Shown here: positions 1 to 64,000 of the stretch, piece by piece
How the letters are laid out: the number at the start of each line of letters is the position of its first letter
Position numbering within the stretch: position 1 is the first letter of the stretch
Source: a virus
Length of the DNA stretch: 64,000 nt
Virus record (IMG/VR): IMGVR_UViG_3300008886_000081
Direction: 5' to 3' (one strand)
The notes under the pieces: model-generated
Told to the model about the DNA's origin: nothing
Databases searched by the model: none
What the model saw: the letters and a program-made list of their open reading frames with translations, nothing else
Made by a program: the position numbers and the translations under genes

Positions 1-2
1 AA

Positions 3-266
3 GTTATAAGATATATACCAAATGGTGAAGAAAAGATAAACCAGATATATGCCGCAAATGTCGATAAGGCAATCCGTCTTTTAAGAGCAGCTATCGAAAA
101 AGACAAGGACTTTACGATCTTAAAATCCAAACTTGGGGCCTTACTTTTTGTAAAAGGCGTACATTACAACAATGAACAAATACTTGATGAGGGTGCTAAA
201 TTAACTCAGGAAGGTCAATATATATTACAGGAACTTGGAGTAATTCCAGTGGAAACTAACACTTAG
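3..266 (+). CDS. 3' end of a gene truncated by the window edge; helical/TPR-like hypothetical protein
   Basis: Frame 3 is open from base 3 to TAG 264-266 (VIRYIPNGEEKINQIYAANVDKAIRLLRAAIEKDKDF...); not in the ORF track. Confidence 0.6.
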   Translation, partial: VIRYIPNGEEKINQIYAANVDKAIRLLRAAIEKDKDFTILKSKLGALLFVKGVHYNNEQILDEGAKLTQEGQYILQELGVIPVETNT

Positions 267-275
267 GTAAATATT

Positions 276-968
276 ATGATAGAGGATAAAAAGCTGGAGC
301 AATTACTTGAGAAACACGAGCAGGAAATTTCAGAATGGGTGGAAATTATTAATGAAAGTCATCGGAGTTGTCTACAAGGAGAGCAGCCCGAAAATGATAA
401 AAACATACCTTTGTATGCCTTATCTGGTGTGTTAGGTAAAATTTCCGAACTGTTTTTTAAATACGGCTCTTTTAAAGATACGTTTGACAATAGTAAAATG
501 TTCATTCATGTCGACGGGCCTGCACTAATTATCAGATCATCTAAAACCGGAATACAATTTGATTTCGGCATTGACCGAAATTCTATCTACCTGCATTGCT
601 ATTTCAGGGAAGCTTTGAATCTGCGTCACATGACAGATGACTTTTACAGGGATTTACTTTCTCTTGATGCTTTGGGGACATTTAAGGTGTCTGAATATGA
701 GGGCTACAGCTTTAATGATAATTATGCCTTTCAGGATGTGTTTGCTAACAACAAAAGTAATGTCTTTAAAATTTTAAGGCAGTATTTTGCAGGTGTCAGC
801 AGAGGTGATTTAAATGGTTTAGGCTATTTTGAGATTTCATGGAATACCGAAACGGATTTTTCTGATATTGTCAGAAATGCCTGCCTTGCATTTAAAACCT
901 TGTATAAAATGAATTACTCCCTTTGGAAAATTGCAGATCTTCAATCAAAGGAAAAGCCTACTAATTAG
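276..968 (+). CDS. hypothetical protein (230 aa)
   Basis: Long AT-rich ORF 9 bp after the previous stop; no motif recognised. Confidence 0.75.
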   Translation: MIEDKKLEQLLEKHEQEISEWVEIINESHRSCLQGEQPENDKNIPLYALSGVLGKISELFFKYGSFKDTFDNSKMFIHVDGPALIIRSSKTGIQFDFGIDRNSIYLHCYFREALNLRHMTDDFYRDLLSLDALGTFKVSEYEGYSFNDNYAFQDVFANNKSNVFKILRQYFAGVSRGDLNGLGYFEISWNTETDFSDIVRNACLAFKTLYKMNYSLWKIADLQSKEKPTN

Positions 969-1227
969 CTGTATAGTTTATAATTTCAGCTGTAAGGCTA
1001 TCACCCCAAAATTCATTTATGTTGGTTTCTTTACATTGCTGTGCGCAGTCGCGTATAAACTCGTCTGCGAGAGTTTCATCGTTACGAAATACTGCGGCGC
1101 AGTCACCAATTAGTCCACCACACTGAATGATTTTTTCCAAAAGGACAAGTGTCTCTTGATTATTATTCTGTTTCATCTCGCAAGCTGAGTGAGGTATTAA
1201 AGTAATGTATTTATTTTGAAACAACAA
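961..1227 (-). CDS. small hypothetical protein (likely start at MKQ, 1176)
   Basis: Helical, protein-like composition; convergent with 276-968. Confidence 0.5.
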   Translation of the reverse strand: MLFQNKYITLIPHSACEMKQNNNQETLVLLEKIIQCGGLIGDCAAVFRNDETLADEFIRDCAQQCKETNINEFWGDSLTAEIINYTAN

Positions 1228-1297
1228 TCGGACTATAGAATATGCCGCACATAGATACCTTTAGTAAAATCTGTATCTTTGTATAAAGAGTTAAACT

Positions 1298-1456
1298 ATG
1301 AGGATTTTTGGTGGACTTATAATAATAATCGCTTTTATCATTTGGGTTTTGTATAGGCTTTATAAGAAAGATCTCCGGCAAAACATGCATGCATTTTATG
1401 CCTGCTTAGCTTTCGTTTTGGTTTGGCTGGTAATTTATGGTATTATTCTTAGCTAA
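1298..1456 (+). CDS. 52-aa two-TM membrane protein (below ORF-track cutoff)
   Basis: Translates as MRIFGGLIIIIAFIIWVLYRLYKKDLRQNMHAFYACLAFVLVWLVIYGIILS*; a Bacteroidota -7-type promoter TATCTTTG lies at ~1274. Confidence 0.6.
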   Translation: MRIFGGLIIIIAFIIWVLYRLYKKDLRQNMHAFYACLAFVLVWLVIYGIILS

Positions 1457-1510
1457 ATCAGCTTCTCTCAGCTCTCATTAAAACCGATCTACAGGAAATG
1501 CACAATGTAA

Positions 1511-2797
1511 TTACCGAATTAAGGTAATATAGCCGTTGCGCTTCTGCGTTTCTCCTTTAGCATCGGTATAGGTCAGCACATAGTAATAAACTCCGGCAGA
1601 GCAGGCTTCGCCTGCGGTAGTCCTGCCGTCCCAGCTTACCACCGTTTGGGAAGTCAGTACAGAATCTTTTATCAGGTTGCCCCAACGGTTATAAACCGTG
1701 TATTTTACATCGGTAGCCTTTTTGATCGCAAAGCGCCAGGCATCGTTAACTCCGTCTTCATTAGGCGTAAAGACGTTTGGTATTGCTAATGTGGTATTGC
1801 AATCGCTTTCTACCGTTACGGTTACGGTATCAAAGGTGATCTTACAGTTATCCATGCGCTGAATAAAAGTGTAAATTCCCTGATCTGTAGGTTTAAATGT
1901 GAAATTGCTTGTATTACTAAATGGAGCCGGATTGCCGGGTATAAACCATTGACACTCGATACCTGTTTCCGGTGATCTGCCTAAACTTAGACTATCGCCT
2001 ATACAGATCGTGGCATCATTTCCGGCAAAGGCTGTAATTTCTATGGGTATTAAGCTGACATCATCAATGTTATACACGGCGGGTATATATGTTGTTGAAA
2101 AACCTGTAGCTAATCCTGTTGTAGCAACATCACTTTTAAAATTACCTATAGTAACATGATTTTCGTTGCCGTTTGCAACAAACGAACCCTGTATTCTTAT
2201 CCAGCTTAAAGTATCATCCATTATTACAGCAGGATTGTTCGCTACTTGAGGTGTTACATTAATCACTGAATTACATGAAATGTGACTGCCTATAATTGAT
2301 CCATCATCGAAATATAAACCATATTGATTGGTTTTTAATGGACTGACATTATCCAAATTGAGATAAATTTTCCCGCAATATTCTTTCCCATTTATTAAAG
2401 TAGAGCTTAGTTTGCCAATGTTATATCTTCTGTAATTAGCAAATACCGTAGCTGTAGGCGGAGAATATACCTCTGCCTGAATATAGTTGTTGCCTGTTCG
2501 CGGCCATTGATAGCAATCACCTCCGCCATTGTTATGAGATGGTACCCCACTTTCATTTGGCATTAAGGAACACGTGCTATACAAGAGGGATTGACAGTTA
2601 GGGTCTGGATTAAGATTGTCCCAGTGTGTAGCTAAATTAACTCTCATATTATAATTTGGACAGCTATCCAACTGTTCAAAACTCGGATTAATTACAAGAT
2701 TAACCTGGGCATTCATCAAACAGGAAAACAAAATAAAGCACAGCAGGAAAACCCTGCTGCACTTTATAGAGCTAATTATGTTACTTCTGTATAACAA
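1511..2797 (-). CDS. T9SS-secreted protein with type B CTD (gliding motility-associated C-terminal domain)
   Basis: Signal peptide; CBM-like NLVINPSFE domain; Ig-like AGNDATIC segment; C-terminal IPNVFTPNEDGVNDAW...VYNRWG...GVYYY...GYITLIR. Confidence 0.9.
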   Translation of the reverse strand: MLYRSNIISSIKCSRVFLLCFILFSCLMNAQVNLVINPSFEQLDSCPNYNMRVNLATHWDNLNPDPNCQSLLYSTCSLMPNESGVPSHNNGGGDCYQWPRTGNNYIQAEVYSPPTATVFANYRRYNIGKLSSTLINGKEYCGKIYLNLDNVSPLKTNQYGLYFDDGSIIGSHISCNSVINVTPQVANNPAVIMDDTLSWIRIQGSFVANGNENHVTIGNFKSDVATTGLATGFSTTYIPAVYNIDDVSLIPIEITAFAGNDATICIGDSLSLGRSPETGIECQWFIPGNPAPFSNTSNFTFKPTDQGIYTFIQRMDNCKITFDTVTVTVESDCNTTLAIPNVFTPNEDGVNDAWRFAIKKATDVKYTVYNRWGNLIKDSVLTSQTVVSWDGRTTAGEACSAGVYYYVLTYTDAKGETQKRNGYITLIR

Positions 2798-5700
2798 ACT
2801 TCTGTTTATAGACTTCCCCGTTAGATTTATCCGTGAGCTGCATTAAATAAACGCCATTGCTCAAATTCAGGTCAATGGAGTTCACCGTTTCGCTGCCGGA
2901 ATACTCTTTCATAAAGATAACCTTTCCTGAAATATCATGCACCGTTACCTTGTAACTTTCTACACCCATATTTGAGGCAGTGAAGTAGATCACACCGCTA
3001 CTCGGATTAGGATATACCGTGAAGTTATTTGGCGTTATACCGTTCCTCTGTTCAGGATTCTGGCGGATTTTACGATAAGCCACGTTGTTGGTATCGCCGC
3101 AATCGCTTTCGTAATGGAAATACACATCATAGATGCTGTTCAGCAAGACCCGCGCCTGATACACGCCGATACCCATTTGCATAGGGCAGCTGTTGGCTAA
3201 AACGATCAAATCAGCCATCACCGTACTGTCGTAAGTATCGGATTTGGTATGCAGGTAGATGCGGTACAGTTTCTTTAAACCGATCTCTACAGAATCTGCC
3301 GGACTAATGCCTGAAAGCGTCGTTTCCGCATTGGTATAATCCGCCTCAGACAGGTATTGCTCTACGGCAAAGAACTTACCGATATTGTCCGCGTCAGCCG
3401 AAGCCTTGAAGTTTTGAAGGATTGTATCGGTTGCCAAAAGCGTTGAATCTTCCAGCAAGGCACGATAGACGGCCAGCTTGCCATTCTTGCGGTTGCCTGT
3501 CAGATAGGTAGCGTATTCGTAGGCATCTGTCACGATGTTATCAAGATTTTCCTGATAGCCTGTAAACATCACAGGCTCTAAACCGGAAGGCACATAAGGG
3601 CAAGATACACCGCTTGAGCCGGTTGTTAGAAATAATGATTGTGGAACAGTAGTCTTATACCTAAAAGTTGAAATGGCCGCTCCATTTTCAGAGTTTGCAG
3701 GAAGAGTACTTAAATAGAGTTTGGAGTTGCCAGTAGCACTCCCCGGATCTATTGTACCATTAACATAAGTTTTATAAGCCCCTGTCCAGCTTCCTGCCCA
3801 GGTATTGTTGATCGGCTGTCCACTGGCCCCCTGTGTGCCAATGGTGGTATTATCCAGCAACATGGCCCGCTGGTGGCTTGTCATGGTATTTTGCTTCCAG
3901 CTGGTCAGGTTCTGTGAGCCGGAGAACGACGTTCCGTAGTAACTATTTTCGGTATAATTGCACCACAAGGACTGCCCCTTGTTCTCATCAGACACAATTC
4001 CATGCACCCGCTGTTTGGTCGTATTAAAGCCTTTGATGTTGTTGCTGACCACATTATCACCCAGATTATTGTGATGCTGAATACCAAACTGAAGCTGGCT
4101 ATTCACCCCGTTGTCTGTCAGAATAACTGTATTGGAATTATCAAAAATCCGCTGCTTGTTCCAGTTCAGGGCGCTGATGCCGCTAAACGCCTTGTCAATA
4201 GTATTACCCGACACCACAATTGGCACATTAGTGCCATTGAGCAAACTCGGGCTGAGAATGTTATCTGTGGCAATTCCCTGTTTCATACTCTGCGAGGCGG
4301 TAATAGAATTGCCGTAATTGGCTTTCAGCGTATTGCTCTGAATATTGACAGCGCCCACATACTGTAGCTGAATGGAACCCATAAAAGGATTGGTATTGGC
4401 AATAAAGACAATGCCCGTACCCAGGTTGGCTGCGAAGTTACGCTTCACATTGATGCCCCTGTAATCCACCGACTTTACATACACGCCATATTCACCCTTG
4501 CCCACAGGCGCATTGTATTGGCCCACTGTAGCGGATGTGTAAATCCTGTTGGAGTGAATGATATTAAACGCTACGGTCATGTACTGGATATTTTCCGTTT
4601 TGATACCATAAGAGTTATTAAAAAAGAAATTGGTGCTTTTATTGAAACCGTTGATGATCGGCCCGGCAGCCAGAGAAAAGGTTTGGGTGCCGCCAAGTCC
4701 GTTCGCCATTGATGAGATGCTGTTAATGCCGATTCCTCCGTCATAGAATTTAAAAGGCTTCCCGCCACCGGAGGTAGTGCCTGTTACATACTGGCTCATA
4801 TTCTGAAAAGCAGCATGCGCCACCATGACGTTTGAGTTTTCGGCATTGATGCCATAGTGCATATTGTCAAACACATTGTAGTAGTCAAAATTGCTGTAAA
4901 CATAAGGCACGGCTTCATAAGCTGTCATGCGGAACCCGTTATAGCTGCTGTTGGTGGAGTAAATGTTCAGCAGGCGGATGCCCTGATGTGCGACAGAGCC
5001 GGCGTTAGGAACTTCCATGTTTGATGTTGAATAGGTCGCCACGGAAAACTCATAACCTGTCTGCAGGTGAAGATCAGGTGTAAAGGTATTCGGGATAGTC
5101 GGAAACCCTTTTAATGTATAGGTATTGTCCGTAGGCCAGTTAAAGGTCAGTGGTAAGGCAGGATTCATTAACCGGTGATCGGGTGTGTACAGCTTGCGGC
5201 TTGTAAATACCATATTTGCCGATTTCATGGGGTAATTGCCTGAGTTGGTATTGTAATTGGCCGCGCTGATAGCTGTATGGTTCTTATTGAAGGTGCTGTT
5301 TTCAATAAAGAAAATGTCGGATGAGTTATAAGGGGCGGTCACATTGGATACATCCAGCGCCGTAATCGCATCCTCGATCAGGGAGTTTTTGGTAATTGTC
5401 ATATTCCCGTTCGGACCTGTAAAGCGAATCCCTTTCCACATTTGGGGGCAGCCTAAGAAGTGGCACTGGTTAAGGGTGAACTTCACATTATTGGGCACAA
5501 TGATTTCCGCATTGGTTCCCATGAAAATGGTGATGTTATCCAGTGTCAGGTCGGAAGTGAGGGTTAAAGGGCTATTGAGGTTGAAGGTTCCTCCGTTAAG
5601 ATTGCCTGAAGTAGCAGTGAAGGTTACAGCCGTTGACACCGAACAGCAGGCAATGGGGTTAACCAATGCTGTTGCGGTCAGTGTACATCCCGCAGCAGCA

Positions 5701-7508
5701 GAAGTAACCGTATAAACCACAGGCACACTTGGGGAAACCACAATGGAAGCTGTGGTAGCGCCGCCTGGCGACCATGAATAGGAGCCACTGCCACCAGCCA
5801 CGGTTAGTGAGGTATTAGCACCGGGACAGCTGGTAACATTCGGCGCTGCCGTTACCGTCAGGGTCGGATAGACATTCACCGTTGCTGTGGCTACATCAGG
5901 CGGGCATGACCCGGTAGTTCCTGTGACGGTATAAACAGTCGTTGCAGTTGGGGTAACGGTGATGCTTGTTCCTGTGGCACCCGTTGACCAGGTATAGGTT
6001 GTGGCGCCGGAGGCAGTCAAAGTAGCTGAGCCGCTGCCACAAATACTTGTATTTGATGGTGTGACAGCTACTAATGGTTGGGGAATAATGGTTACCGTTG
6101 CATGGGTATAGGCATAGCATCCGATGGCATCCGTTCCCTGTACGAGGTACTGAGTAGTGGCATTGGGTGACACCGATACCACAGACCAATCAGGTTGCAC
6201 AAAGCTCAGGCTCGGGTCGGGGTTTAAAGGCGTCCAGGTATAAGAACCAGACGAGAGCATATTGGCCGTGAGGATGGTGGGGCTGCCAGCGCAGGCCACT
6301 GCCGGGTTAGGTGTCACCGTAATGCTGTTGATCGGCTTGATAGACACATCATCAATGAAATAATAAGCCGAACGGTACATGGCTACATTTTGTGATGGGT
6401 TTTGATTGGACGCGTTACTGCTGCCAACCGGGACATAATTCCCGAACGTCATTCTGGAATAATTGGCTCCGGCCACAAAGGTGGCGCTGAGCTGTACCCA
6501 GCTTGTTGATGTCACCGGGCTGGAAGCCATATTCACGATCTGGCCCGCAGGACTGACAATCGCATTAAACCCTGTTTGTGACAGGGCGGTGTTATTAAAC
6601 AACACCTGAATATTTGAGGTTGCAAAAGAGTAAGTGGCGTCACGTTTTACCCACATGGTCATAGTATAGGTTTTCCCGGCTACCAGAGGCGTATTCATTG
6701 CCTCGCTTATGTATTCCCGGTAGCCTCTTTCTGCATAGCCCGTGCCGGCAGTCGTTTGCGTATAAAAATAGGCGCCGGCATAACCATTCCCACTATGAGC
6801 ACCGTTACCGGCACCATTGCAGATATAGTAGTAATCAGAAGTTCCTACCGAGGGGACGTTTCCTAAAGTACCACCGCAAGCTATTGTTGTGCCTGCATTA
6901 GGTAAGGTCCAGAAGCAGCTGGAAAAGCCGACATAAGGATCGTTATTACACGCTCCGACATTATAAGTTTGCGTTGCCACGCAAGGCAGTTTACTGTACT
7001 CAAAGCCTCCATCCTGAACGACCTGGCAGTTTGGCTGTACATAGTTGAAGCACCCAACAGGCAAGGCATATACATTAACGGATACGACCGGATATAAGGC
7101 CCCTGAACAGGTGCCACATACCTGGGCGATACTTGTCACCTTGAAATACAGGGTTTGAGGGGTGGACAGATCAGTAGCATACACATACATACTGCTATCG
7201 GCATGGAGTGAATCCAAAAACACAAAATTCAGGTTTGTACCATCAAATCTGTACAATTCAACCGTGCTCAACGCATATTGCGAGCCTTGTTGCAGCATCT
7301 TCAGATTTAACACGGTATGAGTACTATCTGTGGTGTATTTAAACCACTGCGCTGTACTGCTGAGAGTTTGGGTTTGCACCGAGCTATTATTGGGGAGTGT
7401 CGTGTAGGTTCCTGGTGGCGAGATCTGCGCCTTTATGATGGCAGAACTGAACAGGCACACGACAACGAGGACAAAGGACAAAGTGTTCTTTTTCGTTTTC
7501 ATAATCAT
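2781..7508 (-). CDS. large T9SS-secreted surface protein with type A CTD (1575 aa)
   Basis: Signal peptide; CBM-like domain; Thr-rich PKD/Ig-like repeats (TVTPTATTVYTVTGT); Asn-rich beta-helix-like region; C-terminal VYPNPSSG...LSNGVYLMQL...KFVIQK. Confidence 0.9.
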   Translation of the reverse strand: MIMKTKKNTLSFVLVVVCLFSSAIIKAQISPPGTYTTLPNNSSVQTQTLSSTAQWFKYTTDSTHTVLNLKMLQQGSQYALSTVELYRFDGTNLNFVFLDSLHADSSMYVYATDLSTPQTLYFKVTSIAQVCGTCSGALYPVVSVNVYALPVGCFNYVQPNCQVVQDGGFEYSKLPCVATQTYNVGACNNDPYVGFSSCFWTLPNAGTTIACGGTLGNVPSVGTSDYYYICNGAGNGAHSGNGYAGAYFYTQTTAGTGYAERGYREYISEAMNTPLVAGKTYTMTMWVKRDATYSFATSNIQVLFNNTALSQTGFNAIVSPAGQIVNMASSPVTSTSWVQLSATFVAGANYSRMTFGNYVPVGSSNASNQNPSQNVAMYRSAYYFIDDVSIKPINSITVTPNPAVACAGSPTILTANMLSSGSYTWTPLNPDPSLSFVQPDWSVVSVSPNATTQYLVQGTDAIGCYAYTHATVTIIPQPLVAVTPSNTSICGSGSATLTASGATTYTWSTGATGTSITVTPTATTVYTVTGTTGSCPPDVATATVNVYPTLTVTAAPNVTSCPGANTSLTVAGGSGSYSWSPGGATTASIVVSPSVPVVYTVTSAAAGCTLTATALVNPIACCSVSTAVTFTATSGNLNGGTFNLNSPLTLTSDLTLDNITIFMGTNAEIIVPNNVKFTLNQCHFLGCPQMWKGIRFTGPNGNMTITKNSLIEDAITALDVSNVTAPYNSSDIFFIENSTFNKNHTAISAANYNTNSGNYPMKSANMVFTSRKLYTPDHRLMNPALPLTFNWPTDNTYTLKGFPTIPNTFTPDLHLQTGYEFSVATYSTSNMEVPNAGSVAHQGIRLLNIYSTNSSYNGFRMTAYEAVPYVYSNFDYYNVFDNMHYGINAENSNVMVAHAAFQNMSQYVTGTTSGGGKPFKFYDGGIGINSISSMANGLGGTQTFSLAAGPIINGFNKSTNFFFNNSYGIKTENIQYMTVAFNIIHSNRIYTSATVGQYNAPVGKGEYGVYVKSVDYRGINVKRNFAANLGTGIVFIANTNPFMGSIQLQYVGAVNIQSNTLKANYGNSITASQSMKQGIATDNILSPSLLNGTNVPIVVSGNTIDKAFSGISALNWNKQRIFDNSNTVILTDNGVNSQLQFGIQHHNNLGDNVVSNNIKGFNTTKQRVHGIVSDENKGQSLWCNYTENSYYGTSFSGSQNLTSWKQNTMTSHQRAMLLDNTTIGTQGASGQPINNTWAGSWTGAYKTYVNGTIDPGSATGNSKLYLSTLPANSENGAAISTFRYKTTVPQSLFLTTGSSGVSCPYVPSGLEPVMFTGYQENLDNIVTDAYEYATYLTGNRKNGKLAVYRALLEDSTLLATDTILQNFKASADADNIGKFFAVEQYLSEADYTNAETTLSGISPADSVEIGLKKLYRIYLHTKSDTYDSTVMADLIVLANSCPMQMGIGVYQARVLLNSIYDVYFHYESDCGDTNNVAYRKIRQNPEQRNGITPNNFTVYPNPSSGVIYFTASNMGVESYKVTVHDISGKVIFMKEYSGSETVNSIDLNLSNGVYLMQLTDKSNGEVYKQKFVIQK

Positions 7509-7968
7509 TAAAATTTAATTGGGTTAGTAAAAAAATGGTTGTACTTAGTGCTTCTGAAGTACCAGGCACAGATTCACAGAAATAATAGATTTACATAAAA
7601 GTGAGTTTAAAAAGATTAATAACTAAGGACTGATAGACAGGGGCACAGGGGGCTGAAAGCTTACCATTTCAGATTGAAAGTAAGCATTCGGGGAAGTGTG
7701 AAGTTATTAAACTAACAATCAGATACTTTATTGTGTTAAGTTTAATCTTTTATAAGTGATCTGGATGCCAATAAACTTTAAGTTAATTGGTATATAGTTC
7801 GATTTTATACCATATCTCTGTTTTGTAAAAAATAGAATTTATGCAAACCCACACTTAAAAAAGAGAGTGCTTGTTTACTGGGTTAATAGTAATTGAATTA
7901 AGTTTTTTCAGCGCGCCAAGTAGCATTATTTAACCGGTATCATCAATACGTATTTTTACGCGATTTGA

Positions 7969-8397
7969 TTACTTTTTTCTGAGTGTTATATTAATGAAGA
8001 CAAAAGAAACTTTTTGTGTGACAAACCATCCTGCAAAGCAACACGGAATTATAATGAGTACAGATACTATGTTATACCAAACAGGATAAAAAGAAATGAA
8101 TGCGAAAGCAATTGCAAAACTGCTGACAACTATTCCAATCATTACAGTATGCCGCAAGTAACCATCTCCTATGATGTGTGGTAATGTTCCCCCTATGTAA
8201 CATGTAAATGCTTTGAGCAGGAGTACAACCGAAAAGAAAATACCGGGTGGGTCATGACATTGATAGTACATTATGCCTAACGTAAATAAGCCGCTATTGG
8301 GCAGGCACATCACGATTAGCAGATTCTCAATTAAGTAGCTTGCACATACAATAATTAGCGTACCTAATAGAATAGATAAACGATTAAAAGTTTTCAT
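7969..8397 (-). CDS. hypothetical integral membrane protein (about 4 TM)
   Basis: Four hydrophobic segments in 142 aa. Confidence 0.7.
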   Translation of the reverse strand: MKTFNRLSILLGTLIIVCASYLIENLLIVMCLPNSGLFTLGIMYYQCHDPPGIFFSVVLLLKAFTCYIGGTLPHIIGDGYLRHTVMIGIVVSSFAIAFAFISFYPVWYNIVSVLIIIPCCFAGWFVTQKVSFVFINITLRKK

Positions 8398-8420
8398 AAA
8401 GCCAAATGTATAAAAAATAC

Positions 8421-8450
8421 AAAAGTGCTAACCAATTGGTTAGCACTTTT
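8421..8450. promoter_or_regulatory. perfect 30-bp palindrome, candidate XRE operator
   Basis: AAAAGTGCTAACCAATTGGTTAGCACTTTT is its own reverse complement and lies between two divergent genes. Confidence 0.65.
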
Positions 8451-8485
8451 ATTTGTTAAAATTCGTCTATTTGGTTTAGATACTA

Positions 8486-8716
8486 ATGACCGAGCAAGAG
8501 AAAACTAAATTATTGAAACGCTTTGGAGATCACCTGGTAAAAGTCAGGGAAAGCAAAGGGTTGACAGCGGCAGAATTGGGCCGTTTGTGCTACATGGAAC
8601 GCTCCAGCATTGCCAGGCTCGAACGCGGAAGAACCAACCCCTCCCTGGTTGTTTTAAAGAAGCTCTGTCTTGGTATGAGGATAGAGCTGGATGAACTATT
8701 AAAAGGCTTTAAATAA
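8486..8716 (+). CDS. XRE/Cro-family HTH transcriptional regulator
   Basis: FGDHLVKVRESKGLTAAELGRLCYMERSSIARLERGRTNPSL is a classic HTH_3 pattern. Confidence 0.9.
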   Translation: MTEQEKTKLLKRFGDHLVKVRESKGLTAAELGRLCYMERSSIARLERGRTNPSLVVLKKLCLGMRIELDELLKGFK

Positions 8717-8798
8717 TCCAATAGACACCATAAAATTACGAGGATTCGTGACCCCGGAATCTCTGTAGCTTATCATTATATTTGACTTTTCAATAATT

Positions 8799-9194
8799 AT
8801 GATCGCGCACGTAATATATAAACAGTCAAATCCTGACTATGATAAAGAGTACGCCAAAGAATATCATGGCGGAAAGGAAAGTGAAAATAATCAAAAATTG
8901 CAGTGGCACGTTGCACTCAGTAGTAGCGTGAGTGACTTCACAGGGCATACTATAAGAAGGAATGAGGCTTTAGAAACAAGAGGTGGACAAATTAAAGGAA
9001 TGACTTTAATTGAAGGCTTGAGCGCTTCAAAAGGAATCATTTTGCTCGGTGCAGTATCCGATACCTTAGTAAAAAAAATTCATGTTCCCGTTAATAACCA
9101 ATATCAGATAATACGCATCTATATTTATCTACATGAAACAGCAGAATTTGTGCATGACGGGGCATTTTACTTTGAGCAATCACAACTAAAATAA
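8799..9194 (+). CDS. hypothetical protein (131 aa)
   Basis: ORF directly coupled to the next gene (1-bp gap). Confidence 0.65.
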   Translation: MIAHVIYKQSNPDYDKEYAKEYHGGKESENNQKLQWHVALSSSVSDFTGHTIRRNEALETRGGQIKGMTLIEGLSASKGIILLGAVSDTLVKKIHVPVNNQYQIIRIYIYLHETAEFVHDGAFYFEQSQLK

Positions 9195-9195
9195 T

Positions 9196-9849
9196 ATGTT
9201 TCAAAATATAGACTTTGAAAGGTATTCTCATAGTAGAATCTCATTCTATAATAGGCTTTCTAATTTCAAAATATCCGATGCCGACATCAGTGAACCTATA
9301 CTTTTAGATGCTAATTTCTTTGAAAAAATAGACACTCATCTTTTATATTACATTAACCGCAGAAGTGAAGAGACTAAATTTACTACGCAGGAGAACAGAG
9401 AATATAAAAGAATAATAAAGAGTGAATTTCCCGAAGTAATTCCTGTATTTGACCACAAAGGCCCAACTATTTACTGGTTTAAGATAAACTATGCAAATGA
9501 CATTTCGAATGAAATGATTTTAAACCAATATGGTTCAAAAAAAAATAATAAGAATGGATGGTGGACAAAGCATGATTTAAGGCGAAAGGACGCCAGTACA
9601 AATGTATTATACCTGGGTAAAATTGAGGCTGCATTAGAAAATAGATTTTTGCAGCATATAGGTATAGGACACAACTATACCACCGCCTTAAAATTATGCA
9701 AATGGTTGCCTGATTTAAAAGGCTTAACACTGACATTTCAGTTTTTGAAATTAAATAACGAAATGAAAATATACTTAGAAGATATTGAGAACGTAATGTG
9801 GCGTGAGTTGAATCCGTTAATGGGTGCATCACCACGGATTAAAGAATAA
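9196..9849 (+). CDS. putative GIY-YIG-like nuclease
   Basis: IYWF...VLYLGK...LENRFLQH...E...RELNPLMG follows the GIY-YIG motif order. Confidence 0.55.
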   Translation: MFQNIDFERYSHSRISFYNRLSNFKISDADISEPILLDANFFEKIDTHLLYYINRRSEETKFTTQENREYKRIIKSEFPEVIPVFDHKGPTIYWFKINYANDISNEMILNQYGSKKNNKNGWWTKHDLRRKDASTNVLYLGKIEAALENRFLQHIGIGHNYTTALKLCKWLPDLKGLTLTFQFLKLNNEMKIYLEDIENVMWRELNPLMGASPRIKE

Positions 9850-10180
9850 CCTCGAACAAGATACCTTGAATCAGGTTGCTCTTGTCAATTTCATAAAGTA
9901 GGGTTAGTATCGCTTCGCTGACCTTCATCAATCGCTACCTTAAGTTTTTATCGCTATTAAATTCTATGCTCCCGCGTAGTTCCGTATTAAGCCCGCGCAT
10001 TCCTGTTTTATAAGAACAATACTGCCGCTATCTCATCGCAAAATCAATCCCGATGAATACAGATCAATACAGAAGAACAATCGGAACAGATTGAAAATGC
10101 TCATTTATTACTCACAGTACGTTTGCTATAAAGTATACTATTCGCCCTATGAGGAATTGATAATACTACAGCATTATACC

Positions 10181-10363
10181 ATGAGAAAAAAAACTGTATT
10201 ACCCGAGGTTAATGTAGAATCTCAAAAGGATATTGATAGCAAAGACCATAAGAATGATGCACATTTACTGAAACTGTCTGTTGAAGAAAAAGAACTTGTT
10301 AAATTGCTCGCTTTGATATTTGCGAAATCTATCTTAAATTCGCATATCATTGACAATCAATAA
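10181..10363 (+). CDS. small protein upstream of the serine recombinase (possible accessory/directionality factor)
   Basis: ATG at 10181 within track ORF 10091-10363; ends 8 bp before the recombinase. Confidence 0.5.
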   Translation: MRKKTVLPEVNVESQKDIDSKDHKNDAHLLKLSVEEKELVKLLALIFAKSILNSHIIDNQ

Positions 10364-10371
10364 TATAAAGC

Positions 10372-11907
10372 ATGAAAACAGCATGGCAATACATCAGAAT
10401 CTCGGATGAAGATCAATCAAACTTTAGCTTGGATGGGCAGGATATGATTAACCGGAGATACACAGACAAGCATCAAATTACGATGACGCAAACATTTGTG
10501 GATGACGGTTATTCAGCCAAAGACTTTAATCGCCCAAACTGGAAGAAACTTGAAAAAGCGTTAGCCAGTAATAGAAATAGGCCGGACTACTTAATTATTT
10601 TTAAGTATGATCGCTTAATTCGTAACACACGGGAAGGTCTAAGCTTTATAGAAAGACTGGAAGAGAAATGGGGTGTAACTTTAGTTTCTTCTATGGAAGA
10701 TTACTTTGTCAACCCCCAAGACCCTTATTTTATTAAAATGAGGACAGAGCGATTGGTAGATGCAGAATTTGAGCGCAGACGCATTGCAGACAGAACCAAG
10801 ATGGGGATATGGTCAGCTCGCTCTACAGGAAGATTTTTAGGCCCCGCGCCAATAGGTTATTTAAATGCAAGGGATGAGAAAGACAAGCCGATCATCCTGA
10901 TTGATTATTCAAAAAAAGACTACATCATCCAGATTTTTAACGATTACATTGATGGGCTTACCTTTCCTATGATATTAAAACGTTTACGGGAAAAAAACAT
11001 CCATATTAAAGGCCATGATGGCCTTGACCGTATTTTAACCAACTATGTTTATGCCGGGCTTATAGAATCGCCAGCTTATAAAGACGAAAAATATAAGATT
11101 GTTCCAGGCATCCATGAGGCTATTATTTCCGAAGAAGTGTTTTATACCGCCTATTATAAATTGCAAGATAGTAAAAAGCCTCAAGGGCCGAAGATCATCG
11201 ACCCTAACTTACCTTTAAGAGCATTCATAAGATGTCGTCAATGTGGAATGCCTCATACAGGGGGCAGGTCGAAGGGGAGATCAGCTTATTACTTCTACTA
11301 CAATTGCAATAAGTGTAAAGGAGAATGCTATAATATTAATAAAGCTCATCAGGAATTATCTGACATTTTAAAACAGCTATCCATTAAGGAAACGGTAGTT
11401 GAAGCATTACAAAAAGAAGCGCTGGTTAATTTTGAAAAATTGAGTGCAGATAAAAAAACTGAGTTGGTTCGAGTTACTAAAGAATGTGAAGAGCTGCAAA
11501 AGAAGATTAATAGTTTAGAACAGAAATTCATTGAGGACAGAATCGATCATCTTACATACAGAAAGTGGTCTGAAGAATACAAAAAGGCAATGTTTGGCAA
11601 ACAACAGGAATTGAAGGCCTTAAAGGGCAATGATGAGGATGTGAAGAATCATTTCAAGCTACATCTTCCTTACCTGACCGACATTAATTGGTTGTACGAA
11701 AAAGCAGACATAGGCCACAAACACACGCTCCTAAAAAGCATATTTTTGGGCGGTTTGAGCAAGGAAAAAATAGGCTATCGAACCGCTTTTTTAAATCCTT
11801 TCTTTTCGCTGAATTGCCCTGACATCAAGGGGTTGGAGATAAGTAACAAAACAGAAAAATCGGCTGAATTAGCCGATTTTTCCTTAAGTACCCCAGACGG
11901 GACTTGA
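10372..11907 (+). CDS. large serine recombinase (resolvase + recombinase + Zn ribbon + coiled coil)
   Basis: YIRISDEDQS catalytic motif; DDGYSAK..RP; YDRLIRN; CRQC...CNKC zinc ribbon; coiled coil. Confidence 0.95.
   Translation: MKTAWQYIRISDEDQSNFSLDGQDMINRRYTDKHQITMTQTFVDDGYSAKDFNRPNWKKLEKALASNRNRPDYLIIFKYDRLIRNTREGLSFIERLEEKWGVTLVSSMEDYFVNPQDPYFIKMRTERLVDAEFERRRIADRTKMGIWSARSTGRFLGPAPIGYLNARDEKDKPIILIDYSKKDYIIQIFNDYIDGLTFPMILKRLREKNIHIKGHDGLDRILTNYVYAGLIESPAYKDEKYKIVPGIHEAIISEEVFYTAYYKLQDSKKPQGPKIIDPNLPLRAFIRCRQCGMPHTGGRSKGRSAYYFYYNCNKCKGECYNINKAHQELSDILKQLSIKETVVEALQKEALVNFEKLSADKKTELVRVTKECEELQKKINSLEQKFIEDRIDHLTYRKWSEEYKKAMFGKQQELKALKGNDEDVKNHFKLHLPYLTDINWLYEKADIGHKHTLLKSIFLGGLSKEKIGYRTAFLNPFFSLNCPDIKGLEISNKTEKSAELADFSLSTPDGT
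11854..11882. terminator. intrinsic terminator hairpin downstream of the tRNA fragment
   Basis: GAAAAATCGGCT-gaatt-AGCCGATTTTTC is a perfect 12-bp stem with A/T tracts on both sides. Confidence 0.75.
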
Positions 11908-11947
11908 ACCCGTACGTCCGCGAAGACACAGGATTTTAAGTCTTGTG
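11889..11947 (-). tRNA. 3' fragment of tRNA-Leu(UAA) = att junction, not an intact tRNA
   Basis: Minus strand reads caaga-CTTAAAA-tcctg, long variable arm, acggg-TTCAAGT-cccgt, ctggggt-A; D-arm and acceptor 5' strand absent; anticodon stem has a mismatch. Confidence 0.9.
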
Positions 11948-12023
11948 ATTTGAAGTTTTATAAAGTCCAATAAAAACCTATACAGTCTGTAAATCAGCAA
12001 TATAATTGAATTTCAGATAAAGT

Positions 12024-12078
12024 GGTTACACATAAGAAACTTCAAAAAACTGCAAAATGTGTAACCAAATGTGTAACC
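12024..12078. repeat. integrase arm-type sites: ATGTGTAACC x3
   Basis: AAATGTGTAACC in tandem at 12055-12066 and 12067-12078; inverted copy GGTTACACAT at 12024-12033; located between att and integrase. Confidence 0.7.
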
Positions 12079-12092
12079 TATTTCATACCTTT

Positions 12093-13487
12093 ATGGAAAA
12101 ATTAAAGGTTATGGCCAAGGCAAAAGCGAGATACATACTCTTCAAAAGTAAACCCCATAAGGATGGCACATTCCCTATCGTGCTTCGTATTACAAAAGAT
12201 CGAAACAGACGCTACATTTTCACAAAATATTCCGTGAGCGAGGATCAATGGAATACTACCAAGGACGAGGTTCAAAATCATCCTAACAGCCAGCGCCTAA
12301 ACAATATTCTGAAAAAGCAGCTCACCGAAGCCGACGATGTTATTCTCGATATGGATCGGGATAAGAAAAACTTAAATTCTGTTCAGCTCAAAGAAAAAAT
12401 AAAAGGAGCATCAGGTGGGTCGTTTTATGCATTGGGAGTGGAATACTTAAGCAGTAAAATTAAAACGAAGAAGTATAACCAATATATTTCAGACAAAAGT
12501 AAATTTAAAGCATTCCGCGCTTTTCTGGATGCGGAGAAATTAGGGCGCGATATTACGACAAAAGACGAGGAAGATAAAGTGGTCACTGTTCGGGACATTG
12601 ATATTAAGTCTGTGAATATCTCTGTGGTTAAAAAGTACAAGCTCTATCTGGAGACGGAAAAGTCTGCCGGTGAATCTACGGTCTATAACAATCTCAATGT
12701 GATCCGGATCGTTTGGAACAAAGCCATTGAAGAGGAGCTCGTGGATGCAAAAGATTATCCCTTTGGCAAGGGCAAAAAGAAATTACAGCTTAGGCCGGGC
12801 GAAAGCCAGAAGATCGGTCTGGACGAAAATGAGTTGGAGTTATTCGAGGATGTTGATATCAGCAAGAATAATCCAAAAATTATTAAGGCCCTCAAGAAAA
12901 ACGTTAAGTATGTAAAGGATCTGCCAACTCATATTCTTCAGCTCATAGATGCCAGGAATGCCTTTATGTTTTCGTTCTCATTTGCTGGTATGCGTTGTGA
13001 AGATGTTCTTACTGCCCGGTGGTCGGATTTTAAGAACGGACGTTACTACTACATCATTGGTAAAAATACCAAGCCTGTTAGCGTTCCTGTACCAGATGCA
13101 GTTCTCCCGATTCTGGACTATTATGCCTCCCGCAAAACAGAAGGTTGCGAGTTCATATTTCCATTTTTGGATAGCGCAGATTCATCAAATGCAAAGCAAT
13201 TTCATTCCAAGGTACGCACAGCTAATAAAAAGATAAATGAGGGCTTAGAGACTATCGCGCATGTCGCAGGTATAGACAAGGCTGTAAGCATGCACATCGC
13301 GCGGCATACCTTCGGCAACCTCTCGAAGGGAACCATTCCGGTAGAAATATTGCAAATGCTGTATCGCCATAGTGTTATTACGACCACAATCAACTACCAG
13401 AAAAATTTCATACATAAGCAGGTCGATGAAGGTTTATTGAAAATCGTTAATTTCAGGAATAGGCGACCGGAAGCAATTTCCGCTTAA
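12093..13487 (+). CDS. tyrosine integrase (Bacteroidota type, with arm-binding and SAM-like domains)
   Basis: KDGTFPIVLRIT arm domain; GMRCEDV (R), MHIARHTF (HxxR), TTINY (Y); start at 12093 or 12111 rather than 12057. Confidence 0.95.
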   Translation: MEKLKVMAKAKARYILFKSKPHKDGTFPIVLRITKDRNRRYIFTKYSVSEDQWNTTKDEVQNHPNSQRLNNILKKQLTEADDVILDMDRDKKNLNSVQLKEKIKGASGGSFYALGVEYLSSKIKTKKYNQYISDKSKFKAFRAFLDAEKLGRDITTKDEEDKVVTVRDIDIKSVNISVVKKYKLYLETEKSAGESTVYNNLNVIRIVWNKAIEEELVDAKDYPFGKGKKKLQLRPGESQKIGLDENELELFEDVDISKNNPKIIKALKKNVKYVKDLPTHILQLIDARNAFMFSFSFAGMRCEDVLTARWSDFKNGRYYYIIGKNTKPVSVPVPDAVLPILDYYASRKTEGCEFIFPFLDSADSSNAKQFHSKVRTANKKINEGLETIAHVAGIDKAVSMHIARHTFGNLSKGTIPVEILQMLYRHSVITTTINYQKNFIHKQVDEGLLKIVNFRNRRPEAISA

Positions 13488-13675
13488 TATTCATTCACTG
13501 CTACCGACAATGTTTAAATGTTAACGCAGATACTTTACAGAAATTTGTCGATTATTTTTTGCCAAATCATTAAATACTCCGTACTTTTCAGACCCCTTAA
13601 ATGTTAAAGAAAAGTTAAAATTTGTCCTTGCGAGGGATTTAGTAGTATACTAAAAAAGGAAAAAACAAGGCTAAC

Positions 13676-14104
13676 ATGAAACGGCTTATTACCAGACAAA
13701 ACCTGATCCTGGACTACATCAGCTCCTGCGATGAGATTTTAGCGGAAGAGCCTGACAATATCAAGATCTTGCGTCTGAGGGGGCTGCTGTATAATGTTGC
13801 CGCAGAATATGACAAGGCGCTCCGGGATTTTGAACAAGTCCTGCGCCTGCTACCCACTGATGTAGAGACCTATTTTCTTAAGAGCGATTGCCATTATCAC
13901 AAAGGCGAGTTTGACCTGGCGAAGCGCGACTATATGCGGGCCCTGCGAAACCAGCACCATACAACAATCACGGAAGCCGATATCAATCGCGCAGTGGTCA
14001 TCGATGAGCGGGATCTAAAGGATATCCACACGGTCATCGAAGCTGAAAAGAAGGAGGCATTCGAGCGATTCAAAAAATTTATTTTGAACCCTGATTCAGA
14101 ATGA
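13676..14104 (+). CDS. TPR-repeat protein
   Basis: RGLLYNVAAEYDKALRDFEQVLRLLP..YFLKSDCHYHKGEFDLAKRDY. Confidence 0.85.
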   Translation: MKRLITRQNLILDYISSCDEILAEEPDNIKILRLRGLLYNVAAEYDKALRDFEQVLRLLPTDVETYFLKSDCHYHKGEFDLAKRDYMRALRNQHHTTITEADINRAVVIDERDLKDIHTVIEAEKKEAFERFKKFILNPDSE

Positions 14105-14492
14105 GCGCCTCAGCGACATAAGGTTCCAGCCAGTGCAGCGCACAGGCCCTACAGCCAAATACCGCGGTCGGCATAGCAGGTTTATCCAGACTCACCCAGG
14201 CCGTCCCGATCAGCTCCAGCAGCTTATTATCTCCGAAGATGACGCCCGCCGTCAGGAACTCGCAGGCTTCTTTCCCTGACAGGTATTGACGTGCTTCGTT
14301 GTCCATAGATAGAAAGTCTGTGGCATCGGCGAACATCGCCCAATAGACATTTCCGGTGAATTTCTTTCTGTCCGCAACCATATCACGCGCGACATTGATG
14401 TCTATGACCAGGTCAGGAGCATATCTGCCGAAGAGGACGCCGTTCTCTGTCCAAATGGTCGAGTGGTAAAATTCAGTTTTATTATGGATCAT
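14079..14492 (-). CDS. STAS/SpoIIAA-like small Bacteroidota protein
   Basis: ENGVLFGRY...ARDMVADR...DATDFLSMDNEARQYL...KPAMPTAVF pattern. Confidence 0.65.
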   Translation of the reverse strand: MIHNKTEFYHSTIWTENGVLFGRYAPDLVIDINVARDMVADRKKFTGNVYWAMFADATDFLSMDNEARQYLSGKEACEFLTAGVIFGDNKLLELIGTAWVSLDKPAMPTAVFGCRACALHWLEPYVAEALILNQGSK

Positions 14493-14922
14493 ATCAAATT
14501 ATTGTCGTATAAGGTATATACATAGTGTGGCCGATGCATCCTATTAAAAAAAGTTGACGGTAAGCAAGGACAACAAGCTGGTAGCTTCCCTGTGGGAAAT
14601 TGCATAAAAAACAGAACTGACGCATTCGGAATCAGGTACGCTTTGCCTATACATAATATTGGTCTATATATGGGTATTTTTGAAGGTTTATACCCTATAT
14701 CAGACTATCCGGTAAAGAACAATGCATCTTATAAGACGCGGTCCTCCGACTATTCCATACGGAAACCTGAATAGGTTATTTAGTTGGGGCTGCAAGGTAG
14801 ATAAAATAGGGCTTTCCTGTGGGGGTGTTTGTAACCCTTAATAAAAGAGTTTTTCCATACGATAGCTGAATTTTCTATGTTAGTCCTGTAATTTAGCCAA
14901 TTTGTCGAAGCCAGTATTTTAC

Positions 14923-15435
14923 TCAGGCTGCATAGATAAGTTTCTGAGGGTCTATTTTGGCCCCGGAAGGGTCGGTCATGGTCAAATGCAAGTGCGGCGC
15001 GGTGCTTTTGCCGGTGTTGCCGGATAGCCCAATGACGTCACCACGTTTTACGGTATCTCCTTTTTTAACCAACTGTTTGGAAAGATGGGCATAGCCGGTG
15101 AAGTAACCATTCGTGTGGCGAATCACGATCTGGTTGCCACCGTCCCCTCCGGAGTTTACCAGGGACACGACACCGTCCATCGGGCTTTTGATAGGCGTCC
15201 CGATAGGCACCGACAGGTCGATACCGTTATGGAAGGCATTCTGTTTGCCGGTTTTAGGATCTGTCCTGTAGCCAAATTTGCTCGTGATCTTGGCACTCAC
15301 CGGTTGCAGCCAGGATTTTGCTTTACCCACGACTTCTCCGATGGATTTTCGTTTTTTGTATGCGATTAGTCCTATCGCAAAAAGGCCGGCTGCAATGCCG
15401 ACGCTCCAGTATATATGTCGCCGGGTCATCTTCAC
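14923..15435 (-). CDS. M23 endopeptidase with N-terminal TM anchor
   Basis: ITSKFGYR..P...FHNGIDL (HxxxD), TGYAHL, GKSTAPHLH (HxH); hydrophobic residues ~8-25. Confidence 0.95.
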   Translation of the reverse strand: MKMTRRHIYWSVGIAAGLFAIGLIAYKKRKSIGEVVGKAKSWLQPVSAKITSKFGYRTDPKTGKQNAFHNGIDLSVPIGTPIKSPMDGVVSLVNSGGDGGNQIVIRHTNGYFTGYAHLSKQLVKKGDTVKRGDVIGLSGNTGKSTAPHLHLTMTDPSGAKIDPQKLIYAA

Positions 15436-16127
15436 GCGTTGAGCAATACGGGTTTGTGTTTTTTCCGATAATACCGGATGGTAAAAAAGATTCCGACGCC
15501 CAGGGCTACGACCGATAAGGCGATGATGACGCCGGTTGGATGCTGTTTCACGATGGCTTCGGGTTGTGATAGTATGCCGGCGTACATGGACACGATTTTT
15601 GCCATGCGGTTCATGTAGCCCTTTTCATAGGTCAAACCCTTAAAGAAGTTTTTTCGGATGGCGGATAACGTTTCAAAGAACTTCCCGGAGGGAAGGCCAT
15701 TGATCTTTTGTACTTCCTCTGCGGAGAGGGTAAAGGATTTATATTCTTTGACGGTTCCGCTTCCCATCAGGCGGTTGATGGCCTGCCTGGTGTGCAGGGG
15801 TCCGTAGCTGCCTGATCCGTACACACTGTCAAACACCAGGTGCGCGACTGCCTGGCTACTGATTTTGTCACCTTGTACCTGGTCCCAGAATTTTGTTTTG
15901 GCAATTTTCTGCGCGAGCTCAGGTGTGAGGTTCTTAATCTCTTCGACCGAGGGACAACGCTTGAAATAGTCGCCGTAAGCAATGGCGGAGATCCCGAATT
16001 TAGTCCCGATGAGTTTGCTCCCCAGCTTTCCTTTGGCCGGGCAGTAGTTTGCCGAATCATTGGCAAGCTGCTGGTAGCCTCCTTCAAAGCCTTTGGTTCC
16101 TTTCCATATCGGGATAAAATCAGCCAT
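15432..16127 (-). CDS. glycoside hydrolase family 108-like lysozyme with C-terminal TM anchor
   Basis: FEGGY...ND...GTKFGIS...FWD motifs; C-terminal GVIIALSVVALGVGIFFTIRYYRKK; ATG 16127 preferred over track start 16178. Confidence 0.85.
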   Translation of the reverse strand: MADFIPIWKGTKGFEGGYQQLANDSANYCPAKGKLGSKLIGTKFGISAIAYGDYFKRCPSVEEIKNLTPELAQKIAKTKFWDQVQGDKISSQAVAHLVFDSVYGSGSYGPLHTRQAINRLMGSGTVKEYKSFTLSAEEVQKINGLPSGKFFETLSAIRKNFFKGLTYEKGYMNRMAKIVSMYAGILSQPEAIVKQHPTGVIIALSVVALGVGIFFTIRYYRKKHKPVLLNA

Positions 16128-16260
16128 GTTCTTTGTTGCAATTGCAAGTCTTTTCTTCTTTCGGGCCGAAGCGGTCAATCAGCAACACGATGGTATGCGC
16201 CGTCACCGCCAAAAGAAACACGGTGTACAGTACTTTCTCTCCTCTGCTTTGCTCATTCAT
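16120..16260 (-). CDS. 46-aa single-TM protein (below ORF-track cutoff)
   Basis: MNEQSRGEKVLYTVFLLAVTAHTIVLLIDRFGPKEEKTCNCNKEHG*; overlaps both neighbours by 8 bp and fills the operon gap. Confidence 0.65.
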   Translation of the reverse strand: MNEQSRGEKVLYTVFLLAVTAHTIVLLIDRFGPKEEKTCNCNKEHG

Positions 16261-16609
16261 GATCCTGGCTCCTGGACAACTCACGGATCTTGGTGCGGAG
16301 CTGCTGGTTCTCTTTTTCCAGGCGCTCGACTTTGGCTTCCAGATCGGTAATGCTTTGGTGCTGCTGATCGATCTGGCTTTTCAGCGCTTTGTTTTCTTCG
16401 GCGACGGTTTCCAGTTCCTTCACGCGTTTCTCCAGGGTCTGCGACCATTGAATCCAGTTCTCGGAGATTTGTTTTTCGGCCTGCGCATTCAGGTTGCGGA
16501 GCTCTGCGTTCTGGCGCTGCCGGTTCGTTCTGTGCTGGATGATGATTTCAATGAGCTTCCAAAAGCCGGTAGCTCCGAAAAAAATCGTTATGAGTTTGAG
16601 GTAGTCCAT
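16253..16609 (-). CDS. N-terminal TM + coiled-coil protein (holin-like candidate)
   Basis: LITIFFGATGFWKLIEIII followed by a long heptad coiled coil. Confidence 0.6.
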   Translation of the reverse strand: MDYLKLITIFFGATGFWKLIEIIIQHRTNRQRQNAELRNLNAQAEKQISENWIQWSQTLEKRVKELETVAEENKALKSQIDQQHQSITDLEAKVERLEKENQQLRTKIRELSRSQDHE

Positions 16610-16616
16610 GTGTTAG

Positions 16617-18071
16617 CTATGAGAGTGAAAACTTGGTTTGTGTGATGTAAACCGTGGCGCTACAATGGAGGATGCGTTCCGATAGCGAGACGATATAAAG
16701 CGTGACCGATTCACCACCAACCGTAAAACCGGCCACCGGCGCAAAACCGGGATCCTGACGAATGTCACGAACGCTTGGCGGGTCGCCGATCCAGGTGACA
16801 ATGCCAGCCTGACGCCGGAGTGCGCCCTCGTAGATGCCGGTCCAGGTCTGTCCAGGCGTTCCACCGGCACCGGCATTTTGGGTGATGGATAATTGAATGG
16901 TGATCTGCTGGATGCTGTTGTCGGGAGGAACCCAGCTCGGCCCGTCTGAGCTGATGCCGTTCGTCGTGAGAGCACCGGTACCGATGTTAGGTGGAATCGT
17001 GCCGAGCAGGTTGAGAACGCTGCACTGTGAGCTTCCAGGGGTGTTAAAGAAGGCTCCACCGGCTTTTGACCACTGATTGATTTGAGTGGATTCCGCAAAG
17101 AGCCCGGATGCGGAACTATATGCTCCGATGGCCTGGTTTTGTTCACCTCCGGAAACAATAGCGTATTGCCCGGATGCGACATTGTTTTGTCCGTTTTGAG
17201 GAATGATCGCACCAAAGGCGGTTCCCGCCTGGTAGCGCAAACGTGAGCTTAAAACGGATGAAAGTTTCAGTGGTGAAACACCAATATCATTAGCTAAGCC
17301 AGCGTTGGTTTCAGCCTGCGTGGCAATTCTTAGATAGCCAGCAATGATCTCGGACGCAGGTTCCAGGTTCGCCTGAATAATTGTCCAATATGAACCGGCT
17401 GTAGATTCCGGGCCTCCGGGATTGATAGCATTGCAAACAAGGACGTCACGGACACCGACACGCTGCCCGTCAGGACCACCGATCTTCCCTGCCACGCTAA
17501 TCACATAGGCTTCACCACCGACGCCGGAGGGATAGTTGGGATTCAGCGAGCAATCGATAAATCCTTTGTTTGTCCAAAGCCCTGTGATCCTGTCGGCCAG
17601 GAAGGAGGCGAGCCTGGCAGGGGTCACGATCTTGGTATTGTCCAGCCCGGCGGTGGTTTCCGCAGGTGTGGCAATCATGGCGATGCCTTTTTGCGTTTCG
17701 GAGGCATCGGGCGCTCCGCCTGCGTTAGCCAGTTGAAAGTGGATGCCATCGTAAACCAACAGGTATACGTTCAGAGCACTGATCTCACCAGTTGCCAGGT
17801 CCTGTAATCCACCAGGTGTTACTTTCTTTAACGCGCGCGCGCCTCTGCCACTGACGTTGACTGTGACAGGACCGGTGTTGGTTTCCTGGAACATCACCAG
17901 GATCAAAAGACCCTGGCGGTAATTGCTCAGCAGTGTATTCAGGCTGATGCTGTAGTTGTCGATCCCGGTCGCGGTGCCAAATCCACCGAGAGAATGATTG
18001 ACGGGAAAATCCCCCACGAAATTCAGGTTGTTGAGATTGATGTTGCTTTGATATCCTCCGAGTAAACTCAT
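16617..18071 (-). CDS. fibre/spike-like virion protein
   Basis: NTGPVTVNVSGRGARALKK...YDGIHFQL fibre-type domain; two IATxAETxAGL repeats; Gly-rich ASGQYAIVSGGEQNQAIG beta-roll-like segment. Confidence 0.7.
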   Translation of the reverse strand: MSLLGGYQSNINLNNLNFVGDFPVNHSLGGFGTATGIDNYSISLNTLLSNYRQGLLILVMFQETNTGPVTVNVSGRGARALKKVTPGGLQDLATGEISALNVYLLVYDGIHFQLANAGGAPDASETQKGIAMIATPAETTAGLDNTKIVTPARLASFLADRITGLWTNKGFIDCSLNPNYPSGVGGEAYVISVAGKIGGPDGQRVGVRDVLVCNAINPGGPESTAGSYWTIIQANLEPASEIIAGYLRIATQAETNAGLANDIGVSPLKLSSVLSSRLRYQAGTAFGAIIPQNGQNNVASGQYAIVSGGEQNQAIGAYSSASGLFAESTQINQWSKAGGAFFNTPGSSQCSVLNLLGTIPPNIGTGALTTNGISSDGPSWVPPDNSIQQITIQLSITQNAGAGGTPGQTWTGIYEGALRRQAGIVTWIGDPPSVRDIRQDPGFAPVAGFTVGGESVTLYIVSLSERILHCSATVYITQTKFSLS

Positions 18072-18120
18072 GTTCTTTCTTATTTAAGTTGGTGTTTGAA
18101 TTGCTTAGCAGTTGTTTTTG

Positions 18121-18282
18121 TTACTGACTCTTTTCACGGTGAGCAGCTAGTTTTTTCAACCGGTATTCGATGAACCACAGGGCGATGGTCATTGAAGCGA
18201 TTGAGCCGACAATAAGCATGGTGCATTTCGTGAGCACCTCGTGTAGTTTGGCGGCTTCCAGTGTTATGAATCTCTCGTTCAT
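18121..18282 (-). CDS. 53-aa single-TM protein (below ORF-track cutoff)
   Basis: MNERFITLEAAKLHEVLTKCTMLIVGSIASMTIALWFIEYRLKKLAAHREKSQ*. Confidence 0.7.
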   Translation of the reverse strand: MNERFITLEAAKLHEVLTKCTMLIVGSIASMTIALWFIEYRLKKLAAHREKSQ

Positions 18283-18323
18283 GGTGGTTGGTTTTTATAG
18301 AGTGTCTTGAGTGCGATGATTGT

Positions 18324-18671
18324 CTATGTCCCGAAGAGAAGCGCATCAACCGCTTTCAGGTCGGCCCGCTCCAGGATCTTCTTTTCTTTTAATTTTTCAA
18401 TCAGCGGTGCGAGCTCTTTCTCCGGGGCTTTCGCTAAGACTTTTCCTGTATACGATGTGAGGCGCTTTATTTCCCAGGCGTAGAGTTTGTCCAGTTCCTT
18501 TTTCAGGTGGCTGAGCTGATCCTCGCTCAGCTCCTTGTTTTTGTGTTTTGCCTCTTCCTGCCAGAGATCCACCAGTTTTTTAATCAGAAAACTTTTTACC
18601 TGTGAGTAGGTCAGGTAAAGGGTTCCGGCTGTCAGAGAGACAGAGAATACGGCGATGATGGCTTTTTTCAT
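18324..18671 (-). CDS. N-anchored membrane protein
   Basis: AIIAVFSVSLTAGTLYLTY followed by an amphipathic helical domain. Confidence 0.75.
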   Translation of the reverse strand: MKKAIIAVFSVSLTAGTLYLTYSQVKSFLIKKLVDLWQEEAKHKNKELSEDQLSHLKKELDKLYAWEIKRLTSYTGKVLAKAPEKELAPLIEKLKEKKILERADLKAVDALLFGT

Positions 18672-18895
18672 GGCGTTGGTAATAGTCGGTTAATGATTCG
18701 GTGCGTGAACATACTGGCCGCCGTTCCCAGAACGGCAGCGGCTATGACGGTCACAACGATTTTGACGAGGGTTTCATTGGTCAGGGTGATCTTGACGTCC
18801 GTACGTAGTCCTTCGTCTCCGAAGGTGTTATCCAGGTATTTTTTCAGCAGCCCGGTCTTCTGCTCTTTTTTTTCAGGGGTGTTAGGGGCACTCAT
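18668..18895 (-). CDS. small C-anchored membrane protein
   Basis: KIVVTVIAAAVLGTAASMF TM; ATGA overlaps with neighbours. Confidence 0.75.
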   Translation of the reverse strand: MSAPNTPEKKEQKTGLLKKYLDNTFGDEGLRTDVKITLTNETLVKIVVTVIAAAVLGTAASMFTHRIINRLLPTP

Positions 18896-19440
18896 GTCTT
18901 GATTGGTTTTGGTGGTTCTGCAAGGCGGTAAGGCGGCATTTTTTTGACGATGCCGAGTATTTGACCAACCTCGTCTTTGCTCAGCCTGCTATTGAGGTCA
19001 TCGATCAGGTTGATCTTATCGCCTTTCGGATCGTTGTAATACTGGTTGGCGACCTGCGACACCTGCGCCTGATCCTTCAGGGCCCGGAACACGCCATAGA
19101 TCTTGTCTTCGTCGTCGCCGAAAATGCTCCAGCTGTCCCTGATGTCCTTGGCAAAGGCTTTCGCGCTGGCCATCTTCAGCAGGTACATCGGCTTTTTGAG
19201 CTTCTTGCCGGTTTCTTCCCAATAGCGAATGTTGAAAGCATTGCTTTCCACCAGGCCGACGGAGCCGGGTGCCAGTTCCCGTTGCAGCTCGCTGAAGAAA
19301 GCAACGGCCTTTTGATCGCGCTGCCTGCGTTTGTAGTTCAGAACGCCCATGCCGATCCAGGCAGCAGCGACCAGTACCACGCCACCGATGATGAGGGTTT
19401 TGGGATGGCTTTTAGCGATATTGATGGCTTCCGTTTTCAT
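18892..19440 (-). CDS. membrane-anchored protein with an annexin-like repeat
   Basis: TM at ~16-34; AKDIRDSWSIFGDDEDKIYGVF...QVSQVANQY...NLIDDLNSRLS resembles the annexin repeat consensus. Confidence 0.65.
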   Translation of the reverse strand: MKTEAINIAKSHPKTLIIGGVVLVAAAWIGMGVLNYKRRQRDQKAVAFFSELQRELAPGSVGLVESNAFNIRYWEETGKKLKKPMYLLKMASAKAFAKDIRDSWSIFGDDEDKIYGVFRALKDQAQVSQVANQYYNDPKGDKINLIDDLNSRLSKDEVGQILGIVKKMPPYRLAEPPKPIKT

Positions 19441-37773: not shown

Positions 37774-38235
37774 TTAGTTTATTTTGCCGATAAAATCGAT
37801 CAGCTTCGATTCCAGCAGGCGGTAATTGGCAATGAAGGGCATGTTCCCTTTGGGCATGGAGAGGCGCTCTTCCGTCACGGTGTGACCGTAGCGCACGGCG
37901 CGCTCACTGCACTGGAAGCCCAGGCCGATCTTGGCATGGGTGTCGTCGGTATATTTGCGAAGCAGATGGAAACAGCACATGCGGGCATCGCGGTAGCTCC
38001 GCTCGTTGCTGACATAAAACAGCCCGGCGTCCAGTTCGTAAACCTGAGTAGCCAGGTTGACCAGGTATTGCGTTACCATTTTTATCTTTTCCTGCTCACC
38101 CGCGGGGATCGCTGTATTGTTGATAAAGCTGTCCAGCAACAGAAGAGTTTGCTGAAGGCCAATCTTGCCCACGATCTTGTCAATACTGGCCTGAAGATGA
38201 TTATAGTTGTCGGTGTTCTTTTTCTCGCTCATCAT
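37774..38235 (-). CDS. DnaA domain IV (C-terminal)-like HTH protein
   Basis: RDARMCCFHLLRKYTDDTHAKIGLGFQCSERAVRYG matches the ARxxAMYLxRxxTxxSxxxIGxxFxRDHxTV pattern. Confidence 0.65.
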   Translation of the reverse strand: MMSEKKNTDNYNHLQASIDKIVGKIGLQQTLLLLDSFINNTAIPAGEQEKIKMVTQYLVNLATQVYELDAGLFYVSNERSYRDARMCCFHLLRKYTDDTHAKIGLGFQCSERAVRYGHTVTEERLSMPKGNMPFIANYRLLESKLIDFIGKIN

Positions 38236-38316
38236 TGGAAGAAATTTGCACTGATGCTATTATAGTAATATGTTGCGATAATAGCAACGTCAAAATTACA
38301 AAAAATTGCTTCCTTT

Positions 38317-38973
38317 TCAGGAAATAATCCGATAGGCCGTGTCATAGCGCCTCCGGTGCAGGGTATAGCGCCCGACTTTTAACCGGCGATAGATCAGGCT
38401 GGCCTTGAAGCCCAGCGCCTTGAGTTTTTGAGGCTGAATCTCGGTTTTGCCATCAGCTACCAGCCTGGCGATGATGTCCTCGTCTGTGTGGCCGGGTACC
38501 GGTTCCTGGCCCGGCTTCTGTTTACCCTCAGTTTCCCGTTCCGGCGCGTTCTTTTCGGACAAGGTTGATTTCCGGGTGTTGTGGTCGGGTTTATCAAAGC
38601 CTTGTTCCCGGATGGCCCGTGAAGGATCAGGTCGGTTGCTCGGGTCTTCATGGCTTCGCCAGTCGGGTTCCTTCGTGTCTGCGCTGAAGCGGGAAAGATC
38701 CGCAGCGGGTTCATCGGGCTCGTCCTCGTCCAGATCGTTGTTCTCCAGCTCATGCTCAAAGTACTCTTCCAGATCCTGATCGAGTTCGTGCGAGAGGCGT
38801 TCCAGCCTGGCTTCCAGTTGCTCCCGGTCCTCGTCCGTGGTATGGGGCAGGTCTTCCTCCAACTCTTCAAAGCCCCTGATCCGTTTGATTAGAAATTCAG
38901 GGAGCGGACGCTTGGCGATGGCCTGGCTGTTATCTTCCAGGAATTGTTTGTGCGGAAATTGTTTGGGTGTCAT
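38317..38973 (-). CDS. hypothetical protein
   Basis: 218-aa ORF in the operon; acidic linker. Confidence 0.75.
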   Translation of the reverse strand: MTPKQFPHKQFLEDNSQAIAKRPLPEFLIKRIRGFEELEEDLPHTTDEDREQLEARLERLSHELDQDLEEYFEHELENNDLDEDEPDEPAADLSRFSADTKEPDWRSHEDPSNRPDPSRAIREQGFDKPDHNTRKSTLSEKNAPERETEGKQKPGQEPVPGHTDEDIIARLVADGKTEIQPQKLKALGFKASLIYRRLKVGRYTLHRRRYDTAYRIIS

Positions 38974-38994
38974 GGTATATATAGTTTAAGTGGT

Positions 38995-39291
38995 TTACAG
39001 TGGGTCGGGCTCTGAGGTCACCGGTTTTTTGTTTTCTTTCACCAGGGCACTCTCCGCGGCGCTGACCAGCAGGCCGGTCAGAAGCGAGGTCACCAGGACA
39101 ATCCCGGCGGTCTGTAGCAGCTCCTTGCCGGCAGGGAGCTTCCATTTGTAGGTGCTTCCACGGGCTTTGGCTTCTGCCCTCTTCCCGGTGTTAAAAACAA
39201 TCAGCGCCTGGCCGACGTCGATCACAAAGCCAATGCCCATCAGGAGCATGACTCTGGCCGCAGTGGTTTTCTTTTTGTCTTTTGAATCCAT
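38995..39291 (-). CDS. small two-TM membrane protein
   Basis: Two hydrophobic helices. Confidence 0.7.
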   Translation of the reverse strand: MDSKDKKKTTAARVMLLMGIGFVIDVGQALIVFNTGKRAEAKARGSTYKWKLPAGKELLQTAGIVLVTSLLTGLLVSAAESALVKENKKPVTSEPDPL

Positions 39292-39303
39292 ATGATATAG
39301 GTT

Positions 39304-39912
39304 TTATTCTGCCTGTTCCTGTAGCTTGTCAATCTTAGCGGAGATCTCGTCCTCAATTGCCTTGATTTTATTAATCCCCCAGATACTTTTGAGCTCGTTG
39401 AGAAATTTCAGCAAAGCCCGTTCTGTTTTGGCAATGACCTGCGGATCTGCTTTCAATTTTTCAGGTATGAGATTAACCATCCTGCCCAGCTCACTGCGCA
39501 GTTTGGTCACCAGTGTTTTTTTCTTAGGGGCAGCGATCTCTCCGGATTCTTTCCGGCGTTTGTGATCCTCCTTTAGTTTCTGCCGGCACAGTTCGAGGTC
39601 ATCGAGCACCTGTTCGGATTTTTGGATGATCTTTGTAGACTGCGCCTTCAGCGTCGCTTTCTTTTCGAAGTCCTCCACATCATTCTTTAGCTCTTTTTTG
39701 ATGCGGCTTATATCTTCCCGTATCACCTTGCCTGCCAGGTCAGCTGCTTTTTCGGCTTGTACCTGAAGCTCTTTGGATTTAGGTTGCTTTACCGCCACCA
39801 GGCCGGCGCGGTCGTACAGCTCCAGCATTTTTAATGATTTTGGACTTAACATGCTTTTTGAGATACCCTCCGTTTCCAGGAGGAGGTGAGGATTCTGTTC
39901 TGGCTTTACCAT
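39304..39912 (-). CDS. Lys/Glu-rich coiled-coil protein
   Basis: Heptad pattern throughout. Confidence 0.75.
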   Translation of the reverse strand: MVKPEQNPHLLLETEGISKSMLSPKSLKMLELYDRAGLVAVKQPKSKELQVQAEKAADLAGKVIREDISRIKKELKNDVEDFEKKATLKAQSTKIIQKSEQVLDDLELCRQKLKEDHKRRKESGEIAAPKKKTLVTKLRSELGRMVNLIPEKLKADPQVIAKTERALLKFLNELKSIWGINKIKAIEDEISAKIDKLQEQAE

Positions 39913-39930
39913 ATTAATTAGTTTAAAAAA

Positions 39931-40272
39931 TTAGTCTTCTTCAATGCCCAGGTTCCGGAACAGGGTTTCCCTGTCGGAAAGCGCGACGCGCAGGATCAGG
40001 GTGTCGTCTTGTAGTTTTGTGAGTAGCTTATCGGTAGCGGTCTGCTCTTTCATCTCGGTCTCAAATTCAACCGTATTGTAAAAGCGGACGTCCACCTGGT
40101 AGTCTTCCGGTGGATGCGTGGGATTCTGCTGCTCCTTGGCAGCGTCTTCCCAATTCTCATACAGTTGCAATTTTACCTGTTTGCATCCTTGTTGGCGGGC
40201 CTCGCTTAGCAAGGCTTCCAGCGATTCAATCTTGACTTTAATCATAGTATTGTTTTTAAATTGTTTTTTCAT
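39931..40272 (-). CDS. hypothetical protein
   Basis: Coupled to the SNF2 gene stop. Confidence 0.7.
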   Translation of the reverse strand: MKKQFKNNTMIKVKIESLEALLSEARQQGCKQVKLQLYENWEDAAKEQQNPTHPPEDYQVDVRFYNTVEFETEMKEQTATDKLLTKLQDDTLILRVALSDRETLFRNLGIEED

Positions 40273-43200
40273 CAGGCGGCCTGAACGGCCTGCATTTCTG
40301 AGAGGATCTGCTCCATTTCTTCCATGTGCTTCACCAGGGCTTCCATTTCTTCCAGGGCATCGGAAGAGGCTTCCAGGTCACGGCCAAGCTGGTCTTGTTG
40401 CTGTTGTTTTACCTTGCCTTCGTCTGAGGCATCATACACCATCAGCTCGCTGAGCAGGTTCTCATTCATGCGGGCAAATTCCTGAACACGCTCTTCGACG
40501 GTTTTGCGCTGGTAGCCTTTTCGTTTTCGATCCTTAATGATTTCTTCCTCTTTGAGCGCAACCGCTTCCTTACCGACTTCCACCTCCATTTTCTTTTTGA
40601 GCGTCTCGACTTCCCGGTCTATTTTACCGAGCACACGTTTCTCATCGAAGTCCAGGTCCAGCCCACGTGGTGCCAGCGTCTCCTTCAAGCCGCGACTGGT
40701 TTTCTGATAAGCGCGGTAGACCTTCCAGTAAGTACGGTCGTCCTTGTTCGTTGCTTTCTGATCCGGATCATCCAGGTACTCGCTGAAGATCCCCAGAAGT
40801 GTAGAAGCGGCCCGCGGCGCGGCTCCGGCGCGTGGTGGCCGGTAACGGTCGGCGCGGTCGCGGATGTAGGCGATATTGGCATTGAACTCCTGACGGGCCT
40901 GATGAATGGACATAATCAGGCTCTTTTCGTTATTAAGCCGCGTGACGTCATCCTGCATGTTCTCTTTTTCGGCGACCAGCATGAGCTCCGCCAGGATCTT
41001 CGGATTTGTCACCAGGCCCATCTTCAGCTCGGAGGGATTGAAGTCCTCCAGGTCCAGCGCATTTTGCCTGCCGGCCCGGTACCAGATCTCGTTGATGCGG
41101 CTGGTCTTTTCCTCCAGCTTCTGAAAAATGAACATATCAATGCTGTCCTCTACGAGGGGATTGACAATGCGTACATTGGCGAACCGGTTTCCAAAGCGCC
41201 AGACCCGGCCTTCTAACTGTTTGACATCGGTAGGGTTCCAATCCAGCCAACAGTTATATAGGACTGTGCTGCGGTTTTGCAGATTGATCCCTTCCTTGAT
41301 GGTGGCGCTGCCAATGATGATTTTTATTGATCCTGCCTGGTAGCGTTCTTTTATTCCCTCCTTTTTCGCTGTACTGATACCACTGCTGATAATCCCGACT
41401 TCGGATTCGTCATAACCGATCTCCTTGACCAGGTAGTCTTTAATCAGGGGAAAAAAATGAACGCCTGCGTTCATATAGATTACCTGGCCGGACACGTCTT
41501 CTCCACGTTGTTCGTGATAGTCTTTGACAGACCGGATGCAGCCCATCGTGTAGCGTAGCTTAGGGGAGCTTTCCACGTACTGCTTATAGGTTGGTGCCTC
41601 GCCCCTGTAGCAGGCAAAGAGGTAGGGGCTTAATGCCACTTGCCGCGCGAAGGAGAGCCCGCGCAATACACGCGCCCCTTCTTTTTCGTCCTCTGACATG
41701 CTGCTTTCCCGAAGCGGGGTGCCTTTTGTCCCCGGCGAAGCGTCTTCCTCTTCAAATCCGGTGGCGTTGCAGAGGTCCGCGAAATCCCCCCGTCCTGTGA
41801 TAAAGCTCTCAATGCCGGCCATGAGCTGTTTCTGCTGGGTGGTCATCGGCAGGTTGGTGGAAATCTGCTGCGCCGGTGGCAATGGTACCAGCTCGCCATC
41901 GATCATCTGATTCAGCAAGGGGAGCACAATTTTATTTGGCCGCTGGATGAGGGCATCCTCTCCGGATTTGTAACTAATGAACTTAAAAATGAGTTGTTGA
42001 AGCGCAATCAGGTTATTGAAACCGAGGACGACTTCTTTTCGCTGGGGTTGCAGCTTGGCGTTAATCGTCAGTTCGATGCTGCTCCGGATAAAGGTGTCGA
42101 AGAAATCTTTCAGGTTGCGGATGCCCCATGCAGTGATCTGCTGATAGGCGATGAGGGCGAGGATGGAATAGATCTCCAGCGGGCTGTTGGTAAAGGGTGT
42201 TGCGGTGAGCAGCTGGACGTTCCGCATGTGGTTATTTCGCTGGATGTACTGACTAATCATAAAGCCGCGCAGCGCCGTCATGGAGGGTTCCCCGGAGCTC
42301 AGATCATAGCTGGCTTTCTGCCGTTCGTTATTTTGCACTTCTCCCTTTGCCCGTGTAAAGGATTTTTTCATGGCGTGGGCTTCGTCTACCACCATATAAT
42401 CTAAGCCGAGGTCTTCGATATAGGCAACCCCGCCGCGACTGCCCTTGCCCATCAGCTCCTTGATTTTCTCTTTCAACTTTTCCTCGTCCCGTTCTCCTTC
42501 CGTACCCTGGTTGAGGATGTCGAAAAGTTCGTCGCCCAATTGCTTCCAGGTGTCGTCTTTGAAGCAAAGGCGGTTAAAGCCTTCGTAAGTCAGCAGCGTG
42601 ATGCTTTTTTCGGGAACGGCTTCGATCACGCCCCCTTTGCTCTGAACGAGGCTCAGGTGATCTTCACTCAGGTTATACAGATCGTTTACGGCGTATTGGG
42701 GCAGTAAACCGGTGAGAACGACTTTTCCGTTTTCCACCTTCCCGCGAAGCTCCGCCATCCAGTTGCTGTAGGTGGCGTTCGGCACGACAATAAAGGGGCG
42801 CTTGCATTGTCCCATTTCCAGAGCCTGCGCCAGGGCCAGGATGGCTGTCATCGTCTTGCCCACACCGACATCGTAAGCGATGCACCCGCTGCCATGCACA
42901 CTGAGGAAGCCGATGCCTTCCCGCTGCGCGGGCCGGATGAACAGGGGCTTGTTCTTAAAGGTGCTGGAACAGGTGAAGCCGACCGGAATTTTCATATAGT
43001 TAATTTCTACATAGCCATTATAGGTCCGGTTCCAGCGCTCCTCGATCGCTTCCTGGTCTTTTGGTAAAAGTGCCTCCGCTAAAAAACGGACGAAGAACAC
43101 ATCGCCTTCTTTTTTGGCATTCTGCTTGACCCGCAGGCGCTCCTCCTCGTCGTGGTAACGGGGTGGGTTCTTTTTTTCCAGGTAATACTGGATGATGTTG

Positions 43201-45731
43201 TGGTTGGTCGTTTTTTTGAACTCCTCCTTCGGCCTGGCATTTAACCAGGTCTTAAATGCTTCCACAAGCCAGGGCTGATCTTTGCCCGGTAATTGATTAA
43301 GGTCGGTGTCATCTGCCAGCCCTGAGATCGCTGTCCCGGCGGCGAAGGTCGAATCGGGTTTGATGAACAGGCGCTGCCTGGTGTTGGGATCGGTCAGTGT
43401 CAGACGGGGCGGGCGGACATGTTCCAGGCCGGAGCGCTGCCGCTCGAACTGCTCTTTTCCAAAACGGCGAATGATCTCTTTCTTTTCTTCGTCAAGCTTC
43501 TTTAGGCGCTCGTAAATATTCTCAGCGTAGTAAAGGACACTTGGGATATAATCGCCCTTATAAACGCAAACAACCCCTGTTTTCAGCCAATTTTCCAGGT
43601 GCTTTGTAATCTCATGGAAGGGCACGACGTATTTCGACCAGCCGTTTGCTTTGTTCAGGATGGTGCGCTCGTCGCTCAGCCCCTCGGCTTTGCGCTGATA
43701 CCAGAGCCAGGCTTTGATCTCGTCTTCGCTGATTCCGGTATTATAGGTTTTGGCGATGTCTTCAAAGCAATGGTACTCTTCGGGGCAACCGTTTGCGTAT
43801 GTGTCCTTTTCACCTTTCAGCCGCCGCAGGGCTTTGTCAGCCTGAGCCTGCAAGGTCTTGGCGATGACGGTATTCAGGTTCTTCGTTTTTACCGGGTCGC
43901 TCAGGAGGTTTTGCAAAGGCTCTTTGACTTCTGTTTCCAGCGGCCCCTCGTCCTGGCTTTCTCCGGCCATAGCGGGAATGTTAATTGAGTTCAAAGCGTC
44001 TTCCAGGCTACCGGTGACAAGGGTAACCGGCCTGTTGAATTTATTGGTGGTGTGCTGCACCTGCCCGAGGATTTTTTCAGGATGTTCTTTAAACCATTGA
44101 TCGCCCAGCACCAGGTTTTCTTCGGTCGGGCCGGTATCTTTAGGCACGGTTCCTGAAACATTCAGGGTTTTAACGGTGCTGTGTTTCGTATCGACGTAAT
44201 CCGCCAGTACGTCATCCGGAATATCGAAGCCGTAAGCCTGCGCCTGTTGCACGATCTGTGCATGGTCTTTCCTGTCGGAATCTTGAATGTGGTGAGGGTA
44301 ACCGGTTCGCTGTTCGGATTTGAAAACGGCATAGTCCTGCTGTGTGAGGTCCCAGGCGTACATGGGTTCGTCGACCGGACTATCGGGGAGCATATGCTGA
44401 ATCTGAAATTCTTCTTTTGCCAGTTCGGCATCAGGTTCGCTTGCCGGTAACAGGCTTGAAACCTTGTCGGCTTCTGTTCCGCTGGAATAATTTGCTACTG
44501 TTTTTTTCATATGAACTCTTTGGTTTGATTCTGAATCGTCTCTGCCCTCTTCCGGATGCTCTTCAGGAACTTCTTCTGTTTCTTGTGAAAACAAATCAAG
44601 TGCGCTGCGCTCCAGCATCCCGATCTGGTTCTCCATCTTCTGAATCTCCAGAAGCTTCCGGGTGATGAGCTGGTTAATATCTGCCTGTCTTGCTCTGAAC
44701 TTCTCCACCAGCTCTGTCTTGCCTTCGCTGGTTACCCGCGCAATGAGCTCGTCCTTCTTATCGCGCTCCCGGACCAGGCCCTCAATGTCTGCGCGGATGG
44801 CCTGAATTTCCAGCTTTGCGGGGTCCGTCAGGGCAGAAGTACTGATGTGCTCATCCAGGTTCAGCGCCTGCTCCGGATCAAAGTCGATGCGGCTGACTTT
44901 GGCATTGACCAGCGAAAAAAACTGATCTTTGGAAATGGTGATCTTTTTTTTGCCTGCATCCCGGCTATCCGCGCCAAGGCCATAGAGGTAACGGAACAGC
45001 TCTTCCTCGTGGCCCTCGTTCAGCGCCGGGATGTCCTTTCGGATGACACCTACCCATTGGGCATTGCGCTGGAGGTAAGGCAGGGATTTTTCAGCCTCTG
45101 TGCCGAGATAATTCAGAAAGCTGCCGTCTTCGCTCAGGGAGGAGATGTCCTCCAACAATTTGAGGCGGCTCTCAGGCTTAAAGATGCCTTTCAGGTGTTC
45201 GCGGTTGTAGCCGCGCTCTTTCGCGCGCTTGTAGGCTTTCAGGTCGGATTTCAAACCTTCCTGTGTGATTTCGCGGTTGCTCTCCAGCAGGGCATAATCG
45301 GTCGCATCGTCCAGATCCCCCAGGAACACTTTTACCGGCATATGGGCCAGGCTCTTGTCTCCGGCCTGATACAGGCGCTCGCTGGCCTCCCAGCGGGAGT
45401 GCCCGCTAATGACAATGTAGGTTCCGTCGGGTGCTTTCCAGACAATGATAGGATCGCGCGATTTGTCAAAGCCTTCGCGAACGATCTTCTCGACGGTTTC
45501 TTCGGCGTACCTAGTGTCGCGGCCCTGAAAGGTTTCCGGCCGCACGTCGATTTTCGTTCTCGGCAGTTCTTTTACTTCCGAGAACAGTTGCTTCTTTTCT
45601 TCTTTTCTATGTTCTTCCGCACGTTCCATGTCGTGTCCTGCATTGAGTTCTTTTAGTCGTCGTGTGGCTCTCCAGTAGATTGGACGAAATGCCTTATAGC
45701 CCTGCATGGTTTCAGGATTGGCTGTGGGCAA
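40272..45731 (-). CDS. ParB-like N-terminal domain + SNF2/SF2 helicase (DarB-like C-half)
   Basis: DPIIVW...VISGHSR (ParB-like); YDVGVGKT (I), VDEAH (II), LTATP (III), QLEGRVWR (VI). Confidence 0.9.
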   Translation of the reverse strand: MPTANPETMQGYKAFRPIYWRATRRLKELNAGHDMERAEEHRKEEKKQLFSEVKELPRTKIDVRPETFQGRDTRYAEETVEKIVREGFDKSRDPIIVWKAPDGTYIVISGHSRWEASERLYQAGDKSLAHMPVKVFLGDLDDATDYALLESNREITQEGLKSDLKAYKRAKERGYNREHLKGIFKPESRLKLLEDISSLSEDGSFLNYLGTEAEKSLPYLQRNAQWVGVIRKDIPALNEGHEEELFRYLYGLGADSRDAGKKKITISKDQFFSLVNAKVSRIDFDPEQALNLDEHISTSALTDPAKLEIQAIRADIEGLVRERDKKDELIARVTSEGKTELVEKFRARQADINQLITRKLLEIQKMENQIGMLERSALDLFSQETEEVPEEHPEEGRDDSESNQRVHMKKTVANYSSGTEADKVSSLLPASEPDAELAKEEFQIQHMLPDSPVDEPMYAWDLTQQDYAVFKSEQRTGYPHHIQDSDRKDHAQIVQQAQAYGFDIPDDVLADYVDTKHSTVKTLNVSGTVPKDTGPTEENLVLGDQWFKEHPEKILGQVQHTTNKFNRPVTLVTGSLEDALNSINIPAMAGESQDEGPLETEVKEPLQNLLSDPVKTKNLNTVIAKTLQAQADKALRRLKGEKDTYANGCPEEYHCFEDIAKTYNTGISEDEIKAWLWYQRKAEGLSDERTILNKANGWSKYVVPFHEITKHLENWLKTGVVCVYKGDYIPSVLYYAENIYERLKKLDEEKKEIIRRFGKEQFERQRSGLEHVRPPRLTLTDPNTRQRLFIKPDSTFAAGTAISGLADDTDLNQLPGKDQPWLVEAFKTWLNARPKEEFKKTTNHNIIQYYLEKKNPPRYHDEEERLRVKQNAKKEGDVFFVRFLAEALLPKDQEAIEERWNRTYNGYVEINYMKIPVGFTCSSTFKNKPLFIRPAQREGIGFLSVHGSGCIAYDVGVGKTMTAILALAQALEMGQCKRPFIVVPNATYSNWMAELRGKVENGKVVLTGLLPQYAVNDLYNLSEDHLSLVQSKGGVIEAVPEKSITLLTYEGFNRLCFKDDTWKQLGDELFDILNQGTEGERDEEKLKEKIKELMGKGSRGGVAYIEDLGLDYMVVDEAHAMKKSFTRAKGEVQNNERQKASYDLSSGEPSMTALRGFMISQYIQRNNHMRNVQLLTATPFTNSPLEIYSILALIAYQQITAWGIRNLKDFFDTFIRSSIELTINAKLQPQRKEVVLGFNNLIALQQLIFKFISYKSGEDALIQRPNKIVLPLLNQMIDGELVPLPPAQQISTNLPMTTQQKQLMAGIESFITGRGDFADLCNATGFEEEDASPGTKGTPLRESSMSEDEKEGARVLRGLSFARQVALSPYLFACYRGEAPTYKQYVESSPKLRYTMGCIRSVKDYHEQRGEDVSGQVIYMNAGVHFFPLIKDYLVKEIGYDESEVGIISSGISTAKKEGIKERYQAGSIKIIIGSATIKEGINLQNRSTVLYNCWLDWNPTDVKQLEGRVWRFGNRFANVRIVNPLVEDSIDMFIFQKLEEKTSRINEIWYRAGRQNALDLEDFNPSELKMGLVTNPKILAELMLVAEKENMQDDVTRLNNEKSLIMSIHQARQEFNANIAYIRDRADRYRPPRAGAAPRAASTLLGIFSEYLDDPDQKATNKDDRTYWKVYRAYQKTSRGLKETLAPRGLDLDFDEKRVLGKIDREVETLKKKMEVEVGKEAVALKEEEIIKDRKRKGYQRKTVEERVQEFARMNENLLSELMVYDASDEGKVKQQQQDQLGRDLEASSDALEEMEALVKHMEEMEQILSEMQAVQAA

Positions 45732-46011
45732 GCTCCTGCTCGATCAGGGCAATGGCTGAGCCGATCTCCATCTCGTCGTTTGCCGCCAGCCGGATAATCA
45801 TTTCCTGGAGCCTCGCCAGTCCTTTTTCTGTACTCTGCATTTCGCAGACATGCGGCCATAAAGCATGACTGCAATCTTTCAGCTCTTCACTGATGAGGAT
45901 CTTCAGTTGATCGATTTGGTTATCATTTGCCATCGCTTTTAGTTTTTTGGGTTCGTGTTCGGGTTTCCGGCGATACAGGACGCCGCAGCCTATGAGGTAG
46001 TTGCTAATCAT
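45712..46011 (-). CDS. small helical hypothetical protein between the methylase and helicase genes
   Basis: Probable start at 46011 or 45933; fills the operon gap. Confidence 0.65.
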   Translation of the reverse strand: MISNYLIGCGVLYRRKPEHEPKKLKAMANDNQIDQLKILISEELKDCSHALWPHVCEMQSTEKGLARLQEMIIRLAANDEMEIGSAIALIEQELAHSQS

Positions 46012-46022
46012 ATCTGTGTCAT

Positions 46023-49000
46023 TTATAGTCGTTTGCGCCACACCAGGATGTCGGTGCCGATATCGGTATGTGGAATCGCGCCGCCTGGTAAACGGTAGCA
46101 ATCGATCAGCTCTGCCTTCGCGGTAATTTTCTCCTTGGTCTTGTTGTACTTTTCGGTACTGAGCATGAAATAGCTTGGTACCAGGAACACCATCAGGCCG
46201 CCGCCTTTCATCAGGTCCAGGCCCCGCAGGGTGAAGTACTGATCGTATTCGGTGACACCGGTGTAGCGCTTCTCGCCAAGACCGGCATATTTTCCGCTGA
46301 AGGCGCCGTAAGGGGGATTGCCAATGACCAGGCTGTAGCCGGGGTTTTCAAATGCGTCCTTCAAGTGAATGTTACCCGCGAAAAAATGCGTTTCGAATGC
46401 CTTTTCGTGGATGTGCGCATGTGGGTAAAGGACCTGCGCGATCCGCGCGGCATAGTGGTTGGTTTCAAAGCCAGACACGATGGCGGTTTTAGGCGCGTAT
46501 TTCAAAAAGTTGCCGGTGCCTACAGAAGGCTCCAGGATGCGACCGCCATCGTAGCCATAGTGATAGGCCATATCCCACATCTTCCTGACCAGCAGATCCG
46601 GTGTATAAAATTCATAGAGCGTTCCGCGACCTGATGCGCCTTCAGAGAGCAAGCCCCCGGAGCCGGTATACTGGCGCAGGTGGTTTTTCTCTTCTTCGTT
46701 GTAGGAGGCGCCTTCTTTGTCTTTGGCGTCAATAAGGGCTTCGATCTCCTGGTTGAGCTCGTGCTGGCTTTGCTTTTTCTCCGGCTTTTTTTTGGTTGTT
46801 TCCCGGCTGTTTGGCGTCTGTGGAATATCTGCCAGCCTGGCCGCTCCGGAAAATAACAACTCTATCAAATAGGTCATTACCGGAAAAGTTGTTTTGTCCT
46901 GGAGATCGTTGTCGACGATAACATCATCAACATAGTGGGCAATGAGTACCTTCTTTCGCTTGTCACCGGTCTTACCGACCGTCACCAGGCTTTTTTCGTA
47001 GGAGTCCAGGGTTCTGCGCACGGTGAAGCGCGCACTCAGATCATAGGTGATTTCCTGCAAAGTAGCAAGCGACAGCGTTTTCAGCTTGGTCCGGATCGCG
47101 TCCCGTAAGCGCGCCTGGTCAAAAGCAGCGCCGCGAACGACCGCTTTATTTTGTGGGTAACGGTTATCGTCGTCCTTCCAGTAAGCGTCTTCCAGTCCTT
47201 GAATAATCTCCTCGCTGGCATCTAAAACATCAGGGGCTGTTTCCAAAGAAATTCCCTGCTCTTTGGCAAACTGATACAGGGCGTTCAGGGCCTGATTCAA
47301 TTTGCTTTTTTTAGTGGTCTCATTGTTCAGGATCGCATCTTCGGCACGGAGCAGGGTTTGAAGTTCCCGCTCGTGCAGCAGGAGCGCCGCTTTTAGCGCC
47401 GCTTCCCGCGTTGGATAGCGTTCGTCCTGAACGGTAATAAGAGAGGATTGGCTGCTATAATCACCGAAGGATTTTGCGAAGGCGATTCCCTCCCGGTAGT
47501 CCCCCGCTGATGTTTTGACCAGGTACACGGTAGCAGTATAACCCGAGGTCTTTGGCATGTCAATGCGGATGGTTTCCATGTTGTCTCCGGCACTGTTCCT
47601 GGTATAGACGCCATCCGCTGTGGCCAGGGGATCATTAGCATTTCTTTGCTCTTTACTTTCCTTGCCATCCGCGAGTATATCCTGATATTTTACAACTACC
47701 TCGCGACTTTTTTTCAAACGTCGGATAATAAAATCAACATCGCCGGTTTGCTCCCTTTTGTCCTGTTTGGGCTTTCCGGTTTTTGGATTAAGATAGCTGG
47801 CACGTTCCGCTTCTCTTTGGGCAATTAGTTGATCAATGATCGACAACGCTTTCGATATTTCCGCAATGGGTCTTGCATTTTCCGCAACAGACCACCACTT
47901 GTTTCCGCGATGGCTGTTATATGAATTTAGCAGCGCATCCAGGCTTTCCACATGCCTATAACCAGTATGTAGGTTCGCATAGGGATAATCCGGGTCGGTT
48001 GGATAACCAATGTCTTCAAAAACTTCCTTCCCCCGTTTCTCCCATTCCTCCAAGAGGTCTGCCCGGCTGACGTCGATTCCAAATTCAGTAGGATGACCGA
48101 ATTGTATCAGTTCAAACATCTCAATCGGCGTTGCAGCGGGAAGGTCGTTCTCTTTGAGTTTCAGTAAATGTGGAAATTCACTTTTTAAAAGCATCTCGAT
48201 ATCGTCGCCCCAGGAATGAGACAGAAATGGTTCGCGTGTACCGGTCGGAACTAAGACATTCGGGAGTTGGTGATCTCTGAATACCAGGTCTGCGGCCCGG
48301 CTATGTGAGATTGTTTTCGTAGGCTCACTTTCTCTTTCTGGTTGCTGTATTCCGTGACGGTCCCGGTAAACCGTGTTATACGCGTCCTGCATGTGCCAAT
48401 CCTGTACCACATAAATGTTATACATGGCTAGTAGGTATTCTCTTTCATCCGCCTGAAATGAGCTTTTCGTCAGCACGTCTTTTTTGAATTTCACGCTCCA
48501 TACTCGACCAAGGTATTCGTCCAATGCAATGAGTTGCGCCATTGCAAACTCATCAAAAGGCTCATTGTCAGCTTTGGTTCCTAGGTTCTCTTCACGAGAC
48601 TCCTTATTCAGGAGCATGGTGTCATCGATCACCCGTGTCATCGTCCTTCGTTTTTTGACGTGGTCGCTCAGCCAGCGGGTAAACTGGAGGAGGCGCGTTG
48701 TGTCCCTGATGGTGCCGCCATATTGGTCGGTATAGTCCGAGCTGAACCACAACGAGGTCACCGCAATTCGGGGCTCGGACAATGAAAGGGAAACATCGGC
48801 CTGAAGCTGGATGTGCTGATCGACGGTATCGTCGAAATAGATGTTGAACGCATCGACGCCGTCCGGGCTCACCGAAGCCAGGATGACTTGTTGGGTATTG
48901 TCTGTGGTATACACGGATTCAAACCGGCGTGTGATATTCGATGGTTGGCGGAGTCCCGGTATAAACTGCGAGAGTAAGGCCAGGACATTTTCATCCGGCA

Positions 49001-50774
49001 AAATTTCGGTAGGGGCCGTAGATTGGTTCTCTGCCTGGCTCTCCGGTGTTTCAGCCTCAAGGTCGATCTTATGGCCCTGCTGAATCAGGTTCGACAGCCA
49101 GTAGCTGAGGAATTTATTCTGGTCTTTCTTTTCACGCAGATTGACGTAGGTTTTTCCGTCTCTTTCTTCGTACACCACTTTATACCCAAACTGATCCTGA
49201 AGGGCCATCGCCTCCGCCATCTCCATGTCCGGGAGCAGGCGGATCTTCATGTCGGGGTCGGCTATCGGATCGCCCTTTTGTATAAAGTAATGCGACAGGG
49301 CGATGGTAGGATTGCCGTCTTTGTCGTAACCATCAAAATCCAAATTTAAATCCATTAGCCCTCCATCAGGGTCCATGCGTGATTTTCCATGCCACTTGCC
49401 GGCTTTGAGGTGTTCTATCAATCCCGGAATGATCCTGTGCAGCTTTTTGTAGATGGAGCTATAGGGCTGTGAGCCGGGTTTGCCACTGCTTCGCTTCAAC
49501 AATCTGTTGGTTGCCTTGGTAATCCGCACATGGCTCCACCAAATGCTTGTTACAGTCACCTCATCCAGCTCGGGACGGTTTTCCTTGAACCAGGCTGTCA
49601 TCGCTTCTCTAGTCAGATTGCTTGGTTTCATGGATTCGTCTTTTTGCAGCACGGCCCATTTGTAGAATTTTTCAAGCGCCATGCGTTCAAGATCCCGCTG
49701 GTCATCAGCGCTGGTACGGAACGATTCAACGGTAGGAGGTGTTGAGGATGTATCGTCGGCTACCGGTGCAGGCCGGTCCTCTAGCCAGTAATGAGCCAGC
49801 ATCAGCCTGGCATGATCGATGCGCTTCCGGGAGTTGAGCACCGATGGCTCCTGTTTAGAGAGATAGGTAAAGTAGTGCCTGACAAACCAGGAAAAGGGCG
49901 CAGGTTTGTCTTCATAAAAGCTGGGAGGTTCCAGGTCGATGCTTCCCTCCAGAACTTCGTCATCCTGCCAGGTGATCCGGAAATAAACATCCGACAGCCA
50001 TCCGATGAGCTTTGTCTTGACGTGGATGTCGGTCTCGGCAAAGGTTGTAAAGTGTACGCCACGGTCATAGTCCGGGTACACAAGCCCTTCCTTCTCGCCG
50101 AGCTCGATGAGCTTCATCGGGATCTTATCCGTCAAAACTCCCGTTGGCTTTAGGTCAGTTGTTTGCGGGATCTGTAAAGGTTCTGAGGCATCTTTCGTTA
50201 CCGGCGTGTCTGCTTCCTTAAGGGGCATGGTGTCACGATCCGGATAAATGACCAGGTCACTTTCGAAGAGCAGGCGGGCTTCTTTTATGCGCGCTCTGGG
50301 GAATACAGCCACTGAAACAAAGCGGTCTTTAAATTTTTCCCGCGCGAACTCCGACGCGATCACTTCCGCTTTTGGCTTCGAGGGCTCGAAGATGACATAG
50401 CTCCGGACACTGCCATCAGCCAGACTGATCATCACGAAGCTGAACTCCTTCTTTTCCAGGTTGGCGCGAACCGCTTCTGCCGAAGGGAACAAATACAGGT
50501 CAGGCCCGTCTGGATCTTCCGGAAGGACGACTTTTAACTGTTCTGCAAATTCACGGGACTGCGTTGTGTTTTCACCATACCACATGGTTTTTACGCGGCT
50601 GTGCCGGAAATTCATCGCCCTGAGCTTAGGCTGAAGCCTGGGCGAAGGCTCGGCATCGAAACGAATTTCCAGGCCGCCCTGCTTGCCGTTTTCGCTGATG
50701 GCAGTAACGGCCCTGGCCCACACAGCTTGTGCGGGCGTTTGGGATGTCGTGGTATTTCGGTTGCGTTTGGCCAT
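46023..50774 (-). CDS. large polyvalent protein with C-terminal N6-adenine DNA methyltransferase (DarB-like N-half)
   Basis: ILEPSVGTGNF (motif I) and VIGNPPY (motif IV); internal SHYFIQKGDPIADPDM DUF1249-like domain; start MAKRN at 50774. Confidence 0.85.
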   Translation of the reverse strand: MAKRNRNTTTSQTPAQAVWARAVTAISENGKQGGLEIRFDAEPSPRLQPKLRAMNFRHSRVKTMWYGENTTQSREFAEQLKVVLPEDPDGPDLYLFPSAEAVRANLEKKEFSFVMISLADGSVRSYVIFEPSKPKAEVIASEFAREKFKDRFVSVAVFPRARIKEARLLFESDLVIYPDRDTMPLKEADTPVTKDASEPLQIPQTTDLKPTGVLTDKIPMKLIELGEKEGLVYPDYDRGVHFTTFAETDIHVKTKLIGWLSDVYFRITWQDDEVLEGSIDLEPPSFYEDKPAPFSWFVRHYFTYLSKQEPSVLNSRKRIDHARLMLAHYWLEDRPAPVADDTSSTPPTVESFRTSADDQRDLERMALEKFYKWAVLQKDESMKPSNLTREAMTAWFKENRPELDEVTVTSIWWSHVRITKATNRLLKRSSGKPGSQPYSSIYKKLHRIIPGLIEHLKAGKWHGKSRMDPDGGLMDLNLDFDGYDKDGNPTIALSHYFIQKGDPIADPDMKIRLLPDMEMAEAMALQDQFGYKVVYEERDGKTYVNLREKKDQNKFLSYWLSNLIQQGHKIDLEAETPESQAENQSTAPTEILPDENVLALLSQFIPGLRQPSNITRRFESVYTTDNTQQVILASVSPDGVDAFNIYFDDTVDQHIQLQADVSLSLSEPRIAVTSLWFSSDYTDQYGGTIRDTTRLLQFTRWLSDHVKKRRTMTRVIDDTMLLNKESREENLGTKADNEPFDEFAMAQLIALDEYLGRVWSVKFKKDVLTKSSFQADEREYLLAMYNIYVVQDWHMQDAYNTVYRDRHGIQQPERESEPTKTISHSRAADLVFRDHQLPNVLVPTGTREPFLSHSWGDDIEMLLKSEFPHLLKLKENDLPAATPIEMFELIQFGHPTEFGIDVSRADLLEEWEKRGKEVFEDIGYPTDPDYPYANLHTGYRHVESLDALLNSYNSHRGNKWWSVAENARPIAEISKALSIIDQLIAQREAERASYLNPKTGKPKQDKREQTGDVDFIIRRLKKSREVVVKYQDILADGKESKEQRNANDPLATADGVYTRNSAGDNMETIRIDMPKTSGYTATVYLVKTSAGDYREGIAFAKSFGDYSSQSSLITVQDERYPTREAALKAALLLHERELQTLLRAEDAILNNETTKKSKLNQALNALYQFAKEQGISLETAPDVLDASEEIIQGLEDAYWKDDDNRYPQNKAVVRGAAFDQARLRDAIRTKLKTLSLATLQEITYDLSARFTVRRTLDSYEKSLVTVGKTGDKRKKVLIAHYVDDVIVDNDLQDKTTFPVMTYLIELLFSGAARLADIPQTPNSRETTKKKPEKKQSQHELNQEIEALIDAKDKEGASYNEEEKNHLRQYTGSGGLLSEGASGRGTLYEFYTPDLLVRKMWDMAYHYGYDGGRILEPSVGTGNFLKYAPKTAIVSGFETNHYAARIAQVLYPHAHIHEKAFETHFFAGNIHLKDAFENPGYSLVIGNPPYGAFSGKYAGLGEKRYTGVTEYDQYFTLRGLDLMKGGGLMVFLVPSYFMLSTEKYNKTKEKITAKAELIDCYRLPGGAIPHTDIGTDILVWRKRL

Positions 50775-51031
50775 CGTTGAAAATTGATTTTGCCTGAAGA
50801 AAAAATTCACAGGCTGTACAGATCTCCGCAATTGCTGTCACGAGGGCAGAAACTCAGGCTCTTTAAAACCGGAGTAAACTCAGCGCCTGAATGAAAGCAG
50901 ATTTGCAAAGCGCTATACGGCTTTAGAAATGCTCTTAGGACTTGTGATTATTGCGGTCCTTACACTCCGAAGAAATTCAACTCTTTAAAACTGTCTTTCA
51001 GATTCGTTTTGTACAGGTCCGTTGATGTGTT

Positions 51032-51087
51032 CCTAAAACCCGGTAAACCGACCAGCTTTAAAGAGCTGATTGCCTGCCGGGTCTTAG
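51032..51087 (-). ncRNA. candidate structured leader hairpin of the polyvalent-protein operon
   Basis: Minus-strand stems CTAAGACCCGG/CCGGGTTTTAG and TCAGCT/AGCTGG pair fully only with G-U on that strand. Confidence 0.4.
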
Positions 51088-51578
51088 CGGATCTTCGGAT
51101 GTAAAATTAGTGCGGCAGGAAAGGGGATTCGCGTCGTTACTTTGGTCAAAACGTCAAGCTTTACAAAACTGAGAAGTCTGTTATGACAAGTGTGCTGATT
51201 TGCAAGGGGGAGCATATCCTGGACGATTTGCCGGGGCGACAAGTTTTACAAAATTGAAACAATCTACTTACACCATTTCAACGTCATCACAATGATATTT
51301 ATCTGCTAAAAACGCAGACTTGGTAAGTAAGCTGAAAAAAAATGTGCATAAAGTTCGGTGAACCGCCCTGTCTTCAGCGAAAATCACGTAGTCTTACGTG
51401 TTTATTTTTTCGGATTGTCGTTATACTTTTGTCCGCAATTCAATCCATGTTTAATCATTGCCATGCCAGAAAATTTTGTATCTTGGCATGGCGTAAAAAA
51501 ATCTTTATCTACGAAACAGCAATATCTATAGTCGCCATAGCACTATAATAGAAATAAACTCAACGTTTGTTAATATTC

Positions 51579-51694
51579 GGGTAATTTAAAACTCCTCATT
51601 TTACGATTACACACCCCGAGAAGAAAACAGGCGTCCGCAAGGGCGTGTGTCTGATTCTCCGGGGTGGCGGGACTGAGGAGTTCCTAAATTACCG
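51579..51694 (+). ncRNA. candidate long-hairpin ncRNA (C4/CI-like appearance)
   Basis: GGTAATTTA..AACTCCTCA / TGAGGAGTT..TAAATTACC outer stem; CACCCCGAGAA/TTCTCCGGGGTG inner stem; GCGTCC-GCAA-GGGCGT GNRA tip. Confidence 0.5.
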
Positions 51695-51929
51695 AAATCG
51701 GGTATCACGCCCCATTTTTTACCTCTAAATCACTTCTGATCCCCTGCCCGGCACCTTGCATGTTGCCGCTTTCGTTTACGCATTTTTCCCGAAGTGATTT
51801 TTTGCCTCTCTGTTTCTCCACCTATGACCTTAATGCCACTAATCCGAATTAATCGATGTATACAAACGCTTAAAAAAAAACATCCAAAACACGGTCCTTC
51901 AATTATTACAAACCAAAAAAACAAGTATT

Positions 51930-53480
51930 ATGAAAATTACCATTCGCCTTTTATGCCTGTCATTTATCATCTTTAGTCAGGCCAAAGCACAAACCTTTGT
52001 TAATATTCCGTCCGGCACGTCACACACGGATCCTACGTATCGCGTCGGCAACGTGATGATCGGTTCGGACAAAACCCCTATTGAGAAGCTTGATGTTAAC
52101 GGTAATATTGTTATCCCCTCCGGAAATTTTCTCGGCATCAGTAATTCAGGAATTTCCTACAGAAAGTTTCTCCAGGTTGATGTCAACGAAGGGAACAACG
52201 CGCTGAATTTTTACACACCTGGAAACCAATCATCCGATCAGAGCAAAAAAATGACCTTGACCTCTGAAGGTTTTTTTGGCATCGGTGTTGAAAGTCCAAA
52301 ATACCCACTGGAGGTGTCAGGCCATGCAGCTATTTCAGGAAGTTTGAGAGCCAATAGCCTTATCACTAGCTCGATTAGTTTCGGGGGATCTTCAGACGAT
52401 ATCCTGATAAGCTCGGTAACAACTCCCTTAGCCGCAAAAGTGCTGGTATTTGGCGGTATTGCCAACAATCCGTTTCCCACCAATGTGCCTTGTGTTCCTC
52501 AGTTTGCAACGGGTGACGTGCGGATGAACCGGATCACCATCACCAACCAATCCTCGGTTGTAAATAACATCAATTACCTGGACGTTAGGAACGACGGTAC
52601 TTACGGCTATATTGACTATGCACATAATAAAAGCGGAAACGAGCAGCAACAACGTACTGCGAACCCAAATAATACGGTGTGGCCTACCTTAAAGATTAAC
52701 AGCAATTGTAACGGCAATATCGAGTTGTCACACGGCGGCGGCGTAGTCAGCACAGGTAACTTGTTTGAGGTAGGTTTTCCGAACAGGGATTTTACGGTCA
52801 GGAGTAATATCTATGCAGACGGCATAAGTACAGGTCTAAAAATAACCAGCGTACATCCTACCGTTCAGGTGCCGGGCATGACCTATTACAATACCAAGCT
52901 AATGGTAAATACCGCCCTAACCCATGCCATCGCGGTGCTCAATACCTCTTCCAACGCAGCTGGTGATGAACTCTTTGCGGTTCACGGCAACGGTAAGGTG
53001 CAGATAAACGCCGCTGTACAATCCGATACGTATTTCTTAGTAAAAGATATTTCCACGCCTTCCACGCCGGTGGATGGATTCGCGCTGACAGGGAAAGGTT
53101 ATATCCGCATGAACACGCTGGTAACAGCACAAGTTGCGTCTGTTATCAATATCCACGACGTCACTAACAATGTAGATCTGTTCCGGGTTAATACGGACGG
53201 CCACGCCTATGCGCGGGAGATAGAAATCAAGGCCACCAATATGGCATTCCCGGACTATGTATTTGACGAGGACTACAAACGACTGAGCCTGCCGGAGCTG
53301 GATCAGTTCATTGCAGCGAACAAACATTTACCAGGTTTTGAAAAGGCCGAACACTACGAAGCAAACGGCATCAAAGCCTCTGAAATGTTCGTCAAGCAAC
53401 AGGAAACCATCGAGAACCTGACGCTATATATCATCGCACTCGAGAAGCGCCTGAAGGCCCTGGAAGAATCTAAAAAGTAG
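51930..53480 (+). CDS. secreted fibre-like protein with C-terminal chaperone-like (S74-type) domain
   Basis: Signal peptide; GNVxIG/LFxVxxxG repeats; FPDYVF...LPELDQFIAANKHLP...ETIENLTLYII coiled coil. Confidence 0.8.
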   Translation: MKITIRLLCLSFIIFSQAKAQTFVNIPSGTSHTDPTYRVGNVMIGSDKTPIEKLDVNGNIVIPSGNFLGISNSGISYRKFLQVDVNEGNNALNFYTPGNQSSDQSKKMTLTSEGFFGIGVESPKYPLEVSGHAAISGSLRANSLITSSISFGGSSDDILISSVTTPLAAKVLVFGGIANNPFPTNVPCVPQFATGDVRMNRITITNQSSVVNNINYLDVRNDGTYGYIDYAHNKSGNEQQQRTANPNNTVWPTLKINSNCNGNIELSHGGGVVSTGNLFEVGFPNRDFTVRSNIYADGISTGLKITSVHPTVQVPGMTYYNTKLMVNTALTHAIAVLNTSSNAAGDELFAVHGNGKVQINAAVQSDTYFLVKDISTPSTPVDGFALTGKGYIRMNTLVTAQVASVINIHDVTNNVDLFRVNTDGHAYAREIEIKATNMAFPDYVFDEDYKRLSLPELDQFIAANKHLPGFEKAEHYEANGIKASEMFVKQQETIENLTLYIIALEKRLKALEESKK

Positions 53481-53504
53481 TTTTAACCCTATTCTCATTT
53501 TCAC

Positions 53505-53903
53505 ATGAAAACCATTATAACTGTGGCAGCGCTATGCCTGTATACGAACCTGAACTCTCAAAATAGCGTTAAATTCCAGCATGATGCGGGCGGCAACATG
53601 ACACAACGTTATACCCGCAGCCTGAATCTCAGAGTGGGTCAAACCACCAATGATTCCCTGCTGAGCTTTAAGGTTTACCCGAACCCGACAAAGGATTACG
53701 TCACCATTGAAGGGACCCTGCACAGGGATAAAGCGGCCTTAATTTCCATATTCGACATTAACGGTGCCCTACTGAAACAGGACACCTACGAAGGAGTGCA
53801 AAAGACCATTCGACTGACCGGCTACGCCAACGGCATTTATTTCCTGGAATTGAAATACGCCGATCGTCAAAGTGCCAATTACAAATTAGTGATTACAGAT
53901 TAA
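53505..53903 (+). CDS. mini T9SS type A CTD protein
   Basis: Signal peptide; FQHDAGGNMTQR; VYPNPTKD...GIYFLEL...KLVI. Confidence 0.9.
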   Translation: MKTIITVAALCLYTNLNSQNSVKFQHDAGGNMTQRYTRSLNLRVGQTTNDSLLSFKVYPNPTKDYVTIEGTLHRDKAALISIFDINGALLKQDTYEGVQKTIRLTGYANGIYFLELKYADRQSANYKLVITD

Positions 53904-53921
53904 TTCATTAAACCATAGTTT

Positions 53922-56900
53922 ATGTCAATATTCAGAAGTCCTGCGCTAATACTAGCGCTGTTGCTGATTCACGTAAATAGCGGTCTGCTACGGGCGCAAA
54001 ACCCGGCGAACCTTCTATTACCAAATCAGCAGGTCGTCCCATCGGACGAAACCAAGAGAGCCACCCAAACCATTAAGCTGCAACCTGGGTTCAGGTATGG
54101 CGCTGGTAGTTCCGGGAGCCGGCTGACCTTGCAGATCTCGGCTTATCCGGCTTATGTAGAGCCAGGCTATAGCGAACCTCCTACGAACTGTACATTTCCG
54201 GCACCCTCATCAGGGCTCGTTGGAGAAACTGAAGGCAATTTTGCCGTAACTCCAACCGGCAATGCCGTATACACGATTCCCATTAAGTGTAGTCCTGGAA
54301 CGGCTGGTATGCAACCGCAGCTCTCGATCAGCTACATGAGCGGAGGCGCTAACGGTATCATGGGCCTGGGCTGGAACCTGGGTGGTGTTTCTTCCATTAC
54401 CCGAACGTCTAAAAATCCCTATTTCGACACAAAGAACGAAGGTGTGAAGCTCGTGCAGGCAGATGCTTTTGCGCTGAACGGAAACCGGATGATCCTGAAA
54501 AGTGGCACCAGCGGCAACGCTGGCTCAACCTACGGGCTGGAGTTGGAAAACTTTGCGGACATCACCGCCCAGGGCCAGCAGGGGCTTGGGCCGCAGTCTT
54601 TCATCGTGGTAGACAAAAACGGCACCACAGTGGAGTTTGGCACCAACGCGGACGCACGCCTGACGAGTTTGGGTGGAACTACCGTCCTAGCTTGGATGGT
54701 AAGTAAGGTGACCGACGAGTTCGGGAATTATATGCTGTACCACTATACCCAGCTCAATGGAGAGCTGGTGCTAAGTAGCATCGAGTACACCGGAAATGGC
54801 AGCATGGCTCCATACAACGAACTGGTGTTCGACTACATGCCAAAAACGGAAAAACAAACCTTTTACGAAGGAGGAGAGGAATTTCGGAAAACGCAGTTGT
54901 TGAAATCGATCACCGCTAAGGCCGGCGGTAACCTGGTCAAAAAATACATCCTGCAATATGAGTTTGGTTTTACCACCCTATTAAGTAAGCTCACCGAGGT
55001 CAACAAAGATGGCTCTGAGTTAGCGCCAACTCAGTTTTGCTGGAAGGACCCTTATGATAACTCGGTCGTTCAGGGAACACAGAACATGGCACTCTACTCG
55101 TCGGCTAATGCAGCAAAGTACAATTCCATTAAGAATACCATTGCCGCTGATCTAAACAGCGACGGCTTTTCCGACATGGTGGTGATTGACAACAGTAACA
55201 ATTATGAAGTGCTCATCAATCCCTTTGTGCAGAACTATCAAACGAGTAATTCAAATGGCTTCACCAGCGCCTTAACATCGTCAAATCCATCTTCCAATAC
55301 AGATTCCCTGTTAAGCTCTCACGTATACGATAGTGACTTCGACAACAACCAGGAAGTGTACGCTTATTTCAACGACGTCAGCGATCCTAAAAAGTACTAC
55401 CTGCAAAAGATCAATACGATAGGTGTCAGTAATACGAACCAGATGCCGACCGTACAAATCACTCAGGTAGGCTCCCCGGTAACACTGAATAATCGCATTG
55501 ATGCGATGGCTATCCCGAGCCGCTTTTACTATGATAAAAATGACTATACAGCCGATGGTGATTTGGATGAGCTGATTGTTGACGGCGAAAACGTCAAGCT
55601 TAGCAGCGCTTCGGGGAATGCGACCTATACCCTGAATCCCCGCACGATGTTAGCCCGACCGGTGGATTTTGACGGAGACGGTGTGCTGGAGGTAGCTGTT
55701 TTTGAAGACCAGGTAACGAGCCTTTCGGTAAAAATCCTCAAATACAATGCTTCGGTATTCAGCCTCTATTTTTCCGGCAGCATCCCCTTCACCGGTAACA
55801 GTAGTGCCAAATTGCTCAGGCTGATTGGCGTGGGGGACTATAACGGGGACGGTAAAGCAGACATTGTATTTATGAACCCCGCAAAAAGCAGCCTCTCGGT
55901 TTGCTTTTCAAACGGCATATCCCTGACAGCTCCGAAGGCAATTAATGAATTTACAGCCCTGAACGCAGCGCTGGATTATAATATCAGCAGCCCAGACATC
56001 AACGGTAACGGGATCAACGACATTGTCATCACGGAGTATAACACCACCAATTCACTGGCGGATTATACCAGCTATTATTCCATCGGGGATTTGTTTGTGA
56101 AAGGGCCATCCGGCTCGGGTAAGTTCCGGGACAACGTGTACCAGGTGATGAAATACTATTACCTATCCGGTGGAACGAAGTTCGATATCTCCAAAGTGGA
56201 AAAGACACGGGCGTTTGAATATAGTATCGATTTTAACGGTGATGGTACCTTTGATTTCGTATCGCTGGATGGGGTCAATACGAAGCTGGTGTCCAACAAC
56301 CTGCTATCAGGCAATCCGAAATTTATCGGCAACATCTTTACCGGGATGGGCAAAAACATTGAGATCACCTATTGCAATACCGGAACCCGGTTCGATAGAA
56401 CGAGAACTTCTGTGTACCAGGATTCTTACACCGCTTACACCGGCGCCTTAAGAACCTTCAAGCCCGGCAACTTTGTGGTGAGCCATGTGCAGATGGATGC
56501 CAGTTACCCTAATCAATTGGTGTTTGACAAACAGTACGTGTATCAGGGAGCTATCTTCCATAAATACGGAAAGGGGTTCATCGGATTTGAGCAGGTCACC
56601 GAAATTGATGAAGTGACCTCCATAGGATCTCAAACATCTTTTGTCCTGAGTACTAACAATTTTCAGCCGAGCAGCACGTTGAGTACATCGGCGAAGTTTA
56701 CGACGGCCTCAGGTGGTAACAGCGGCCAGGGAGCTATCACCTTTTGGAATTACAATTACAGTGCGATGATCTCCGAAAAGAAGGTCGCGTTTCAACATAG
56801 CCCGCTCGGAGCTAAACGTTTTTTTATCGCTCCACAAGTGGAAAACAGCCGCCAGTTCTTAAATTCTACCGCCATGCAGGTTGATTACAGCTACGACCTG

Positions 56901-59900
56901 TCAAAAGACGGAAGCCCCACGCAACAACTTGTTTCCTATGGATGGCCTGGGCAAAGCCCGGAACGCACCGAACAAACCGATTATACCTATCAGCTGGTAA
57001 ACGGTGTATATAAGCCCTTGCAAACCAAAACGACCTTTGTACAGGGAAGCAATGCTCCTTATATACGTGAGGCAAATTACACCTTTGATGCATCTGGAAG
57101 ATTGTCCCAGGTAGTTAACGACCCAACATTAGGCAATCAATCGCTCGTCACGGTTTATAGCCAGTTTACACCTTTTGGCATCCCGACAAAAATCAATGTG
57201 TCTTCCGGCGACATCCTGCCGCGCGAATCGCAGACCTTGTATGATCCTACCGGGCGCTTCGTGATTAAAACCATTAATCCAAAAGGCGACATCGAGGAGT
57301 TTACCTACGATCCTGCCTTTGGAAACGTCCTGCAGAGCAAGAATATTTCTGGTCTGATTACAAAATATACCTACGACGGATTAGGACGCTTAATCAAAAC
57401 AAAACTCCCTGATAACAGAACCAATAGCATCCGCTACCAATACACCGGTTCGCAGAATAATCCGAACAGGGCCCTGTTTTCCAAAACTGTCCTGAATGAA
57501 GGTCAACCGGCTTTGACGGTTGAATACAGCCATTGGGGACAGCAGGTCCGGACCATCTCGGAAAATTTGAATGGTCTTGTGGTATATTCCGAAAAAACCT
57601 ATGACAATACCGGCCTTATCGAATCCTCGGAGCCACATTATGCTTTAGGACAGAACCAAGCAGGCTACCTCGTCACTAAATTCACTAGGGATGGGTATCA
57701 ACGGTCACTGAAGGCCGAAACATTCTATAAGACGATCCCGACCTCCTATACCTCGAAAGGCATCTTTACGGATTTTAGCTACAATCCGCTAAGTACGCCT
57801 TTCAGTTATATGAAGGGGTGGGTAAAATCGGTCGATCAGAACGGAAAGACCGTGGTGCAGGAAAACAATGCGGGCGGCCAGGCAACTAAAGTTACTAATC
57901 AGGTCAACACGGGTTCCGGACCGCTGGCCGCTACCGGCGATCTGGAAACTTCCGATTACACCTACCATAGCAACGGCCAGCCGCTGAGCGTCACCCTGAG
58001 CTACAGTAACATTAGCGATGTCATTAGCCACACATTCGATTACGATGCATTGGGCAATCAAACCCAGCTCGTTGATCCGAGCGTGGGCACCATCAACTAT
58101 GCCTACAATACCCTGGGCGAGATGTTGAATTACAGTGATGCCAACGGGAATTTTACCTATACCTATGACGTGCTGGGACGTGTCACTCAGAAAGTAAGCC
58201 CGGTGTCGGGTACTACCACCTATCAGTATGTAACAGCTAATGCGGGTAAAAACCAGCTCTCAAAAATAACAGGTCCTAATGTCACGACCGAGCTGAGCTA
58301 TGATTATCTCGGCAGGCCAATGAGTTACCAGGAAACACTACCTGCCAGCTCAAAAGTGTTTCTATCGTCATTTGAGTATGACGCTAACAGCCGGATGAAC
58401 ACCTACACTTATCCAAGTGGCTATAAAACAAAATACATCTATTCGCCAAATGGCGCAGGCTTAAAAGCCATTGCCGATGACAATAATACTGTCATCTGGG
58501 AGAATGCCGGCCAGGATGCTACGGGCCATATCACTGAATACGCCTATGGAAATGGCATTAGCACCACGGTTGACTTTGGTGAGTTGCATAACCTGAAAAG
58601 CATAGAGCACGGATCGCTTCATAAGCAGGAATATGTGTTTAACCCGCTAAACGGGAACCTGGCCTCACGCACGTTTCACAACTATGTTAGCAATCAAAGC
58701 AACAAGGAGGCCTTTAATTTTGATGCGCTGAAGCGCCTGAGTAAATCGGAACAGTTCAACCCGGCGAATAATAACGCAATCCCTAACACGGCAAACAATA
58801 TCACGATTGATATTAAAGGTAATATTCTTCACAAGGATGATGCGGGAGATTATCTCTATAATAATCCGGCCTTGCCTTATGGCCTTACACAGATCAATAA
58901 CCCAACAGCCAACATCCCGGCCAACGCGCTCGGTGTTACGATCAACGACTTCCGGAAGATCAGCCAGCTGACCGAAAGCACCACCGGCAAGGAAATGAAC
59001 TTTACCTATGGCAACAATGATGAACGCGTGAAAGTGGATTACCTGGTAAACACAGTAAATCAATACAGCCGCTATTATCAAAGTAACTACGAACGTGAGG
59101 AAAGCAGCAGTAACACGAAAGAGTGGACTTACATTTACGCTCCTACGGGCCTCGCGGCGGTGTTTTATAAATCTAACAGTACCTCTGCGGGACAACTGCT
59201 GTATGCGCTCACCGATCACCTGGGCAGTCCGGTGATGCTGACAAACGCCAGCAGGCAGATCCAGGAGGAATACAGCTTTGATGCCTGGGGCCGGAGGCGC
59301 AATCCTGCCGATTGGAGTTATAGCGGATTTTCGACGCCTACAATTTTGCACCGCGGTTATACTACACATGAGCATATCGACGAGTTCAATCTCATCAATA
59401 TGAACGGCCGCGTCTATGATCCTGTGCTTGGGCGCTTTACCCAACCGGATAACCAGGTACAGGACCCCGGTTTCCTGCAAACCTTTAACAAATATGCCTA
59501 TGTGTTCAATAACCCACTGAGCAATATCGATCCGAGCGGATGGGCTGGCGGCAGCGCCTTTGGCACTGAATCCGACGGAGCCGTATTAGGTGGCTTATCG
59601 GCAGCTTACAGTAATTATGGCGACTACTACGCGGCGCAAAATGGCTCAGGCGTGCCCTGGGCATATCCTACCGGTGGCGGCGGTGGTGGTGGCGGGAATA
59701 GCTGGTACTCCGCAGGCATGGCTACCGACATCAAATATAACGCGATGATGGATGGAATTTCAGGGCAATGGAGTTACGATAGCTATTCGAATAGTTGGGG
59801 AGTTTTGCAGCAACAAACCTACGGACAGCGTTGGGTACATAACTCCAACGTCAACCCGAATGCAGACGGATCGCTAGAAGCTGAGGCATACGAGGTAGCC

Positions 59901-60380
59901 TACTTTAATGGCAAAGAAGATCACAACCTGAAAAATGAAGTTGACATAGATATATATCAGCAGGGATCAATGCGCCTTAGCTCATTATCTTTCCAATTTC
60001 AAAAGACAGCGTCAAACTGGCAGGTAGCTGCCGTCTCGAACTTAAAAGTAACAGCAAGATTGCCGCATCTAGTAGGTACAGAGGGAAAAGACATTGTGTA
60101 CACTTTTAACCTTGAGGTCGGAATGCCTATTGTTTTAAGAGACGGAACATATATTTCGCCTCAGTATGCAGCGCAAGCCGCAGCAAATGCGGCAAATTCA
60201 GCAGCGGCATTTTTTCAAACTACCAAAGTAACTGCGTATATTAATACCCAGGCTATATTTGCGCAGCAATTTGCCTTCGCTATGCAAGGTTACTTGAATT
60301 TTGAAATTAGTGGGGCACGAGTGAGTAAAACCATAATGACACCTGGTGTAAAGCCAACAGAAGCCATTTGGACCTGGTAA
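53922..60380 (+). CDS. SpvB/TcaC-like + FG-GAP + RHS/YD polymorphic toxin (2152 aa)
   Basis: Signal peptide; GMQPQLSISY..GGANGIMGLGW; DxNxDG repeats; YD repeats; TDHLGS; GRFTQPD...NPLSNIDPSG-W core end; ~280-aa variable tip. Confidence 0.93.
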   Translation: MSIFRSPALILALLLIHVNSGLLRAQNPANLLLPNQQVVPSDETKRATQTIKLQPGFRYGAGSSGSRLTLQISAYPAYVEPGYSEPPTNCTFPAPSSGLVGETEGNFAVTPTGNAVYTIPIKCSPGTAGMQPQLSISYMSGGANGIMGLGWNLGGVSSITRTSKNPYFDTKNEGVKLVQADAFALNGNRMILKSGTSGNAGSTYGLELENFADITAQGQQGLGPQSFIVVDKNGTTVEFGTNADARLTSLGGTTVLAWMVSKVTDEFGNYMLYHYTQLNGELVLSSIEYTGNGSMAPYNELVFDYMPKTEKQTFYEGGEEFRKTQLLKSITAKAGGNLVKKYILQYEFGFTTLLSKLTEVNKDGSELAPTQFCWKDPYDNSVVQGTQNMALYSSANAAKYNSIKNTIAADLNSDGFSDMVVIDNSNNYEVLINPFVQNYQTSNSNGFTSALTSSNPSSNTDSLLSSHVYDSDFDNNQEVYAYFNDVSDPKKYYLQKINTIGVSNTNQMPTVQITQVGSPVTLNNRIDAMAIPSRFYYDKNDYTADGDLDELIVDGENVKLSSASGNATYTLNPRTMLARPVDFDGDGVLEVAVFEDQVTSLSVKILKYNASVFSLYFSGSIPFTGNSSAKLLRLIGVGDYNGDGKADIVFMNPAKSSLSVCFSNGISLTAPKAINEFTALNAALDYNISSPDINGNGINDIVITEYNTTNSLADYTSYYSIGDLFVKGPSGSGKFRDNVYQVMKYYYLSGGTKFDISKVEKTRAFEYSIDFNGDGTFDFVSLDGVNTKLVSNNLLSGNPKFIGNIFTGMGKNIEITYCNTGTRFDRTRTSVYQDSYTAYTGALRTFKPGNFVVSHVQMDASYPNQLVFDKQYVYQGAIFHKYGKGFIGFEQVTEIDEVTSIGSQTSFVLSTNNFQPSSTLSTSAKFTTASGGNSGQGAITFWNYNYSAMISEKKVAFQHSPLGAKRFFIAPQVENSRQFLNSTAMQVDYSYDLSKDGSPTQQLVSYGWPGQSPERTEQTDYTYQLVNGVYKPLQTKTTFVQGSNAPYIREANYTFDASGRLSQVVNDPTLGNQSLVTVYSQFTPFGIPTKINVSSGDILPRESQTLYDPTGRFVIKTINPKGDIEEFTYDPAFGNVLQSKNISGLITKYTYDGLGRLIKTKLPDNRTNSIRYQYTGSQNNPNRALFSKTVLNEGQPALTVEYSHWGQQVRTISENLNGLVVYSEKTYDNTGLIESSEPHYALGQNQAGYLVTKFTRDGYQRSLKAETFYKTIPTSYTSKGIFTDFSYNPLSTPFSYMKGWVKSVDQNGKTVVQENNAGGQATKVTNQVNTGSGPLAATGDLETSDYTYHSNGQPLSVTLSYSNISDVISHTFDYDALGNQTQLVDPSVGTINYAYNTLGEMLNYSDANGNFTYTYDVLGRVTQKVSPVSGTTTYQYVTANAGKNQLSKITGPNVTTELSYDYLGRPMSYQETLPASSKVFLSSFEYDANSRMNTYTYPSGYKTKYIYSPNGAGLKAIADDNNTVIWENAGQDATGHITEYAYGNGISTTVDFGELHNLKSIEHGSLHKQEYVFNPLNGNLASRTFHNYVSNQSNKEAFNFDALKRLSKSEQFNPANNNAIPNTANNITIDIKGNILHKDDAGDYLYNNPALPYGLTQINNPTANIPANALGVTINDFRKISQLTESTTGKEMNFTYGNNDERVKVDYLVNTVNQYSRYYQSNYEREESSSNTKEWTYIYAPTGLAAVFYKSNSTSAGQLLYALTDHLGSPVMLTNASRQIQEEYSFDAWGRRRNPADWSYSGFSTPTILHRGYTTHEHIDEFNLINMNGRVYDPVLGRFTQPDNQVQDPGFLQTFNKYAYVFNNPLSNIDPSGWAGGSAFGTESDGAVLGGLSAAYSNYGDYYAAQNGSGVPWAYPTGGGGGGGGNSWYSAGMATDIKYNAMMDGISGQWSYDSYSNSWGVLQQQTYGQRWVHNSNVNPNADGSLEAEAYEVAYFNGKEDHNLKNEVDIDIYQQGSMRLSSLSFQFQKTASNWQVAAVSNLKVTARLPHLVGTEGKDIVYTFNLEVGMPIVLRDGTYISPQYAAQAAANAANSAAAFFQTTKVTAYINTQAIFAQQFAFAMQGYLNFEISGARVSKTIMTPGVKPTEAIWTW

Positions 60381-60392
60381 AAAAATAAGAAA

Positions 60393-60953
60393 ATGAAAGA
60401 GGAAATATTAAAAATAATTTATACGTACTATCCAAGGAATATCATTAACTACACTGATGATTACTCTGAAAGGGTAGAACATATACGACTACGTTCGTCT
60501 ATTAAGATTGCGGAGGAAAATGTCCGCAAATGGAGTGTCTTTTTGGACAAGCTCAGTGAAGAAACACATCATAAATTCGAAATACAAGATTGGACTCAGC
60601 TATTCAACCACGATGCTTGTTATTGTTGCCGCTTGTCATACTCTTCTTCAAATAACATTTACGTTGATCTTTCTATTAACGTAAGCATAATATCAAACTA
60701 CTTTTCTATTTATTGTTCCACAACAGAAAAGATCAATGGTTGCTTTTCTATTCCGGAAATAGATTTTAGTTTGAAAAACATAGACGCTGCCCTTTTGGTT
60801 CAAATCAGAAAAACGATTTATTCAGCCTTCCCACAGTATGATGAATTTCCGGTTTCTTTAGTTCGTGAGATTGTCCCGGAAATTTGGATCGGAAATAAGA
60901 TGGTTGGTGAAGCAACTTTTTTCGACTGCATTTTTACGACCCATATTTGGTGA
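60393..60953 (+). CDS. putative cognate immunity protein
   Basis: AT-rich 186-aa ORF 12 bp after the RHS stop; assignment rests on position only. Confidence 0.65.
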   Translation: MKEEILKIIYTYYPRNIINYTDDYSERVEHIRLRSSIKIAEENVRKWSVFLDKLSEETHHKFEIQDWTQLFNHDACYCCRLSYSSSNNIYVDLSINVSIISNYFSIYCSTTEKINGCFSIPEIDFSLKNIDAALLVQIRKTIYSAFPQYDEFPVSLVREIVPEIWIGNKMVGEATFFDCIFTTHIW

Positions 60954-61001
60954 TAGTAATGAAAAATACAAAAAGAGGTGATGTATTTGTTGTAAAACTC
61001 A

Positions 61002-62171
61002 TTATATAAAAATACTTTTCAGCCGCTGGATGGCTTTCGGCGTATAGCTGTAGGTCTCCCAGACCTGTTTGTGCGCATAAACGCCAATGTCTTTCCGAAG
61101 CTGGATGTCATCGACCAGCTGAATGATCCTGTTGAGCCACTCCTCATCGGTGGTGGCTACAAAACCGCTCTCGCCTTCGCTGATGAGCTTATCGAAAGGG
61201 GCCATCTTCGTGGCGATGACGGGAACCATCAGGGAGGAGAAATCTATGTAGCGTTGCAGGGCCTTGCCTGTAGCATTATAAGCATTGTTCACAAAGGGCA
61301 GCAGGCCAATATCCAGCGTCAAATTATTCAGCCGGGTATGGTAGTCAAAAAAGAAAGAGGGCTTCTCATAAATCACGGGAAGCCCTTTGAGGCAACTGTT
61401 GTGTGCGATGCTGCGCTCGTTCCATCCATAGATGACCAGCTCCACCCTCTCACCGTGGCTTCCTAGTAAGGTGCGAAGTGGCTGCTCTATGGTCTTCAGA
61501 TCCTGCGCCTGGCTGGCGTCCAGGATCAGACCGATCCGGACACGCTCGCTGGTGTTACGCTGAATCTGCGGCATTTCCTCAAAGGTGAAGGGAGAGAGCA
61601 GGCTGCCGTAACGCTCCAGGTACAATTCCAGTTCCTCCGTTTTCTGTTCAGCCAGGTGACCGTAATAATTGAGGATGCTGCCATTCGGCGCTGTCAGGAT
61701 ATCCACCTTAAAAAAGTTCTCCAGGAACACATCCTTCAGCTGCTGGCGCAGTTTTTTGTAGTCCGGGTGGTAATCAGGCAGCTCATGGTAGTTTTGGTCC
61801 ACATCCATGATAAATTCAATCTTGGAATTGATCTCCCGCATGTTCCGGATAATGTAGCTGACATCGGTGAACAGCACCGGCATCACGACGTAATCCGCCC
61901 ACTGCACCAGGCGGTAATCGATGGGATTATCATAGTCGTCAAAGAGCTTGGTAAAATCCCACTTGTGAATGTCGCTGACAATGGCCGAGTGGGATTCGGT
62001 CCGGTTCAGCTCCAGGGCCGGCAGGATCAATCGGTAGTAACTGGTTTCATTGGCGCAGGCGGATAGGAAAAGCACGTGGATCTTCCCATCGTCGAAATGC
62101 AGTCCGGGGTACTTATCGCCGAAGTCTTTTGCTGTATTGAGGTGTGCGTAGAGTGTTTTAACGGTTTTCAT
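61002..62171 (-). CDS. GT-B fold glycosyltransferase (GT4-like, phage type)
   Basis: SYYRLILP; LDIGLLPF..N.YN..K...YID...VPVIAT...PF...I..G..GF. Confidence 0.8.
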   Translation of the reverse strand: MKTVKTLYAHLNTAKDFGDKYPGLHFDDGKIHVLFLSACANETSYYRLILPALELNRTESHSAIVSDIHKWDFTKLFDDYDNPIDYRLVQWADYVVMPVLFTDVSYIIRNMREINSKIEFIMDVDQNYHELPDYHPDYKKLRQQLKDVFLENFFKVDILTAPNGSILNYYGHLAEQKTEELELYLERYGSLLSPFTFEEMPQIQRNTSERVRIGLILDASQAQDLKTIEQPLRTLLGSHGERVELVIYGWNERSIAHNSCLKGLPVIYEKPSFFFDYHTRLNNLTLDIGLLPFVNNAYNATGKALQRYIDFSSLMVPVIATKMAPFDKLISEGESGFVATTDEEWLNRIIQLVDDIQLRKDIGVYAHKQVWETYSYTPKAIQRLKSIFI

Positions 62172-62177
62172 AGTTGG

Positions 62178-62450
62178 TTACGATTTTAGTCCTGTTTTAA
62201 TGCCTTGTTCATAGCGTTCAATGACTGCCCCATTCCGGGTGCCGTAGCTGTTTTCGTAGATCTCAACCACCAGGGCCAGATGTCCCCATCTGGCAATGCA
62301 CTTGCGAAGGCGCTGAAGGCCCAGCTCGGCATCCCTGTTGTGGGAGAATTTGCTCTTCCAGTCGATTGAATAGATTGTCCGGGTATTGCCGTCGGCAAAC
62401 CATACGATCAGTTTATGGTATGAATCCATACCGAGTTTCCAGGTGCTCAT
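62178..62450 (-). CDS. hypothetical protein
   Basis: 90-aa ORF coupled to neighbours. Confidence 0.7.
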   Translation of the reverse strand: MSTWKLGMDSYHKLIVWFADGNTRTIYSIDWKSKFSHNRDAELGLQRLRKCIARWGHLALVVEIYENSYGTRNGAVIERYEQGIKTGLKS

Positions 62451-62854
62451 GTGCTGAAGTAAAAATGAGTAATTAAGGTTAGTGTCGGGATTTTCTTTCG
62501 GTACATCGGGCCTTCATAGAGGTGAGCGCCCAGCCTGGCCTTTACTTCGCATACGACGACCACCAGGTCATCCGGCTTGATGTTTTCCTCCTTGGCCAGT
62601 GTATGCAGGTAATCAGTCACGGCCCGGCTCCGGCCTTCCTCATAATCGACACCGAAAAACTCGAGGATGGACTGAATGGTCAATGGCTCTATATGGCGGT
62701 TGTTTTCATAGAGATGCACGGTCAGTAGGCCGGATGCTGGCCGGAAGACCAGGCGCGCTTTTTCGGGCGCTATGTTCGCCTCCGTGGATTTGTGTACCAG
62801 GTAGCGCTGGATGCGCTTGTTCACCTGGTGCTCTGGGTTAAGATGTTCTAACAT
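62447..62854 (-). CDS. hypothetical protein with an internal two-fold repeat
   Basis: Start MLEHL at 62854; two units YL...E.NI.P....LV......L..HLYE. Confidence 0.7.
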   Translation of the reverse strand: MLEHLNPEHQVNKRIQRYLVHKSTEANIAPEKARLVFRPASGLLTVHLYENNRHIEPLTIQSILEFFGVDYEEGRSRAVTDYLHTLAKEENIKPDDLVVVVCEVKARLGAHLYEGPMYRKKIPTLTLITHFYFST

Positions 62855-62867
62855 GATCTTTGTTTTT

Positions 62868-63119
62868 TTATAGGTAGGTTCCAAATTGTGCATAGGCCCT
62901 GAGCTCTTCGATGATGATCGAAAGGCTTTTGTGTTCATAGTCGCGTCCATCCAGAACTTCGGGATCGGGATAGACATCTCCGATATTTTCTGCCAGGTAG
63001 TCAGGGTATTCGCAGGCGATGATCTTCTCTTTGCTCATCAACTTTTCGGCAGCTTCATAAATCGTGAGGTTGTAATCGTTGTGATCGACTACCGTGGTTG
63101 TTCCGTCTGTTGCTATCAT
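62868..63119 (-). CDS. hypothetical acidic protein
   Basis: 83-aa ORF that fills the operon gap. Confidence 0.65.
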   Translation of the reverse strand: MIATDGTTTVVDHNDYNLTIYEAAEKLMSKEKIIACEYPDYLAENIGDVYPDPEVLDGRDYEHKSLSIIIEELRAYAQFGTYL

Positions 63120-63132
63120 GTTTTTTTAGGAT

Positions 63133-63999
63133 TTAGCTGGGATGGGTGATTTGATGGAAGGTGGCCTGGCTGAGCACGGCAGCATGGAAGCGTTGCAGGA
63201 GCGCCGGGTCCTTCAGTTTTCCAAGCGTGTTCTCACATTGTCGAAAAAGTTGCAGCCTGGGTTGTTGATGGCGACCTGGCTTTTTCTCGTTGTTGACGAA
63301 AGTCCGAATCAACCTGGAAAGCGTTAACTCCCGCTTTACTTCTGCTTTCCTGGCCTGATCGGCAACATACCATTTTTTTGTTCCGGCAAAGCCATGCGGG
63401 TTGCGTGTATCGAAGTAGAGATAAGGCAGCGGAACATAACGCTTACCGGGATCCTTCAGCAGGTACTTATCCACCAGGGCGATGCGCTGAATGTACTGAT
63501 CGTGCGCCTTGCCGAGGTGTTCTGTTGATACCTGGTTGTAAAGGCCGTAAATGAGCTTTTTGGCGATGCTCACCTGGTGGACGGTCAAATCGGTGTGCTT
63601 GTACAGCAGGTTGCGGGCCATCATCCAGAAAAGGCCGGAATACAGCGTTAGGGAATTGTCGCGGGCGGCGTCGGGCGGAACATTCCTGTCGCCTGAGTTT
63701 TCCGCCCGCGAAACAATTTCCCCTGCTTCTTCCATATTTTTTTTAGGGACAATTTCCCCTGCGTTTCCAGCAGGGTTTCCAGTGATGTCACCGGAGCATT
63801 CACCCGTGAGCGATAGCGAACACCTTTCAGACTTATCAACGGCTATTAGTATATTATTTTTTATGTTACTTGTGTTACAGGAATATGTATGTGGACAAAT
63901 TGTCTTTCTATGTTTTGAATCCGTTGCAGGGAGCGTGATTCGGGGCGCCGTGGCCAGGCGCTCGCTTAGCTTCTGTTTTGTGTTTTCAACCGTCAGTTT
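63133..63999 (-). CDS. 5'-truncated gene, probable replication-initiator-like protein
   Basis: The frame of track ORF 63133-63735 is open to the window end (KLTVENTKQKLSERL...NNILIAVDK...); low-complexity linker then YVPLPYLYFD..NPHGFAGTKKW; function is inference. Confidence 0.5.
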   Translation of the reverse strand, partial: KLTVENTKQKLSERLATAPRITLPATDSKHRKTICPHTYSCNTSNIKNNILIAVDKSERCSLSLTGECSGDITGNPAGNAGEIVPKKNMEEAGEIVSRAENSGDRNVPPDAARDNSLTLYSGLFWMMARNLLYKHTDLTVHQVSIAKKLIYGLYNQVSTEHLGKAHDQYIQRIALVDKYLLKDPGKRYVPLPYLYFDTRNPHGFAGTKKWYVADQARKAEVKRELTLSRLIRTFVNNEKKPGRHQQPRLQLFRQCENTLGKLKDPALLQRFHAAVLSQATFHQITHPS

Positions 64000-64000
64000 C

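What the first reader, a model, noticed from the sequence alone, without database searches (positions are those of the whole stretch)
11889..64000. Integrated >52 kb provirus-like element that looks like a tailless, membrane-containing virus of an unfamiliar group
Seen: an att fragment and integrase; a tightly coupled minus-strand operon (14923-27649) with many ATGA overlaps; a second operon with a ~300-aa FtsK-HerA ATPase; no recognisable terminase, portal, tape-measure, sheath, VirB4/TraG or relaxase gene. Known: PRD1-, PM2- and sphaerolipovirus-type viruses combine jelly-roll capsids, an A32/P9-type ATPase, many small membrane proteins and virion-bound lytic enzymes. Inference: this is a provirus of such a virus in Bacteroidota, unusually large and carrying DarB-like and cargo modules. 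I cannot assign it to a named family.
Basis: partly seen in the sequence, partly recalled or inferred. Interest (0 to 1): 0.92.

Follow-up and report, generated by a model that had tools for sequence, protein, structure and literature searches.

The report
Tailless virus-like provirus in Bacteroidota
This is an integrated mobile element of about 55 kb from a large, apparently undescribed Bacteroidota family that has the gene set expected of a tailless, membrane-containing virus, though no virus particle has yet been shown.

Summary

The backbone is conserved in at least 80 Bacteroidota genomes. Cargo sits at two hot spots. The methylase/ParB-SNF2 pair is backbone, not cargo. Salisaeta phage SSIP-1 (44 kb, tailless, membrane-containing) carries a comparable giant protein as a virion component. 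It is the closest known analogue, but its core genes show no detectable homology to this element's.

The family is absent from isolated phages, plasmids and IMG/VR. The virus reading is the best explanation (about 0.5), not proven.

This scan has met the same family before on other genomes.

The parts
11889..11947 (-). 3' 59 nt of tRNA-Leu(TAA). This is the left attachment site; the intact tRNA is expected beyond 64000.
   Evidence: Sequence read; no whole tRNA found; match to the intact tRNA-Leu(TAA) of a related Polaribacter element.
12057..13487 (+). Tyrosine integrase, 476 aa.
   Evidence: Pfam Arm-DNA-bind_5 4e-19, Phage_integrase 3e-13, SAM_5 3e-9.
13676..14492 (.). TPR protein (+) and DUF7793 protein (-). 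Both are accessory genes at the element's end.
   Evidence: Pfam; homologues lie at the same end of the closest relative, G011:C61.
14923..16178 (-). Membrane-anchored M23 peptidase (170 aa) and GH108 muramidase (248 aa).
   Evidence: Pfam 8e-31 and 6e-12; hydrophobic segments at residues 8-26 and 216-234.
16253..18071 (-). Membrane coiled-coil protein (118 aa) and fibre-like protein (484 aa) with two copies of a phage tail-fibre motif.
   Evidence: PHROG tail-fibre families, best E 8e-18, two stretches. The fibre gene is duplicated in the closest relative.
18121..20069 (-). Six small proteins (53-182 aa), mostly single-pass membrane proteins.
   Evidence: ORF list and hydrophobicity scan; conserved in up to 59 related loci.
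20066..20605 (-). N-acetylmuramoyl-L-alanine amidase-like protein, 179 aa.
   Evidence: Pfam Amidase_2 8e-6; conserved in 57 loci.
20617..22533 (-). 638-aa paralogue of the 295-aa protein, with a beta-propeller inserted into the jelly-roll core. Candidate spike or second shell protein.
   Evidence: Pfam Lactonase/YNCE propeller; hhalign probability 88%, E 3e-6 against the 295-aa family; colinear BLASTP matches before and after the propeller. By Foldseek, the 295-aa model matches the C-terminus of AFDB entry A9DWB0 (500 aa, the length of the Kordia propeller protein), E 5e-7. That this entry is the Kordia protein is my recollection of the accession; the tool masks the organism.
22530..23330 (-). 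266-aa protein with an invariant HExxH motif; probably a zinc peptidase.
   Evidence: H188, E189 and H192 are invariant in 20 homologues; conserved in 71 loci.
23336..26415 (-). One small beta-rich protein (75 aa) and five charged, low-complexity proteins with C-terminal membrane anchors.
   Evidence: conservation figures.
26514..27401 (-). 295-aa candidate major shell protein: acidic D/E/Y-rich N-terminus, highly conserved beta-sandwich core (residues about 86-221) and Arg/Lys-rich C-terminal tail.
27461..27649 (-). 62-aa membrane protein, first gene of the operon.
27962..34684 (.). Cargo hot spot 1, a defence-like island: PIN-TPR-GreABC protein (1254 aa), a 563-aa protein and an AbiC-like protein (379 aa). 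GC 41.5% against 52% in the backbone.
   Evidence: Pfam; absent from all related loci; GC.
34709..36059 (-). A 109-aa protein and two paralogous proteins (128 and 171 aa) downstream of the ATPase.
   Evidence: Both paralogues hit the same genes in related loci.
35956..36870 (-). 304-aa FtsK-HerA-type ATPase, the candidate genome-packaging motor.
36888..40272 (-). Conserved genes upstream of the ATPase: an acidic helical 293-aa protein, then proteins of 153, 218, 98 (two membrane segments), 202 (weak ParB-like match) and 113 aa.
   Evidence: Synteny across loci.
40272..45731 (-). 1819-aa protein with an N-terminal ParB_N-like region and an SNF2 helicase.
   Evidence: Pfam SNF2-rel_dom and Helicase_C. 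Residues 52-293 match SSIP-1 gp43 residues 1822-2064, the ParB_N region, at E 4e-11.
45712..50831 (-). 129-aa protein and a 1602-aa polyvalent N6-adenine methylase (DUF6908, DUF1249, Eco57I and N6_Mtase domains).
   Evidence: Pfam; homologues at the same backbone position in Kordia, Polaribacter and G010.
51930..60953 (+). Cargo hot spot 2: a 516-aa protein, a 132-aa protein with a T9SS sorting domain, a 2152-aa SpvB/TcdB/RHS-repeat protein and a 186-aa protein.
   Evidence: Pfam; not conserved in related loci; the same position is variable between Kordia copies.
61002..62977 (-). Conserved 389-aa protein (weak glycosyltransferase-like match) and proteins of 90 and 176 aa.
   Evidence: homologues in Kordia, Polaribacter and G010.
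63133..64000 (-). C-terminal 288 aa of a roughly 440-aa winged-helix replication-initiator-like protein. The gene runs off the window.
   Evidence: Full-length homologues of 441 and 422 aa. Weak matches to PHROG 'replication initiation O-like' (E 4e-4) and Pfam HTH_24 (E 5e-3); ESM Atlas leads to RepA_N, HTH_36 and replication proteins.

Best explanation
The element is a provirus of a temperate, tailless dsDNA virus that most likely has an internal or associated lipid membrane. It belongs to a large, undescribed lineage of Bacteroidota.

Shown:
- It sits in a tRNA gene next to a tyrosine integrase.
- Its backbone has three modules: a replication-initiator-like module, the block from the methylase/ParB-SNF2 genes to the ATPase, and the membrane/jelly-roll/lysis operon.
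- This backbone is conserved in order and orientation in at least 80 genomes.
- Cargo is swapped at two fixed positions.

Inferred life cycle:
1. The integrase excises the element at tRNA-Leu.
2. The winged-helix initiator replicates the circle.
3. The 295-aa jelly-roll protein, together with its propeller-bearing paralogue and the fibre protein, builds a shell or vertices around a vesicle studded with the many single-pass membrane proteins.
4. The 304-aa B204/A32-like ATPase pumps the roughly 55-kb dsDNA in.
5. The giant methylase and ParB-SNF2 proteins are packaged with the DNA, as in SSIP-1 gp43 and P1 DarB, to protect it on entry.
6. The membrane-anchored M23, GH108, amidase and HExxH enzymes open the cell wall at entry, exit or both.
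For: - Near-identical folds (TM 0.8-0.9 over about 265 residues) occur in ESM Atlas clusters whose members with a taxon record are 85-98% labelled viral.
- The 295-aa protein has an 8-9-strand beta-sandwich core whose top matches are mostly jelly-roll capsid and penton proteins.
- It is the most conserved protein of the operon and has a paralogue with a propeller insertion.
- The fibre protein carries phage tail-fibre motifs.
- There are four or more cell-wall hydrolases, at least 13 single-pass membrane proteins, and tight translational coupling.
- A complete relative in Kordia (53.2 kb between 43-bp tRNA-His repeats) has no T4SS, relaxase, terminase, portal or tail gene. It also has no unassigned backbone ORF longer than 500 aa that could hide one.
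- Precedent: SSIP-1 has a 43.8-kb circular genome, a tailless T=49 particle with a membrane and two capsid protein types. It encodes a tyrosine integrase, a 320-aa structural ATPase and a 2319-aa structural methylase-ParB protein, whose ParB region matches this element's SNF2 protein.
Against: - No particle, free circle or virome read was shown.
- The 295-aa family has no match in 50,697 phage records, in PLSDB plasmids or in IMG/VR. The ATPase has none in phages or IMG/VR either.
- Sphaerolipovirus capsid proteins are not among the top 50 matches.
- No core protein shows sequence homology to SSIP-1.
- The margin of B204 over HerA and VirB4 is only about 1.5 Z units.
- An Arg-rich tail on a shell protein is unusual for a virus whose DNA lies inside a membrane.
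Confidence: 0.5

Rival explanations
1. It is a non-viral integrative element with a new, capsid-less route of DNA transfer. Transfer would be either contact-dependent or by membrane vesicles. The small FtsK-HerA ATPase would pump dsDNA through a channel built from the membrane proteins, the wall hydrolases would clear the path, and the polyvalent methylase and helicase would travel with the DNA as in conjugation.
For: - Polyvalent methylase, ParB and SNF2 proteins are typical of conjugative elements as well as of phages (established knowledge).
- The family is absent from phage and viral-contig collections.
- The element has a plasmid-like initiator.
- The capsid assignment is weak.
Against: - No relaxase, coupling protein or VirB4-size ATPase occurs in the window or in complete relatives.
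- The element carries phage tail-fibre motifs and a jelly-roll pair.
- The ATPase, including its C-terminal domain, matches clusters labelled viral.
- No such system is known in diderm bacteria.
Confidence: 0.2
2. It is a virus, but not an icosahedral one. It would be an enveloped pleomorphic or filamentous dsDNA virus released by budding, like the IME1 elements of Dehalococcoides, plasmaviruses or archaeal pleolipoviruses. The 295-aa protein would then be a nucleoprotein or matrix protein rather than a shell protein.
For: - The element combines a weak Zot/pI-like ATPase signal, many small membrane proteins and no tailed-phage hallmarks. That combination is the one reported for IME1, which dominated metaviromes and came with filaments (bioRxiv 10.64898/2026.09.15.751708).
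- The basic C-terminal tail of the 295-aa protein suits DNA binding.
Against: - Several wall hydrolases suggest lysis or wall penetration rather than budding alone.
- The jelly-roll pair, with a propeller-decorated paralogue and a fibre protein, fits shell and vertex parts.
Confidence: 0.15
3. It is a defective or domesticated relic, or a particle-forming element that no longer spreads on its own, for example a gene-transfer-agent-like or bacteriocin-like particle.
For: No free form was observed. The element carries large cargo islands.
Against: - All backbone genes are intact here and in relatives.
- Kordia carries three copies. Two are 97-98% identical in the backbone but carry different cargo, which points to recent activity.
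- Relatives sit at different tRNA genes (Leu, His, Met, and apparently Val) with exchangeable integrases.
Confidence: 0.08
4. It is a tailed prophage whose terminase, portal and capsid genes are too divergent to recognise.
For: The ATPase gives a weak PHROG match to a terminase large subunit (E 1.8e-5, P-loop region only). The fibre protein matches tail-fibre PHROGs.
Against: The complete Kordia element has no unassigned backbone ORF of portal, terminase or tape-measure size. The ATPase is a 304-aa single-domain FtsK-HerA protein without a nuclease domain.
Confidence: 0.02

Closest known systems
[quoted passage not shown]
   Same: - The host lineage was classified in Bacteroidetes (host taxonomy from my own knowledge).
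- The genome is 43.8 kb of circular dsDNA.
- It encodes a tyrosine integrase and an ATPase of about 320 aa that is annotated as structural.
- Its 2319-aa structural protein carries methylase and ParB_N domains. The ParB region matches this element's ParB-SNF2 protein at E 4e-11.
- It has a run of small structural genes, and two capsid protein types are reported.

   Different: - Profiles of the 295-aa, 638-aa, 266-aa and ATPase families find nothing in SSIP-1.
- The SSIP-1 ATPase is of the AAA_25/KaiC type by Pfam.
- SSIP-1 gp43 shows no SNF2 domain by Pfam.
- SSIP-1 was isolated as a free virus, whereas this element is an integrated provirus with cargo islands.
STIV/STIV2 B204 and the A32/P9-type packaging ATPases of Varidnaviria
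   Different: There is no sequence-level match. This protein has an extra helical C-terminal domain of about 60 residues. Pfam sees only weak Zot and DUF87 signals.
Sphaerolipoviridae / Helvetiavirae (P23-77, SH1, HHIV-2): two single-jelly-roll capsid proteins
   Same: Both have two paralogous jelly-roll-like proteins, one of them carrying an extra domain. Both also have an FtsK-HerA ATPase, many membrane proteins and a temperate lifestyle with an integrase in some members.
   Different: None of their capsid proteins appears among the 50 best structural matches. The two genes here are seven genes apart and not adjacent to the ATPase. The genome is two to three times larger. The orientation of the jelly roll in a shell is unknown.
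IME1 elements of Dehalococcoides (bioRxiv 10.64898/2026.09.15.751708)
   Same: Both are integrated elements with a pI/Zot-like ATPase signal, many small membrane proteins and no tailed-phage hallmarks. IME1 was argued to be a new virus lineage.
   Different: IME1 elements are 21-28 kb, restricted to Chloroflexota and proposed to be budding filaments. They are not reported to carry a jelly-roll pair or a polyvalent protein.
Phage P1 DarB and the polyvalent proteins of phages and conjugative elements
   Same: Both are giant methylase plus helicase proteins, thought to enter the recipient with the DNA and protect it from restriction (established knowledge).
   Different: Here the functions are split over two genes (1602 and 1819 aa) with a ParB_N-like region. 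Packaging into particles has not been tested.

Membership tests
Varidnaviria-type tailless membrane-containing viruses (PRD1, PM2, STIV, sphaerolipovirus kind) | Packaging ATPase of the FtsK-HerA superfamily, A32/P9/B204 type | tested here: met
Varidnaviria-type tailless membrane-containing viruses (PRD1, PM2, STIV, sphaerolipovirus kind) | Major capsid protein with a vertical jelly roll (one double or two single) | tested here: inconclusive
Varidnaviria-type tailless membrane-containing viruses (PRD1, PM2, STIV, sphaerolipovirus kind) | Virion with an internal lipid membrane | not testable with these tools
   Only indirect evidence: at least 13 of the 21 operon proteins have one membrane segment.
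Sphaerolipoviridae / Helvetiavirae | Two paralogous single-jelly-roll capsid proteins related to P23-77 VP16/VP17 or SH1 VP4/VP7 | tested here: not met
   A paralogous pair exists (hhalign probability 88%). However, no sphaerolipovirus capsid protein appears among the 50 best of 48,161 chains.
SSIP-1-like phages | Homologous structural proteins and ATPase | tested here: not met
   hmmsearch with profiles A1-A5 against all 57 SSIP-1 proteins gave nothing below E 0.2. Only the ParB_N region of gp43 matches, at E 4e-11.
Inoviridae (filamentous phages) | Zot/pI assembly ATPase with a membrane anchor, a genome under about 20 kb, and a rolling-circle replication protein | tested here: not met
Integrative conjugative elements (type IV secretion) | VirB4-type ATPase, coupling protein and relaxase | tested here: not met
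   None was found by Pfam in 44 window ORFs or in the complete Kordia relative.
Caudoviricetes (tailed phages) | Terminase large subunit, portal, HK97-fold capsid protein and tail genes | tested here: not met
   No Pfam or PHROG match apart from a P-loop-only terminase hit at E 1.8e-5. The Kordia element has no unassigned backbone ORF of suitable size.
tRNA-integrating genomic islands and proviruses | Integrase next to a tRNA gene, with a direct repeat of the tRNA 3' end at the far end | tested here: met
   The window has the tRNA-Leu 3' fragment and an integrase. In the Kordia relative both ends are seen: tRNA-His and a 43-bp repeat 53.2 kb away. The window's own second repeat lies outside it.

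The most novel reading that the evidence does not exclude
The element is not a virus at all. It would be the first example of a capsid-less DNA-transfer machine in diderm bacteria, either vesicle-borne or contact-dependent. The machine would be built from a virus-type FtsK-HerA ATPase, jelly-roll proteins, dozens of single-pass membrane proteins and wall hydrolases. It would deliver a 55-kb element together with its polyvalent protective proteins.
Probability: 0.15. Interest if true: 0.92.

Novelty: new variant of a known kind. Interest (0 to 1): 0.77.

Why it matters
If these elements make particles, they would be a new high-rank lineage of tailless, membrane-containing dsDNA viruses.

- They would be far more common than the single isolate SSIP-1 suggests. 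The capsid-candidate family has 275 cluster representatives at 50% identity.
- They occur in cultured marine genera such as Kordia, Aquimarina, Dokdonia and Formosa, sometimes in several copies per genome.
- Standard virus-detection pipelines appear to miss them, so they would be a blind spot in prophage counts for a major phylum.
- They carry defence systems and toxin cassettes at two fixed cargo sites, which makes them vehicles for such genes.
- Carriers are in culture, so the question can be tested directly by induction, microscopy and proteomics.

Tried and rejected
- **Own genome.** No whole genome is held for the window. An exact look-up of a window protein found nothing. The contig could therefore not be extended, and the right end was inferred from relatives.
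- **Sequencing runs.** None was listed for the operon, so no read-level test of excision was possible.
- **Free circular forms.** The Polaribacter contig has no terminal overlap. JGI and TARA contigs of 40-57 kb carrying the family were found, but their records are not held for end checks.
- **Complex prediction.** The 295-aa core was folded with the propeller paralogue (residues 165-638). The job gave no verdict (score 0.00). This is evidence neither for nor against binding.
- **ATPase against solved structures by sequence.** Neither the single protein nor the family profile gave a meaningful match.
- **Rfam.** It does not call the tRNA fragment. The fragment was identified by direct comparison with an intact tRNA.
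- **Terminator after the 295-aa gene.** The pattern scan found none on the minus strand here.
- **Left flank (1-11888).** I tested whether it is a relative of the same family. Only the serine recombinase has a counterpart.
- **Literature.** Searches for a published description of this family found none.
Full report
**1. Observation**

- Positions 11889-11947 (minus strand) read as the 3' 59 nt of a tRNA-Leu(TAA). The piece covers the acceptor 3' strand, T arm, variable arm and anticodon loop, and the sequence then diverges.
- ARAGORN finds no intact tRNA in the window, and Rfam does not call the fragment.
- The T-arm segment (21 of 21 bases) and the anticodon loop match an intact tRNA-Leu(TAA) found beside a related element.
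- A tyrosine integrase follows at 12057-13487.
- From 27649 down to 14923, 21 ORFs run on the minus strand. They have six ATGA and one GTGA 4-base overlaps, and most other gaps are under 75 bases. At least 13 products have one hydrophobic segment.
- Pfam and PHROG scans of 44 ORFs between 12057 and 64000 gave no terminase, portal, tape-measure, sheath, VirB4/TraG or relaxase.

**2. Anatomy of the structural-like operon**

In transcription order the operon encodes:

- a 62-aa membrane protein;
- the 295-aa protein (26514-27401);
- four charged proteins with C-terminal membrane anchors;
- a 75-aa beta-rich protein, followed by a fifth such tail-anchored protein;
- a 266-aa protein with an invariant HExxH motif;
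- a 638-aa beta-propeller protein;
- an amidase and six small, mostly membrane proteins;
- a 484-aa protein with two copies of a phage tail-fibre motif (PHROG E 8e-18);
- a membrane coiled-coil protein;
- a GH108 muramidase with a C-terminal anchor and an M23 peptidase with an N-terminal anchor.

**3. The rest of the element**

Upstream lie four blocks:

- a low-GC defence-like island at 27962-34684 (PIN-TPR-GreABC and AbiC-like proteins);
- a second minus-strand block running from the 1602-aa methylase and the 1819-aa ParB-SNF2 protein down to the 304-aa ATPase;
- an Rhs-type cassette on the plus strand at 51930-60953;
- a final minus-strand block at 61002 to beyond 64000. Its last gene is the C-terminal part of a winged-helix replication-initiator-like protein of about 440 aa. 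The support is weak: PHROG O-like E 4e-4, Pfam HTH_24 E 5e-3, and ESM Atlas leads to RepA_N and HTH_36.

GC content is 50-52% in the three backbone blocks. It is 41-47% in the two islands and 41% in the left flank.

**4. The element is a member of a large family**

- The 295-aa protein has more than 330 homologues, all labelled hypothetical.
- At least 80 loci in species genomes of Bacteroidota carry it. They include Kordia, Aquimarina, Dokdonia, Formosa, Nonlabens, Flavivirga, Polaribacter, Fulvivirga, Splendidivirga and Cyclobacteriaceae, and often hold several copies per genome.
- Gene order is conserved: SNF2 protein, then genes of 113, 202, 98, 218, 153 and 293 aa, then the ATPase, the 128/171-aa pair, a variable stretch, the 62-aa gene, the 295-aa gene and the rest of the operon.
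- A profile of the 181-residue core found 275 cluster representatives at E up to 1e-3 among 1.8 billion proteins.
- Three distant members (233-249 aa) lie on contigs of 20-45 kb. All three show the sequence of a roughly 300-aa protein, a small ORF, the core homologue and many small genes. Two of them also show a giant SNF2 protein upstream. Almost none of these genes has a Pfam match.

**5. Ends and size**

- Kordia algicida OT-1 has three copies. Copy A begins at tRNA-His, with its own tyrosine integrase beside it. It ends 53.2 kb away at a 43-bp direct repeat of the tRNA 3' end.
- This copy contains homologues of the window genes at 61002-63999, so the window's element should end only a few kilobases past 64000.
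- A 58,770-bp Polaribacter contig is almost exactly one element in the window's orientation. About 4 kb beyond the initiator-like gene it carries two small ORFs, a coiled-coil protein, a 220-aa ORF with no Pfam match, a large serine recombinase and an intact tRNA-Leu(TAA).
- Other relatives lie next to tRNA-Met and near a tRNA-Val.
- Precomputed Pfam annotation of the whole Kordia copy shows no T4SS, relaxase, terminase, portal or tail gene. No unassigned backbone ORF there exceeds 500 aa.
- The two other Kordia copies are 97-98% identical in the backbone. They differ at the same two positions where the window carries its islands. These are therefore cargo hot spots, and the copies are recent.

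**6. The ATPase**

- Its family has Walker A CGETGVGKT, Walker B LLVLEDLD and a conserved RHxGxD...HQS block.
- Neither the sequence nor a family profile finds a solved relative.
- Next come HerA (14.7), DndH (14.7) and VirB4 (14.5). Coupling proteins score 10.7-10.8, FtsK 9.7 and the Zot domain 9.4.
- In the ESM Atlas, the whole model including its C-terminal helical domain superposes at TM 0.8-0.9 on clusters of about 270-aa proteins. Members of these clusters with a taxon record are 85-98% labelled viral, and clusters carrying Pox_A32 follow.
- An earlier follow-up in this scan reached the same reading for a relative in another genome (e1-1362896). I reproduced it independently here.

**7. 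The capsid candidate**

- The 295-aa protein has an acidic D/E/Y-rich N-terminus and an Arg/Lys-rich C-terminal tail. Its core has 68 invariant positions out of 181.
- It is more conserved than its operon neighbours.
- The AF2 model has a confident core (pLDDT about 80) of eight to nine strands.
- Sphaerolipovirus capsid proteins are not in the list.
- The 638-aa protein is a paralogue. BLASTP aligns residues 90-117 with 177-208, before the propeller. hhalign aligns residues 124-186 with 525-586, after it (probability 88%, E 3e-6).
- Foldseek pairs the 295-aa model with the C-terminus of AFDB entry A9DWB0, a 500-aa protein of the same length as the Kordia propeller protein (E 5e-7). That the entry is the Kordia protein is my recollection of the accession, because the tool masks the organism.
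- A jelly-roll pair with an extra domain on one member recalls the small and large capsid proteins of sphaerolipoviruses. That is a resemblance, not a demonstrated relationship.

**8. Closest known system**

Salisaeta phage SSIP-1 is described as a tailless, membrane-containing T=49 phage with a 44-kb circular genome and two capsid protein types. Its sequence has almost no database relatives (PMC6356626, PMC6260650, PMC4958249).

Its record encodes:

- a tyrosine integrase;
- a 320-aa ATPase annotated as structural (gp40);
- a 2319-aa structural protein, gp43, with methylase and ParB_N domains.

Residues 52-293 of the window's SNF2 protein match the ParB region of gp43 at E 4e-11.

A giant methylase-ParB protein carried in the virion thus has a precedent in this virus type. 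A genome of 44-55 kb is not out of range either. Profiles of the 295-aa, 638-aa, 266-aa and ATPase families find nothing in SSIP-1. The element is therefore an analogue of SSIP-1, not a detectable relative.

**9. What argues against a virus**

- The 295-aa family has no match in 50,697 phage records, PLSDB plasmids or IMG/VR.
- The ATPase has none in phages or IMG/VR.
- No sequencing run was listed, and no free circular contig could be checked.
- One distant member comes from a Tara 0.1-0.22-um fraction. This is only a lead.
- The IME1 preprint shows that elements with a Zot-like ATPase signal and many small membrane proteins can turn out to be budding viruses. That keeps a non-icosahedral virus in play.

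**10. Verdict**

The best-supported reading is a provirus of a tailless, membrane-associated dsDNA virus of a new lineage, at a confidence of about 0.5.

- Shown: integration, backbone conservation, cargo hot spots, the ATPase fold, the jelly-roll pair, and the absence of rival machineries.
- Inferred: particle formation, packaging by the ATPase, co-packaging of the polyvalent proteins, and the roles of the hydrolases.

The main rivals are a non-viral transfer apparatus (0.2) and a budding, non-icosahedral virus (0.15). I found no published description of the family.

Noticed in passing
window 10372-11947: A 511-aa large serine recombinase ends inside the tRNA-Leu fragment. In the related Polaribacter element, a serine recombinase (24% identical) sits in the same position against the intact tRNA-Leu(TAA), as that element's own integrase. 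The window's copy may therefore be the end of an earlier element inserted in tandem at the same tRNA. Nothing else in 1-10371 resembles the family.
   Followed up: partly
window 27962-34684: A low-GC island between the ATPase block and the structural operon holds a 1254-aa PIN-TPR-GreABC protein, a 563-aa protein with a long overlapping 349-aa ORF, and a 379-aa AbiC-like protein. It looks like defence cargo at a hot spot. Kordia carries HEPN genes at the same place.
   Followed up: partly
window 51930-60953: A plus-strand cassette holds a 516-aa protein, a 132-aa protein that is little more than a T9SS C-terminal sorting domain, a 2152-aa SpvB/TcdB-mid/FG-GAP/RHS-repeat protein and a 186-aa protein. 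It sits at the second cargo hot spot.
   Followed up: no
G001 (Kordia algicida OT-1) C1 1497547-1565057 and 1576033-1627327; loci L088-L094: Two element copies only about 11 kb apart are 97-98% identical in the backbone but carry different cargo at the two hot spots. A third copy at tRNA-His is about 75% identical.
   Followed up: partly
window 22530-23330: The 266-aa protein, second most conserved in the operon, has an invariant HExxH motif and no Pfam or PHROG match. It is possibly a new zinc peptidase family.
   Followed up: partly
window 12057-64000 against 1-11888: The backbone has 50-52% GC and a strong strand-specific AT skew. The flank and the cargo islands have 41-47% GC. The element's composition is far from that of its host.
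   Followed up: no
L108 (SSIP-1) 26863-33822: The 2319-aa virion protein gp43 of SSIP-1 carries N6-methylase and ParB_N domains. It therefore looks like a packaged polyvalent anti-restriction protein. I did not see this stated in the reviews I read.
   Followed up: partly
window 36888-37769: The acidic helical 293-aa protein just upstream of the ATPase has its nearest ESM Atlas clusters labelled 68-95% viral. It also gives a weak hit (E 0.006) to SSIP-1 gp41, the structural gene next to that phage's ATPase. It could be a scaffold or packaging partner.
   Followed up: no
G011:C61 14401-17732 (loci L103-L104): The closest relative has two tandem fibre genes (531 and 568 aa) where the window has one. 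This fits diversification of a receptor-binding protein.
   Followed up: no
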